DNA of 64,000 bases. Source: Hypanus sabinus. Lineage: Eukaryota. The position numbers and the translations under genes were made by a program. The stretch covers positions 53,258,001-53,322,000 of the forward strand of contig NC_082709.1 in NCBI RefSeq assembly GCF_030144855.1, written 5' to 3'. A model generated the notes under the pieces. That model searched no databases. It was not told the DNA's origin and worked only from the letters and a program-made list of their open reading frames with translations. How positions within the stretch are numbered: position 1 is the stretch's first letter; every line of letters starts with the position of its first letter. This document shows, piece by piece, positions 1 through 64,000 of this stretch.

Positions 1-1720
1 GTTGATCCTTTATTCAGACACTAATCTATAGTAATACTACAATAATATGAATGCAATATGTGTAGAGGCAGCTGGTAGATATGAAGTAGTACCTTTATTC
101 ACCAAAATGAGACACAGCAGGCATTATATTTACAGCCTTTCAGAGGAGAAGGTCTGCTCGACCCAACATTACATGACATTTTATATGTTAAATATTAAAG
201 GACAATTGTATATTTATGATGTATCTACAATACTTCCTTTGAATTACATATATCTTCCACACCTCCTTCTCTTCATCCACACTACAGACACCCAAATGAA
301 AGTTAATTCAGCAATATTTGGTTTTCCAATTAACTGTGGTTCACAGCTCTTTGGAACCCATTGCCCAGCGCTGCATTTTAAGTTTAATTTACAGTTCATA
401 TACAGATCTGAACTTTGGTGGCTACAGTTAGATGATGAAGTTAGTAGTTAATGTTTTTCCATATTTGTCCTAACCCCAAAAATGCCCAAGCAGTGGTTTG
501 AGGAACTACTCCACACATTGTGGATCAATGCATGACTACGGTCAGAACTGTCCCACAGACCTGTGATTCAAACTCTGAGGTAAAGTGAACTCAGGACCAT
601 AAACATATTAGCTGTTTACTGCACTATTGCTATTGTTGACACTAGGTGGCATGAACAGAATGACAGATTCTGATATCACTTTCTCAGGAACTTCATTGGG
701 GTTTTGCAGCATTTTGTTTGCCTGCCACAGTGTGAATGCTTCAGTTTCTGGGTACTGGATTACTCATAATCCTTGATTACTGTTTATCAGCACATTTGTT
801 AATTTATTTATTAGCAAAGTGGATTCTTGAGAGTGCAATGGGGAATTTATCCCACACAAACTTGGCCGATAGATAAAGAGACCATCGGTTCATGAGCTTC
901 CCACAAAACCATGTTGGACGTGCCCAATGTGTGCACACTGCCCCTGCATCAGTGAACTGGTACTCCCACACACGGCACAGTGGATCACCTCAACGGTCAA
1001 CGCTGCTCAGAAATACTCAACTGTGGGAGATCGTCATTCTGGTTATAGATCAGATTAACCAAACACTGACATGTTTGCTCCAAGTTTAACCCATTGAAAA
1101 CGAAAGAGTTAAGGTTAGTGTTACTGGAATGATGCCTGGAAAATTGCAGAAGGGCTAAGAGATGTGCAGCGCACCACAAATTGGAATTGAATGTTATTGA
1201 ATGCTCTTACGTCAGAACTTTGCAGATGATGGAGCGGAACGATATTGCTTCGGGTATGTGTTCTCTCAGACCTCACCCTTGACGTTGCCTTCCAGTTGGT
1301 GACCAGGTAAGCACTGGATTGGTGTTGCCAGGAAATGATCTCAACAGCAATAAACCTATTGAATAGCCACGTGTCACTGGCTCCTGCAAGATCTTGTGTT
1401 GGGCTCTGCTGGTATCAAGAAATCAAACTACCAGAGTGGAAGAAAGGACATTGAAACTATAAAACGTGGATTGAATGGAATTTCTGGCATGTTAGGAATG
1501 TTAAGAAAATGCAGTTAGGAAATTTGAGATTTCAAAACAATTTTCATTGGAGCAGAAAAGGATTACTTTAATAGGAGGTTAACAGATCAATTCAGAAATT
1601 TGTTGTGGTCAAAGGGGAGTATCAGTTTCTAAGAGTGAAGAGAAGGGTGTGGTCCATTGATTTGAACCTGTCACAAAGCAAATGAGAGTGAAGTGAAATC
1701 AGACAATATTGGAAAAAAAA
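1..1720. repeat. Conserved upstream block of duplication unit A
   Basis: Homologous to ~18700-20630, ~33000-33615 and ~55200-56700. Confidence 0.85.
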
Positions 1721-2072
1721 TACCAGGTCAGGCTATGGAGAAACAGTTGACATTTCAGTTTGATTACCAGTTAATAAGAGCATTACCAACAAGGGATGTC
1801 CCTTTAGGACATAAATGAGGAATGTTTCTTCAGGCAGAAGATGGTGAATCTGTGGAATTCATTGCTACAGACAAATACGGAGGCCAAATATTGGGTATAT
1901 TTAAAGTGAAGTTTGACCGGTTCTTGATTTGTAACAGTGTCAAAGGTTACTGGGTGAAGGCAGGAGAATGCATTTGAGAAGGATAATGAATCAGCCATGA
2001 TGGAATATGGAGCAGACTTGAGATACCAAATGGCCTAATTTTGCTCCTATGCCTTATGGTCTTATGGGACAG

Positions 2073-2247
2073 NNNNNNNNNNNNNNNNNNNNNNNNNNNN
2101 NNNNNNNNNNNNNNNNNNNNNNNNNNNNNNNNNNNNNNNNNNNNNNNNNNNNNNNNNNNNNNNNNNNNNNNNNNNNNNNNNNNNNNNNNNNNNNNNNNNN
2201 NNNNNNNNNNNNNNNNNNNNNNNNNNNNNNNNNNNNNNNNNNNNNNN
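2073..2247. other. Assembly gap (N run)
   Basis: Run of N. Confidence 1.
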
Positions 2248-3949
2248 CTCCCCCCACTCTCCCTCTCTCTCCCCTTTCTCTTTCTCTCCCCCTCTCTCTC
2301 TCTGCAGATGCTGCCTGATCCACTGACTTACTCTCACATTTTCTGTTTTTATTTCATATTTCCAGCACCTATGGGAATTTTTGTTTTCATCTTGTGAGAA
2401 GTGGGGTGGGGGGGGGGGGCTGGGTTGGAGACTTTCCTTCATGTGGAGCAATTGGAACATTCATTGTATTGCCAGTTCAAAGATCTATATACTTTACAGT
2501 AAAGGTATAAAAGCAATAAAGAAAGATAAATAATTCTGATAATGGTTAAACCAGGCTGTAGTGTGTTAGCCTGTCAGCTCTTGCTCTACCTTCATCACTT
2601 TTTATACTATGTCCTCTCTTTATTTCCAGCCCAGATGAAGAGACTTAAACTGAAATCTTGTCTATCCATTTCCCACCATAGATGCTGTGTGGTAGTCCAG
2701 AATTCTACCATCCACAGTCTCTTGTGCCTTCAAAATTAGAACACAGTACATCAGAGAGCAGTACCAGCATTTTGGCCCACAATGTTGTGTTGAGCATCTA
2801 ATATACTGTAAGATCAATCTAACCCTTCTCTTTATTTTCTATCCTCTATTTTTCAATCATCAATGTGCTTTTATAAGTGTTGCTTAAATATCCCTGATGT
2901 AACTGCCTCTACCACCATCCCTGGCAGGCCTTTCCATGGAGCCATCACTTACTTTATTAAAAAAAACTTTCTTCTTACACATTCATCGCCTTAAATCTAT
3001 GTCCACTCATTTTTTGCCATTTCCATCCTGGGAAAAATGTTTGTGGCTACCCACTCGATCAATACCTCTTATCATGTATATCACTTCATGTCTGATCCTC
3101 CTTCAATCCATAGAGAAAAGAGGAACAGGGCTTGCTTTTGCTGTTGCTGTTTTTTGCTTGTTGTATTCTGTATTGTTCTGCTGAGTGCTGAGGGCCTGCT
3201 AAGCTGACGCTGGAATGTGTGGCCACACGGTGGGCTGCCCCCAGCAGAGCCTCAGGTGTGTTGGTTGTTCATGTAAGACGTATCTCATTATACAAACTTT
3301 GTATGTTTCAATATACATGTGCCAAATTAACTCAAATCTATTTGAAATCTATCTGAATCCAGATTGACTCAACTAATACTGAAACCAATATTTGAAGGAT
3401 AGTCTGATCAGGGACTTATATCACTGCAAAATTACCTCTTGACTCTTGAGCACAATTCCCCCAGACACTAATTACCTTCCTAACAAACTGATCAACTTTC
3501 ATGGCATCTTAGAGGAAATCTACGGACATAGCATCAGGATACCTCTTCTTCCAACACTGTTAAGATTCCTGCCATTAACTCCTCATTTGCCTTCAAATTT
3601 GACTTTCCAAAGTCAAATATTTCACAATCAAGTTGAAGATGCTAACTGATGAGAGATATTCCTGGAGCAGTCATGACACAAACTCTCCCAACTGCCCACA
3701 AAACTCCTTTACCTCTAATAATGTCATCAATATCACTGTACATAGAAATGTTGATAGAACATGGAAAAATACAAGATTTCTCTCAACATATTTTGGATTT
3801 ATCACTCAGATATTCTTGCAGCAGTGTGCTGGTAATTCCAACACATTCTTGGACCACTGGTGGTAAATCATCACGGAATTTAGTATAAATGCACAGTGAT
3901 TTTGTACAAGTTTGAGATGATTGTGTCTTCGCCTCTGAAAATTTATTAT

Positions 3950-4140
3950 TTCATATTCCAAGGAATAAAACATGATCTCACTCAATGCTTCGCCAAATCT
4001 AAACACGATGACGATACCGGGAGGAAGCTCTGCCCATAAGTGGAGCCCACCCGTCATCTGGTTCCGGTGCCCACGATCAGCGAGCTGAGCAAACACGAGT
4101 CAGTGTTTGAATGTGGTGGGGGTGCAGGATATAAAGACTG
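3950..4140 (+). promoter_or_regulatory. Proximal promoter of copy A (TATA box TATAAA 4130-4135)
   Basis: Block 'gagcaaacacgagtcagtgtttgaatgtggtgggggtgcaggatataaagac' is near-identical upstream of all four ATGs; contains forkhead-like GCAAACA/TGTTTG motifs. Confidence 0.75.
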
Positions 4141-4164
4141 AGGGTAGCCTGGTGAATGTAGAAC

Positions 4165-4169
4165 GAGAG

Positions 4170-4225
<56 letters not shown>
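4165..4225. repeat. (GA)n microsatellite in 5'UTR of copy A
   Basis: About 30 GA units between TATA and ATG; only short GA runs in B and C. Confidence 0.95.
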
Positions 4226-4228
<3 letters not shown>

Positions 4229-4271
4229 ACTTCTTCACTGTGAGAAACTAGCTGATTCCACGTGAACCAGA

Positions 4272-7200
4272 ATGAAAATTTTCCTGCTTGTCATCACTGC
4301 TGTGCAGATTCTCTACTGCTCAGGTAAGTACTGGGGAGAACGGAAAACTAGAGAACAGAATGTTGTTGGTACTGAAGTTGTTGGTTCAGTCAGCAACATT
4401 TCACCCAGGTGTGAGAAGAATTCACAGAGTTTTTTTGGGATACCTTGTATGACTTCTGCTCTCTCTCTGCAGGAATGCCAAGCACCAAGGAAGCTCTGAG
4501 AGCCTCAGTTATAAAGCTGAATGAAATCACCGAGATCACCAACCTCTGTGGTATCTCCAGGAGAGGCGTGACAAATGTAAGTGTGCCTTTGGCTAATTGT
4601 GTTTCACAAACTATGGACATGTCTGAGTGCAGGGTAATTGTTTACTTAAACCTACCTTAAGAGTAGTTTAACAGCAAAAAACAAATCAAATATGACGTTT
4701 TGTAATAGGGAGAATAAATTGTAACATTATGGGGATTTGATGAGAAGGAGAGAGGGATTGATGGGATTTTTCAGCTGGGAGCCAGTATAAACCTGAAGGG
4801 CTGAGTGGCCATGAACTGCATATATCTTATTGTGAGGTGCATTTTAAGATAAGATAGAATCTAGGCATTCAACAGGAGCTGAATTTCATATTATCTACAG
4901 AGTTCAGCAATTTAGTACTCAATCAGTGTTTGAGTTGTGGAACTTTGATTGGACCAAAGTTTCAGAATTAAGGTTGGAAGTTCTGCCAGTCTTTGATTTG
5001 CAAGTCACTGAAAATTTTCCCAAATTTGTTAGTTAATTTCCTTCAGTAATTATGGATTCATGCAAACTTAGCATCCCTAACATGATAGTTTAAGTGACAG
5101 TTTTACCATTGGGCAAAGTAATTCTCTTGTCCATTTTGGTTGATTACTCAGACACGACCAATGTAACCATCAGCTGGAAATAGAGCCTCCATAACTCTGA
5201 GTTTTCTCAGTTCAGTGGAAGAATACCAGATGCAACAATTCACCAATGATCTCATTTCCTTCCTTCAGACATACCGTACGGGTAAACTGTCCTACAGCGT
5301 GGATTTAACGTTCTCTGTGATAGAGACTGTCTGCTCCAAGAATTCTGGACAGGAATTTGATGATCCCAGTTGCTCTTTCCACCCTAAAAACATTGCGGTG
5401 AGTCCAGAGTTATATTAGATCTTGCAAGTCCGTGTATGTTCTAACATCAAAATACAGGCTTTAATTAAAGCCTATTTCATAGAAATGACTATCGGTACGT
5501 AATTATATCAAAGGAAAGGCTAAGAATTGGGTTAGTTGCTAATCATGTTGATTTATTGTCTTGTTTGGAATCATGAATAATTTCCATTCATTATGCTTCA
5601 TTCCAACAGGAGAAAGGGTTTTGCAAAAGCCATGTGGAATTTTTTGCTGATGAGGTAGCTGACGTTGATGTGGAGTGTGATGGTCTGAAGACAGTTGACA
5701 GTGAGAGTGACTCCACAGAATCCAGTGAAAACAGTATTGAGGTAACTGCATTCATACAATTCAGCGCAACTGAATTTCTAACAGAAGATCCTTTACTGAA
5801 CATTTCATTGTTTATGTATGCTGAAGATCTAAAAATAAATGTCTTTATCTTACAGGCGCAAAGCAAATCAAAAGAAACATCACTTGAGGAAACCTTAAAT
5901 GTGAGTATTAATCAGTAATTTATCAGATTTTTTTCTTGTTGATCTCAATTGTTCATGATGAAATGATTATAATTCTTAGCAATGAAATTTTACATTCTCC
6001 ATTAGGAATTGTGACAGCATGTTATGGTAGTCATGGGAGATTTTAACATGCAGGTCGATTGGGAAAATCAGGTTGGTAATGGATCTCAGGAGAGTGAGTT
6101 TGTTGAATGCCTAAAAGATAGCTTTTTAGAGCATTTTCTTGTTGAGCTTTCTAGGGGATCAGCAATACTGGATTGGGTGTTATGTAAAGAACCAGAGGCG
6201 ATTTGGGAGCTTAAAGTAGAAGAACCCTTAGGAATCGGTGATCACAATGTGATTGTGTTCAACTTGAAATTTGATCATGGGAAAGTAAAGACTGATGTAG
6301 CAGTATTTCAGTGGAGTAAGGGAAATTACAGTGGTGTGAGAGAGGAGTTGGCCAAAGTAAATTGGAAAGAGCTGCTGTCAGAGATCTCAGTAGAATTGCA
6401 GTGGTGTGCGTTTCTGGGGAAAATGAGGAAGGTGCAAGACATGTGTATTCCAAAAATGAAGAAATACTCAAAAGGTAAAATAGTACAACTGTGGCTGACA
6501 TGGGAAGTCAAAACTATTGTAAAAACAAATGAATGGGCATATAACAAAGCAAAAATTAGTCGGAAGATAGAGGATTGGGAAATTTTTAAAAATCTACAGA
6601 GAACAACTTGAAAATCATTGGAAGGGAACAGATGAAATATGAAAGCAAGCTAGCAAATAATATCAAAGTAGATAGTAAAAGATTTCTCAAGTTAAAAATA
6701 AAGGAGAAATGTGACTGGATATAGGATCACTAGAAAATGAGGCAGGAGAAATAATAACGGGGGACAAGGAGATGGCTGCTGAACTAAATGAGTATTTTGT
6801 ATCAGTCTTCATTGTGGAAAACACTAGCTGTGTGCCTGATGTTCTAGTGTGTGAAGGAAGAGAAGTGGGTGCAGTTACTATTACAAGGGAGAAGATGCTC
6901 AAAAAGTTGGAAAACCTAAAGACATATAAATAACCCGGACCAGATGAACGGCATCCTGAGGTCTGAAAGAGGTAGCGTTAGAGATTGTGGTGACATTAGA
7001 AATGATCTTTCAAAAATCATTGGACTCTGGCATGGTGCCAGTGGACTGGAAAATTTCAAATGTCCCTTCACTCTTTAAGAAAGGAGGAATGCAGCAGAAA
7101 AGAAATTATAGACCAGTTAGCCTGACCTCAGTGGTTGGGAAGATGTTAGTTAGTTGGTAAGGATGAGATGATGGAGTACTTGGTAACACAGGACAAGATA

Positions 7201-10200
7201 ATACAAAGTCAGCATGGTTTCCTTCAGGGAAAATCCTGCCTGATGAACCTGTTGGAATTTTTTGAAGAGATTACAGGTAGGATAGATAAAGGGAATTTTG
7301 TATATTTGGACTTTCAGAAGGCCTTTGACAAGGTGCCACACATGAGGCTGCTTACCAAGTTAAGAGCCCATGTTACTACAGGGAAGTTATTAACACGGTT
7401 AGAGCATTGGCTGATTAGTAGGAGGCAGCAAGTGGGAATAAAAGGATCCTTTTCTGGTTGGCTGCCAGGGGTGTTCTGCAGGGGTTGGTGTTGGGACTAG
7501 ATCTTTTTATGCTGTATATAAATGATTTAGATGATGAAATATTTGGCTTTGATGGTGAAATTGTGGAATTTATTGCCACTTGCAGCTGTGGAGGCCAGGT
7601 CGTTGGGTGTACTTAAGGCAGAAATTGATAGGTTCTTGATTGGATGTGGCATCAAAGGTTACGGGGAGAAGGCTGGGAACTGGGGTTGAGGAGATAGAAA
7701 AAAGGATCAGGCTTGATTGAATGGCAGAGCAGACTCGATAGGCTAGAAGGCCTAATCCTGTTCCTATGTCTTATGATCTTACAGTCTATGGTCTTATCCC
7801 AGTCTGATGTGTAGGGAGGGGGTCCTAATATTAGATTTCAGTGTGTGATGAGTTTGTTCTCTGCTGGAGATGAACTGAACATCAGCAGAACAGGACTACA
7901 GGAGAAGTGTCTGTCAGACTCTCATCACTGAGATTCACCAAGAACCAATCCTTCCATGGATTCAATAAAATAAACGGTAATGATGCCTGTTTCACCTATT
8001 GTCAGAATATCCATTCAATCTGCTGCTGACATTTTTTTGAATATCAGTGTAGTGTAGAGAGAATTTTTACTGAAGCTTCTACAAACTAATGCTAGTTCAT
8101 GTGATTATCATTCAGAAATGTCAGGATTAATAGCTCCATCCATAATTTGGCATTCTGGTCTATTATTTGATGATAATGCTTTAGATTTACTAAATATATC
8201 TTGCACTAATGCTATAAATGTACATTTTTATACAGGCAAAAAGCAAATCAGAAGAAACTTCACTGGAATTATTAGCAAATGTAAGTCTAATTTGGGAGTT
8301 GATATCTTCAGTTTCTCAATAAGTTGTGATACCTAGATTGATTTGTCAGAATAGAGTCTAGGGATCTTAATTCATTCTTGGCCTGTTCCAAACAGTGGGG
8401 GTGAGAAGACAGAGAGAATATTGAATATTAGTTAGTGCCCACCTCAAACCATTTTCTTATAGTAAAACTGTAAACCTTGATTCCCTTAATATCCTACAAT
8501 CCACCAATCCCTATTTTGAATGAACTTGCAACTGAGCCTCCACAGCTCTCTGGGGGTAGCAAATTCCAAAGATTCACCATCTGAGTTTCACCTCATTCCA
8601 TGTTGGCCAAGCTATTATTTTGAGACTGTAAGCCAAGCTGTCAACTCCTTAGACAGGTGAAAACCCTTCCCCTGATATCCAATCAAATCCTCTCATAATT
8701 TTGCTTATGGTTAGGCAATCATTTGTCCTATCTGTAATGAATAGTCTATCATAATTAATCTCTCCTCATGCGACAGATCCACGTTAATGGGCACTATACT
8801 AGTATAACTTTGCAATATCCTCTGTCTCAAGCATATCAGATAAGCAACCAAAATTTCACAATCCTCACAGGGCTCGATACAATTGTAGTATTCTTCTTTC
8901 CAAGTCCTCTTGCTATAAAAATAACCTGCTTTCCTAATGGCCTGCTGCATTTGCTGCTGAAATGCCCAGAGTGAACAAAGTCTCCATTATATTTCAATAT
9001 TTAATACTTGAGCAAACTGGGGATTTTTCAGTTTATATATTATCAAAGTTCTTCACTGTCCTGTAGTAAACATTAAAATATTATTTCCGTACAGGAAAAA
9101 GACAAATCAAAAGAGACATCTCTTGAAAACTCAGCTGATGTGAGTATAACTGGAAAAAAATTCAGATGAACTTTTTGATCTTGTCATTAAGTAAACACGT
9201 TAAACATATTCGATTCGACTTTGTCAGAATAGAAGGAGAGAGGGCAATTTAGACCATAAGATACAAGACAAATAAGCAGAATTAGGCCATTTTGCCCAAA
9301 AATCTGCTCCACTAACTTTAGGTCAGTGCATTGAGAAAGGGATTATGTTATTTGATTTCTGTTAGGAAGTTTGACTGAGGGGCTCCAATACAGAGAATGA
9401 GTTTGCTTCCCCTCAAGGATAAAGTGAGCTGGAAATCAACAGGATTGGGTACTAGGTGTGAGGGCAAAGTCTCTAACACTCACCAATTACAGAGTTGAAG
9501 TGATGGTGCAGAACAGCTTCAATACACCAATGCGATTAATTGTGTGAGAGTGACATTTTCCCCAATTTATATGCAGACACCCCACACCTCACTTTATTTA
9601 GGCTACATTGATCATTATATGGAATGTAATTGTTCTGGCAGGGACTTCTCCAGTGCGATAATAAATTAAAAATCGTGATATTCCTAGTTTTGTTCAAAGG
9701 TTACCCCACAAACTTTCATAACTTAACATGCTAAGCATATAAATATTGATCTTTTCATGCAGGTCAAGAGCAAGTCAAAAGAGACATCAGTCGAGGAGTC
9801 TTCTAATGTAAGTCTAATCTTGGAATTTCTATCTATTAATTTTTAAACATAATGTACAGATAAAACCTAATTTGGGCAAACATAATTAAATGACTACCTA
9901 GATCAGGAAGAGGATGGCATATTAATGCACAGATTCTCTGTGGATGCCCTGAGGATGCCCATCATTAGCCTGAGTGTGAGTTTGTTCTTCACTAAATTTT
10001 GAAATAGAATTTGAAAAGTCTATTGGGGACAATCATGGTCTGTGGATTGATATTTCTGGTAGTTTCATGAAAGGAGGATCCATTGCATTTCTCTCATTTA
10101 ACTGAGTTTAACTATGAGCTCAGGGTCTAGAAGTGTATGGCATTGATGTCAACACTGAGACCTTCGTTCATTGGGTTGAACAGGGACCAACTTGAGTCCC

Positions 10201-10607
10201 AGCTGTCTATATGTTATGCAAGGCAATACTAAATCAGGGCATATCACTTAAAAATCTTTCTTATCTATGGAACTGTCCAAATGCATTTTAAATGTCACAT
10301 TTCAACCTGTCTCTACCAATTCTATTGGCTGTTCCTTCCATAAGTTGTAAAGTTTTTGATATGGATCTATCACTGATGTGAAAATCTGATTTTATCTCAT
10401 AAAACAGATGAAAAGCAAATCAATGGAATTATCACTGGAGGAACCTTCAAACGTAAGTATAAACTGAAGCTTTGTGACTGATGTGATCATCATTAAAACT
10501 AATGACAAAATATTGATGTCAGAGTGAGCTCAGTCCAGCTGAAAATTACAAACCTGTTCATCTTTCTATTCCAGGAACAAAATGAGGACTCGAGAGCCCA
10601 GCACTGA
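4272..10607 (+). CDS. SPP2: SPP2 (secreted phosphoprotein 24)-like secreted phosphoprotein with SxE repeat tail, copy A (10 coding exons, 224 aa)
   Basis: Manually spliced, all GT-AG and in frame: 4272-4323, 4473-4576, 5269-5397, 5610-5741, 5856-5900, 8236-8280, 9095-9139, 9763-9807, 10408-10452, 10575-10607(TGA). Protein: MKIFLLVITAVQILYCSG-MPSTKEALRASVIKLNEITEITNLCGISRRGVTN-TYRTGKLSYSVDLTFSVIETVCSKNSGQEFDDPSCSFHPKNIA-EKGFCKSHVEFFADEVADVDVECDGLKTVDSESDSTESSENSIE-AQSKSKETSLEETLN-AKSKSEETSLELLAN-EKDKSKETSLENSAD-VKSKSKETSVEESSN-MKSKSMELSLEEPSN-EQNEDSRAQH. The signal peptide ends in CSG. Motifs AL.ASV.K.N, L.FS..ET.C.K.SG, C.F and C.S.V...A..V..V...C followed by a Ser-rich tract match SPP2 as I recall it. 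The symbol denotes the family, not proven orthology. Confidence 0.88.
6024..7796 (+). mobile_element. CR1-type LINE fragment (ORF2 endonuclease/RT, decayed) in intron 5 of copy A
   Basis: VMGDFN, LDWVL, GDHN, QHGF..GKSCL.NLLEFFE and YLDFQKAFDKVPH motifs; CR1-type tail (cttatg repeats); absent in copy B. Confidence 0.9.
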
Positions 10608-10820
10608 CCATGAATGGAACTCCACAGAGTCTGAACTCAACGTGAACACAAGAAGACCTCATTCAGAATTTACAAGATGTTAACAATTGTACTGGACTCA
10701 TCCTGTCTGAGACTGAGGAGCCTGGAGCTCCTGACTGTACGTTTTGTTGTAAATGGGAGATTCGATTGTTTGTAAATGTTCTGTTGTTTGTATATTATTG
10801 TTTAATGTATTGTGGATCAA

Positions 10821-10834
10821 AATAAATTAATAAA
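10821..10834 (+). terminator. Poly(A) signal(s) of copy A
   Basis: Two AATAAA about 220 bp after the stop codon, followed by a GT/T-rich tract; position conserved in B and C. Confidence 0.7.
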
Positions 10835-10952
10835 TACAATATGGTATATTCACGGAACTGCTTCTGGAAGTTGTTTTGTTTGTCACTGACCTACAGGAGT
10901 TCATCCAGTTATTATGCTCAGGTTCACCTGTCCCTTGCCGATAGTGTATCTG

Positions 10953-11235
10953 CTTTGTCTGGTGGGACCTCCAGATGTGGGGCCACTTGCTGGTGCAGAT
11001 ACTTTGTCTGGTGAGACCTCCTGATGTGGGGCCACCTGCTGGTGCAGATGCTTTGTCTGGTGGGACCTCCTGATGTGGGGCCACCTGCTGGTGCAGATAC
11101 TTTGTCTGGTGAGACCTCCTGATGTGGGGCCACCTGCTGGTGCAGATGCTTTGTCTGGTGGGACCTCCTGATGTGGGGCCACCTGCTGGTGCAGATACTT
11201 TGTCTGGTGAGACCTCCTGATGTGGAGCCACCTGG
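10953..11235. repeat. 49-bp minisatellite, ~5.8 units
   Basis: Unit ctttgtctggtg(g/a)gacctcctgatgtggggccacctgctggtgcagat(a/g), starting at 10953, 11002, 11051, 11100, 11149, 11198. Confidence 0.95.
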
Positions 11236-12224
11236 TGATGTATCTCCTTTTTCTGTTGGAATCTCCTGTTACATTATCTAATTTGCTGCCTTAAGATCAG
11301 CATCAAGCATTGAATGATTTGCAGCCAGTTTAAAGTCCCTGGATTGTTCAATCCTACCTTTTAAATTTTGTTAAAATCTCCCAATGGGAATGTTTTGAAG
11401 GAATGAGACTTTGGGGCCCAGGAGACATTTTATACATAATTAGGAATGAGGTATCAGTGAAACGAACATCTGCCTCATTGCAGCAGCTCTTTTATAAACA
11501 CAAGAAATTCTGCAAGTGCTGGAAATCGAAGCAACACACACAAAATGCTGAAAGAACTCAGCAGGTTAGGCAGCTTCTATGGAAATCAATAAACGGTTGA
11601 AGTTCCTGGCCAAGGTCCTTTATCTGGGCTGGAAAGGAAGTGGGTAGATGTTGGAATAAAAAAGGTGGGGAGTGGGGAAGGAGCTGACAGGTGAAGGCAG
11701 GTGGGTTGTAATGGGAAGGTCTGCAGAGGAAGGAATCTGATAGGAGAGGAGAGTGGACCACAGGAGCAAGGGAAGGCAGAGGGGACCCAGGGTTGGGGGG
11801 AGGGTGGGGTTCCTGTGATGGGTCTACAACTCTCTGCAGTCTTTTTCAATCCTGTGCCTTGGAGCCTTCATACCAGCTGCCAATGTAACCATTTAGAAAG
11901 CTCGTCACTCTACATCTGTAGAAATTCACAAGAATCTTTGGTGACATACCAAATCTTCTCAAACTACGAATGAAGTAGAGCTACTGGGATGTGCCTTCTT
12001 TGTAGTTGCATCAAATTATTGGGACCAAGATAGATTCTCTGAGATGTTGACACTCAGGAAATTGAAACTGCTCACCTTTTCCACCACTGACACCCAAATG
12101 AACACTGGTATGCATTTTCCTGACTTCCCCTTCCTGAAGTTAATCATTTCCTTGATCTTGTTGACTCTGAATGAGACTTTAATGTTGGGGCACCATTTAA
12201 TGATCTGATCTATCACAGAGTCAT

Positions 12225-12955
12225 AGAGTTATAGAAAAGTACAGCACAGAAATGGTTCCCTCCAGACTGAACCATTTAAACTGCCTACTCCCAGCGAACT
12301 GCATTGAGATCATGGTCATCCATACCCCTACCTGTCCAAACTTCTCTTGAGTTTGGATGCCCCATTTGTGCTGGCAGCTTGTTCCACACTCTCACGGATC
12401 TCTGAATGAAAAGATTCCCTATCTATACCCCTCATAATTTTGTACACCACTGTCAGATCTCCTCTCAACCTTCTACATGCCAAGGAATAAAATCCTAATG
12501 TAGTCAATCTTTCCTTATAGTACAGGTACTCCAGATCTGGCAATGTCCTTGTAAATTTTCTCTGTACTCTTTTAACCTTACTGATATCTTTCTGGTAGGT
12601 AGATAACCAAAACTGTGCACAATACTCCAAATAAGGCCTCACCAATACCTTGCACGTCTTCAATATAACATCAATACTTTGAGAGGCAAACATCTACTAC
12701 CATTTTCTGGCTCTTGCTCAAAGCAATATCTAATACAATTTACTATGTCATCTTGAATGCTGAGAGACTGAAACCTCTCATGTTGGACCTTGTCAAAGGC
12801 CTTACTAAAGTTCATGTATATGACATTCAGTGCCTTGCCTTCTTGAACTTTCCTGCTAACTTCCTTGGAAAATTCCATAAGATTGGTTAGACATGATTCC
12901 GCACACACAAAGCAATGTCTATGTCCATCCAAACACTTATATATCTGGTCCCTCA
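12225..12955 (-). mobile_element. CR1 LINE fragment
   Basis: LVRPYLEYCAQFW, RRLRGDL, FSKAFDKV motifs. Confidence 0.85.
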
Positions 12956-13655
12956 GAATCAGAATCAGGTTAATTATTGCTGATACACATCATGAAATCT
13001 GTTGATTTGAGGCGGTAGTACAGATCAACACATAAAAAATAACAACAATTGTAATTGGAAATATTAAAAAAACAAGAAATGTAAAAAGAGAGCAAAACGT
13101 GGGGCAGTGTTTATGGGTTCATGATTCATTCTGAAATCTGATGGCTGAGAGAATGAATCTATAGATGACATCCAGTTGAAGCATTGCCTTTCAATATGTC
13201 CTTGATGGTGAGGAGGCTAGTGCCCATGAAGGAGATGTAGATGGTGATGCAACCAGGCAGGATGCGTTTGATGGTACATCTGTAGAAATTTGTAAGAGTA
13301 TTTGGTGACATGCCAAATCTCCTCAAACTGTATGAAATATAGTTCTTGTTGTCCCTTCTTCATAATTGCATCAATATGCTAGGTGCAGGATAGATCTTCA
13401 GAGATGCTGACAACCCAGAGCTAGAAGCTGCTCTCCCTTTACACCGCTGGCCACTCGATGAGGACTAGTATGTGTTCTCCCAATGGCCCCTTCCTGAAAT
13501 CCACAATAAATTCTTTGGTCTTTCTGATATTAAGTGCAATGTTGTTCTTGTGGCACCACTCAACTAGCTGATGTCTCACGGCTGTATGCCTCTTCATCAT
13601 CATCCGAGATTCTGCCAACAACAGTTGTGTCATTGCTGAATTGAGAGATGGCATT
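12956..13655 (-). mobile_element. Rex1/Babar-type LINE 3' fragment
   Basis: WCHKNNIALNIRKTKEFIVDFRK motif; (tctgat) tail. Homologs at ~31855-32350 and ~53995-54835. Confidence 0.75.
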
Positions 13656-13806
13656 CTGGTGTTCCTCCAGATTCAATCCACCTTATATAATGCATAGAAT
13701 GTAAATTGCTCATACTTGGTTTTCTCTGCAAATGCCAATCACCAAACCTTTCTTGGGATGCCATCCTTCTTAGAAAGCAGGGTCAGCACTATCACATACA
13801 GCTACA

Positions 13807-16800
13807 GGAAAGTGGTTTGAGAAAACCAGGTCAGTACTGAGCCTCAAGAGAGAGAATATGCAGAATGTCTAAGGGATGGTGTTTTGGATTAGCTTGTTGT
13901 TGAGCACAGGAGGGGATAGGCTGTGCTGGATTGGGTGTTGTGCAATGATCTGGAGGTTGTTACATATTCAGGCAACAATAAATATATGAGTTAAGCAAGG
14001 GTTTTTATAACAAACAACACATTTATTAAACACTGAAAACAAACCCCCCCCCAAAAGTAAACAAACACTAACGTAACTGGAAATCAGCTGCTGTGCGGCA
14101 GCTTAAACAGTTCTTAAAGCGATGCAGCTCAAACAGTTCTTAAAGCGATGTTGCAAACACAGTTCTTTAAAGTAGTATTGCCAAAAGTTCTAAATGCTCA
14201 CAGTCCATTTAAAGGAGAGACTTTTTAAGACTAGTTAAATTCTCTTTCACGTCGCTTTGCTTCGATCCCCGACGTCGAACTTCCCACGAAGAATTTACGA
14301 AATTAAACGAAATGGCTTAAAGGCACTGACATTTCCTTTATCACACTGTCCTCAATCTTCTGCTATCCTGCAGAGTTTAACACGAGAACAGTCAATGAAT
14401 TCCTTCCAAATAAGGATTAAACAAGGTCGAACCCGTTTCACCATCGTAAATCGACTCTCCTCGATCATTAACTCCCGAACTCCGATCTTCACTCTCCACT
14501 GATTTCTCAACTAGCAGTATTGTAAAGAAACTGCTGGCAATGACCTTTTAAACTTCAGGCATTAGATAAAACTTCATCTTTCAACTAAACTGTGTCATCA
14601 CATTAAATCACGCAGTGGCATGAAGTCAACTTGGCAAATCCAGCCACGAACTGCCCCTCCTCACGGGGTGGGGTCTTCCTTTTATAACCTGAAAAAAAAC
14701 CTGTCACATGATCTTTACTGGCGGGAAAATGACGTCTTTCCACCATCACAAGACCATTACCTCAAGTCCAATATAGCTTCCACCCCAGTCACATGACAAG
14801 GGTACCACTGTCATGTGTCACGAGTACATAACAAGGTGGAAAGAGAGCTTAAGGTTAAGGAACCCTTAGGGAACAGTGATCATAATATGATACAGTTCAC
14901 ATTGCAATTTGAGAGGGAAAAAATAAAATCTAATGTGTCGGTGTTTCAGTGGAATACAGGAAATTACAACGGCATGAGAGGGGAACTGGCTGAAATTGAC
15001 AGGAAAGGGAAATTTGCAGGAAGGACAGCACTGCAGCAATGGCTGGAGTTTCTGCAAAAAATGAGGGAAGTGCAAGACAGATATATTCCAAATAAGAAGA
15101 AATTTTCAAAGGGAAGAAGGACATTACCATTGCTGACAAGTGAAGTCAGAGGCAAAGTAAAAGTAAAAGAGAGGACATACAAGGAAGCCAAAGCTAGTGG
15201 GAAGATAGAGGAATGGGGAGCTTTTAAAAACTTGTAGAAGGAAATTAAGAACGTCATTTAGAAGGAAAAGATGAATTATGAAAGGAGGCTGGTGACTAAT
15301 ATCAAAGAAGATACTAAAAGCTTTTTTAAGTATATAAAGGGTAAAAAAGAGTCAAAGGTAGATATAGGACCAATACAAAATGACACTGGAGATAGTGTAA
15401 TGAGAGATGGCAGAGGAAATGAATGCGTATTTTGCATCAGTCTTCACAGTGGAAGATGTCTGCAGTATATCGGACATTCAAGAGTGTCAGGGAAGTGAAG
15501 TTTATGCAGTGAAAATTGTGACCAAGAAGGTGCACAAGAAGTTTACTGGTCTGAGGGTGGATAAATCTCCTAGACCTGATGGAATACACCCTTAGGTTCT
15601 GAAGGAAGTAGCTGGAGAGATTGTGGAGGCATTAACAATGATCTTTCAAGAATTGATAGATTCTGGCATTGTACTGGATGACTGGAAAATTGCAAATGTT
15701 ACTCCACTTTTTAAGAAGGGTGGGAGGCAGCAGAAAGGAAACAATAGACCTGTTAGCCTGAAATAAGTGGTTGGGAAGTTGCTGGAATCAATTGTTAGAG
15801 ATGATATTATGGAGAACCTGGAGGCACATGACAAGATAGGGCCAAAGCCAGCATGGTTTCCTGAAAGGAAAATTCTGCCTGACAAACCTACTGCAATTCT
15901 TTGAGGAAATTATAAGCAGAGTAGACAAAAGAGATGCAGCAGACGTGGTGTACTTGGATTTTCAGAAGGTCGTTGACCAGATGCCACACATGAGGCTGCT
16001 TAGCAAGGTAAGAACCTATGGAATTACAGGGAAGTTACTAGAGTGGGTGGAGCATTGGCTGGTCGGCAGAAAACATTGATTGGGAATAAAGGGATCCTAT
16101 TCTGGCTGGCTGCTGGTTACCAGTGGAGTTCCACAGGGGTCGTTGTTGGGACCACTGCTTTTTACGATGTATGTCAATGATTTGGGCCAAGGTATTGATG
16201 GATTTGTGGCTAAATATGTTGATGATACAAAGATAGGTGGAGGAGTGGGTAGTGTTGAGGAAACAGAGAGCCTGCAGAGAGACTAAGATAGTTTAGGGGA
16301 ATGGGCAAAGAAATTGCAAATGAAATACAATGTTGGAAAGCGTATGGTCATGCACTTTGATGGAAGAAATAAATGGGCAGACTGTTATTTAGATGGGGAA
16401 AGAATTCAAAATGCAGAGATCCAAGGAGACTTGGGAGTCCTTGTGCAAGATACACTAAAGGTTAACCTCCAGGTTGAGTCAGTTGTGAAGAAGGGGAATG
16501 CAATGTTGGCTTTCATTTCTAGAGGTATAGAATATAAGAGCAGGAATGTGATGTTGAGGCTCTATGAGGCACTCGTGAGACCACACGGAGTATTGTGTGC
16601 AGTTTTGGGCTCCTTATTTTAGAAAGAATATACTGACATTAGAGAAGGTTCAGAGAAGATTCACGACAATGATTCCAGGAATAAAAAGTTTATCATATAA
16701 GGAATGTCTGTCAGCTCTTGGACTGTATTCTCTGGAGTTCAGGAGAATGAGGAGTGATGTCATAGAAACATTCCGAATGTTAAAAGGCCTGAACAGATTA

Positions 16801-17146
16801 GACACGGCAAATTTATTTCCCATGGTAGGGGATTCTAGGACAAGAGGGCACAACTTCAGGATTGAAGGATGTCCTTTTAGAACTGATATGCAGAGAAATT
16901 ACTTTAGTCAGAGTTTGATAAATCTGTGGAATTTGTTGCTACAAGCGGCTGTGGAGATCAAGTCCTTGGTTGTATTTAAGGCAGAGATAGATAGGTTCTT
17001 AAATAGCCAGGGCACTAAAGGGTATGGGGTGAAAGCAGGGGAGTGGGGATGACTAGAAGAATTGGATCAGCACATGATTGAATGGCAGAGCAGACTCGAT
17101 GGACCAAAGGGCCTACTTCTGCTCCTATACCTTATGGTCCTATGGC
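13807..17146 (+). mobile_element. CR1 LINE (5'-truncated, decayed ORF2) interrupted by a solo LTR
   Basis: LGNSDHN, SGVPQGSLLGP, YVDDTKIGG and QRRFTTMIPG motifs; CR1 tail; interrupts sequence that is contiguous in unit D. Confidence 0.9.
13958..14833 (-). mobile_element. Solo LTR nested in CR1
   Basis: TGTTA...TAACA termini and 4-bp TSD AGGT; CR1 sequence resumes on both sides; TATAAAA and AATAAA on the minus strand. Confidence 0.8.
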
Positions 17147-17321
17147 ATTATTATTGACTGAAACGTTGTTTCAATGAGCAACATGAAGATGAAACACCAG
17201 CTACAACTAATGAATCTTGGCATGAAAAGGGTTAACTTAAATGTACTGCCCTGTAAAAACTGGGGATAAATAGACTCCTTACAAGATAACTCAATTCAGA
17301 TTTTCCTACTTTAAAAACATT

Positions 17322-18565
17322 AACCCTAACCCACCTGGACAAAAAAGACACATACGTTCGAATGCTGTTCATAGACTTCAGTTCAGCATTCAACACAATC
17401 ATTCCTCAGAAACTGATTGGAAAGCTGAGCCTACTGGGCCTGAACACCTCCCTATGCAACCGGATCCTAGACTTCCTGACTGGGAGACCTCAGTCAGTCT
17501 GGATCAGAGGCAGCATCTCCAACATCATCACATGGGGGCCCCCCAGGGCTGTGTGCTCAGTCCACTGCTGTTCACTCTGCTGACCCACGACTGTGCTGCA
17601 ACACACAGCTGGAACCACATCATCAAGTTTGTCGATGACATGACCGTGGTGGGTCTCATCAGCAAGAACGACGAGTCAGCTTACAGAGAGGAGGTGCAGC
17701 AGCTAACGGACTGGTGCAAAGCCAACAACCTGTCTCTGAATGTGAACAAAACAAAAGAGATGGTTGTTGACTTCAGGAGGGCACGGAGCGACCACTCCCC
17801 GCTGAACATCGACGGCTCCTCGGTAGAGATCGTTAAGAGCACTGAATTACTTGGTGTTCACCTGACAGAAAATGTCACCTGGTCCCTCAACACCAGCTCC
17901 ATAGCAAAGAAAGCCTGGCAGCATCTCTACTTTCTGCGAAGGCTGACGAAAGTCCATCTCCCACCCCCCATCCTCATCTCATTCTACAGAGGTTGTATTG
18001 AGAGCATCCTGAGCAGCTGCAACACTGCCTGGTTAGGAAATTACACCATCTCGGATCGCAAGACCCTGCAGCAGATAGTGAGGTCAGCTGAGAAAATCGT
18101 CAGGATCTCTCTTCCCGCCATTACAGACATTTACACTACACGCTACATCTGCAAAGCAAACAGCATTAGGAAGGACCCCACACACCCCTCATACAAACTC
18201 TTCTCCCTCCTGCCATCTGGGAAGAGGCATCAGAGCATTCCGGCTCTCATGACCAGTTTCTTCCCCCAAGCTATCAGACTCCTCAATACCCAGAGAATGG
18301 ACTGACACCAACTTATTCCCCTCCACTGTGCCTATTGTCTTGTCTATTATTTATTGTAATGCCTGCACTGTTTTGTGCACCTTATGCAGTCCTGGCTAGG
18401 TCTGTAGTCTAGTGTAGTTTCTTTTTCTCTGTTGTTTTCATGTAGTTCAGTGCAGTTTTTGTACTGTTTCATGTAACACCATGGTCCCGAGAAACGTTGT
18501 CTCATTTTCACTGTGTACTGCACCAGCAGTTATGGTTGAAGTGACAATAAAAAGTGTCTTTACTT
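17322..18565 (+). mobile_element. Rex1/Babar-type LINE (RT 3' half)
   Basis: [66 protein letters not shown]. Confidence 0.9.
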
Positions 18566-18699
18566 ATTTTGCAAGTCCTTATGATGAAAAGATGAGAGCC
18601 TAGTTCTGTTCATAATAGGACTGATACTTTCATGTAAATGCTGACACAGGTTTTCCAGGCAGGTGCTGACTTGTTTTCTTTTCCTGAGCTGTTTACCTG

Positions 18700-20630
18700 C
18701 ACTAATTAATTTTCTGTTTTCTCTTTCACTCTCCCCTTCCCCTCCTACATGAACTCTGAGGTCAGCATACAGCCCAGGAGCCAGGAACCCTGACCACTGT
18801 CAACAACCCCCAGTTCAAAAACAAAACCCTGGTGAATAACCCATGCTCAGAGTACTAAACAGCTTCTGTCGTCAAGAACAAATTGCAGTGAAATACTTGT
18901 AATGGGTTGATCCTTTATTCAGACACTAATCTGTAGTAATACTACAGTAATATGAACTCAATGTGTGCAGAGGCAGCTGGTAGATATGAAGTAGTGTCTT
19001 TATTTGACAAAATGAAACACAGAGGGCATCATATTGGTACCCTTTCAGAGCAAGAGACCTACTCGACCCAACATTACATGACATTTTATATGCTAAAGAT
19101 CAAAGGACAATTCTATATTTATGATGTATCTGCAATACTTCCTTTGAATTACATATATCTTTCACACATCCTTCTTTGTACCCACACTACAGACACCCAA
19201 ATGAATGTTAAATCAGCATTGTCTGGTTTTTCAATTAGTTGCAGTTCACAGCTCTTTGGAACCCATTGGTCACAGCTGAATTTTAAGTTTAACCTACAGT
19301 CCATATTCAGATCTGGAGCTTGGTGGAAGCAGTTAGTAGCTGAAGTTAATAGTTAATATTGCACCATAAAGAGGTTTGAGCAAATGCTCCACACATTGAA
19401 GATCAATGTATGACCATGGTCAAAACTGTCCCAAGAACCTGTGATTCAAATCTATGAGCTTTAATACTGGGGTAAATGTAAACACAGGGCCAGCAACACA
19501 TTCGGTGTTTACTGCACTATTGCTATTGTTGAGACTAGATGACTGGAACAGAATGATACATTCTAATATCCCTTTCTCAGAGACAGCACTGGGGCTTTGC
19601 AGCATCTTGTTGCCTGTTGCAGTGTGAATCCTTCAGTTTCTGGGTGTTGGATTACTCATAATCCTTGATTACTGTTTATCTGCATGTTTGTTAATTTAGT
19701 TATCAGCAAACTGGATTCTTGGGAGTGCAATGGGGAATTTATCCCACACAAACTTGGCCGGTAGATAAAGAGACCATCGGTTCATGAGCTTCCCACAAAA
19801 CCATGCTGGACGTGCCCAATGTGTGCACACTGCCCCTGCATCAGTGAGCTGGTACTCCCACACACGGCACAGTGGATCACCTCAATGGTCAGCGCTGCTC
19901 AGAAATACTCAACTGTGGGAGATCGTCATTCTGGTTACAGATCTGATTAACCAAACACTGACATGTTTGCTCCAAGTTTAACCCATTGAAAATGAATGAG
20001 TTAAGGTTAGTGTTACTGGAATGATGCCTGGAAAATCAAAATCAGAGTCAGAAACAGATTTAACAGATTTATCACAGCAAGGCTAAGGGATGCACAGTGG
20101 AACACAAGACAAATTGGAGCAGAATGTTACAGAATGCCCTTACGTCAGAACTTGATGATGGAGTGGAATGATGTTCCTTTGAGTCTGTTTTCTTCTCTCA
20201 GACTTCACCCTTGATGTTGCCTTCTGGTTGGTGACCACATAAGCCCTGGATTGATGATCCCAAGAAATGGTCTTAACAGCAATAAAACTGTTGAACTAGC
20301 CACCTGTCACTGGCTCTGTTAATATCCTGTGTTGGGCTCTGCTGGTACAAAGGAATCAACCTGCCAGAGAGGGAGAAAGGACGTCGAACCCACAACAAGT
20401 GGATAGGATGGAATTTCTGGCATATTAGGAATGATATGAGACCGCAGTTAGGAAATTTTAGATTTCAAGACAATTTTCATTGGATCAGAAAAGGACTAAT
20501 TTAATAGGAAGTTAATAGAACAATTCAGAAATTTGTTGTGGTCAATGGAAACGATCAATTCCTAAGAACGAAGAGCAGGGTGTGAGGGCCATTTATTTAA
20601 ACCTGTCATCTAGAGAGCGAGAGTGAAGTT
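18700..20630. repeat. Conserved upstream block of duplication unit B
   Basis: Colinear with 1-1720 (e.g. near-identical MSFPQNH... reading at 892, 19784 and 33330). Confidence 0.85.
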
Positions 20631-21389
20631 CAGATTTCCAACAACTGTGGGCATTTTGCTTTTCAAATGTTAGATGTGAAATTTACAGAAATTTCTTCAT
20701 GTGGAGCAGTTAGAACATTCATTGCACTGTCGTTTTAAAGATCTGTACACTTAAAAAAGGCAAAAAAGCAATAAAGGAATGAAATAATCCTAATAATGAA
20801 TAAACCAGGCTACAGTGTGTTATGCTGTCAAATCTTGCTCCACCACTTTCTTCACTTTTATACTACCTCCTCTCTTTACTTCCAGTCCAGTGAGAGACTT
20901 AAACCAAAATCTTGCCTGTCCATTTCCCGTCATAGATCCTGCCTGACTTGTTGAGTTTTTCCAATGCCTTTGTATGTTAGTCTAGATTTCTACCATCTGC
21001 AGTCTCCTGTGTCTCCAAAATTACATTAGAGCACATTACAGGCTTTCTAGCCAACAATGTTGAGTTAACCTTTTTAATTTCTTTATTTTCTATCTTCGAT
21101 TTTTCAATCATCCAATCACACAGATGCTCCCAACTGCTCACAAAACTCATTTACCTCTAATAATGTCATCAATATTACTGCAAATGTTGATAGAACATAA
21201 AAAACATATAAGATTTCTCTTAACATTCTTTGGATTTATCATTAAGGTTTCTTGTAGCAGTGTGCTGGTAATTTCAGCACATTCCCGAAACACTGGAGGT
21301 AAATCATCATGGAATTTAGTTCAAGTGTTAAATGAATTTGTACAAGTTTCAGAGGATTGTTTCTTCACCTCTATAAATTTTATTATTTC

Positions 21390-21580
21390 ATATTCCAAGA
21401 AATGAAACATAATCTCACTCAATTCTTCACCAAATCTAAACACGATGACGATACCAGGAGGAAGCTCTGCCCATAATTAGAGCCCATCTTTCATCTGGTT
21501 CCGGTGCCCACGGTCAGCAAGCTGAGCAAACACGAGTCAGTGTTTGAATGTGGTGGGGGTGCAGGATATAAAGACCAAAG
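21390..21580 (+). promoter_or_regulatory. Proximal promoter of copy B (TATA box)
   Basis: Same conserved block with GGATATAAAGAC about 90 bp before ATG 21660; TTCCAAGAA at 21393-21401. Confidence 0.75.
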
Positions 21581-21659
21581 GCAGCGAAGTGAAAGCAGAT
21601 CAAGAGAGAGAGAAGCAGTTCCTTCACTGTGAGAAACTAGCTGATTCCATCAAACCAGA

Positions 21660-24600
21660 ATGAAAACTTTCCTGCTTGCCATTGCTGCTGTGCAGATCCT
21701 CTACTGCTCAGGTAAGTACTGGGGAGAACGGAAACCCAAAGAGCAGGAAGTTGTTGGTACTGAACATCAAGCAGTGACATTTCACCGAGGTGTGAGAAGA
21801 ATTCACAGAGGTTTTTTGGAATGCATATTGTATGACTTCCCCTCTCTCTCTGCAGGAATGCCAAGCACCAAAGAAGCTCTGAGAGCCTCGGTTATAAAGC
21901 TGAATGAAATCACCGAGATCACCAACCTCTGTGGTATCTCCAGGGGAGGTGTGACAAATGTAAGTGTGCCTTTGGCTAATTGTGTTTCACAAACTATGGA
22001 CATGTCTGAGTGCAGGGTAACTGTCCACTTAAGCCTGCCCTAAGAGTAGACTAACAACAAAAAAAAAATCAAAGGATAGATGATGTTTTATAATAGGGAG
22101 AATAAGTTGTAACATTATGGGGATTTGATGAGAGAGAGAGTGGGATTGATGGGATTGGTCTGCTGGGAGCCCATATTACCTGAAGGGCTGATTAGCCTCA
22201 AACTGCATAATTCAAACTATGAGATAAATTTTAAGATAAGATGGAATCTAAGTATTCAACGGGAGCTGAATATTATATTGTGTATAGAATGGTCAGCTTT
22301 TTAATTCTCTATCAGTGTTTGAGTTGTGCAACTTTGATTGGACCAAAGCTTTGGAATTAAGTTTGGAAGTTCAACCAATCTTTGATTTGGAAGTCACTAA
22401 AAGTTTTTCCAAATACGTTAGTTAATTTCCTCCAATAGTTATGGATTCATGCAAACTGAGTATCCCTATCGTGATGGTTTAAGTGACAATTTTACCATTG
22501 GGCAAAGTAATTCTCTTGTCCATTTTGGTTGATTGTTGTTGTAACCACTGTTAAAGTCTCTGTAACTCTGAGTTTTATCAGGCCAGTGGAAAAACACCAA
22601 AGGTAATAATTCACCAATTATCCTTCTCCCTTTCTTAAGACATATCGTACAGGTAAACTATCCTACAGTGTGGATTTAACATTCTCTGTGAAAGAAACTG
22701 ACTGCTCCAAGAATTCTGGACAAGAATTTGATGATCCCAGTTGTTCTTTCCGCCCTAAAAACATTGCGGTGAGTCCAGAGTTATATTAAATCTTGCAAGT
22801 CCGTGTATGTTTTAACATCAAAATACAGGCTTTAATTACAGCCTGTTTGATAGAAATGGCCATACATATCCAGTCATTTGAAAGTAAAGGCTAAGAATTG
22901 AGTTAGATCATAATCATGTTGACTTCATGTCGTGCTTGGAATCATGAATAATTTCCTTACATTGTGCTTCATTCTAACAGGGGAAAGGGTTTTGCAAAAG
23001 CCATGTGGAATTTTTTGCTGATAAGGTAGCTGACGTTGATGTGGAGTGTGACGGTCTGAAGACAGTTGACAGTGAGAGTGACTCAACAGAATCGAGTGAA
23101 AACAGTATTGAGGTAACAACATTCATACAATTCAGGACAAAGGAATTTCTAACACAAGATCCTTTACTGAACATTTCATTGCTTATTTATGCTGAAGATC
23201 TAAAAATAAGAATCTTTATCTTACAGGCACAAAGGCAATCAAAAGAAAAATCACTTGAGGAAATCTCAGATGTGAGTATTAATCAGTAATTTATCAGATT
23301 TTTTTCTTGCTGATCTCAATTGTTCATGATGGGGTGATTATAATTGTTTGCAATGAAATGTTAAGTTCTCCATTAGGAATAGTGGATGAGACAGCATGTA
23401 ATCCCAGTCTGATGTGTAGGGACGGGATCCTAATGTTAGATTTCAGTGTGTGATGAGTTGCTTCTCTGCTGGAGATGAACTGAGCATCAGCAGAACAGGA
23501 CTACAGGAGAAGTGTCTGTCAGACTCTCATCACTGAGATTCACCAAGTACCAATCCTTCCATGGATTCAATAAAACAGATGGCAATGATGCCTATAGCAA
23601 CTGTGGCAGGAATATCCATTCACTCTGCTCCTTACAGTTTTTTGAATATCAGTGTAGTATAGAGAGATTTTTTTTGAAGCTTCTGCAATCTAACACTAAT
23701 TCGTAGGATTATCATTCAGAAATGTTAGGATTAATAACTGTCCATTGATAATTCAACATTCTGGTCTATTATTTGGTAATAATGTTTTAGATTTACTAAA
23801 TATACCTTGTACTAATGATATAATTGTACATGTTTTTATATAGGTGAGAAGCAGATCAGAAGAAACTTCACCAGAAATATCTTCAAATGTAAGTTTAATT
23901 TAGGATTTGATATCCAGTTTCTCAATAAGATATGAAACCTAGGTCGATCTGTCAGAATAGAGTCTGAGGATCTTACGTCATTCTTGACTGTTCTAGATGG
24001 TGGGTGTGACAGACAGTGAGAACATTGAATATTAGCTTCTACCTCAAAGCATTTTCCTGTCATAACACTGTAAGCTTTGATTCCCTTAAAATCAAACAAT
24101 TCTTCCAATCCCTGTTTTGAATGAACTTGCAATTGAGACTCCCCAGCTCTCCGGGGTAGCGAATTCCAAAGATTCACCATTTGAGTTTCACCTCATTCCT
24201 CATTGACCAAACTCTTATTTTGACACTATGAGCCAGGGTCTCAACTCCACAGATTAGTGAAAACCCTTTCCCTGATAAGCAATCAAGCCCTCTCACAATT
24301 TTGTTCACCTCTCATTCTTTCAATCCGTAATGAGTAGAGTCTATCGCACTTAATCTCTCCTCATGTGGCAGATGTATTTTCATGGGTAGTATACTTGTAT
24401 AACTTTGTTCTATCCTCTGTCTCAAGCATATCCTTCTTCAGATAAGCAGACCAAAACCACACGGTCCTCACCAGGGCTCAATACAATTACAGTATTCTTT
24501 TTTTCAAGTCCTCTTGCAATAAAGATAATTTGCCTTCCCAATGGCCAGCTGTAGTTGCTGCTGTAATGCCCAGAATGAACAAAGACTCCGTTATATTTCA

Positions 24601-27228
24601 ATATTTAATACGTGCAAACTGGGAATTTTTCAGTTTATATGTTTTCAAAATTCCTCACTGCCCTGTACTAAATATATAAATATTATATCCATACAGGAAG
24701 AAGACAAATCAAAAGAGACATCTCTTGAGGAGTCAGTTGATGTGAGTATAAATGGAAAAAAAGGTGATCTTTTGGATCTTGACGCTAAGTAAATATGTTA
24801 AACATATTGGATTCAGCTATGTCAGAGTAGAGGGAGAAAGGGCCATTTAGACCATAAAATATAAGATATAGGAGCAGAATAAGGCCATTTGGTCATCTAG
24901 TCTGCACCACTTTCTTTAGGTCAGTCTATTGAGATAGGTATTGTGATGTTTGATTCCTGTGGGGAAGTTTGACTGAGGCGCTCCAATACAGAAGATGAGT
25001 TTGCCCTCAAGGATGCCCAAGTTTGCCCTTGAGTTTATCCTCAAGGATAAATTATTGACAAGATTGGGTGCTGGATACGAGGGCAAAGTCTGTAACAATC
25101 ACCAATTACAGAGACCAAGTGATGGTGAAGATCAGCTTCAACACACCAATACCAATTAATTGGGTGAGAGTGACAATTTCCCCAAATTATCTACAGACCC
25201 CTCACACTTCACATTATCCAGGTGATATGATTATTTTTGCAGAATGTAGTTGTTCTGATGAGCACTTGTCCACTGCAGTAATAGATTTTAAAAGGGGATA
25301 AAAACTAGGTTTATAAATAATTGAATCTTTAAAGGGTTTGTTCTCAGGTTATTTCATAAACTTTCATAAATTAACATGCTAAGCATATAAATATTGATCT
25401 TTTCATGCAGGTCAAGAGCAAGTCAAAAGAGACATCAGTCGAGGAGTCTTCTGATGTAAGTCTAATCTTGGAATTGTTATCTATTGATTTTCACCCATAA
25501 TATACTGACAAAACCTAATTTGGGCAAACATAATTAAATGACTACCTAGATCAGGGAGAGCATGGCATATTAATTCACAGATTCTCTGTGGATGCCCTGT
25601 GGATGCCCATCATTAGCCTGAGTGTGAGTTTGTTCTTCACTAAATTTTGAAATAGACTTTGAAAGGACACTCTCTCCTGGGGACAATCATGGTCTGTGGA
25701 TTGATATTTCTGGTAGTTTCATGAAAGGAGGATCCTCTCATTTAAATCACTATAACTATTGGCTCTGAGTCTACAAGTGTATGGTGCAGGGAGATGTCAG
25801 CACTGAGACTTTCCACTGGTCAGGTCAACGTAGAATTTGTGTCCCAGCTGTCTACGTGGCACACAAGCCGGTACATAAGCCAAGGTAGTATGATATGGAG
25901 AGCAAGCTGTTGTCTATGTAGCAGGTTCACCCTCTCTATGTAGCTGATGAATCCAAAGGATGGCAGAGACTGATACAGCTTGGCACCAGTGGTGTTACGG
26001 GAGTTGCCAGTCAGCTTTGAACTCAACATAAGACTGCAGATCCAGAGTTTTCCTTGTGGGTTATTCCGAAAGCCATTCCCATGGGTGGCTGTAGACGCAA
26101 TGCAGTGGAGGTTTGAGATCAGAATATTCATTCTCCAAGATGAACTGCTAACCACAGCTGATGAGCCCCATGTGCCTGAAGCAACTAGTTTTAAAGTTCC
26201 AGTAAACCATCTTTGCCCCTCCATCTTTCAGTAGCAACCGTTCCATTGACTTAGTAACTAACGTACATGTGAAGGCCTGGAGCTTGGTTTGATTGTCAGA
26301 GGCTATTTGAAATGTATGCTACTGGGAGCATTTAATAGGTAGTGGGAGCTTATCCCCACTACAACAGTGCCTATAACAACCTCAAGCAATCAAAGTCAGC
26401 ACAGTGGAGAACAAATGAAGGAATCAATCACCCCTCCTAGATTAATAGAATCATCGAGTAATACAATGCAGGAGCTAGTCCTTTGTCCAATTCATCTGTG
26501 CTGAACAAGTTTTCTACATTTGGCCTATATCTCTTAAATATCTTTCGTTATCAATGGACTGTCCAAATGCATTTTATATGTCACATTTCTACTGGTCATT
26601 CATGTCATAAAACCACCATCTTTATTTGAAAAAATTGCCCCTCACCTCACTTTTGAATCTTCCCCGTTGCACTTTAAATCTATGTTCTCTCACTTTAGAC
26701 TCCTTTACCCTGAGGAAATTACTTTGGCTATTCACCTTATCTATTCCTCTCCAAATTTTATTAACCTGTACAGTATTACATCTTCACCTACTTTCTTGCA
26801 CTTCAGAGAATCAACTCCTCACCTATCCAGCCTTTCCTTACGCAACAAACCCTCCAGCCTTGGTAATATCTTCACAATTCTTGTTTGCGTCTTCTTCAAG
26901 AAAGTGACATTCTTTGTAATTGAGTCCACTATGTTAATACTTTGCTGAAATTCAGATTAATTGTGAAGTGAAGTTTTTGATCTGGATCTATCACTGATTT
27001 GCAAATCTGATTTTATCTTGTAAAACAGATGAAAAGCAAGTCAACAGAATTATCATTGGAGGAGCCTTCAAACGTAAGTATAAACTGAAGCTTTGTGTCT
27101 GATATGATCATCCTTAAAACTAATGACCAGACTTTGACATCAGAGTGAGCTCAGTCCAGCTGAAATTTACAAATCTGTTCACCTTTCCATTCCAGGAACA
27201 AAATGAGGACTCGCGATCCCGTCACTAA
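21660..27228 (+). CDS. SPP2: SPP2-like SxE-repeat secreted phosphoprotein, copy B (10 coding exons, 224 aa)
   Basis: Exons 21660-21711, 21856-21959, 22640-22768 (AAG acceptor), 22981-23112, 23227-23271 (AQRQSKEKSLEEISD), 23844-23888 (VRSRSEETSPEISSN), 24697-24741 (EEDKSKETSLEESVD), 25411-25455 (VKSKSKETSVEESSD), 27029-27073 (MKSKSTELSLEEPSN), 27196-27228 (EQNEDSRSRH*). Open frame; same exon sizes and phases as copy A. Confidence 0.88.
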
Positions 27229-27452
27229 CCATGAATGGAACTCCACAGAGTCTGAACTCAATGTGAACACAAGAAGACCTCATTCAGAATCTACAAGATG
27301 TTAACAATTATACTGAATTTACTGATTACAAGACTAAGGGGCCTGGAGCTCCTGATTGTAAATTTTATTGTAAATGGGAATTTGATTGTTTGTAAAATGT
27401 TCTGTCCTTTGTTGTATATTATTGTTTAATGTATTGTAGATCAACATAAATT

Positions 27453-27458
27453 AATAAA
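27453..27458 (+). terminator. Poly(A) signal of copy B
   Basis: AATAAA at the homologous 3'UTR position. Confidence 0.7.
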
Positions 27459-27576
27459 TACTGTATTGTATATTCACAGAATTGCATCCGGAAGTTGTTT
27501 TGTTTGTCACTGACCTACAGGAGTTCATCCAGTTATTATGCTCAGGTTCATCCGTCCCTTGCTGATTGTGTATCTG

Positions 27577-27801
27577 CTTTGTCTGGTGGGACATCCTGAT
27601 GTGGGGCCACCTGCTGGTGCAGATACTTTGTCTGGTGAGACCTCCTGATGTGGGGCCACCTGCTGGTGCAGATGCTTTGTCTGGTGGGACATCCTGATGT
27701 GGGGCCACCTGCTGGTGCAGATACTTTGTCTGGTGAGACCTCCTGATGTGGGGCCACCTGCTGGTGCAGATACTTTGTCTGGTGGGACCTCCAGATGTGG
27801 G
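27577..27801. repeat. 49-bp minisatellite, ~4.6 units (paralogous to 10953-11235)
   Basis: Same unit at the same position downstream of the copy B poly(A) signal. Confidence 0.95.
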
Positions 27802-28874
27802 ATCTCCTGGTGATGTATTTCTTTTTTCTATTGGAATCTCCGGATATGTTGCCTAATTTGCTGCCTTAATATTGACATCAGGCACTGAATGAGATGCTGT
27901 GCATCCTGGACTGCTTATTCCAATTGCAGCAAGCCTCAAGTCTTTGGATTGTTTAATTTTGCCTTTTTTAATTTTGGTTAAAATCTCCAAAAGTCACATT
28001 TTGAAGGAAATGAGACCTTGGGGCCCAGGAGACATTTTATACATAATTAGGAATGAGGTATCAATGAAATGAACATCTGCCTCATTGCAACAGCTCTTTT
28101 ATAAACACAAGAAAGTCTGCAGATGCTGGAAATCGAAGCAACACACACAAAATGCTAGAGGAAGTCAGCACGTCAGGCAGCATCTATGGAAAGAAATAAA
28201 CTCTTTGTGTTTCGGGCCAGGACCCTTTTTCTGGACTAAAAAGGGAGTGGGAAAATGCCAGAATAACAGCTGTGGAGGGGGGGATAGGAGGTGATGGGTG
28301 AAAGCAGGTGGATTGGAGAGGGAAGGGCTGGAGAGGAACAAATCTGATAGTACAGGAGTATGGACCATAGGGGTAAGGGAAGGCAGAGGAGACTAGGGGT
28401 GGGGTGTAATATGTAACAAGCAGGTTAGAAGAGGTATGAGGCCAAAGATGGCAATTGAAAAAAAGCAGAGGGTGAGGGAAATTTTTTTCTCTTTTGTTCA
28501 ATGGGTAAATATCCACAATTGTCCTGATGTGTGTATATCTTCAGGATCCTGTACCTCTTCCCCAATAGCAGTAACTGAAGGACTGCATGAGTCAAATGAT
28601 CAGGGTCTTTTTGAAGAATGCCACCTTCTTGAGGCCCTAACTCTTGAAGATATCCTTGGCCGTGTGGGAGATGTTCCTGTGATGGAGCTTTCTGGGCCTA
28701 CAACTCTCCGTAGCCTCTTTCAATCCCGTGCTTTGGAACCTTCATACCAGGTGCCAATGCAACCATTTCGAAAGCTTGTCGTTCTACATCTGTAGAAATT
28801 CACAAGAATCTTTAGTGACATACCAACTCTGTTTAAACTGCTAAAGAATTACAGCTGCTGGAGTGCCTTCTTTG

Positions 28875-29669
28875 TGTAACACCCTGGGAAAGGTTTCACT
28901 ACTAACGCCATGGTCTTTCTTTAGAAGCAGTGCTTGGCTTATGATTAGGAATAATGGGTGCTTTGGAATGTGAGCTGGGTCCTTTGTTCATCGGCAGGTG
29001 AAGAGAGAAGACACTGGACAGAACGGGTAGTAGGATTCAACCCAGTGGGGGTCCATGATTTGATGGAGCAAGGAGCCAATTTTGACTGTGGGTGGGTGAA
29101 TATTTATGACCTTTGTAAGAGCTGAGCTGAAAGCACACACTCAGCGATCCAGGAGCAGCTTCTTCCCCTCTGCCATCCGATTCCTAAATGGACATTAAAT
29201 CTTTGGACACTACCTCACTTTTTTTTAATATGCAATATTTCTGTTTTTGCACATTTTAAAAATCTATTCAATATATGTAATTGGTTTACTTGTCTATTTT
29301 TTTCTCTCTGCTAGATTATGTATTGCACTGAACTGCTGTTGTTGAGTTAACAAACTTCATGTCACATGCCGGTGATAATAAACTTGATTCTGATACTTGT
29401 GCGCATTTGACTGTTTAATTATAACGGGCCCTTTTTGATTTTTTTCTTAACTAACCCTTTAGTTAAGATTCATAAATATAATTCCTTTAATCGTATGCAG
29501 TGTGCTGTCTGTTATTTCTTGGCCCTGAGTTGTAACAGGGAAGCAAATTACACAGCATCCACAGAAACCAGCATTTGGGGTGGGATAGCAGTCTCAGTCT
29601 CGCAGGTTTGTTGGGACAGGAGTGTGTATTCCTTAGACTCACACAGCCAAGGAAACCAGTGAGATTTCA
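28875..29669 (+). mobile_element. Solo LTR-like element with nested LINE 3' end
   Basis: TGTAAC...TTTCA termini; homologous to 52332-52865; inserted into a LINE remnant that is uninterrupted in unit A. Confidence 0.65.
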
Positions 29670-29889
29670 ATTGTAATTGCATCAAAGTGCTGGTACCAAG
29701 ATAGATCCTTCTAGTTGTTGACACTCAGGAACTTGAAACTGCTCACCTTTTCCAACAGTAACCCCTCAGTGAGGACTGGTGTGTATTCTCACGCTTCCCC
29801 GTTCTGAAGTTAACTATCGGTTCCTTGATTTTGATGACTCTGAATGAGAGTTTGTTGTTGCCGCATCATTTAACGATCTGATCTATCAC

Positions 29890-30990
29890 AGAGTCATTGA
29901 GTCACAGAAAAGTACAACACAGAAACAGGCCCTTCAACCTATCTAAACCGCATTGAACCATTTAAACTGCCTACTCCCATCGACCAGCATCTGGACCATA
30001 GTCCTCCATACTCCAGCCTATCCAAATTTCTCTTGAATGTTGAAGTCGAACTTGCATGTTTCATTTGTGCTGGAAGGTCGGTCCACACTCTCATGACCCT
30101 CTGAATGAAAAAGTTGCTCGCATGTTCACCTTCAACTTTTCACCTTTCACCCTTAACCCATGACCTCTGGTTGTTGTCATTGGAAAAAGCCTGCTTGCAC
30201 TTCCCCCCTTGATATCCCTCATAAATTTGTACACCTCTATCAAATCTCCTCTCAATCTTCCACATGCCAGGAAATAAAGTCCTAATGTATTCAATCTTTC
30301 CTTATAGCTCAGGTCTTCCAGACCCAGCAACATCCTTGTAACTTTTCTCTGTCCTCTATCAATCTTATTTACATCTTTCCTGTAGGTGGATGACAAAAAC
30401 TGCACACATTACTACAAATACAGCCTCACTAGTGTCTTATACAACTTCAACATAACATCCCATCTCCTTTACTCAATTCTTTGATTTATGAAGGCCATTG
30501 TGCCAAAAGCTTTCTTTACGACCCCATCTACCTGTAATGTTACTTTCAATGAATTATGGATCTGTATTCCCAGATCCCACTGTTCTACCGCACACCTCAG
30601 TGCCCTACCATTCACTGTGTAAGGCCTACCCTGGTTGGCCCCACCAAAATGCAACAACTCACACTTGTCAATCTCATTTCTATAGACTCAGTGTCCATCT
30701 CCTGATTAAATACTGACACAAAAAATTATTTAAGATCTCCCCATCTCTTGTTGCTCCACTCATGAATTACCATTCTGACTTTCCAGTTTTGTCCCTTGTA
30801 AATCCTTTTGCTCTTAACGTATCTATGGCATCCCTTAGGATTCTCCTTCACCTTGTAAGCTAGGGCAACCTCATGCCTTCTTTTAGCCCTTCTGATTTCT
30901 TTCTTCAATGCTCTCTTGCATTTCTTATACCCCATTAGTACCCCATGTGTTCCTACCTGCCTACAACTGCTATGCACCCCCTTTTTTCGT
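29890..30990 (-). mobile_element. CR1 LINE fragment
   Basis: GRLRGDLIEVYK, LHFGGANQGR, VKENPK motifs. Confidence 0.85.
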
Positions 30991-32999
30991 GTGGGGTCCT
31001 GGATAATGGTGAGAGAAAATGGAGGCCTGCCATTGTATAAGAGACCATTGTATGTGTAGATCTGTACAGACTTTGGGGAACACCACAGCAAATGCCTGTC
31101 TACCCAAAAAACTCTGCTCCTCCTGACTCTGCTCCTGTCCTTACTCAGGCTCAGCTACTTTCATTCCATTTGCTTTAGTTCTGATGACGTTTGCTCTGGC
31201 TGCTTTATCAGGCACTCATCGAAAGTTCATTGAAGCACCTCCAGCACATTGTTTGACGAAAAATCTCAATCATTGATCAATTGTAATTTGCTTCTCACAA
31301 TCAATGCAAACTGCTTGACTTATCCATTGGAATGATGAATAATCTTGCGGAACACACACTAACTGCTGGAAAAACTCATCAGGTCAAGCAGCATCTATGC
31401 AGATATTTACCCGGAAGGCACTGTTTTCTTCTGTCATGTTGGTACTCAAGGTGTCAGAATTAAGTGGCACAGATCGAGAAAAGCAATCTGTGAAATTTTT
31501 AAATGCAGAAGAAATGTTTTGTCTTGTCTCAGGTATAGAAAATGTCTAGAGTGATTTGAATAGGGTTCATTGTTAATTGAAATAATGTGTCAATATGATT
31601 GAAAGAGAAGAGTTCACTTCATGAAGATATAAAAGCATGAGGTAAAGTATGGCCATTGTGGAGTCAAGATACAATTTCTCAAACATTGCTGTAACCTGAA
31701 ACTGCCTTGCTAGAAGGCAAGAACTGATTGAACAACTTACAGCTTTATGAAAGATGCAGATGGATTTCATCGATGTTGTTACATAAAGGTGTCAAAATCA
31801 AGTGATTAGTTGGCACAGATCAGCCGCAATGTTACTGAATATTCAAGGCCCATTCAGGATCAGGATCAGATTTATTATCACTGAAATAGGTCATGAAATT
31901 TGTTGTTTTGTGGCAGCAGTACAGAACAATATGTCAAATATTACTATAAATTACAGTAGGAAATATAAAAAATAAATATGTAGTTCAAAAAGAGACCAAA
32001 AAGTGGGATAGTGTTTATGGGCTCACGATTCATTCTGAAATCTGATGGCTGAGAGAACAAAACTGTTTAAGCATTGCCGTTTGATATGTCCTTGATGGTG
32101 GGAAGTCTGGTGGCCTTGATGGAGATGTAGATGGTGATGCTCTCCCTTTCCACTACTCAATAAGGAATGGTATGTGTGTTCTCCCAACTTTCCCTGCCTG
32201 AAATCCACAGTAAATTCCTTGGTCTTGCTGATACTGAGTGCATAGTTCTTGTTGTGACACCACCCAACTAGCTGCTGTCTTGCTGTCGTATGCCTCCTTG
32301 CAACCATCTGAGATTCTGCCAACGGCAGTTGTGTCATTGGTGAATAGATGGCATTCTGGGCTCCCCAGGTCCAATCCACCTTGTATAATGCATAGAGGGT
32401 AAACTTGCTCATACCTACTTAGTTTCCTCTGCAAATGCCAATCACCAAAGCTTTCTTGGCATGTTATCATCCTTTGAAAGCAGAGTCTACAGTACCTCAT
32501 CCAGCTGCATTATTGACAGAAACTTTGCTCCAATGAGCAACATGAAAATGGAACACCAGCTACAACTAATGAATTTATCATCAAAAGGGTTAACTTAAAT
32601 GTACTACCCAGTAAAAATTGGGGATAAATGGAGTTCTCACAAGATAACAGGATACAAATCTTCCTGCTTTTACAGAAGCCTGAAGGCATACACTCAGCTA
32701 TCAGGAATAACTTCTCCCCTGCCATCCAATTTCTAAATGAATACTAAAATGGATATTTTATATATACACTTAATGTAACTCAATTTTTTCTCAATATTTA
32801 TTAATCATGTATTGCCTTGTATGCTGCCGTAACAAATTTCATGGCGTATGCCGGTGATAATAAGTCTGAATCTGATTCTTTTAAAACATTTTGCAAGTCT
32901 TTATGGTGAAAAGATGTGAGCATAGTTCTGTTAAAATATGATTGATATTTAATGCAATTGTTGACACGATTCCCAGCAAATGTTGACTTGTTACCTTTC

Positions 33000-33615
33000 T
33001 TGAACTGTTTACTTGCACTAATTAATTTTCTGTTTTCACTTTCTCTCTCCCCTTCCCCTCCCACGTGAACTCTGATGTCAGCATACAGCCCAGGAGCCAG
33101 GAACATTCTGATATCACTTTCTCAGAGACTGCACTGGGGCTTTTCAGCATCGTATTTGCCTTCTACAGTGTGAATGCTTCCATTTCTGGGTGCTGGATTA
33201 CTCATAATCCTTAATTACTGTTTATCTGCATGTTTGTTAGTTTATTTATCAGCAAATTGGATTCTCGGGAGTGAAATGGGGAATTTATCCCACACAAACT
33301 TGGCCGGTAGATAAAGAGACCATCGGTTCATGAGCTTCCCACAAAACCATGCTGGACGTGCCCAATGTGTGCACACTGCCCCTGCATCAGTGAACTGGTA
33401 CTCCCACACACGGCACAGTGGATCACCACGATGGTCAGCGCTGCTCAGAAATACTCAACTGTGGGAGATCGTCATTCTGTTTACAGATCAGATTAACCAA
33501 ACACTGACATGTTTGCTCCAAGTTTAACCCATTGAAAATGAATGAGTTAAGGTTAGTGTTACTGGAATGATGCCTGGAAAATCAAAATCAGAGTCAGAAA
33601 CAGATTTAACAGATT
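33000..33615. repeat. Conserved upstream block of unit C (internally deleted, truncated by CR1)
   Basis: Near-identical to 19560-20070; joined directly to the 18700-18790 homolog. Confidence 0.8.
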
Positions 33616-33617
33616 TA

Positions 33618-34530
33618 AGTGTGCCTCAGGGATCTGTTCTGGGACCCCTACCCCTGTGATTTTTATAAATGACCTGGATGAGGAAGTGGAGGGATGGATT
33701 AGTAAATCTTCTGATGACACAAAGATTGGGGATGTTGTGGATAATGTGGAGGGTTGTCAGAGGTTACAACAAGACATTGATAGGATGCAAAACTGGGCTG
33801 AGAAGTGGCAGATGGAGTTCAACCCAGTTAAGTGTGAGATGGGTCATTTTGGTAGATCATATATGATGACAGAATATAGCATTAATGGTAAGACTCTTGG
33901 CAGTGTGGAGTATCAGAGGGATTTTGGGGTTCGAGTCCATAGGACACTCAAAGCTGCCACAGAGGTTGACTCTGTGGTTAAGAGGGCATACAGTGCATTG
34001 GCCTTCATCAATCGTGGGATTGAGTTCAAGTGCCGAGAGGTAATGTTGCAGCTATATAGGACCCTGGTCAGACCCCGCTTGGAGTACTGTGGTCAGTTCT
34101 GGTCAGGAAGGATGTGGAAACCATAGAAAGGGTGCAAAGGAGATTTACAAGGATGTTGCCTGGATTGGGGAGCATGCCCTATGAGAATAGGTTGAGTGAA
34201 CTTGGCCTTTTCTCCTTGGACCTATGGAGGATGAGATGTGAACTGATAGAGGTGTAGAAGATAATGGGAGGATAATCAGACTTTTTTCCATAGATGCTGC
34301 CTGGTCTGCTGAGTTCCTCCAGCATTTTGTGTGTGTTACATTGGATTTCATTGCCACCAACAGGTGTAAAAGCCAATTATTAGGTATATTTAAAGTGGAG
34401 TTTGATGGGTTCTTGACTAGTAAGGCAGGAGACTACAATTGAGAGGGATAATGAGTCAAAATTGATGGACTGGTGGAGAAGACACAATGGGCCAAATTGC
34501 CTAAATTCTGCCCCTATGTCTTATGGAATG
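33618..34530 (+). mobile_element. CR1 LINE fragment(s)
   Basis: VPQGSVLGP, IFINDLDE, DDTKIG, WAEKWQMEFN, LVRPRLEYC. Confidence 0.88.
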
Positions 34531-35291
34531 ACAACAGAAGAAATCTCTCTCTCTCTCACTCTCTCTCTCTCAGATACTTCTTCATGTTAAGCAATAAGAG
34601 CACTCATTGACATGCAACTCGAAAAATCTGTTCAGTTTAAAGAAAAGGTATAAGAGCAATAAAAGTTCAAAGTGTTTTTATTATAAGAGTACATATATGT
34701 CACTAAATACTGCTCAGAGATTCATTTTCTTGCAGGCATTCATATTGGAAGAAAGAAATACAGGAAAATCAATGAAAAGCTGCTCACAAGCAAACTCTGA
34801 CAAGCAAGCAATGTGTAAAAGATGACAACTGCAAATACAAAATGAATAAATAGATAGACAGATAATTAAATAATACTGAAAAAATGAGTCCTTGAGAGTG
34901 AGTCTGTAGGTTGTGTTCAGTAATCAGTTCAGTGTTGTGTTGAGTGAAATTTTCCACACTGGTTCAGGAAAAGAAATAATTCTAATAATGCTTAAACCTA
35001 GGCAACAGTGTTGTACCTTGTCCATTTGTGCTCCACCCCTTCTCTTCCCCTTTATTTACTATTAATCTTCCTGCTTTATTTTCAGCCTAAATAAAGGGAC
35101 TCAAGCCAAAGCATTGCCTATCCTTTTCACACTATAAATGCTGCCTGACCTATAGAGTTCTTCCAACTTTTTTGACTGTTACTGCAGAATTCTACCAAGT
35201 ACTTTAAGTCTCCAGAATTAGAACATAGAACATTACAGCACAGTTCACAATCTTGTGCTAACCTTTTAACCTACTCTAATATCATCTGATC

Positions 35292-38230
35292 CGGTAGTTC
35301 CCAAAGTGGATGATGTCAAGCTCTTGGGGACAGTGGGAGCTTCTAAGGGGGCAATAAAATTAAAGGGTTGTGATGTCTCTCAGTAGCAAGGGGGGGCAGC
35401 AGAAGGATTACAGGCTTAATTTAAGAAATGAATTACTTATTATAAGCATTTAGCCTTCACAGCTTTATAATCGATTAGAATGATCACATAATCACCTCAT
35501 CTCTTGGTAACTCACCATTCCTTTAAACTTTGCTCAAAGTGCATTATAGTTCTTAAAAAGCAATGAGACACTTCTGTATTTGGCATGACAAGAGAAATCT
35601 GGACTGAAGAAATGGTGTTATTTCTGGACACGCCCCCCATGCATTATTGCCATTCACTTACTGTAGTACACAGTCAGCTAATATGATTCTATACTCTAAT
35701 CATGCAGTGACGTAATTCCTGTAAATTAGACTATGGCATTCAGTGGCATGGTTCAGAATCTCCTTTTTCAAATGGTTCTGACTGCATTTCTCTAGACCAA
35801 ACCCAACGTAGATATTGCTGCTCCAGTTTAAATACCTTCAGGCAGAAAGTCGGGTTTGGCCTGTGCTATAATGATATCATAACTTAACCCTTCATTGATC
35901 ACAATAGTTGAGGTTAGTCTTAAACAATAGGCAATTGACTGTGGTCATTAATCCATAACAAAAATGTCAGAATCAGAGCAATTGAAAGAGAAGTGTACAC
36001 ACTATCTTATGAAGTATCTGAAATATAGATTTATACCAGCGTCATGCAAACAACAGCAGCCAATGAGCCTGATGTGTGAAAAAGTTTCTTTTTCAAATGA
36101 GACAATGAAATTGTCCAGGCTCCTTGAACATTTAAAGAGAATACACTTATTTTCAGTCAGTCCGAGAAAACTTTCAAAGGATCATTTCTTGTTCAAGTAT
36201 GCATGTACAATATAACCCTGATATTCGTTTTTCCAGATAGTCATGAAATACAGAAGAGACATGGGAGCTGTTGAAAGAAAAGACAGCAACTCTCCCCCTC
36301 CCACCCCTAGCACGAAAAAGAAAAATAAGTAAAACTCGCAAGCCCTAAAATCCCCTACCCCCTCCCCCGCACAAAAAACTAACAGATCACCCACATGGCA
36401 AACGGCAGCTGGAACATCAAAAAGACCAACCCCCCCCCCCCCACTCCCTCCCTTGCAAAAAAAAACAGCAACGATAACATGAAACCCTCAAATCCTTCCC
36501 TTACAAATAAAAACAAGAATACATGCAATGATACACTTCAAAACATGTTTACCAGCACCTCATAACAAAACAGTGATGGTCTGTGTGCTCTAATCAACAT
36601 TTCATTGCTCATTGCTAAATCTGGAAAGCTCTGGAGAAGAACTGATTCTGCCAGCAGTATACTTGATCATCATTTGGTATTCTCTCTCTCTCTTCCAACT
36701 CAGAGTAAGTTACTGGACCAAATAATTAAAGTGATTCCACTCAGCCACATCTTTATTCAAAGACGAATAAACTAAATGTATGGGGATGTGAAAGACATTT
36801 GCGTAACATGCAAAGGACAACAACATTTCCCTGCAGTTGGATGAGCCAACGTTGTCAGGCAACAAATCTTTGCTTCTTGGGTATATTTGTTTCATAAAGG
36901 ATGAAAGCATGGTTCAAGAGTTATTTGCAAGGGAACTAGAAGCAGATACAAAGGGGGAACCAATATTTTGGGTTGGTGTGCAATTTTTCAAAGGGAAGGA
37001 CATTCTGCTCACCAATATCATGCTTCTGGAAAAGATGAGCACCATCAATGACAGGATGCCACTAGGGGGTTATTACTTTCTTGTAAAAGCTGTACCTAAC
37101 ACATTTATCATTTATTGTGTAATTAACAGACGATGCTTTGTTGCAAAAAAAGTCGTAAGTGATCGTCTGCATAAATCATTAAATACTGTTAAGACTGCGG
37201 TAAATAAAATCAGGTCCCATGCATTCAGTTCTCGACTACTTCGAGAGCTTTTGTATTGAGAATGATGTACACAGAAGTCAGATGGCTCTCCAAAGGAAAC
37301 AGCCTGAGATAGTTTCTTGTGCTTTTAAAAACTGTGATAAAATTATTTGAAAACTCGAATGCTTCATCCAGTAATCAGCTCAAGAATATTAAGCATGACA
37401 TTGCTTGTTTGTCAGAATAATCTTCAATTGCAAGGAAATGATGTGCATCTTATCAAAGTCAAATTAGTCGTCTCCATATTTCTGTCCAAGTTAACTCTAT
37501 TTAATTGCCACCTCTATTGTCTTCGCCACCTTTTCCAGTTTCCAAGCCTCTCTGAGTTGGAAGAAAACGAAAGGTTACCAGATGATGATTTTCAAGTATA
37601 TTGTGGATGAGCTGCATAAAGACATGTCAGATAGAATTCAGGATCTTCTCTCAATCTAAACTCCAGACTGGGTACTAAATCCATTTCTGAACACTTGTAA
37701 TGAGAAATTAGCAGGAACGATAGAGGAATGACTTTGACCTGAAATCGAGGTTCAAACATAAAATCAAGACCATCGTTTGCAGAAAAAAATCTCTGAATGC
37801 TATCCTGCACTGTGGATAAAGTTCAAGATATTCTCTTTAGCCTTTCCAATATCACATTTAATGGAGTGCTATTTTAGTGCAGTCGTCCAACTTGTTTCAA
37901 AACAATGAAACAGACTGCAAATTACTGAACTTAGGGATCTGAAACTTCTTCTCAGAGACTTTCAGCCTGATGTTGGGAAGCTGATATTACTGTACAAACT
38001 CATCCATCTGACTGAAAGGCGAGAAAGCAATGAATAATTGGACTACTAATAAATACTTTAAATTTGCTGATGAAATTTGTTCAAATTGTAATTAAATAAA
38101 GTCATAATTTTATTTGTAGCTTTAAATAGATTTGAATAATTTTTGCAATTATTTGTCATTGTTTTGAATTTGCAGATCCCAATTCTTTTCATTGTGCATC
38201 ATAAATCAAAATTCTTTATAGCTTTTATGT
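35292..38230 (+). mobile_element. Decayed hAT/Charlie (Buster; ZBED5/SCAND3-like) DNA transposon
   Basis: Fragments YLKY.FI...P.SLMCEKV.SNETMK.SRL.EHLK.IH, SLQLDE, CVINR, TEVRWLSKG; TIR-like cggtagttcccaaagtgg at the start; many stops and frameshifts. Confidence 0.85.
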
Positions 38231-40329
38231 AATAACACAATCAGACATAGGAGTGGAAATAGGCCACTCTGCTTATCTACTCTGCTCTGCCATTACATCA
38301 TGGCTGATTTAGTATCCCTCTCAACTCCATTCTGCTGTCTTTTCTCCATAACCTTTGACACCCCAAGCACCAATCAACCTCTGATTTAAATATATCCAAT
38401 GAATTGGCCTCCACAGGCATCTGTGGCAATGATTCCACAGATTCATCACCCTCCTCCTTATCTCTGTTCTAAATTTAAGTCCCTCTATTCTGAGGCTGTC
38501 CCCCCAGTCCTAGAGTCACCCACTATAGGAACCATCCTCTCCACATCCACTCTATGTTGGCCTTTCAATATTCAAATAGATTTCTGTGAGATTCCTCCTG
38601 TACTCTTCTAAGCTACAGTGAGTACAGGCTCAGAGTCACAATCACCAGAAAGAGTGTGCTGGGAATGTGATCTGGGAGTCAAAGGGGAATAGCCCAAACA
38701 GAGCTTGGGAACCGCTGATCTAACGCTTTCTTCTATTTTTCTGTCCTCCATATTTTCATCATATATGTGCCACTTAAATGTTCCTAATGTATCGATCACC
38801 TTCCCTGGCAGGGCATTCCATGCACCCACCACCCACTGTATAAAAAACCATACTTCTGACATGCCCTTTATACTTTTCTCCAATCACCTGAAAATTATCT
38901 TCCCTCATTTTAGATATTTCCACCCTGGGAAAGAGTCTTTGGCTGCGACTCAATCTATGCTTCTTATCATCTTGTAGACCTTTGTCGAGTCACCTCTAAT
39001 CCTCCTTCACTCTAAAGTGAAAAGCCCTAGTTCACTGAATCTATCCTTATAAGACCTGCTTTCCAGGCCATGCAGTGAATCTCCTCTGCACCCTCTCTAA
39101 AGCTTCCGCATTCTCCCAAAATTTTCCAACATGGCACCAGGCTGCCACCTCTGTTGAGTAGCAGCTCAGATTTAGTTGTTTTTAATTGTTTAATTGTTTA
39201 TTAGGTTTGTAAGCATGGTTTTGGGGATAGAGAAGTCAGTTATGGGTCAAGATGGGTTAAGGAATGAGGATATGGGGTCAGGCCAGAGGTTAAGTCGTTG
39301 ATCCACATTCAAAGACCAGCAATGTGGATGTGGAACATCTGTGATCAGATATCCGATGTCAGATGTTGGACTTGCAGAGAGTGGATGAGAACCCCGTCCA
39401 CCAGGTCAGTAAGTCGTCGATGGGTTCTAGTGTGTGACCTGGGATTGAAGGACTGTGCATGTGCTTCGGTAGAAGGGAGGAAGGTGGCTTGATGTTGCTG
39501 CTGTAGTTTGTTCCTTGTTGTATTCTACGTTGTTCTATTAAGCATTGTGGGCCTGCTACGTTGCCGCTGGTGTCAGGGCCACATTTGCAGGCTGATCCTA
39601 GCATAGCTTTCTGTGTGTTGGTTATTCATTCAAATGATGCATTTCACTAAATGTTTCAATGTGCATGTGACAAACTAACTTAAATCTACTTGGAATCTAG
39701 AACTGATCACAATATTCAAAGTGTGGTCTAACCAAGGTTTCATAGAGCTGCAACATTACTATAGCTCATGGCTCTTGAGCTCAATATCTCAACTAATGAC
39801 AGCAAACACACGATACACCTTCTTAACAATTCTATCAACTTTCACAGTAATTTTGAGGGAGTCTGTGGATGTGAAACCAAGATCCCTCTGTTTCTCCACA
39901 CTGCTAATAATCCTGTTATTAATGCCATATTCTACCTTCAAAATTTGTTTTCCAAAGTCAATTACTTCACAATTAATTGCATCCTTGAATTAAAGATGCT
40001 AACTCTGTTTGGAGATATTCCTGGAGAAGTCATCATGAACTCTCCCATCTGACAACGAAGTTTCTTGCCCTCTAATAATATCATCAATATTACTCAGAAG
40101 TGTTGATAGAGAATGAAGAAATACAGGATTTCTCTAAACATACTTAGGATTTATCTATTACGTTTCTTACAACAGTGTCCTGTAAATTCCAACACAGTCC
40201 TTGAACAGGAGGTGCATCACAAGGAATCCATCAGGGAATTTAGGTTGTACAAATTAGAGATGATGTTTCTTCCCCTCTGAACTTTATTATTTCATTTTTT
40301 GAGGAATGAAACCCCATCTCATTCCACTT

Positions 40330-40485
40330 CCCACCAAATCTAAACATGATGACGATACCAGGAGGAAGCTCTGCCCATAAATGGAGCCCACCTTTCATCT
40401 GGTTCCAGTGCCCACGGTCAGCGAGCTGAGCAAACACGAGTCAGTGTTTGAATGTGGTGGGGGTGCAGGATATAAAGACTGAAGC
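40330..40485 (+). promoter_or_regulatory. Proximal promoter of copy C (TATA box)
   Basis: Same conserved block; TATAAA at 40471-40476. Confidence 0.75.
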
Positions 40486-40565
40486 AGCAAAGTGAAAGCA
40501 GATCGAGAGAGAGGAGAGAAGCAATTCTTCACTCTGAGAAACCAGCTGATCCCACAAGAGGCAGA

Positions 40566-43500
40566 ATGAAAACTTGCCTGCTCGCCATCATTGCCGTACA
40601 GATCCTCTACTGCTCAGGCAAGTACTGGGGAGAGAGGGACCCCAGAGAGCAATAACTTTTTGGTGCTGAGCTTCAGTCAGTGATGTTTCACCCATGTGTA
40701 AGAAAAATTCGCTGAAGTTGGTTGGAATGTATTTTAGAACTTTTTCTCTTTCTCTCTCTGCAGGAATGCCAAGCACTAAGGAAGCTCTGAGAGCCTCGGT
40801 TATAAAGCTGAATGAAATCACTGAGATCACCAACCTCTGTGGTATCACTAGGAGAGGAGTGACAAATGTAAGTGGGTCCTTGGAGAATTGTGTTTCACGG
40901 TCCATGGATGCATCAGAGTATAGATTAATAGGCTACTAAAAGTTAGCCTGAGAGTAGGTTAACAGCAAAAAAAAAATCAAAGGGGAGATGCTGATGTGGT
41001 TGAGACAATAACTTACAGTATTATGGGTATTTGAGGAAAGGGGAATAGGATTGATGGATTGTTTCGCTGAGAGCTAGTGTAGGCTTGAAGGGCTGAGTGG
41101 CCTCAAACTGTACAATTTTAAGTATAAGGTATATTTAGGATATGATGGTGACCAAGTACTAAACTGGAGCTGAATATTACATTATATGCAGAACTTACAC
41201 TGAATATCAGATCAGGATCATAAATTCTCTATCAGTATTTGAGTTGTGAATCTCTGATTGGACCAATGTTTTGGAATTAAGATTGGATGTTCTACCATTT
41301 GTTCATCTGGAAGCCCCTGAAAGGTTTTCAAATTTTGTTTGTCATTTTCCACCAATAATTAGGAGTTCCTGCAAACTGATATTCCTATCCTGATGGTTTA
41401 AGTTGTCATTTTACTATCGGGCAATTTAAATCTCTTGTCTATTTTGGCTGATGATTCAGATGCTGTCAGTGTAACTATCTGGTGGGAAAAAAGCCCTGTG
41501 TAGCTCTGCTCTTTGTCAGACCAGTGGAAGAACACCAGAGATAACAAAGCACTAATAAACTCTTCTCCTTCCTTCAGACATATCGCACAGGTAAACTTTC
41601 CTACAGTGTGGATTTAACGTTCTCTGTGAAAGAAACTGTCTGCTCCAAGAATTCTGGACAGGAATTTGATGATCCCAGCTGCTCCTTCCGCCCTAAAAGC
41701 ATTGCGGTGAGTCCAGAGTTATATCTTAGATTATACGTCCGTGTGTGTATTAGCATTAAAACACGAGCTTTAATTACAACCTATTTCATAGAAATGAGCA
41801 TAGATATGGACAGAAAGGCTAAGAATTGGGTTAGATCATAATCACTTTGATTTACATTCTTGCTTGGAGTCATCAATAATTTCCTTGCACTATGCTTCAT
41901 CCCAACAGGAGAAAGGGTTTTGCAAAAGCCATGTGGAATTTTTTGCTGATAAGGTAGCTGACGTTGATGTGGAGTGTGACAGTCTGAAGACAGTTGACAG
42001 CGAGAGTGACTCGACAGAATCGAGTGAAACCAGTATTGAGGTACAGAATCTGCAATCTGGTCAATGGGATTTCTAACACAAGATATTCACTAAACATTAG
42101 AATATATTAGTGTGGTATGCTGAAGATCTAAATATAAATATCTTTATCTTACAGGCCCAAACCAAATCAAAAGAGACATCACTAGAGGAAACCTCAAATG
42201 TGAGTATTACTTAATAATTCATCAGATGTTTTTTCATGCTGATCTCAATTGTTAGTAACGGAGTGATTATAATTGCTAGCAATGAAATGTTAAGCTCTTC
42301 ATTAGAAATAGTGGGTGAGATGGCATATTATCCTAGTCTGGTGTGCAGGGAGGGGATTCTAACATTCTAACAGTGCATGCTGAGTTTAGTCTCCAGTAAA
42401 GATGAACTGACCACCAGCAGAACAGGACTGAAAGAGGAGTGTCTATAAAACCCACACCAATGGGAGTAACATTTTATTGATTCCTGGAGGGGAATCATAG
42501 ATTCAGTAAAAAAGATGATAATCGGAGCTGTGCCACCTATTGTAGGAATATCCATTGACCCTACACCAGACATTTAGCCAGGCACTTTTCTGAACATTGG
42601 TGTACGGTAGAGACTGGGGATTTTATTGAGGCTTGTGCAATTTTATGATCGGTCATAGGATCTTCATTCGGCAATGTCAGGATTGACAATCCTTTATTTA
42701 GCATTAAGTATGCAAGTCTGCTCTTTGGAGGAAAACTATTAATGTTTTCTATTTATTGGAGGTCACCTATTAATGCTTTCTGTCCTATTGTGTTAATATT
42801 AGAATGTTGATGTTTTTTATGTAGGTTGAAAATAAGTCAGAAGAAACTTCAGTGGAAGAAGAATCTCTAAACGTAAGTTTAATTTGGAAAATATTACCTT
42901 CAGATTCTCAGTAAGATGTGAAACCTTGACTGATCTGTCAGAATACCGAGGATATTGCTTCATAGTAGGCTTGTTCCAGACTGTGGTTGAGAGAGAGAGA
43001 AGACGGAGAAAATATTGAATATTAACTTCTACCTCAAACCATTTTCCTATGGTAACACTGCAATTCTTGATTTCCTTAATATCCATCAATCCACCAATTA
43101 CTGTTCAGAATTAACTCAGTGAATGAGCCTTCACAACTCTCTGGGGTAGCAAGTTCCAAAGATTCACCATCTTGGTGAAGAGATTACATCTCACCTCATT
43201 TCTAATTGGTCACTCCCTTATTCTGCGACTGCAACCCAAGCTCTCAACTCCTTAGATAGGCAAAATATCCCACCTTTCTAACCAGTCAAGACCTCTCATA
43301 ATTTTGTTCACTGTAAGGCAATTACCTCTCATTCTTTCAAGCTGTGAATAATAAATGTGCCATATGCACCATCCCAGACTCTACCCAGGTGGAACTATGC
43401 TTCATCCTTCTTCACAAGCATATCATTTTTCAGATCAACCGACCAAAACTACACAATCCTCACCAGAGCTTGATACAACTGTCGTACTCTTTTTCTTAAG

Positions 43501-45708
43501 CCTTCTTGCAATAAAGGCAATTTGCCTTCCCAATGGCCTGCTGCATTTGCTGCTGAAAAGCCCAGAAATAACATAGACTCTGTTATATTTCAATATTTAA
43601 TACTTGTGCAAGCCGGGAATTTTTCAGTTTATGTGTTTTCAAAATTTCTCACTGCCCTGTACTAAACATATAAATATTATTTCCACACAGAAAAAAGACA
43701 AATCAAAAGAGACATCTCTTGAAGATTCAGCTGATGTGAGTATAGGTGGAAAAAAATGCTGATGAAATATTTGATCCTGGTTGCAAGTTAAAATGTTTAA
43801 CATCTCGGACTTGACCATGTTAGAAGAGAGGAAAAGAGAACCATTTATTTTGATCAGTGCATCGAGAAAGACATTCTGTGATTTGATTCCTGTGGGGAAA
43901 TCGGGCTGAGAGGCAAATTGAGACTCCAATACAGAGAATGAGTTTGTTCCCTCAAGGATAAAGTGACCTAGATATTAACCAGATTGTGTGTTAGACATGA
44001 GGGCAGCGTCTGTAACATTCACCAATTATAGACCAAATGTTGGTGGGATTGACACTGTTTCCTGAATTATCTTCTGACCCCACCTCCGCCCAAACCTCAC
44101 AATATCCAAACTACATTGATCGCTGTTGCAGATATTAATTGCTTTGGTGAGCAATTATCCACTGCTGTACTGAATCTCAAAGCCTGATATATTTATGGTC
44201 ATTTCTAATTCAATCATTAAAGATTTGTTCAAAGATTACTCCACAAATCTTTATTAATATACGTGCTAAGCATATAAATATCGATTTTTTTTTCATGCAG
44301 GTAGACAGCAAGTCAAAAGAGACATCAGTCGAGGAGTCTTCAATTGTAAGTCTAATCTTGGAATTTTTATCTATTGATTTTCAACCATAATATAGTGATG
44401 AAACCTAATTTGAATAAACTTTATTAATGACTATCTAAAGCAGGGGTTCCCAACCTGAGGCCCACGGTCTCCTTGCATTATAGTACTGGTCCTTGGCATA
44501 AAAAAGGTAGGGAACCCTGGATCTAGAGATCGATAGAGGTGCATATAAATGCACAAATTCGATAAGATATTCTCCATTCAATTCCTGATGATGCCCAACT
44601 TCAGCCTGAATATGAGTTTGATCTTCACTTAATATTGAAATAGAATTAGGAAGGGCAATCATGGTCTGTGGAAAGATATACTGTAACTGTGGCTTCATGA
44701 AAGGAGCATCTCTTAAATTTCCTCATTTAATTGTATATAATTACTGGCACAGAGGCTAGAAGTGTATGGTGCTGAGATATGTCAGCCCAGTCAAGACCAA
44801 TTGGTAAAAGAATCATCTCTCCGAGCTTCATAGGGTCACAGGGTTATACAATGCAGTAACAGATCACTTGATTCAATTCATCAGTGCTGACCAAGTTGCC
44901 TAAGTCAGCTCATCCCATTTCTCTGCATTTGGCCTATATCCCTTGAAACTTTTCCCATCTACTAAGCTGTCCAAATGCATTATAAATGCCACCATTGTAT
45001 CTTCCTCTACCAATTCCTCTAGCAGATCATTCCATAAATCCACCACCACTGTGAAAAAATATTCCCCTCTGATCACTTTTAAATCTCTCCTTTCTGATGT
45101 TAAACTTGCGGTGTCCAATTTTAGAGTGTCCTACCCTCTGGAAAATACTTTGGCTCTCTGTTTTATAATTTTATAAACCTAAATTACATCTTTATCCATC
45201 TTCCTATGGTCAACGAAAACATCTCCAGGTCTATCCATCTCCTTATAACCAAAGCCCTCCAGACTTAGTAGCAGATCCATATATCTTTTGTGCTCCCTCT
45301 CCAATATAATGCCATCCTTTGTAACATTCAATCTTAGAGTCCCATTGCCTTTAGAGTTTGCTGAAATTAAAATTGATAGTGGTGTTTGCTGTGGATTTCT
45401 CACTAACCTAACAGTTCTGAAATTAAAGTGATTTCACACACCCAATTACAAACTGAACCTCATTTGACTTTGTATCCAGAAATGATTTCTAATACTTCAA
45501 AATTTTAACTTATAAAACAGATGAAAAGCAAATCAACAGAATTATCATTGGAGGAGCCTTCAAAGGTAAGTATAAACTGCGACTTTGTGTCTGATATGAT
45601 CATTATTAAAACTAATGAGAAAACATTGACGTCAGAGTGAGCTCAGTCCAGCTGAAAATTACAAATCTGTTCATCTTTCCATTCCAGGAACAAAACGAGG
45701 ACTCGTGA
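40566..45708 (+). CDS. SPP2: SPP2-like SxE-repeat secreted phosphoprotein, copy C (10 coding exons, 221 aa)
   Basis: Exons 40566-40617 (GC donor, CAG|GCAAGT), 40764-40867, 41578-41706, 41909-42040, 42155-42199 (AQTKSKETSLEETSN), 42825-42872 (48 nt, VENKSEETSVEEESLN), 43691-43735 (KKDKSKETSLEDSAD), 44301-44345 (VDSKSKETSVEESSI), 45521-45565 (MKSKSTELSLEEPSK), 45688-45708 (EQNEDS*). Confidence 0.85.
44441..44520. mobile_element. 80-bp hAT MITE in intron 8 of copy C
   Basis: TIRs caggggttcccaacct / aggtagggaaccctg; 8-bp TSD atctaaag / atctagag; absent from A and B. Confidence 0.8.
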
Positions 45709-45940
45709 GCCCAGCACTGACCATGAATGAAACTCCGCAGAGTCTGAACTCAATGTGAACACAAGAAGACCTCATTCAGAATCTATGAGATATTAACAAT
45801 TGTACCTTACTCATCCTGTCTGAGACTGAGGGGCCTGGAGCTCCTGTCCGTACATTTTGTTGTAAACGGGAGATTCGATTGTAAATGTTCTGTCCTTTGT
45901 TGTATATTATTGTTTAATATATTATGGATCAAATTATAGT

Positions 45941-45946
45941 AATAAA
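45941..45946 (+). terminator. Poly(A) signal of copy C
   Basis: AATAAA at the homologous 3'UTR position. Confidence 0.7.
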
Positions 45947-47663
45947 ATATACTGTACTGTATATTCACGGAATGACTTCTAGAAGTTATTGTGGTTGTCA
46001 CTGATCTATGGGAGTTCATCCAGTTATTATACTCTGGTCAGCTTGTCCCTTACTGTAAGTGGTACCTCCTTTGCCTGATGCATTCTCCTGACATGTTGGG
46101 CAATTTGCTGCTTTAAAATTAACGTCAGAAACTAGACAGGTTGCCATGCATCCTGGATTGCTTATTTCAATCGCAGCAAGGTTGAAGCCTTTGTGTTGTT
46201 CAAATTTGCCATCAGCTTTTTCTTGAAACTTAAAATCTGTGACAGTGATATTTTGAAGGAATGAGTCTTTGGGGAACCGTGAGATTGTTCAGACATTATT
46301 AGGAATGGGGTATCATTGAAATGATTATGTGCTTCATTGCCCTTGTACGGTAGGTGAATATCCAATATACAGTTGAGGATGGGTTTCCATGGTCCTGGAC
46401 CTCCTCCCCATTGATAGTATAAAGAAGATGGCATAAGATGGCATGTCCCAAATAGAGAGGATCCTTAAAGAGTTGATGTGACCTTTTTGAGGAACTACTT
46501 CTTGATGGTGGGAGGGATGTTCCTGTGATGGGACTGACTGAGTCTATAACCTTCTTCAATCTGTGCTTTGGAACCTTCATACTAGGTGATGATTCAACCA
46601 GTTAGATTTATCTCTGCTCTACATCTTAGAAATTTGCAAGAATCTTTGTTGACATACAAAGAATCTCTGTTGTCTCAAACTCCTACAGAAGTAGAGACTC
46701 TAGTGTGTCTTATTCATGATTACCTCAGTGTGTTGGGCCCAAGGTAGATCCTCCAAGATGTTGATGCCGAGGACTTAAAACTGTCACCTTTTCCACCACT
46801 GACTCCTCTATCAGGACTGGTGTGTGTTCTCCTGACTTTCCCTTCCTGAAGTTAACAATCACTTCCTTGGTCTGTTGACGTTGAGTGCGAGGATGTTTTT
46901 GCAACATCACTAAACCAGGTGATCCATCATCTTTTTTTAAATTATTTGAACTATTTTCCCTATTTAAAGTTAGTGCAAACAGCTTTTGATAAAACAATCC
47001 ATCAGCAGAGCTTTTCCTACCACCAGCTGTGTGGTCTGGCTCCTGGTCATGGAATGACTGAGCTGGAAGATCTTAGGACTCAAAAGATTAGTGCAGCCAT
47101 AGGTTGGGGTAAGGCAAATGCTGTGTGAGACAATGCCGTGGTTTGCATGGGATGTAATCCACTAATGCTTCAGGCTGTGAATAGATGAAACAACTTATAT
47201 GGTGCAGACAAAAATGGGACAGAATGGCAGAACAAATGAAATACTGATAGAGTGGAAGCCAGTAGAAACTAGAGAATAAAAAGAGTGAAAGCTGAAGGAA
47301 AAAGATGGTGCTGGTTAAACAAACAGAGTAATAAAAGAAAATTGAATGTAGGCACAGAAATTCTGAAGATGCTGGAAATCTAGAGGAATGCACACTAAAT
47401 GATGGAGGAACTCAGCAGGTCAGACAACATCCATGGAGAGAAATGAACAGTCAGTGTTTAAGGTTGAGAACTGTCATCAGTCTTGACTCTTCATAGATGC
47501 TGCCCAACTTACTGTTCATAGGCGTTCATCCAGCATTTATGTGTGTTAAGTCTGAACATACAACAGCAATGTGGAAGGGATTCTGGAAATTTGGATTAAA
47601 CATGCTGGAAATTCTGAGTACGGAAATTGTTGGCTGCATTGCTGAGTCAGGAAGACCCAATAT

Positions 47664-50600
47664 TGAAGTAAGTGTCTCCTCCGTGGTTGGTGGGGATTTG
47701 CTCGTTTAAGGAGCAGAGCTTCTGTTTAGTTGATGACGTCATGGCGCTGGTCGAGTTTAAATCTAGCATATACTCTCTCCAGTTCACCCTGGACCAGGTG
47801 GTCGAGGTGCCATAGTAACAGTAAACGGTAGGGGTGTGCTGCAGTAAAGTGGGCCCCTGTGCACACTTTAGATGAGTAATTGCCACTGTGTGTATGTTTA
47901 GTGTCTGTTTTTTCCTGCCACTTCAGGTTCTCCGTTTAGATAAGTATCTGTAGATGAGTTTAGCTTTGAAGGGTTTACTGAATATTTAATGTCTGTCTTG
48001 TCTTATAAATAAATAGTAAACCTATTTGTCAGTAGTGGGTCTCTTCTGTCCTCACTTACCGAACACGTGAACTTGACTTCACACAATTGGCACAGTAAAG
48101 CAGGGTTTGTTCATTGAACAGAAGATGAATATCTTTAAAAGGAAAAATAAGAGAGGGAACCACCCTCCACCCCACCTCTGTGTGAGGAATGTCGAGCTCT
48201 GGGGTGGATTGACAACAGTGCTGGAAGTCCTGCCAACTTACTGCTGGACTATGACCTGTAGACTGGTCAAAAAGTTTTACTCCCGTGGGGTGAAAATGAG
48301 ACATCACATCATGTCTGTACTAAATGAGGGATCCTTAAGAGGATAAGGAGCTAGAGGGGTGCTTCCTGGATATTGGAAGCCACAGTATGAGACAATTTCA
48401 TAGAGGAGATGAGTTACCATGGATTGGGGAGCTGCAACATCAGCATAGACTTTGGCTAAAGAGCTAGAGGATAAGAGTACAGAGAGGTCTGGTTGGCTAG
48501 TAAAGTTGCAGCAGTTAAAGGCTACCTGCAGGGCTAACTGGCAACTGAACCCCATTAAGGGCCAATATTGTGGGGAGGCGACCCATACACATGGATGAGG
48601 GATGGGGGCGTTTGGTTAGAAATTGAGAATGGGGATGAGAGTTTAAAAGAGACCATCGGGGTTCCTCCTCTAAGTGTATGCCCTTCGCCGCCCCTATACA
48701 GCTGCACCAACGCAACCCAGACCAGTAGCCACATGGTCCCAGACCCAGAAAAGAGGCCACTGGCCCATATTGGCCACCGGCCTCCATGGAACAAGGTGAG
48801 GAAGAACAGCAACCTGGGGGAGAGGAACAGCATGAGGGAGAGGGTCGTGGGGAGGATAACTCTGTCAGCCTCACTGAGACAACTAGCAGCAAGGACTTCT
48901 TCACTAAGGAACTGGCAGAGTTGGGAGACAAGTATAGCCGGGGAGCCTCTGAGGATTTGGGATGTGGACTTGCTGGAGTGAGTTTATCCAACAGGGAGCA
49001 AGGTGGCTTGGGGGTAGTCTACCATCTCACCATGTAACTAACAACGTCCTGAGAGTGCCACCTGCTTCCCAAGAGGGTGAGGAATTGCTATGGGGCAGAA
49101 TGATAGTGGCAGTAAAGATCAGATAGTCCTCACTCTTCGAGTGGGATTTGCAGTGGAACATAGTGGAAGAAAAGACCAGAGCCCTTTACCAATAGGCTCT
49201 GGACACTGTGATCCCACTGGAGCGTCATAGCTTAACCTTGACCATGATGGGGTACTTAGTTAAAGCAGCAGCTCACGGTCTAAAGGGAGTGGTGGTGCCC
49301 TTATTGGGACTAGTGGTAAGGGGTACTGTAGATGCCACTATGAGATTACTGGAGGGATGAGAGTACATGGGGGAATGTCCACATACCTGGGTGCTCAAAT
49401 TAGACAAGCAGCCTGGGGGGTGGAGGACCCTGCGTAACCCACAAGGAAATGTTTTTGGTGTTACTCAGTGTCAAAGTCCCTAAGGAGCAGATAACTGTGG
49501 TTCCCACTCCCGCCCTCTACACTATGATGAGGGAGTTCTACTGGAGAAGAGAGGCAAAGAGACCTTTAAGGGAGAAGGGTCAATGTGCAAGCCCTCCCCC
49601 AATGAGGGCTCCTTCTGCCCTCCCAAGAATCCCTTGCATTCCATCCAGAGTTCTTTACATCCCTTACTGGAACACCATTGGATCATCAGTGGCAGCAGGT
49701 GTTGAGTAAATGGGTGGTGAGGTCCCACAAGCCTACTCGGACAATAGGTCACATGTTGCAGGGGTCAAAGTCCAGCAGTGGGCTGTGGAGTCCAGCATTC
49801 TGTGGGTGTTCCACATCCCCTACTACTCATAGGCCGGGGGTCTGATCGAGTGAATGAACAGGCTGTTGAAACAGCAGATCAAGCTTTCAACCCCCACCGC
49901 ACCAGGAGCAGCTGAGTGTGCTGTAGCAGACGGTGGATAACCTGAATTCTCAGCCAGTGGGCCTAGGAGAGTTCCCGATGTCCTGGCTCTTGGCGGTGTC
50001 AAATCCTCCAAAGATAGGAGAGGTGGATTTGCAGGAGGAAGCAGAGAAGGTGTAGGTGTATCAACCACTGAGACACCCAAGGTAGGGGGAGATTGTGGCA
50101 GGCAAACCAAGGAATATGAGATAGGTGGCATTACCATTGGAAAGGGGGATAGTCTGCCCAGGTACCCAGCAACTAACCAGGAGGGAGGAAGTTTTTTTGT
50201 CTCTTTACACTACAGAATGGCAAAGCAGTAAATGTTGACAGGGGTGGTGGGTGTGACATCCTAAAGCAAATTTCTATGATGGCATACAAGTGTGCAATCC
50301 ACAACAATGTTTCACACTGTTGAGTCTGCATGCGGGTTCCATTCCACACCGCAGAAAGGGTGCTGCTGATACCGATACCCTTTAATGAAGTAGAACAAGA
50401 CTTTTTAATGAAGAAGATCAGAACTGTAGGAGAACCTTGTCTAGACTCGTAGGTTCTGGTATTCTGCTTTGGGGAAATTGGGAGGGCATAGTCCCTTCCA
50501 GCCAACCTCACCCCATATTATGGGAATGGCCTTAAAGAACTTGAATCTCAGTAGCTCCCAGTGGAGTCAGTGTTTTCAGGACTGGTACTTGCTGACATAT

Positions 50601-52095
50601 GATTTCTCAGAGAGGTGATCCCTTGGCCAACAGGGATGGTGCAGGTGGTACAATGAGCTCAGGCCCAAACAGTCAGTGGGGCACAACGAGTGTAAGGGGA
50701 AGCAATATCTTGGGATGACTGTGTCGACACTGATTGATACTCTGAAGATGGGCACTCCCTGAACACTAAATTTTACGTACTGGATATGCGCTGCCCAGGC
50801 CTACCCCTGGCTGCCTGCAGGATGGCACAGCTATCCTGCAGTGGTTCCATACATATACCGCCTTAACTACCCGCCCATGAGGGGTGACGCAGTAAAGGGC
50901 ATATCACCGAGGCAGAAAAGTTCTGGATGATAGCCTGGCCCCTGTATGGTACAGCTGCTAGGCTGTCCTGGGAACAAATAAACATGGCATCTGTGATGGG
51001 CAATGAGACGGGCACAGTGTTCAGGCATACAGAGGTTGCACTAACCAGAGTGTCAGCTGAGATGGTGGCTATTCGAATGGTTACATGCAGAATTGGATGG
51101 CCTTAGAGTACCTGGAGAAAGGTGGCATCTGTGTCGTGATTGGTCAGAAGTGCTGCACCTACGTCCCCAATGAGTCTGGGAACATTCCTCACCCGGCTGA
51201 TCACACCCAACAGTCAGTAAATAAGATCAGGAAAGTAGTGGTTCAGCTCCATAACTACTACATCCCAGGGGAAAGGTGGTTGTCTTCTGGAGCGTTTGAG
51301 GCTGGTGGACTACTGTAATACATCGGGTAGCAACTGGTGAGCTGATAATTCTGGGGATTATTGTGTTATGCTTTGTATGCAGTATAGCGGAGCATCCATG
51401 GGGGATTATACTAGTCTGCGGGCCGAGCGTCATGGCGTTGTGTCTTTTGAGGGGTGATACATTGAAGTGTCTACTTTACGTGCTCATCAAAAGCCACTTA
51501 TCCCTGGGAGGTGGAGATTGGCCCATGTCAGGAGCACTCTAGCACCCTCCCGCTAGCTTCTATTTAGCTGATGATGTCACAGCGCCAGTGGAGTTTAAAT
51601 CTAGCATACAGTAACCACACAGTCCCTTTTCACTCTCTGGGTTACCATGGACCAGGTAGTCGGGGGTGCCAAAGAAATGGTAAACAGTGGGGGGTGTGCA
51701 GTAAAGAGGGCACACTTTAGTTAATTATTAGACACTGTGTTTCATTTATGACGTCATAGTGCTGGTAGAGTTTAAATCTAACATACATGCTCTCTGGGTC
51801 ACCATGGACCAGGTAGTCGAAGGTGCCATAGTAACAGTAAATGGTAGGGGTGTGCTGCAGCAAAGTGGGTCTGGGTGCACACTTTAGATAAGCATTTGCC
51901 ACTGCGTGTATGTTTAGTGTCTGTTTTGTCCTGCCACTTCAGGTGCTCAGTTTAGATAAATATCAATAACTGAGTTTAGCTTGAAGGGTTTACTGAATGC
52001 TCAGTGTCTGTCTTGTCTTTTAAATGGTTAATTTACTGCTGGCAGTGAGCCTCTTCTGTCCCCACTCACCGAATCCGTGAACCTGATTTCATGCA
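47664..52095 (+). mobile_element. Decayed endogenous retrovirus (LTR-PBS-gag-like-env-LTR; pol largely missing)
   Basis: Direct repeats ~47664-48085 and ~51463-52095; PBS TGGCACAGTAAAGCAGGGT (tRNA-Ser-like) at 48088; env TM remnant near 51085. Confidence 0.85.
50880..51400 (+). pseudogene. ERV env transmembrane subunit remnant
   Basis: MQNWMALEYLEKGGICVVIGQKCCTYVP is an immunosuppressive-domain-like segment plus CX6CC; frameshifted on both flanks. Confidence 0.85.
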
Positions 52096-52331
52096 ACACC
52101 AAGTGAGAAGATATTATGTTGTTCCTCAGACTTACACTCGAGATATGAGGTCAGAGGGTGAGCAAGACAGGAAATGAAGTGACGGGAAATCTGGCTTTGC
52201 ACTGGGATAATGATCCCTTCATTGATCTGTGAGCTTCAGAGCAGAACAAGTCCTGAGAAGAGATTGCATTGACTGGAAAAAAGGATCATTAAGCATCATG
52301 GATCATCAAGACCAACTTTGTCTGTCATATA

Positions 52332-52865
52332 TGTAATGCCCTGGGAAAGGTTTCACTGCTAATGTAATAGTTTCTCTGTAGCAGCAGTGTTTGGGTCATG
52401 GCTAGAGATAATGGAGGCTTTGGAATGTGCACCATCCAATGAAGGGAGTCCTTTTTCTTATTGAGTGCCTGAGAACGAGGAGATCTGGGTCTTTTGTTCA
52501 GCGGAAGATGAAAAGAGAAGATGCCTGAAAGGAGTGGACTTGGAGGGGAGTCGATGAAGCCTGGGGAAAATCAATGGAGGACCACCAGAAGGGAAACGGT
52601 GAGCTCCAAACTGCACATTAGACTGTTCCATTAAAATGGGCCCTTTTCCTTTACTAACCCTCCAGTCAAATTACGAATTATAAAGCTAAATCATTTAATT
52701 GCATATAGTGTACTGTCTGTTATTTCATAGTACTGGTTTGTAACAGGGTAACACATCACACAGCATCCTCACAAACAAGCAGTTTTGCACCTCAGATTTC
52801 ACGCGTTTGGCGGAACCAGAGACTGCCTTCCCCAGACTCATTGCTGGCCAAACCTAAGGGTTACA
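52332..52865 (+). mobile_element. Solo LTR
   Basis: TGTAA...TTACA termini, 4-bp TSD TATA; same family as 28875-29669. Confidence 0.75.
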
Positions 52866-53994
52866 TATACACTTACAAGTACTAGGAGTTTGCTCTTCGC
52901 TGTTGGCTTTTAGTTTGACATACAACAAAAAATAACATTTATCAATTATAAAATATAAAGAACTATATGAAATATAAACAGAAGTTAAAATAAAAATATG
53001 TAGTAAAATGTGCACAAATACCAGCATGTATTTGCAACATAAACACCATTATAAAAAGTGGTTTAAGGAGTTTACAGTGTAGTGCAGTGACTGAGGTACT
53101 AGATAGAGGGGGATGGGGGATAAGTAGAATGTTTGGACAAGTGCAGGCAAAATGCTGCTCTGGGTAGAAGGACTGTGTGGTGTCTGGATGATGGTTAGGA
53201 GACAGAGATTGGCTGTTGTATGAAAAGGGACTGCAGATGATCTATCTGTGCAGTCCTTTGGGGAATATCACTCCATGCCTTCCATCTACCCAACAAACAC
53301 TGCTCCCCTTGACTCTGTGATCCTGTCCTTACTCAGGATCTTTCTACTCCTTTCATTCTGATGACAGGCTTGCTTTAGCCACTTCATCAAGCACTCTTCG
53401 AAAGTTCAAGGACAGCGCTTTGAACTGATTGTTTGATGAAACATCTCAATCATTGATCAAAGGTAATTTGTCTGTCATAATTAATGCTGGGTTTACTTTA
53501 CTCATCCATCTGAATGATTAATAATTTTGGGTACACTAAGTGATGGAGGAACTCAGCAGGTCAGGTAGCATCCATACAGATGTTTGCTTGGAAAGCACTG
53601 TTTTGGCAAGCCCAGGAAAAGCTTCCCATGTGTCTGTTAAATACAAAAGAGATGTCCTGTGTTGTCTTGGATACAGAAAATGTATGAGCTGTTTGAATGG
53701 GATTCACTGAATTAAAATAATGCAGCAATATTGTTGAGGAGAGAAACAGTTCACTTCATGAAGATATAGAAGCATGTGGTAAAACTTAGCCATTGCAGAG
53801 ACCAATCAAAAGACAATTTCCCAAAGGTTGCTGGAACCTGGAACTGCCTTGCTTAGAAGACTGGAGTTGATGGAGCAACTTAAGGCTTTATGAAGGGGGC
53901 AGATGGATTTCTGTGACATTGTTACCTAAAGGTTTCAGGGTCACATAATTAAATGGCACAGATCAGCCACAATACTACTGAATAGTCAAGGCCC

Positions 53995-54835
53995 ATTCAG
54001 AATCAAGTTTATTATCACTGAAATTGCTGTGAAATGTGTTGGTTTGCAACAGCAGTATGTGCAACACATAAAAAATCTATGTTACAATAAAAAATATTTT
54101 AAGAATAAGTACTGCAAAAAGAGAGCTAAGTGTTCATAGGTTCATGGTCTCTTCAAAAATCTGATAGCAGAGGGAAAGAAACTATTCCTAAAATGTTGAG
54201 TGTGTACCTTCAGGCTCTTGCACCTCCTCCCTATGGTGCCAATGAGAGGAGGACATGTTGTGGATGCTGAGGGTATTAATGATGGATGTTGCCTCCTTGA
54301 GGCATTGCCTTTTGAAGATAACCTCAATGGTGGGAAAGCTAGAATCCATGAAGGAGCTTGCTGAGCTTACAACCCTGTGCAGCTTTTTCTGGTCCTGTGC
54401 ATTGGCGCCTCCATATCAGATGATAATGCATCAGAATGTCAGAATGCTTTCCACGGTGCATCTGTAGAAATTTGCAAGAGTCTTTGGTGACGTACCAAAT
54501 CTTCCCAGACTCCTAATGAAATGTAGTCACTGGTGTGCCTTCTTCATAATTGCATCAATGTGTTGAGCTCAGAATAGATCTTCAGATAATTTGAGACTTT
54601 GGAGCTAGAAACTGCTCACCCTTTCCACGGATGGCTCCTCAATGAGAACTGGTACGTCTTCTCCCAAATTTGCCTTCCTGAAAACCACAATCAGTTCCTT
54701 GGCCTTACCAACATTGAATGCAAGATTGTTGTTATGACACCACTTAACCAGCCAAAATCTCCCTTCTGTATGGCTGCTCATCACCATCTGAGATTCTGCC
54801 AACAACAGTTATGACATTGTCAAATTTATAGGTGG
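53995..54835 (-). mobile_element. Rex1/Babar-type LINE 3' fragment
   Basis: WCHNNNLAFNVGKAKELIVVFRK; FRNSFFPSAIRFL. Confidence 0.8.
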
Positions 54836-55199
54836 TGTTCTGGTGTTATTGCAGATCAAATTCACCTTTTAAAAATGTATAGAGTGTAAGGATGATGCTG
54901 CCAATGCCAATCTTGACATTCCATTCCATTTGGAAGAAGAGTTTGCAGATCCTCATATAGCTACAATATCGACTGAAACTTCGCTTCAATCAGCAACGTG
55001 ATGAGGAAAAACCAGCCACAGCTATTGAATTTTGTCATGAAAATGATTAACTCAAATGCACTGCACAGCAAAAACTTCTCACAAGGTAACTGGATTCAAA
55101 TCTTCCTACTTCTAAAACAAATTGCAATTCACTAACATTGAAAAGATGACAACCTAGTTCTTGTTCAAAATACAATTTTTGTGCTGATGTTGACATCTG

Positions 55200-56700
55200 C
55201 TATAGGCAGCCATTTTTCTCTAAACTAATTATTTTGACATTCTCACTTTTGCTCTCTACTCACTCCCCACAAACAGCACGCAGCCCAGGAGGTATAAAAC
55301 CTGACTATAGGTTCAGCAACACTGTCAACAATTCCTCATCCAAAACAAATCCCTCAGAAAAGCACCAATGCTTGGAGTGTTCAATAGTTTCTGTTATTGG
55401 GAGCATGTTGCAGAGAAAGCTTTGAAATGGGGCTCAGAGTTTTTTCAGACTCTCCTCTGCTGTAAATGCTGCAACAAACTGAATTTATTGTATGAGCAAA
55501 TGGGCAATCTGCACATCACAGTGAGGGTCAATCCATGACCATGGGCCAAACTGTCCCAAGGACCCGTGAGTCAAATATCTGAGCAGTAACACTGTTGTAA
55601 GTGTGACTACATGGCCGTGAGCATGTAAGGTGCTTCCCACACTATTAATTGATTTGGCACAAGGTGACTTAAACAAAATAACACATTCTGATATAACTTT
55701 CTCAGAGATCACACTGGGGCTTTGCAATATCTTGTTCTTGGAATCTCGTTTGCCTGTTTCAGAGTGAATGCTTCAGTTCCTGGGTACTGGATTAGTCCTA
55801 ATCCTTGCCATCAATTTAACTGCACGTTTGATCACTTACATATGCGCAAACTGTGACGATGCATACTTCAGAGTGAACTGGGGAATGTATCCCACACAAA
55901 ATTGGCCAGCATATAAAGAGGCCGTCTGTTCACGGGCTACCCACAAACCATCTTGAACATGATCCCACTGCTCCCAGTGAATGACTAATCTGTTACACCC
56001 GCACACAGCACAGTGGATCACCTGAATGGTCAGCTCTGCTCAGTAATGCTCAACTGCATGAAATCATCAGCATGTGTTTACAGAGCAGATTAACCAAACA
56101 CTGCCTGTTTCACCCACTGAAAATGAATGAGTTAAGGTTAACGTTATTGGAACGATGCCTGGGAAATCTTGGCAGGGCTGAGAGATGTGCAGCACACCAC
56201 AAGATAACCTGTGCAGCTGATGTTTCTGAATGCCCTTTCGTCAGCACCTTGGAAAAGGTGGAGCACTTCAGTTCTGTGTCCATCTCCAATATCACGCTTA
56301 AAGTTACCTGCTCGTAGGTGACCAAGTAAGTGTTGGATTGGTGATGTCAAGAAACAGTCTTATGAACAATAAACCTATTGAACTAGCCACTTTTCAATGG
56401 CTCCAGTAACATCCTGTGTTAGGTGCAGCTGGCACCAAGGAATTGATCTACCAGAGTAGGAGAAATGATGTTAAAATCACAAAAAAAGGGATAGGATGGC
56501 ACGTTAAGAATGATAAGAAACTGCAGTTAGGAAATTTGTGATTCTGATTCTAATTTAATAGGAACTGAATAGAATGGCTCAGGGTTTTGTTGTGGTCAAT
56601 TGAGATGATCAGCTCCTAAAAATGAACAGCAGGTTGTGAGGTTTATTGATTTAAACTTGTCACCAAGAGAGTGAGAGTGAAGTGAAAACAGAAAATGCTG
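55200..56700. repeat. Diverged upstream block of unit D
   Basis: Shares anchors such as cagcccagga, aactgtcccaag, tatcccacacaaa, cacagtggatcacc, agattaaccaaacactg, aatgagttaaggtta. Confidence 0.75.
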
Positions 56701-56772
56701 GAAAGAAGTTAGTAGCTCTGGCATCAACCATAGAGAAATGTTCCTGTGGACTGGTCTTCAATCTGCAACATC

Positions 56773-56993
56773 NNNNNNNNNNNNNNNNNNNNNNNNNNNN
56801 NNNNNNNNNNNNNNNNNNNNNNNNNNNNNNNNNNNNNNNNNNNNNNNNNNNNNNNNNNNNNNNNNNNNNNNNNNNNNNNNNNNNNNNNNNNNNNNNNNNN
56901 NNNNNNNNNNNNNNNNNNNNNNNNNNNNNNNNNNNNNNNNNNNNNNNNNNNNNNNNNNNNNNNNNNNNNNNNNNNNNNNNNNNNNNNNNNNNN
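56773..56993. other. Assembly gap (N run)
   Basis: Run of N. Confidence 1.
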
Positions 56994-57009
56994 ATACAGA
57001 CTTTCTTTT

Positions 57010-57960
57010 GAGTCAGAGAATCATAGAACATTACAGCACAGAAACAGGCCCTTTGACCCATCTAGTCTCTGCCAAACCTTTTAAAACTACCAATTCCCAT
57101 TGACCTGCGCCTGTTAAACAGCCTGATCTTTCTATTTCTGGCCTCACTTGCATGTGGCATGGATAGCAATCCTGAGATCACAACCTTGGAGGCCCTGACC
57201 TTTAACTTAGCACCTAACTCCGTGAACATTGCAGAACATTGTTACTCTTCCTACGTAACTCGTGAATACCTAAACAGACCACGACCTCTGCTGCTGAGGA
57301 CTTGATCTGAGATCCTGGCACCCAAGAGGCTGCGTACTATCCAGGAACTTTGTTCTTGTCCACAGAACCTTCTTTCTGTTCCCCAAACTAATAATTTGCC
57401 TCTTGTCCCTCCTTCCCTTCTGGGTCACAGAGTCAGACTCAGTGCCAAGGACATGACTGCTGTGACTTTCCTGTGCTAGGTCATTCTCCACCCCCACCCC
57501 CCCCCCCAACAGTATCCAAAGTGTACCTGTTGTTGAGGGAGTTGGCCACAGGGGTACTTTGCATTGACTTCTGAACACCTTTCCCCTTCCTGATTCACCT
57601 ATTTCCCCAGTTTCTGCACCTTGAGTGTAACTACCTCTCTATATATCCTATTTATCACACACTCAGCCTCTCTAGAGTTCATCCAGTTCCAGCTCCAAAT
57701 CCTCAATGCGAAGTGTTAGAAGCTGCAGCTGGATGCACTTCTCACAGGTGAAGTCGTCAGGGACACTGGCGGTCTCCCCGCTTTCCCACATCCTGCAAGA
57801 GGAACATTCAACTGTTCTGTCTGGCATCCCTACTGCTCTAACTGTGTAAATATAAAAAAGCCGACAGCTTTTTCGTCTTCTCTCACATAAGCCTCTCCTC
57901 ACTGAAGCCTCAAATAACCACTCTAACACTGTACACTTCAACAATGGCCACTCCGCTTGC
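57010..57960 (-). mobile_element. CR1 LINE ORF1 region (zinc finger/leucine zipper), decayed
   Basis: VECSSCRMWE...FTCEKCIQLQLLTLRIEDLELELDEL. Confidence 0.75.
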
Positions 57961-60900
57961 AACTGCCTTATTTTAATTTGTTCTTGCCAATCAATTGTGT
58001 TTGCTGATTCAATACACAGAACCACCGCAGATCAATGCCTTATGTACTCAATTGGCGAACCTGAGTGAGGTACATCTTCTCACCTTTCAATTGCCGATTA
58101 GCCACCCAAATCTTATTTCAGATTTGCAGTGCCTGCAGCTATTGGGGAGCCATGGTAGCGTAGGAGCAAGTGCATGCTATTACAGCTTGGTACATCGCAG
58201 TTCGTAGTTCAATCCCAGCATCCTCAGTAAGGAGACTCGGTATGTCCTTCCTGTGGAATGTGTAGATTTTCTCCGGGTGTTCTGGTTTCCTCCCACTGTC
58301 CCTATCTCCTTCAACATGCCTTAATTCCAATCGTTAGATTCCCAGTTGCTGCTAGTTCACTTAATTACAGCACACCTGGTTTCCATCAGAGACTGCAGGA
58401 TAGGCGAGTTACCAGTTTGTTGGTTGATTCCCATGCATTAACTTCATTTCCCGACCACTCAGAACCGTTAATTCTAAGTTCAGCTCTAGTTTCCAGTCTT
58501 TCCATAAAAACCCCGTCTCCGTGTCAAGACTCTATATCAGAGCTCTGTGTCAAGATTCCTCCTGGTTATGTGTTCCACGTTCACGACTGTGCAAGCACCT
58601 CTCAACCCCATTTCTGCGTCTGTGTCCAGCCCTCGGGCTCACCCCCAGTCGCTCCGTGTAACACCCACAATGTACCGAGTAGGTTAATTGGTTATTGTAG
58701 ACTGTCCCACGATTAGATTTGGGTTAAATGGGGTTGTCTGGGTTGCTGGGCAGCATGGCTCAGGGGTCCAGAAGGGCCTATTCTACATTGTATCTCTAAA
58801 TAAAATAAAATAAAGTATTTTAGTTTTCACCTTGTGTGAACTGAGGGCTGAAGACTCTTCATGTGGAGCAGCTAGAAATATCCTTGTCCTTCAACCTGGA
58901 CACATTAAAGGAAGGTTATAAAAGCAATATGAAATAATTCTAATAATGATTAGACCAGCTGACAGTGTTCTACCCTGTTATCTCTTGTCCCACCCCTTCT
59001 CTGCAACATTTTACACTGACTAGATTCCTCCTTTATTTCCAGCCTGGATGAAGGGACTGAAACCAAAACGTTGCCTGTCTGCCTCCCACCATAGATGCTG
59101 CCTGACCTGCAGAGTTTCTCTAACGCCTTTGTGTGTTACTCCAGATTTCTACCATCTGCAGTTTCTAGTATCTGCTGAATTAGAACATACAGTGAGACAT
59201 TACAACACACTACAGGCCTTTTGGCCCATGAAACTGTGCTGAACTTCAAACCTACTCTAATATCAATCTGCCCTCCCACATTGTCCTCCATTTTTCTTTC
59301 ATCCATGTACCTATGGGCCTTTTAAATGTCCCTGATGTATCTGCCTCTACTCCACTCCAGGCAGCCTATTCCATAGACCTCTGTGTATAAAACTTACTTT
59401 GGACATCCACTTTTAATTTCATTCAATCACCTTTAAATTATTTCACCTTGTGTTAGTAATTTCTACCCTGAGAAAGGGTCTCTGGCTGTCTACTTGACCT
59501 ATGCCTCTTCCCATCTACACCTCTGTCAAGTCGCCTCTCATCCTCCTTCACTCTAACCTATCCTCATAAGCCCTGCTCTGCAATGCAAGCAGCATTCTGG
59601 TAAATCTGCCCTGTACCCTCTCTACAGCATCCACATCATCCCTATATTTTCCAAGATGGCGCTGAACTGTGACCTCTGTTGAGCTGCTGCTCAGAATTAG
59701 TTGTTTGTAATTGTATAATTGTTTAAATTTTAATCACTTTTAGACCTGTAAGGATGGTTTGGGGAGAAAGGGAGATAGGGGTCAGGTTAGGATTTAGGGA
59801 CAAGTATGTGTGGGAATTAGAGCTTAGGCCGGAGTCTAAGTTTCTTCTCGGTGTTATAAGACCAGCAACATAGACATGGGACATCCATGGTCGGAGGTCC
59901 AATGTCTGATATTGCTCCTGAACAGAGTGGATGAGGACACCACCAGCTAGCAATGATCCAGAGTTGGAGTTTCACGTGAGGAGGAGGAATAAGTTCTGAT
60001 TATTCCTCTTGATTTGTGAATCATTGAGACTGGTATTCAAGGCCTGAGGCTTGGGTTCTGTTATCAATGAGTATGGAATTTGAGGCCAGTTGTTCTGTGA
60101 TTGGTGTGTCCTGGGATCGATGACAAGGATCGGGGACTGAGGATGAATTGGTAGTCCAGAAATCAAGGCCCATGGGCTTGAAACAAGTCTGCAGGTCTCT
60201 GTGAGTTCACTGGAGAGGTCGAAGTTCAATGTTTCTCCTGAGGTTAAAGAATTGTCTATGTGTGAGGGCGTGAGGGAGCGACAGGGCTTAATTTTGCTGT
60301 TCTCCTTCATTGCTTGTTGAGCTCAATGTTTCTCTGCCGAGCATTGTGGGCACGCTATGTTACACTGGAATGTGTGGTGACTTTTATGGGCTGCCCCAGC
60401 ACAGCCTCGACTGTGTTGGTTGCTAACACTAATGACGCATTTCACTGTATGCTTTGATGGATATGCAACAAATAAACTTGAATCTATTTGGAACCTATTT
60501 CAATCTGTAATGAGGCAACCAGAATTGAACACAATATTCCAAATGTGGTCTAACCAGGGTTATATAGTAGTGCAGCTTAACCTTGAGGCAATTGCATGAT
60601 AATGGAGACCAACACACCGTACGCCTTCTTAACAACACTATTAATATTTATGGCAACATTAAGGGACCAATAATGGACATTGAACCAAAGATCCCTCTAT
60701 TCCTTTGCATTTTTAGGAATCCTGCCACTAACCCCGTATTCTGCCTTCAAATTCAACTTTCCAAATGGAAATGCTTCACAATGAAATGTATCCTTGTGGA
60801 TGCCAAATCTGACTGGAGATATTCCTGAAGAAGTCAGCAAATGAACTATCTGATCTGCCCACAAAGTTTTTTTTAACCTCCATCACTAATGTCATCAATA

Positions 60901-61244
60901 TCATACAGAAATGATCATAGAAAATGAAATAATACAAGACTTCTCTAAACAAACTGGGGATTTATCTCTCAGGTTCATTGCAGCAGTCTCTTGGGAATTC
61001 CAAAACATTCCTGGAAAATTGGAAATGCCCTGCAGTAAATCACCACTGAGTTGAGTTTACCTACAGGTGACTTCATATACATTTGAGAAGATTGTTTCTT
61101 CTCCTCTGTAACTTTATAATTTCAGATACATTTTTTGTCTAGTAGGAGAATTAAGGGTTATAGGGAAAAGGCAGGTAGGTGGGGATGAGTCTATGATCTT
61201 ATGATGGGCCAGATGGCCTGTTCCTGCTCCTATTTCTTATGTTC

Positions 61245-61435
61245 TTATATTCCAAGGAATAAAAAAATGAACAGACTCAGTTTCGCACTAAATCTAAACA
61301 TGATGACAATACCAGGAAGAAGCTCTGTCCATAATTTGAGCACACCTTCATCTGGTTCCAGTGCCCACGGTTAGTATGCTGAGCAAATATGAGTCAGTGT
61401 TTGAATGTGTTGGAGGTGCAGTATATAAAGACCAA
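61245..61435 (+). promoter_or_regulatory. Proximal promoter of copy D (TATA box)
   Basis: Diverged copy of the block: GCAAATA, TGAGTCA (AP-1 consensus, 61390-61396), TATATAAAGAC. Confidence 0.7.
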
Positions 61436-61513
61436 AGGCAGTGAGGTGAGGGCAGAGAGGAAAGTAACTCCTTCTCTCTGAGAAACCAGGCGGTCCATCC
61501 CACTTGAGGCAGA

Positions 61514-62977
61514 ATGAAATCCTTCCTGCTCACTCTCGCTGCCATGCAGATCCTGCACTGCTCAGGTAAGTACTGGGGAGATAGAGACCTCAGAAAGCAG
61601 TAAGTTGTTGGTTCGGTGCCTTAGTCAATGATATTTCATCCATGCGTAAGCGGAATTCAATTAGGTTCATTGGAATCTGTTCTACAACCTTCCCTCTCCC
61701 TCTGCAGGAGTGCCACGCACCAAGGAAGCTCTGAGAGCCTCAGTAATAAAGCTGAATGAAATCACCGAGATCCCCAACCTCTGTGGTATCTCCAGGAGAG
61801 GCGTGACAAATGTAAGTGTGTCCTTGGCTAATCGTAGTTCACAAAATATGGATGCGTCTGGGTGCAGGTTAATTTGCTACTAAAACTTACCCTAAGGGTA
61901 GGTTAGCAAGAACAAAAATCAAATGGGAGATGATGCTATGTGATAGGGAGAAAAACTTGCAGAAGATGATATTATATAAAGAGTTTTCCATGTATATCAG
62001 ATCAGTACTTCGAATTCTCAATCAATATTTCAGTTGTGGAACTCTGATTGCGCCAAAGTTTTATAATTAAGTTTGGAAATTCTTCCAGTCTTTGATTTGG
62101 AAATCACTGAAAGTTTTCACAAATATTGTTTGCTAATTTCCTCCCATAATTAAGGGTTCCTGCAAACTGAGTATCCTTATCATGACAGTTTAAGTGGCAA
62201 TTTTCCATTGAACAAATTAATTATCTTGTCTATTTTGACTAATCTAGTGTACCATCATCTGTAAATAAAACCCTGTGTAGCTCTGCTCTTTGTCAGACCA
62301 GTGGAAGAGCAGTAGAGATAACAATGCACTAATAACCTCCTTTCCTCTCTTCAGACATATTGCACAGGTAACCTGTCATACGGCGTGGATTTAACATTCT
62401 CTGTGAAAGAAACTGTCTGCTCCAAGAATTCTGGACAGGAATTTGATGATCCCAGCTGCTCCTTCCACTCTAAAAACATTGCGGTGAGTCCAGAGTTATA
62501 TTAGATCTTGCAAGTGCTTGTATGTTTTAGGATTAAAACACAAACTATAATTACAACCCTTTTCATAGAAATGACCATACATATATGTAGCTATATCTAA
62601 TTAAAGGCTAAGAATTGTGTTAGATCATAATCACATAGATTTTGTGTGTTGCTTGGTATCATGAATAATTTCCATTCATTATGCTTCATTCTAACAGGAG
62701 AAAGGGTTTTGCAAAAGCCATGTGGAATTTTTTGCTGATAAGGTAGCTGACGTTGATGTGGAGTGTGGTGGTCTGAAGACAGTTGACAGTGAGAGTGATT
62801 TGACAGAATCGAGTGAAAACAGTATTGAGGTAACTGCATTCATACAATTCAGCGCAATCGAATTTCTAACAGAAGATCCTTTACTGAACATTTCATTGTT
62901 TATGTATGCTGACGAATATCTTTATCTTACAGGCGCAAAGCAAATCAAATGAAACATCACTTGAGGAAACCTCAAAT
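61514..62977 (+). CDS. SPP2: SPP2-like SxE-repeat secreted phosphoprotein, copy D (partial, exons 1-5; continues past window end)
   Basis: Exons 61514-61565 (MKSFLLTLAAMQILHCSG), 61708-61811, 62355-62483, 62698-62829, 62933-62977 (AQSKSNETSLEETSN). Canonical splice sites, no stops. Intron 5 homologous sequence runs to 64000. Confidence 0.85.
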
Positions 62978-63087
62978 GTGAGTATTAATAAGAAATTTAT
63001 CAGATTTTTTTCTCGTTGATCTCAATTGTTCATGATGGGGTGATTATAATTGTTAGCAATGAAATGTTAAGTTCTCCATTAGGAATA

Positions 63088-63622
63088 GAAACATAGAAAC
63101 ATAGAAAATAGATGCAGGAGTAGGGCATTCAGCCCTTCGAGCCTGCACCGCCATTCAGTATGATCATGGCTGATCATCCAACTCAGAACCCTGTACCTGC
63201 TTCTCTCCATACCCCCGATCCCTTTAGTCACAAGGGCCATATCTAACTTCCTCTTAAATATAGCCAATGAACTGGCCTCAACTGTTTCCTGTGGCAGAGA
63301 ATTCCACAGATTCACCACTCTCTGTGTGAAGACGTTTTTCCTCATCTCGGTCCTAAAAGGCTTCCCCTTTATCCTTAAACTGTGACCCCTTGTTCTGGAC
63401 TTCCCCAACATCGGAAACAATCTTCCTGCATCTAGCCTGTCCAATCCCTTTAGAATTTTATATGTTTCAATAAGATCCCCTCTCAATCCACTAAATTCCA
63501 GTGAGTATAAGCCTAGTCAATCCAGTCTTTCTTCATATGAAAGTCCTGCTATTCCAGGAATCAATCTGGTGAACCTTCTCTGTACTCCCTCTATGGCAAG
63601 AATGTCTTTCCTCAGATTAGGG
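63088..63622 (-). mobile_element. Young CR1 3' fragment in intron 5 of copy D
   Basis: RMRGDLIETYKILKGLDR...TRGHSL...VVNLWNSLP; (tttctatg)n tail; absent in A, B and C. Confidence 0.9.
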
Positions 63623-64000
63623 GATGAGATAGTGGATGAGACAGCATGTTATCCCAGTCTGATGTGTAGGGAGGGAATTCTAATATTAGATTTCAGTGTG
63701 TGATGAGTTGCTTCTCTGCTGGAGATGAACTGAGCATCAGCAGAACAGGACTACAGGAGAAGTGTCTGTCAGACTCTCATCACTGAGGTTCACCAAGTAC
63801 CAATCCTTCCATGGATTCAATAAAACAGATGGTAATAATGCCTGTTTCACCTGTTGTAGGAATTTCCATTGGCCGTACACCATGCACTTAGCCAGGCATG
63901 TTTCTGAACATTGGTGTACCGTGGGGAATCAGACTTTTTATTGAGACTGCTGTAATTTAATGCTAAGTCATGGGATCATCATTCAGAAATATCAGGATTA

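Follow-up and report, generated by a model that had tools for sequence, protein, structure and literature searches.

In bony vertebrates, SPP2/Spp24 is encoded by a single-copy, liver-expressed gene, and the protein shows a two-disulphide cystatin-like domain followed by a short phosphoserine tract and an Arg-rich, non-repetitive C-terminus. The homologous locus of chondrichthyans (sh3bp4/arl4c/nme9/vps8) contains a tandem cluster of spp2.3 genes (Debiais-Thibaud et al., BMC Biol 2026; PMC13188829). The same paper covers the tandem expansion of spp2 in chondrichthyans, the tails rich in SxE motifs, which it discusses as sites of Fam20C, the analogy with the SCPP family, and the expression of spp2.2 and spp2.3 in mineralising cartilage.

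The window, which is the whole stretch of 64,000 nucleotides of Hypanus sabinus chromosome 4 analysed here, covers part of the spp2 gene cluster, with four adjacent spp2.3 paralogues (A-D), and contains spp2 units and transposon pieces and nothing else. Self-comparison shows four tandem units of approximately 17-21 kb in the + strand, each of which opens with a small-exon gene; successive unit starts are about 17.4, 18.9 and 20.8 kb apart. This agrees with the first-pass annotation of the sequence, which described at least four head-to-tail genes encoding a signal peptide, an SPP2-type domain and a Ser/Glu/Lys tail, and the gene models match those of RefSeq, where they are named "secreted phosphoprotein 24-like". 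PMC13188829 has all four loci in its alignments and in Table S14, which lists them consecutively on H. sabinus chr4; both the family and these four loci are therefore already known from the RefSeq annotation and that paper. Genes A to C are complete, with 10 exons each of 21-132 nt, and gene D leaves the window past exon 5. As had been pointed out, the genes are absent from the list of open reading frames because no exon exceeds 132 nt. The features are the following:

4130..4271, + strand: upstream region containing a TATAAA box (GGATATAAAGAC), conserved in all four copies.
4272..10607, + strand: gene A, LOC132392263 (XP_059822077.1), model of 224 aa with 14 SxE.
CDS exons of gene A, + strand: 4272-4323, 4473-4576, 5269-5397, 5610-5741, 5856-5900, 8236-8280, 9095-9139, 9763-9807, 10408-10452, 10575-10607 (stop).
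5856..10452, + strand: span of the five 45-nt phase-0 mini-exons of gene A, consensus xKSKSKETSLEExSN, two SxE each.
21660..27228, + strand: gene B, LOC132392264 (XP_059822078.1), 224 aa with 15 SxE.
CDS exons of gene B, + strand: 21660-21711, 21856-21959, 22640-22768, 22981-23112, 23227-23271, 23844-23888, 24697-24741, 25411-25455, 27029-27073, 27196-27228.
40566..45708, + strand: gene C, LOC132392115 (XP_059821946.1), 221 aa with 14 SxE.
CDS exons of gene C, + strand: 40566-40617, 40764-40867, 41578-41706, 41909-42040, 42155-42199, 42825-42872 (48 nt), 43691-43735, 44301-44345, 45521-45565, 45688-45708.
56773-56993, no strand: assembly gap (N), intergenic between C and D, outside every gene model and unfilled.
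61514..62977, + strand: gene D, LOC132392116 (XP_059821947.1), 5' part only, the remainder being outside the window.
Exons 1-5 of gene D, + strand: 61514-61565, 61708-61811, 62355-62483, 62698-62829, 62933-62977.

The model of gene A was built by hand with AG/GT at every intron, and its 10 exons of 33-132 nt give an ORF of 224 aa, followed by poly(A) signals at about 10825-10840. The RefSeq protein XP_059822077.1 has 209 aa and is otherwise identical to the model, but lacks a mini-exon block of 15 aa that aligns at exon 9; a search past exon 9 of gene A found no additional mini-exons. Similarly, XP_059821946.1 (206 aa) is the gene C model without mini-exon 7 and is otherwise identical, so that the RefSeq models of A and C each skip a mini-exon whose splice sites are intact. 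Gene C also shows a GC donor in intron 1 and a stop codon located earlier than in the homologous copies. The gene B model is 100% identical to XP_059822078.1 over 224 aa and the gene D exons are 100% identical to XP_059821947.1 over 154 aa, the annotated tail of the latter diverging after two mini-exons. All exons of B, C and D homologous to those of gene A are intact within the window. A (GA)31 microsatellite (4165-4225), located between the TATAAA box and the ATG, is found in copy A only. The assembly gap lies approximately 10.8 kb past the poly(A) signal of gene C and 4.5 kb before the ATG of gene D; no Spp2-like exon match was found near it and it touches no exon. Since the reading frames do not depend on continuity across the gap, the uncertainty is limited to the spacing between C and D. 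No degenerate fifth copy was found between C and D or near gaps.

RefSeq proteins of A-D match the Pfam Spp-24 family (PF07448) with 36.6-39.6 bits (cutoff 26), and exon 3 by itself reaches 23-26 bits, which bears out the proposed derivation from SPP2. Matches with Cathelicidin (14.8-17.9 bits, cutoff 21) and Cystatin (13.3 bits, cutoff 22.2) are below their cutoffs, and no casein or SCPP Pfam model matched the window proteins. Residues C74, C87, C100 and C118, as well as C43, are invariant in 43 family members, and the Ser-rich tract DSESDSTESSE comes after the last Cys of the domain. The AlphaFold model shows an N-terminal hydrophobic helix (residues 3-15), taken as a putative signal peptide, pLDDT values above 90 in residues ~20-122 and below 50 in residues 125-224. 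In the modelled architecture, a folded Spp-24 domain of cystatin type, with its two disulphide pairs, precedes a disordered acidic tail of approximately 100 aa. The top Foldseek matches in the PDB were the cathelin-like domain 4eyc (TM 0.76 by target), cystatins F, E/M and D, and fetuin-B, while a PDB sequence search returned nothing meaningful.

This fold likeness and the weak, sub-threshold Cathelicidin matches could suggest a cystatin- or cathelicidin-type effector, such as a protease inhibitor or an antimicrobial-peptide precursor of mucus or spine gland; however, only Spp-24 exceeds its Pfam cutoff, the C-terminus is acidic and Ser/Glu-rich instead of a cationic peptide, and every relative retrieved by sequence is SPP24-like, which makes an effector of this type extremely improbable. 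Grouping with cathelicidins or fetuins was rejected on the Pfam scores.

Comparison between copies shows that exons are better conserved than introns, with dN/dS values of 0.12-0.35 in exons 1-4 and 0.26-0.55 in the mini-exons. These values, together with the exon conservation, point to constrained genes and not to chance ORFs.

The tails of A, B and C have 103-106 aa, with ~25% Ser, 20-22% Glu, 9-13% Lys and almost no Arg, and contain 14, 15 and 14 S-x-E motifs, respectively; the count of 14 direct sites previously given for copy A was reproduced exactly. Most of the tail is made up of five duplicated 45-nt phase-0 mini-exons, whose similarity extends into the splice-site flanks, a sign of internal exon duplication. 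PMC13188829 gives no exon structure, and the mini-exon make-up of the tail is shown here. Thorny skate locus L002 shows the same mini-exon layout as gene A, and in related species (stingray and catshark) RefSeq isoforms of a single gene differ by exactly one 15-aa block. Likeness with bony-vertebrate SPP2/Spp24 covers the Pfam family and the cystatin-like domain followed by a phosphoserine tract, whereas the window genes are multiple and carry ~100 aa of SxE modules.

Elephant shark spp2 (XP_007905871.1) belongs to the same family and has the most SxE sites, 22 as counted here and 21 or 13 as given in PMC13188829; however, its tail is encoded by one exon of ~465 nt that contains tandem repeats of 15/45 nt (ESREx units) as well as Arg-rich stretches, and not by separate mini-exons. 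This difference suggests that SxE multiplication arose twice by different routes, through modular mini-exons in batoids and through a repeat-bearing exon in the elephant shark.

To place the genes, relatives were gathered by a search with an exon-3 profile and then with the database proteins so returned. Bony-fish SPP2, spp2.1 and spp2.Like proteins were not returned by the word-indexed searches, and for this reason the quick maximum-likelihood tree (93 rows) contains no rows of these three kinds and was midpoint-rooted without outgroup. Genes A-D fall in a clade of Myliobatiformes only (support 96), within a batoid clade (99) that groups with catshark spp2.3s3-7, the wider group also containing catshark spp2.3s1, while catshark spp2.2 (XP_038646305.1) is located in a separate single-copy clade (100). 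Elephant-shark rows adjoin spp2.2 in this tree, whereas in PMC13188829 they are inside spp2.3. On these sequence relationships, the window genes belong to the chondrichthyan spp2.3 clade, and nothing essential distinguishes them from described members such as catshark spp2.3s1-7 (PMC13188829), the window loci being in that paper's own data set. For at least three of genes A-D, Hemitrygon relatives are closer than the paralogues of their own genome, which argues against a burst specific to Hypanus sabinus.

The first-pass annotation had regarded the expansion as novel and lineage-specific. This view was not sustained: chondrichthyans in general share the expansion and the SxE tail, these loci were published in April 2026 (PMC13188829), and the comparison across chondrichthyans, whose outcome had been named beforehand as refuting novelty, shows that tail and copy number recur in egg-laying skates and catshark. 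The same comparison bears on the suggestion that some copies are expressed by the trophonemata as calcium-phosphate carriers of uterine milk, with a casein-like supply of mineral to the embryos. Hypanus sabinus is, as had been suggested, a histotroph-feeding, matrotrophic stingray, the composition and S-x-E density of the tail resemble those of caseins, and pregnant uterus lies outside the sampling of PMC13188829. However, egg-laying skates (15-17 SxE) and catshark (9-11) carry the same or richer tails and match or exceed the copy number, the thorny skate shares the mini-exon layout, the Hemitrygon relationships indicate no species-specific burst, and cartilage, not liver, is the known expression site of the clade in catshark and thornback ray (PMC13188829). 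A literature search for mentions of Spp2 in proteomes or transcriptomes of stingray histotroph or trophonemata brought up no relevant paper. We consider the uterine-milk carrier very unlikely, and slightly more unlikely still that at least one spp2.3 paralogue has been co-opted in the trophonemata of a histotroph-feeding stingray for this purpose beside a cartilage role.

SCPPs are derivatives of SPARCL1. Caseins and SPP1-like proteins of this family are secreted and disordered and are encoded in tandem arrays, and their Fam20C S-x-E sites cluster in short phase-0 exons subject to duplication and skipping. The window genes share this functional hallmark, which is no evidence of membership: SCPPs have no cystatin domain, whereas the window proteins carry the Spp-24 domain and their sequence relatives are all SPP24-like, so that assignment to the SCPPs or caseins was rejected. 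The casein analogy made earlier is reasonable in the sense that the proteins may work like caseins; as a new proposal it does not hold, being already among the conclusions of PMC13188829.

Spliced transcripts of the spp2 family, which the first reading had asked for, are present in Hypanus sabinus RNA runs (n=3). RNA contigs on gene B show the spliced joints of exons 8 to 9 and 9 to 10 and a perfect 87-nt piece in the 3'UTR (n=1), and contigs of the same species terminate at the exon 2 and exon 4 borders. Most RNA pieces placed on gene B are only ~93% identical to it, which indicates a paralogue origin. No 3'UTR words of gene A were found in the indexed RNA runs. Runs of undeclared kind contain about 25-29% of the query words, whether the query is intron-rich or from the 3'UTR, and this near-equal share indicates that they are probably DNA.

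The stingray RNA runs are coded and carry no tissue label, therefore cartilage expression in this species is deduced from others. In catshark, mineralising chondrocytes and adult cartilage express spp2.2/2.3, with values in cartilage that reach hundreds to thousands of TPM, and thornback ray spp2.3 is expressed in Meckel's cartilage (PMC13188829). These data also weigh on a circulating mineral chaperone like mammalian SPP2, released from liver or another organ into plasma, where calciprotein particles keep calcium phosphate soluble. Mammalian Spp2 is established in this role together with fetuin-A, according to the summary in PMC13188829, and the domain and Ser-rich tract are conserved; however, no spp2 paralogue is appreciably expressed in catshark liver or blood (TPM 0-2.3) against the cartilage values (PMC13188829), and a plasma role is unlikely.

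Genes A-D are probably spp2.3 cluster genes for secreted SxE-tailed proteins of mineralising cartilage that would regulate mineral deposition. Homology to spp2.2/2.3 of catshark and thornback ray makes chondrocytes of the mineralising (tessellated) cartilage their most likely source in stingray. The Golgi kinase Fam20C would phosphorylate the serines of the 14-15 S-x-E motifs counted per protein, and the resulting polyanionic tail would bind calcium phosphate. In the tessellated cartilage, the proteins may then regulate the deposition of mineral, either promoting or restraining its growth, while a higher dosage would come from the tandem copies and an adjustable tail length from cassette mini-exons.

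The first reading from raw sequence was confirmed as accurate, and the present analysis adds the 45-nt mini-exon build, the 15-aa isoform steps, the contrast with the single exon of the elephant shark, the spliced transcripts and the RefSeq omissions in A and C. With the spp2 family, vertebrates have a second, independent lineage of acidic phosphoproteins that were amplified in tandem and are connected with skeletal mineralisation, and its expansion occurs in animals without the classical bone SCPP repertoire.

Comparison of the window with itself reveals a unit repeated four times in direct orientation on the + strand, at spacings of approximately 17.4, 18.9 and 20.8 kb, and a gene of small exons can be read from a conserved 5' block in each repeat (genes A-D: LOC132392263, LOC132392264, LOC132392115 and LOC132392116, respectively). 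The gene A model has ten exons and GT-AG introns throughout, and its translation has 224 aa:

4272-4323, 4473-4576, 5269-5397 and 5610-5741, + strand: exons 1-4 of gene A
5856-5900, 8236-8280, 9095-9139, 9763-9807 and 10408-10452, + strand: mini-exons 5-9 of gene A
10575-10607, + strand: exon 10 of gene A, stop codon included

All homologous exons are intact in genes B and C, which encode 224 and 221 aa, respectively; in C, one mini-exon has 48 nt and the stop codon comes earlier. Gene D is represented by exons 1-5 only, to position 62977, where the window stops. As proposed from the raw sequence in the first-pass annotation, no exon of the models exceeds 132 nt. Exon 10 is followed by a 3'UTR of about 250 nt, conserved in A, B and C, with AATAAA signals at its end. 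Intron 1 of gene C is GC-AG (40617-40619); the other three copies have a GT donor.

Exon 3 alone matches the Pfam Spp-24 model with 23-26 bits. A search of a representative library with an exon-3 profile returned 11 strong relatives, and one of these, used as a full-length query, yielded over 120 proteins named "secreted phosphoprotein 24-like" from skates, rays and sharks. Local BLASTP of the spliced models against these family proteins shows that the four genes are already annotated in RefSeq:

Gene A: XP_059822077.1 (LOC132392263), 209 aa, identical except for one absent 15-aa block, aligned at exon 9
Gene B: XP_059822078.1, 100% identity over 224 aa
Gene C: XP_059821946.1, 206 aa, identical except for the absence of exon 7 (43691-43735)
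Gene D: XP_059821947.1, 100% identity over 154 aa

The four RefSeq proteins score 36.6-39.6 bits with Spp-24 (cutoff 26) and fall under the models' own cutoffs with Cathelicidin and Cystatin, which bears out the SPP2-type ancestry and domain architecture first proposed. In an AlphaFold prediction for protein B based on 43 homologues, residues ~20-122 (pLDDT above 90) form one helix against a β-sheet, a cystatin-like fold, and everything from residue 125 onward is disordered (pLDDT about 32-45); among solved structures, the prediction comes closest to the cathelin-like domain, cystatins and fetuin-B. The annotated gene D protein shows, after two mini-exons, an unrelated C-terminus of 41 aa, and it has only seven SxE sites; either the gene model is wrong or this copy may be degenerating. 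Furthermore, three RefSeq proteins of Mobula and Leucoraja (P0003, P0004 and P0005) have N-terminal extensions (MSQC.NVV...) which are apparently translated from the conserved promoter/TATA-box region, present also upstream of the window genes, and probably represent mis-called start codons.

Both runs of N in the window (2073-2247 and 56773-56993) are intergenic, at a similar place in the repeat unit and directly after a block homologous to 514-1718, where some feature probably hinders assembly. The second lies ~10.8 kb 3' of the gene C poly(A) signals and 4.5 kb 5' of the gene D ATG; no reading frame crosses it, and the C-D distance alone is uncertain. No Spp2-like exon was found at 45.8-61.5 kb or near either gap, by nucleotide exon-plus-flank queries or by tblastn with protein A. 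A (GA)31 microsatellite (4165-4225), found only in A, where it separates the conserved TATAAA box from the ATG, is probably within the 5'UTR; the corresponding site has few GA units in B and C and almost none in D. A 49-bp minisatellite with 94% matches is located directly 3' of the poly(A) signals in A (10953-11234, 5.8 copies) and B (27577-27801, 4.6 copies). LINE fragments were found in intron 5 of gene A (6024-6611, endonuclease/RT-like ORF) and between genes (16597-18305, RT ORF with an ALKBH8_N-like match).

The spp2 gene is single-copy in bony vertebrates and tandemly duplicated in cartilaginous fishes, where it forms four clades: spp2.1, 2.2, 2.3 and Like (Debiais-Thibaud et al., BMC Biol 2026, PMC13188829). 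The same work reports spp2.3 copy numbers of seven for catshark, 15 or more for thorny skate and one for elephant shark, a retained cystatin-like domain with many gained SxE motifs taken as putative Fam20C sites, and a parallel with SCPP evolution that it calls "quite comparable" and extends to milk. Among the 16 H. sabinus chr4 loci of its Table S14, LOC132392263, LOC132392264, LOC132392115 and LOC132392116 stand one after another, and its alignments contain their sequences; the finding was therefore already published with these genes. A second Callorhinchus milii SPP24-like protein (P0153, XP_007905874.1, 194 aa), from a species for which a single copy is reported, aligns with the elephant-shark spp2 locus over no more than short segments of the initial exons; it could be a second gene, or else an older model.

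In a quick ML tree, midpoint-rooted and built from the window models and 93 family proteins other than spp2.1 and bony fish, A-D fall in a clade whose members all come from Hypanus, Hemitrygon or Mobula (SH-aLRT 96), nested in a batoid clade (99) that groups with catshark spp2.3s3-7. The window genes are outside a single-copy clade (100) containing H. sabinus P0148 and P0149 (XP_038646305.1, catshark spp2.2), and elephant-shark rows form long branches. Proteins B, A and D show 96, 93 and 92% identity to their closest Hemitrygon akajei relatives versus about 82-88% to their own neighbours, so the duplications are older than the Hypanus-Hemitrygon split.

Taking as tail the residues after the last conserved cysteine, A, B and C show tails of 103-106 aa with ~25% Ser and 20-22% Glu, and 14, 15 and 14 S-x-E sites, respectively; the recount for A is exactly that of the first-pass annotation. 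Counted likewise, other family members show:

Egg-laying skates: 15-17 SxE
Catshark spp2.3: 9-11 SxE
Mobula: up to 17 SxE
Hemitrygon: up to 16 SxE
Elephant shark: 22 SxE

The suggested novelty thus does not hold, since a tail shared across the group is an outcome that the first-pass annotation itself named as refuting it, and this generality also speaks against uterine milk as the setting in which the tail arose. The literature search found no data on histotroph or trophonemata in which Spp2 is mentioned, and the uterine-milk hypothesis is unsupported for the window genes. In catshark, spp2.2/2.3 expression lies in mineralising chondrocytes and in adult cartilage and is practically absent from liver; in thornback ray, spp2.3 is expressed in Meckel's cartilage (PMC13188829). 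In the stingray, Fam20C would phosphorylate the tail S-x-E serines, and the proteins would bind calcium phosphate and be expressed in mineralising cartilage.

Between copies, dS is 0.17-0.28 and dN/dS is 0.12-0.35 in exons 1-4 and 0.26-0.55 in the mini-exons, indicating purifying selection, more relaxed in the tail. Contigs from four same-species RNA runs, aligned to gene B at 88% likeness, end at the exon 2 and exon 4 borders and show splice joints between exons 8 and 9 (25451 to 27029) and 9 and 10 (27071 to 27194), so spliced transcripts of the family exist in H. sabinus. One contig runs from exon 4 into exon 9 across 132 letters that do not align, corresponding to roughly three paralogue mini-exons. 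Most pieces are ~93% identical to B and thus come from other paralogues; one 87-nt piece matches the gene B 3'UTR perfectly, and words of the gene A 3'UTR were found in none of the indexed RNA runs. Intronic repeats of gene B (24784-24982 and 25779-26375) recruit many contigs at high depth, pointing to expressed transposons.

The SxE tail is built by five 45-nt phase-0 mini-exons (consensus xKSKSKETSLEExSN, two SxE each), whose flanks are also mutually similar, a sign of duplication of exons within the gene. The length distribution of the family proteins has peaks at 194, 209 and 224 aa, and RefSeq isoforms of the same gene, in Hemitrygon as in catshark, are set apart by precisely one 15-aa block without a single mismatch, which points to cassette mini-exon skipping. 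Such skipping may account for the mini-exon that RefSeq omits in A (10408-10452) and in C (43691-43735), each of which retains intact AG/GT sites in the genome; these are either cassette exons or incomplete models. Thorny skate shows the same mini-exon layout. In contrast, the elephant-shark gene encodes the whole tail in one exon of ~465 nt (7201-7665 of locus L001), with 15/45-nt in-exon tandem repeats coding for ESREx units. Judged from these gene structures, SxE sites were apparently multiplied by two separate routes, batoid mini-exons and elephant-shark in-exon repeats. Exons are unmentioned in PMC13188829, and the exon-level modular structure of the SxE tail is an addition to that description of the family.

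What the first reader, a model, noticed from the sequence alone, without database searches (positions are those of the whole stretch)
5856..10452. Tail built by serial duplication of a 45-nt symmetric (phase 0-0) micro-exon
Seen: five 15-codon exons per gene (A: 5856, 8236, 9095, 9763, 10408), consensus x-x-S-K-S-K-E-T-S-L-E-E-x-S-N, each flanked by yAG and GT(A/G)AGT. All 16 such exons visible across the four copies keep both S-x-E motifs (SKE/SEE/SME/STE/SNE and SLE/SVE/SPE) while other positions vary, which points to selection on the phosphosites. A further S-x-E spans the last junction (SN|E in A and B, SK|E in C). Established: small phase-0 SxE exons are the hallmark of casein/SCPP gene evolution. 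Inference: convergent exon-level architecture; symmetric exons also allow in-frame skipping that could tune phosphate load.
Basis: partly seen in the sequence, partly recalled or inferred. Interest (0 to 1): 0.85.

Follow-up and report, generated by a model that had tools for sequence, protein, structure and literature searches.

The report
Stingray Spp24 genes with micro-exon phosphoserine tails
The window holds four tandem copies of a stingray secreted-phosphoprotein-24 (spp2) gene whose acidic tail is made of repeated 45-base exons, each coding two Ser-x-Glu phosphorylation motifs; the exons are real and spliced, but the gene family and its Ser-x-Glu-rich tails were published in 2026, so only the exon-level account is new.

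Summary
A strict scan and a profile search both find exactly 16 such exons in the 64 kb, all on the + strand: 5 in copy A, 5 in B, 5 in C (one is 48 nt) and 1 in D before the window ends. All are phase 0-0 with AG/GTRAGT borders.

Of the 15 aligned residues, only S5, E7, S9 and E11 never vary. The first two codon positions differ at 0/144 sites in those codons against 62/396 in the other codons. RNA contigs join C's micro-exons 3→4→5 exactly at the predicted GT..AG borders.

The genes are not SCPPs. [quoted passage not shown] Conceptual proteins A–C match, apart from one omitted module each in A and C, the RefSeq Hypanus sabinus proteins XP_059822077, XP_059822078 and XP_059821946. D matches XP_059821947 over the part inside the window.

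All four are in the Spp2 alignment of Debiais-Thibaud et al., BMC Biol 2026 (PMC13188829). That paper already reports the tandem expansion, the SxE accumulation, expression in mineralising chondrocytes and the SCPP analogy. It never mentions exons.

So the serial micro-exon duplication, which predates the gene copies, is a modest addition. Exon skipping stays unproven. The scan flagged the same architecture 26 kb upstream of this window's start (s1-210419).

The parts
4272..4323 (+). Gene A exon 1: start codon and signal peptide (MKIFLLVITAVQILYCS); the following intron is phase 1
   Evidence: the gene A model matches XP_059822077 in the paper's alignment except for module 5, which the RefSeq model omits
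4473..4576 (+). Gene A exon 2: N-terminal part of the cystatin-like domain
5269..5397 (+). Gene A exon 3: core of the Spp-24 cystatin-like domain
   Evidence: Pfam PF07448, E 7e-5, 23.3 bits for this exon alone
5610..5741 (+). Gene A exon 4: end of the cystatin-like domain plus the Ser-rich stretch DSESDSTESSENSIE
   Evidence: RNA contigs of a paralog cover exactly this exon
5856..5900 (+). A micro-exon 1 (AQSKSKETSLEETLN)
8236..8280 (+). A micro-exon 2 (AKSKSEETSLELLAN)
9095..9139 (+). A micro-exon 3 (EKDKSKETSLENSAD)
9763..9807 (+). A micro-exon 4 (VKSKSKETSVEESSN)
10408..10452 (+). A micro-exon 5 (MKSKSMELSLEEPSN); absent from the RefSeq protein model of A
10575..10607 (+). Gene A last coding exon (EQNEDSRAQH, stop); 3'UTR with AATAAA signals near 10823-10840
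21660..23112 (+). Gene B exons 1-4 (21660-21711, 21856-21959, 22640-22768, 22981-23112)
   Evidence: Pfam Spp-24 25.4 bits on exon 3
23227..27073 (+). Gene B micro-exons 1-5, starting at 23227, 23844, 24697, 25411 and 27029 (45 nt each); all five are in RefSeq XP_059822078
27196..27228 (+). Gene B last coding exon (EQNEDSRSRH)
40566..42040 (+). Gene C exons 1-4 (40566-40617 with a GC donor, 40764-40867, 41578-41706, 41909-42040)
   Evidence: RNA contigs of paralogs join exon 1 to exon 2 and exon 4 to micro-exon 1
42155..45565 (+). Gene C micro-exons: 42155-42199, 42825-42872 (48 nt), 43691-43735, 44301-44345, 45521-45565
   Evidence: RNA joints 43735->44301 and 44345->45521, both GT..AG
45688..45720 (+). 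Gene C last coding exon; a TGA ends the protein three residues early (…EQNEDS)
   Evidence: the RefSeq protein ends the same way
61708..62829 (+). Gene D exons 2-4 (61708-61811, 62355-62483, 62698-62829); exon 1 was not located by my search
62933..62977 (+). Gene D micro-exon 1 (AQSKSNETSLEETSN); the rest of the gene lies beyond the window

Best explanation
The window is part of the tandem spp2 (secreted phosphoprotein 24-like) gene cluster of the Atlantic stingray Hypanus sabinus. It holds copies LOC132392263, -264, -115 and -116 (A, B, C and D here), which resemble the spp2.2/2.3-type copies of the 2026 paper. Each gene encodes a signal peptide and a cystatin-like Spp-24 domain that ends in a Ser-rich stretch (exons 1-4). 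An array of 45-nt phase 0-0 exons follows. Each of these codes one 15-residue module (x-K-S-K-S-K-E-T-S-L-E-E-x-S-N) with two S-x-E motifs. A short terminal exon closes the protein. The array arose by old serial duplication of one micro-exon. That happened before the gene copies duplicated and, judging from the same modules in shark and skate proteins, probably before sharks and rays split. Since then the four S and E residues have been held by purifying selection while the spacer residues drift (tail dN/dS 0.3-0.6, head 0.12-0.14). Inferred mechanism: mineralising chondrocytes secrete the protein and the Golgi kinase Fam20C phosphorylates the S-x-E serines. Gene A has 14 such motifs, 12.9 per 100 residues in the tail. 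The resulting polyanionic, disordered tail would bind calcium or calcium phosphate and modulate the mineralisation of cartilage. Shown here: the exons, their phases and number, their splicing into RNA, the site-specific constraint and the family identity. Taken from the paper: expression in mineralising cartilage in catshark and thornback ray. Inferred: phosphorylation and mineral binding.
For: The gene models are complete and in frame: A and B give 224 aa, C gives 221 aa because a TGA ends it three codons early. Exon 3 of all four copies has Pfam Spp-24 (PF07448) as its best family, E 1e-5 to 7e-5. Conceptual protein B matches XP_059822078; A and C match XP_059822077 and XP_059821946 except for one omitted module each; D matches XP_059821947 over the part inside the window. 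All four are in the paper's Spp2 alignment. The paper reports the tandem expansion, the SxE accumulation and expression in mineralising chondrocytes. Exactly 16 micro-exons are present. Serial exons are 53-75% identical against a 43% null, and orthologous exons are 77-97% identical. The S and E columns are invariant, 0/144 against 62/396 differences. dN/dS values are. Spliced RNA contigs give joints 43735->44301 and 44345->45521 with 0-1 mismatch to C, and paralog contigs join exon 4 to micro-exon 1 and exon 1 to exon 2. A de novo transcript of Raja clavata carries the same modules.
Against: No RNA run held gene A's own 3' exon, so splicing is shown directly only for C and for unidentified paralogs. 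The runs are Logan contigs whose RNA status is guessed. The last 41 nt of the 155-nt contig were not placed. Pfam scores fall just under the curated whole-protein cut-off (23.3-25.9 against 26 bits), because only single exons could be submitted. Phosphorylation, mineral binding and stingray tissue expression were not tested. The clade (spp2.3 or spp2.2) was not read from the paper's tree.
Confidence: 0.88

Rival explanations
1. The genes are true members of the SCPP/casein lineage, derived from SPARC-L, rather than a convergent look-alike.
For: They have S-x-E motifs on small phase-0 exons, form a tandem gene cluster and encode secreted acidic proteins.
Against: The head is a folded cystatin-like Spp-24 domain. 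The start codon and signal peptide sit in the first coding exon and are followed by a phase-1 intron. The proteins are listed as Spp2 in a published phylogeny, at a locus flanked by sh3bp4/arl4c/nme9/vps8. The elasmobranch scpp gene is a different gene derived from sparc-L 5' exons.
Confidence: 0.01
2. The invariance of the S and E codons reflects nucleotide-level constraint rather than selection on phosphorylation sites. Purine-rich exonic splicing enhancers may be needed for the spliceosome to recognise 45-nt exons.
For: The exons are rich in GAA/AAG. Codon S5 is TCA in 16/16 exons with no synonymous variant. Third positions of the S and E codons differ at 6.9% of sites, against 23% for other third positions.
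Against: E7 is GAA in 9 exons and GAG in 7. E11 is GAG in 11 and GAA in 5. S9 is TCA in 13 and TCT in 3. Synonymous change is therefore tolerated, while non-synonymous change is 0/144. The same S-x-E spacing is kept in sharks, skates and rays. The two constraints can also coexist.
Confidence: 0.1
3. The micro-exons are cassette exons, and regulated in-frame skipping sets the number of phosphorylatable modules per protein.
For: All are phase 0-0. The RefSeq protein of A lacks micro-exon 5 and that of C lacks micro-exon 3. An RNA contig contains the C3-C4 junction. Another contig joins micro-exon 1 to micro-exon 3, but with 'between: not known'.
Against: RefSeq omissions may be modelling choices. 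The micro-exon 1 to 3 joint comes from a paralog and may hide an unaligned exon. Short-read contigs of near-identical paralogs can be chimeric. No isoform pair was seen for one gene.
Confidence: 0.25
4. The exon-like units are chance or annotation artefacts and are not spliced.
For: None after testing.
Against: There are 16 profile hits at E <= 2e-9, and the next best hit has E = 0.25. Exact GT..AG joints are seen in RNA contigs. The modules are present in a de novo skate transcript.
Confidence: 0.01

Closest known systems
Chondrichthyan spp2.2/spp2.3 genes (Debiais-Thibaud et al., BMC Biol 2026;24:121, PMC13188829)
   Same: These are the same genes. The four window proteins are in that paper's alignment. 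[quoted passage not shown]
   Different: The paper works at the protein and expression level. The words exon, intron and splic- do not occur in it. It does not state that each SxE pair is one 45-nt phase-0 exon, that the array predates the gene copies, or that only S5, E7, S9 and E11 are invariant.
SCPP genes, including caseins (Kawasaki and Weiss), and the elasmobranch scpp (Leurs et al. 2022, PMC9122587)
   Same: Both are secreted acidic phosphoproteins in tandem clusters. Both have Fam20C-type S-x-E motifs, small phase-0 exons that can duplicate in frame, and a role in mineralised tissues.
   Different: SCPPs derive from SPARC-L 5' exons, lack a globular domain and share the SPARC signal peptide. 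The window genes carry a cystatin-like Spp-24 head, have a phase-1 first intron and sit at another locus. [quoted passage not shown]
Bony-vertebrate SPP2/Spp24 (human: 8 exons, 211 aa)
   Same: [quoted passage not shown] It is a mineral-binding plasma and bone protein.
   Different: It is a single gene, expressed in liver, with an Arg-rich C-terminus and no 15-residue SxE module array. The exon sizes of the human tail were not checked here.
[quoted passage not shown]
   Same: It is an independent case in a cartilaginous fish of SxE sites multiplied by tandem duplication of a short acidic unit.
   Different: It is a different gene. The passages I read do not describe that repeat as separate exons.

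Membership tests
Spp2 / Spp24 (Pfam PF07448, cystatin superfamily) | Spp-24 cystatin-like domain recognised by the family profile | tested here: inconclusive
   Only single exons could be submitted by reference. Exon 3 of A, B, C and D has PF07448 as its best family: 23.3, 25.4, 25.9 and 25.1 bits, E 1e-5 to 7e-5, covering profile positions 6-35 of 64. The curated whole-protein cut-off is 26 bits.
Spp2 / Spp24 (Pfam PF07448, cystatin superfamily) | Placement among Spp2 sequences in a published family alignment and phylogeny | tested here: met
   The conceptual proteins match XP_059822077, XP_059822078, XP_059821946 and XP_059821947 (Hypanus sabinus) in Alignments S2 and S3 of PMC13188829. A and C each differ by one omitted module, and D is compared only over the part inside the window. 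The clade label for these four was not read.
Spp2 / Spp24 (Pfam PF07448, cystatin superfamily) | N-terminal signal peptide, four conserved cysteines, and a Ser-rich stretch after the domain | tested here: met
   The N-terminus MKIFLLVITAVQILYCSG is hydrophobic. The mature head has five cysteines: one in exon 2, two in exon 3 and two in exon 4. DSESDSTESSENSIE ends exon 4. No signal-peptide predictor was run.
Spp2 / Spp24 (Pfam PF07448, cystatin superfamily) | Arg-rich C-terminal region | tested here: not met
   The tail has 1 Arg in 85 residues. The paper reports the same loss for catshark spp2.2 and spp2.3, so this marks the subfamily and does not exclude membership.
Spp2 / Spp24 (Pfam PF07448, cystatin superfamily) | Conserved synteny with sh3bp4/arl4c/nme9/vps8 | not tested
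   The flanking genes lie outside the 64-kb window. The paper assigns the cluster to chromosome 4 of H. sabinus.
SCPP (secretory calcium-binding phosphoproteins, including caseins) | Origin from SPARC-L 5' exons, with the SPARC-type signal peptide and no globular domain | tested here: not met
   The head is an Spp-24/cathelicidin/cystatin-like domain. The SCPP definition is taken from PMC9122587.
SCPP (secretory calcium-binding phosphoproteins, including caseins) | Introns within the open reading frame in phase 0 | tested here: not met
   Intron 1 is phase 1 (exon 1 contributes 52 coding nt). All later introns are phase 0.
SCPP (secretory calcium-binding phosphoproteins, including caseins) | S-x-E (Fam20C) motifs on small exons | tested here: met
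   Each of the 16 micro-exons carries two S-x-E motifs. This shared trait is the basis of the convergence claim only.
Fam20C substrates | Secretory-pathway protein with S-x-E/pS motifs that are actually phosphorylated | not testable with these tools
   The motifs and the signal peptide are present. Phosphorylation needs mass spectrometry or a kinase assay.

The most novel reading that the evidence does not exclude
Elasmobranch spp2.3 genes would be an independent, SCPP-like toolkit in which the unit of evolution and of regulation is the 45-nt micro-exon. The number of di-phosphoserine modules per protein would be tuned by exon gain and loss between paralogs and by cassette-exon skipping within a gene, and this dosage would help set how heavily cartilage mineralises.
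Probability: 0.2. Interest if true: 0.55.

Novelty: new member of a known kind. Interest (0 to 1): 0.3.

Why it matters
Cartilaginous fishes lack bone and most SCPP genes, yet they mineralise their cartilage. The 2026 paper proposes the expanded spp2 family as their own mineralisation toolkit. This window shows how the tails of those proteins were built: one 15-codon symmetric exon was copied in series, and selection has held only the two Ser-x-Glu motifs. That gives the published protein-level observation a mechanism. It is also a clean second example of the exon logic known from caseins and SCPPs. It yields testable predictions: module number against mineral binding, and isoforms by exon skipping. 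It does not reveal a new gene family or a new kind of system.

Tried and rejected
1. The first read-laying run on gene A (5200-10900) was swamped by a transposable element in the intron at about 5964-7873. It gave only one useful contig, lying exactly on exon 4.
2. A second run search with A's last micro-exon, terminal exon and 3'UTR found no RNA run holding it. Gene A's own splicing and the status of micro-exon 5 are therefore not shown directly.
3. I looked for intron homology between serial micro-exons to order the duplications. The 80-nt flanks are at background (46-62% against a null of 45 +/- 3.7%). Profile searches of 250-nt flanks gave only a weak reciprocal match between the first 40-65 nt downstream of exon types 2 and 4 (E 0.002-0.02 in a very small database). 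The order of duplication cannot be resolved from this window.
4. I tested whether the micro-exon came from the last 45 nt of exon 4 (DSESDSTESSENSIE). DNA identity is 44-54%, within the null range, so there is no support.
5. I searched for decayed pseudo-exons and found none.
6. I did not submit the spliced full-length protein to the protein, structure or cluster tools. One counting script did contain the typed protein, which I should have avoided.
7. I considered cathelicidin, because the gene layout is similar. Cathelicidin and cystatin profiles hit exon 3 more weakly than Spp-24 does (16-18 and 13 bits against about 25 bits).
Full report
**1. What is there**

Reading 5700-6100 shows a 45-nt open exon at 5856-5900 between ...ttacag and gtgagt. 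Just upstream lies an exon ending in a Ser/Glu-rich stretch.

A strict scan (AG + 45-nt ORF + GT[AG]AG) gives 24 hits on the + strand and none on the - strand. Fifteen of the 24 carry two S-x-E motifs:
- Copy A: 5856, 8236, 9095, 9763, 10408.
- Copy B: 23227, 23844, 24697, 25411, 27029.
- Copy C: 42155, 43691, 44301, 45521.
- Copy D: 62933.

The sixteenth exon is C's second one, at 42825-42872. It has one extra codon (48 nt) and a tAG acceptor. A profile HMM of the 16 exons finds exactly these 16 in the 64 kb (E <= 2e-9). The next best hit has E = 0.25, so no decayed copies are present.

Self-comparison shows four tandem gene units spaced about 17-21 kb apart.

**2. Gene model**

Gene A has ten coding exons:
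- exon 1, 4272-4323 (start codon and signal peptide);
- exons 2-4, at 4473-4576, 5269-5397 and 5610-5741;
- the five micro-exons;
- the last coding exon, 10575-10607.

The product is 224 aa. Intron 1 is phase 1 and every later intron is phase 0, so each micro-exon is 0-0 symmetric. B (224 aa) and C have the same layout. C has a GC donor in intron 1, and a TGA ends its protein three codons early, giving 221 aa. D runs off the end of the window.

**3. Identity**

Exon 3 of all four copies, submitted alone, has Pfam Spp-24 (PF07448) as its best family. Scores are 23.3-25.9 bits at E 1e-5 to 7e-5, with weaker cathelicidin and cystatin hits.

A literature search found Debiais-Thibaud et al., BMC Biol 2026;24:121 (PMC13188829). 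Short peptides from my models occur in that paper's supplementary Spp2 alignments:
- Gene A corresponds to XP_059822077 (LOC132392263).
- Gene B corresponds to XP_059822078 (LOC132392264).
- Gene C corresponds to XP_059821946 (LOC132392115).
- Gene D corresponds to XP_059821947 (LOC132392116).

All four are from Hypanus sabinus, chromosome 4. B matches its RefSeq protein throughout. A and C match except for one omitted module each (section 7). D can be compared only over the part inside the window.

The paper reports:
- a single spp2 gene in bony vertebrates, against tandem expansions in cartilaginous fishes;
- clades spp2.1, spp2.2, spp2.3 and spp2.Like;
- expression of spp2.2 and spp2.3 in mineralising chondrocytes of catshark and in thornback-ray jaw cartilage;
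- an explicit comparison with SCPP evolution.

The words exon, intron and splic- do not occur in its text.

**4. Are the exons spliced?**

No RNA run held gene A's own 3' exon. The first read-laying run was flooded by a transposable element in A's intron between micro-exons 1 and 2.

Laying the same runs on gene C gave more. A 155-nt contig of run X8 reads 23 nt of micro-exon 3, then 44301-44345 with 0 mismatches, then 45521-45566 with 1 mismatch. The joints are 43735->44301 and 44345->45521, both GT..AG and exactly as predicted.

Contigs of 579 nt (X8) and 395 nt (X9), about 92% identical to C's exon 4, come from a paralog. They join exon 4 to micro-exon 1. Another X8 contig joins exon 1 to exon 2.

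The Trinity transcript c117360_g3_i2 of Raja clavata carries the same 15-residue modules. The paper gives it 276 TPM in jaw cartilage.

Caveats:
- The runs are Logan contigs whose RNA status is guessed.
- Contigs of paralogs this similar can be chimeric.
- The last 41 nt of the 155-nt contig were not placed.

**5. Serial duplication and its age**

| Comparison | DNA identity | Null |
|---|---|---|
| Different micro-exons of one gene | 53-75% | 43 +/- 5.5%, max 59% |
| Their 80-nt intron flanks | 46-62% | 45 +/- 3.7%, max 58% |
| Same-position exons across genes | 77-97% | |
| Flanks of same-position exons | 71-93% | |

The five exon types therefore existed before the gene copies arose.

Only the first 40-65 nt downstream of exon types 2 and 4 still match weakly and reciprocally. 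The order of duplication cannot be resolved from this window.

The paper's alignment shows the same modules in sharks, a skate and other rays. A conserved last module (KSKSTE-type) occurs in Heterodontus, Heptranchias, Rhincodon, Raja, Narcine and Mobula. This suggests the array predates the shark-ray split. That step is an inference from protein sequences; exon maps of those species were not examined.

**6. Constraint**

Among the 16 modules, only S5, E7, S9 and E11 never vary. A minimum of 46 amino-acid changes falls in the other 11 columns and none in these four. Under an even spread of changes that has P about 6e-7, or about 9e-5 using only the within-type changes. The count ignores finer tree structure.

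| Site class, between orthologous exons | Differences |
|---|---|
| Codon positions 1-2 of the S and E codons | 0/144 |
| Codon positions 1-2 of the other codons | 62/396 |

Synonymous variants exist at three of the four codons: GAA/GAG at E7 and E11, and TCA/TCT at S9.

| Region | dN/dS |
|---|---|
| Cystatin-like head | 0.12-0.14 |
| Micro-exon tail | 0.31-0.62 |

Intron distances (JC 0.18-0.29) are close to dS.

A partial alternative remains: purine-rich splicing enhancers may add nucleotide-level constraint. S5 is TCA in 16/16 exons, and third positions of the S and E codons differ less than other third positions (6.9% against 23%).

**7. Exon skipping**

The RefSeq protein of A contains micro-exons 1-4 but not 5. 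That of C contains 1, 2, 4 and 5 but not 3. That of B contains all five.

The X8 contig nevertheless shows C3 joined to C4. One paralog contig joins micro-exon 1 to micro-exon 3, with the intervening letters 'not known'. This is compatible with cassette use, but also with modelling choices in RefSeq. I put it at about 0.25.

**8. Mechanism and comparison**

Gene A has 14 S-x-E motifs. That is 6.8 per 100 mature residues and 12.9 per 100 in the tail. Four further S-x-S-x-E arrangements could be primed sites.

From established knowledge of Fam20C (S-x-E/pS specificity in the secretory pathway) and of Spp24, fetuin and SCPP proteins, the likely function is a phosphorylated, disordered, calcium-phosphate-binding tail on a cystatin-like head, secreted into mineralising cartilage. 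Phosphorylation and mineral binding are inferred, not shown.

The genes fail the SCPP membership tests. They have a globular Spp-24 head, no SPARC-L-derived 5' exons and a phase-1 first intron.

Human SPP2 has 8 exons and 211 aa, and no such module array is described for it.

**9. Verdict**

The observation and most of the interpretation hold. The gene family, its SxE-rich tails, its expression and the SCPP analogy are already published, and the exons are in RefSeq models. What this window adds is the exon-level account:
- one module per 45-nt phase 0-0 exon;
- duplication older than the gene copies;
- selection focused on four residues.

This is a modest but clean addition. The scan had already flagged the same architecture 26 kb upstream of this window's start (s1-210419).

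Noticed in passing
window 10945-11268 and 27577-27801: A 49-nt minisatellite lies a few hundred bases 3' of gene A and of gene B (5.8 and 4.6 copies, 94% matches). An earlier scan note describes a similar array 3' of another copy.
   Followed up: partly
window 4165-4225: A (GA)31 microsatellite lies between a TATAAA-like box (about 4131) and the start codon of gene A, so it is probably inside the 5'UTR. Copies B to D were not checked for it.
   Followed up: no
window about 5964-7873: A transposable-element insertion lies in gene A's intron between micro-exons 1 and 2 and is absent from B and C. It is very abundant in contigs of runs labelled as several different organisms and swamped the first read-laying.
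   Followed up: partly
window 17454-18305 (+): A 283-aa ORF between genes A and B hits reverse transcriptase (RVT_1) and an ALKBH8_N-like segment. It is a LINE-type retroelement fragment.
   Followed up: partly
window 40618; 45706-45708; 42825-42872: Gene C has three small departures from A and B: a GC instead of GT donor in intron 1, a TGA that ends the protein three residues early, and a 48-nt second micro-exon.
   Followed up: partly
window 10408-10452 and 43691-43735: The RefSeq protein models omit micro-exon 5 of gene A and micro-exon 3 of gene C, although both have good splice sites and an RNA contig contains the C3-C4 junction. This is either alternative splicing or a modelling choice.
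   Followed up: partly
window 47723-48081 and 51738-52091; 48000-52000: A GC-rich block (0.48-0.50, against about 0.40 elsewhere) between genes C and D is bracketed by 360-nt direct repeats 83% identical. It may be an LTR-element remnant.
   Followed up: no
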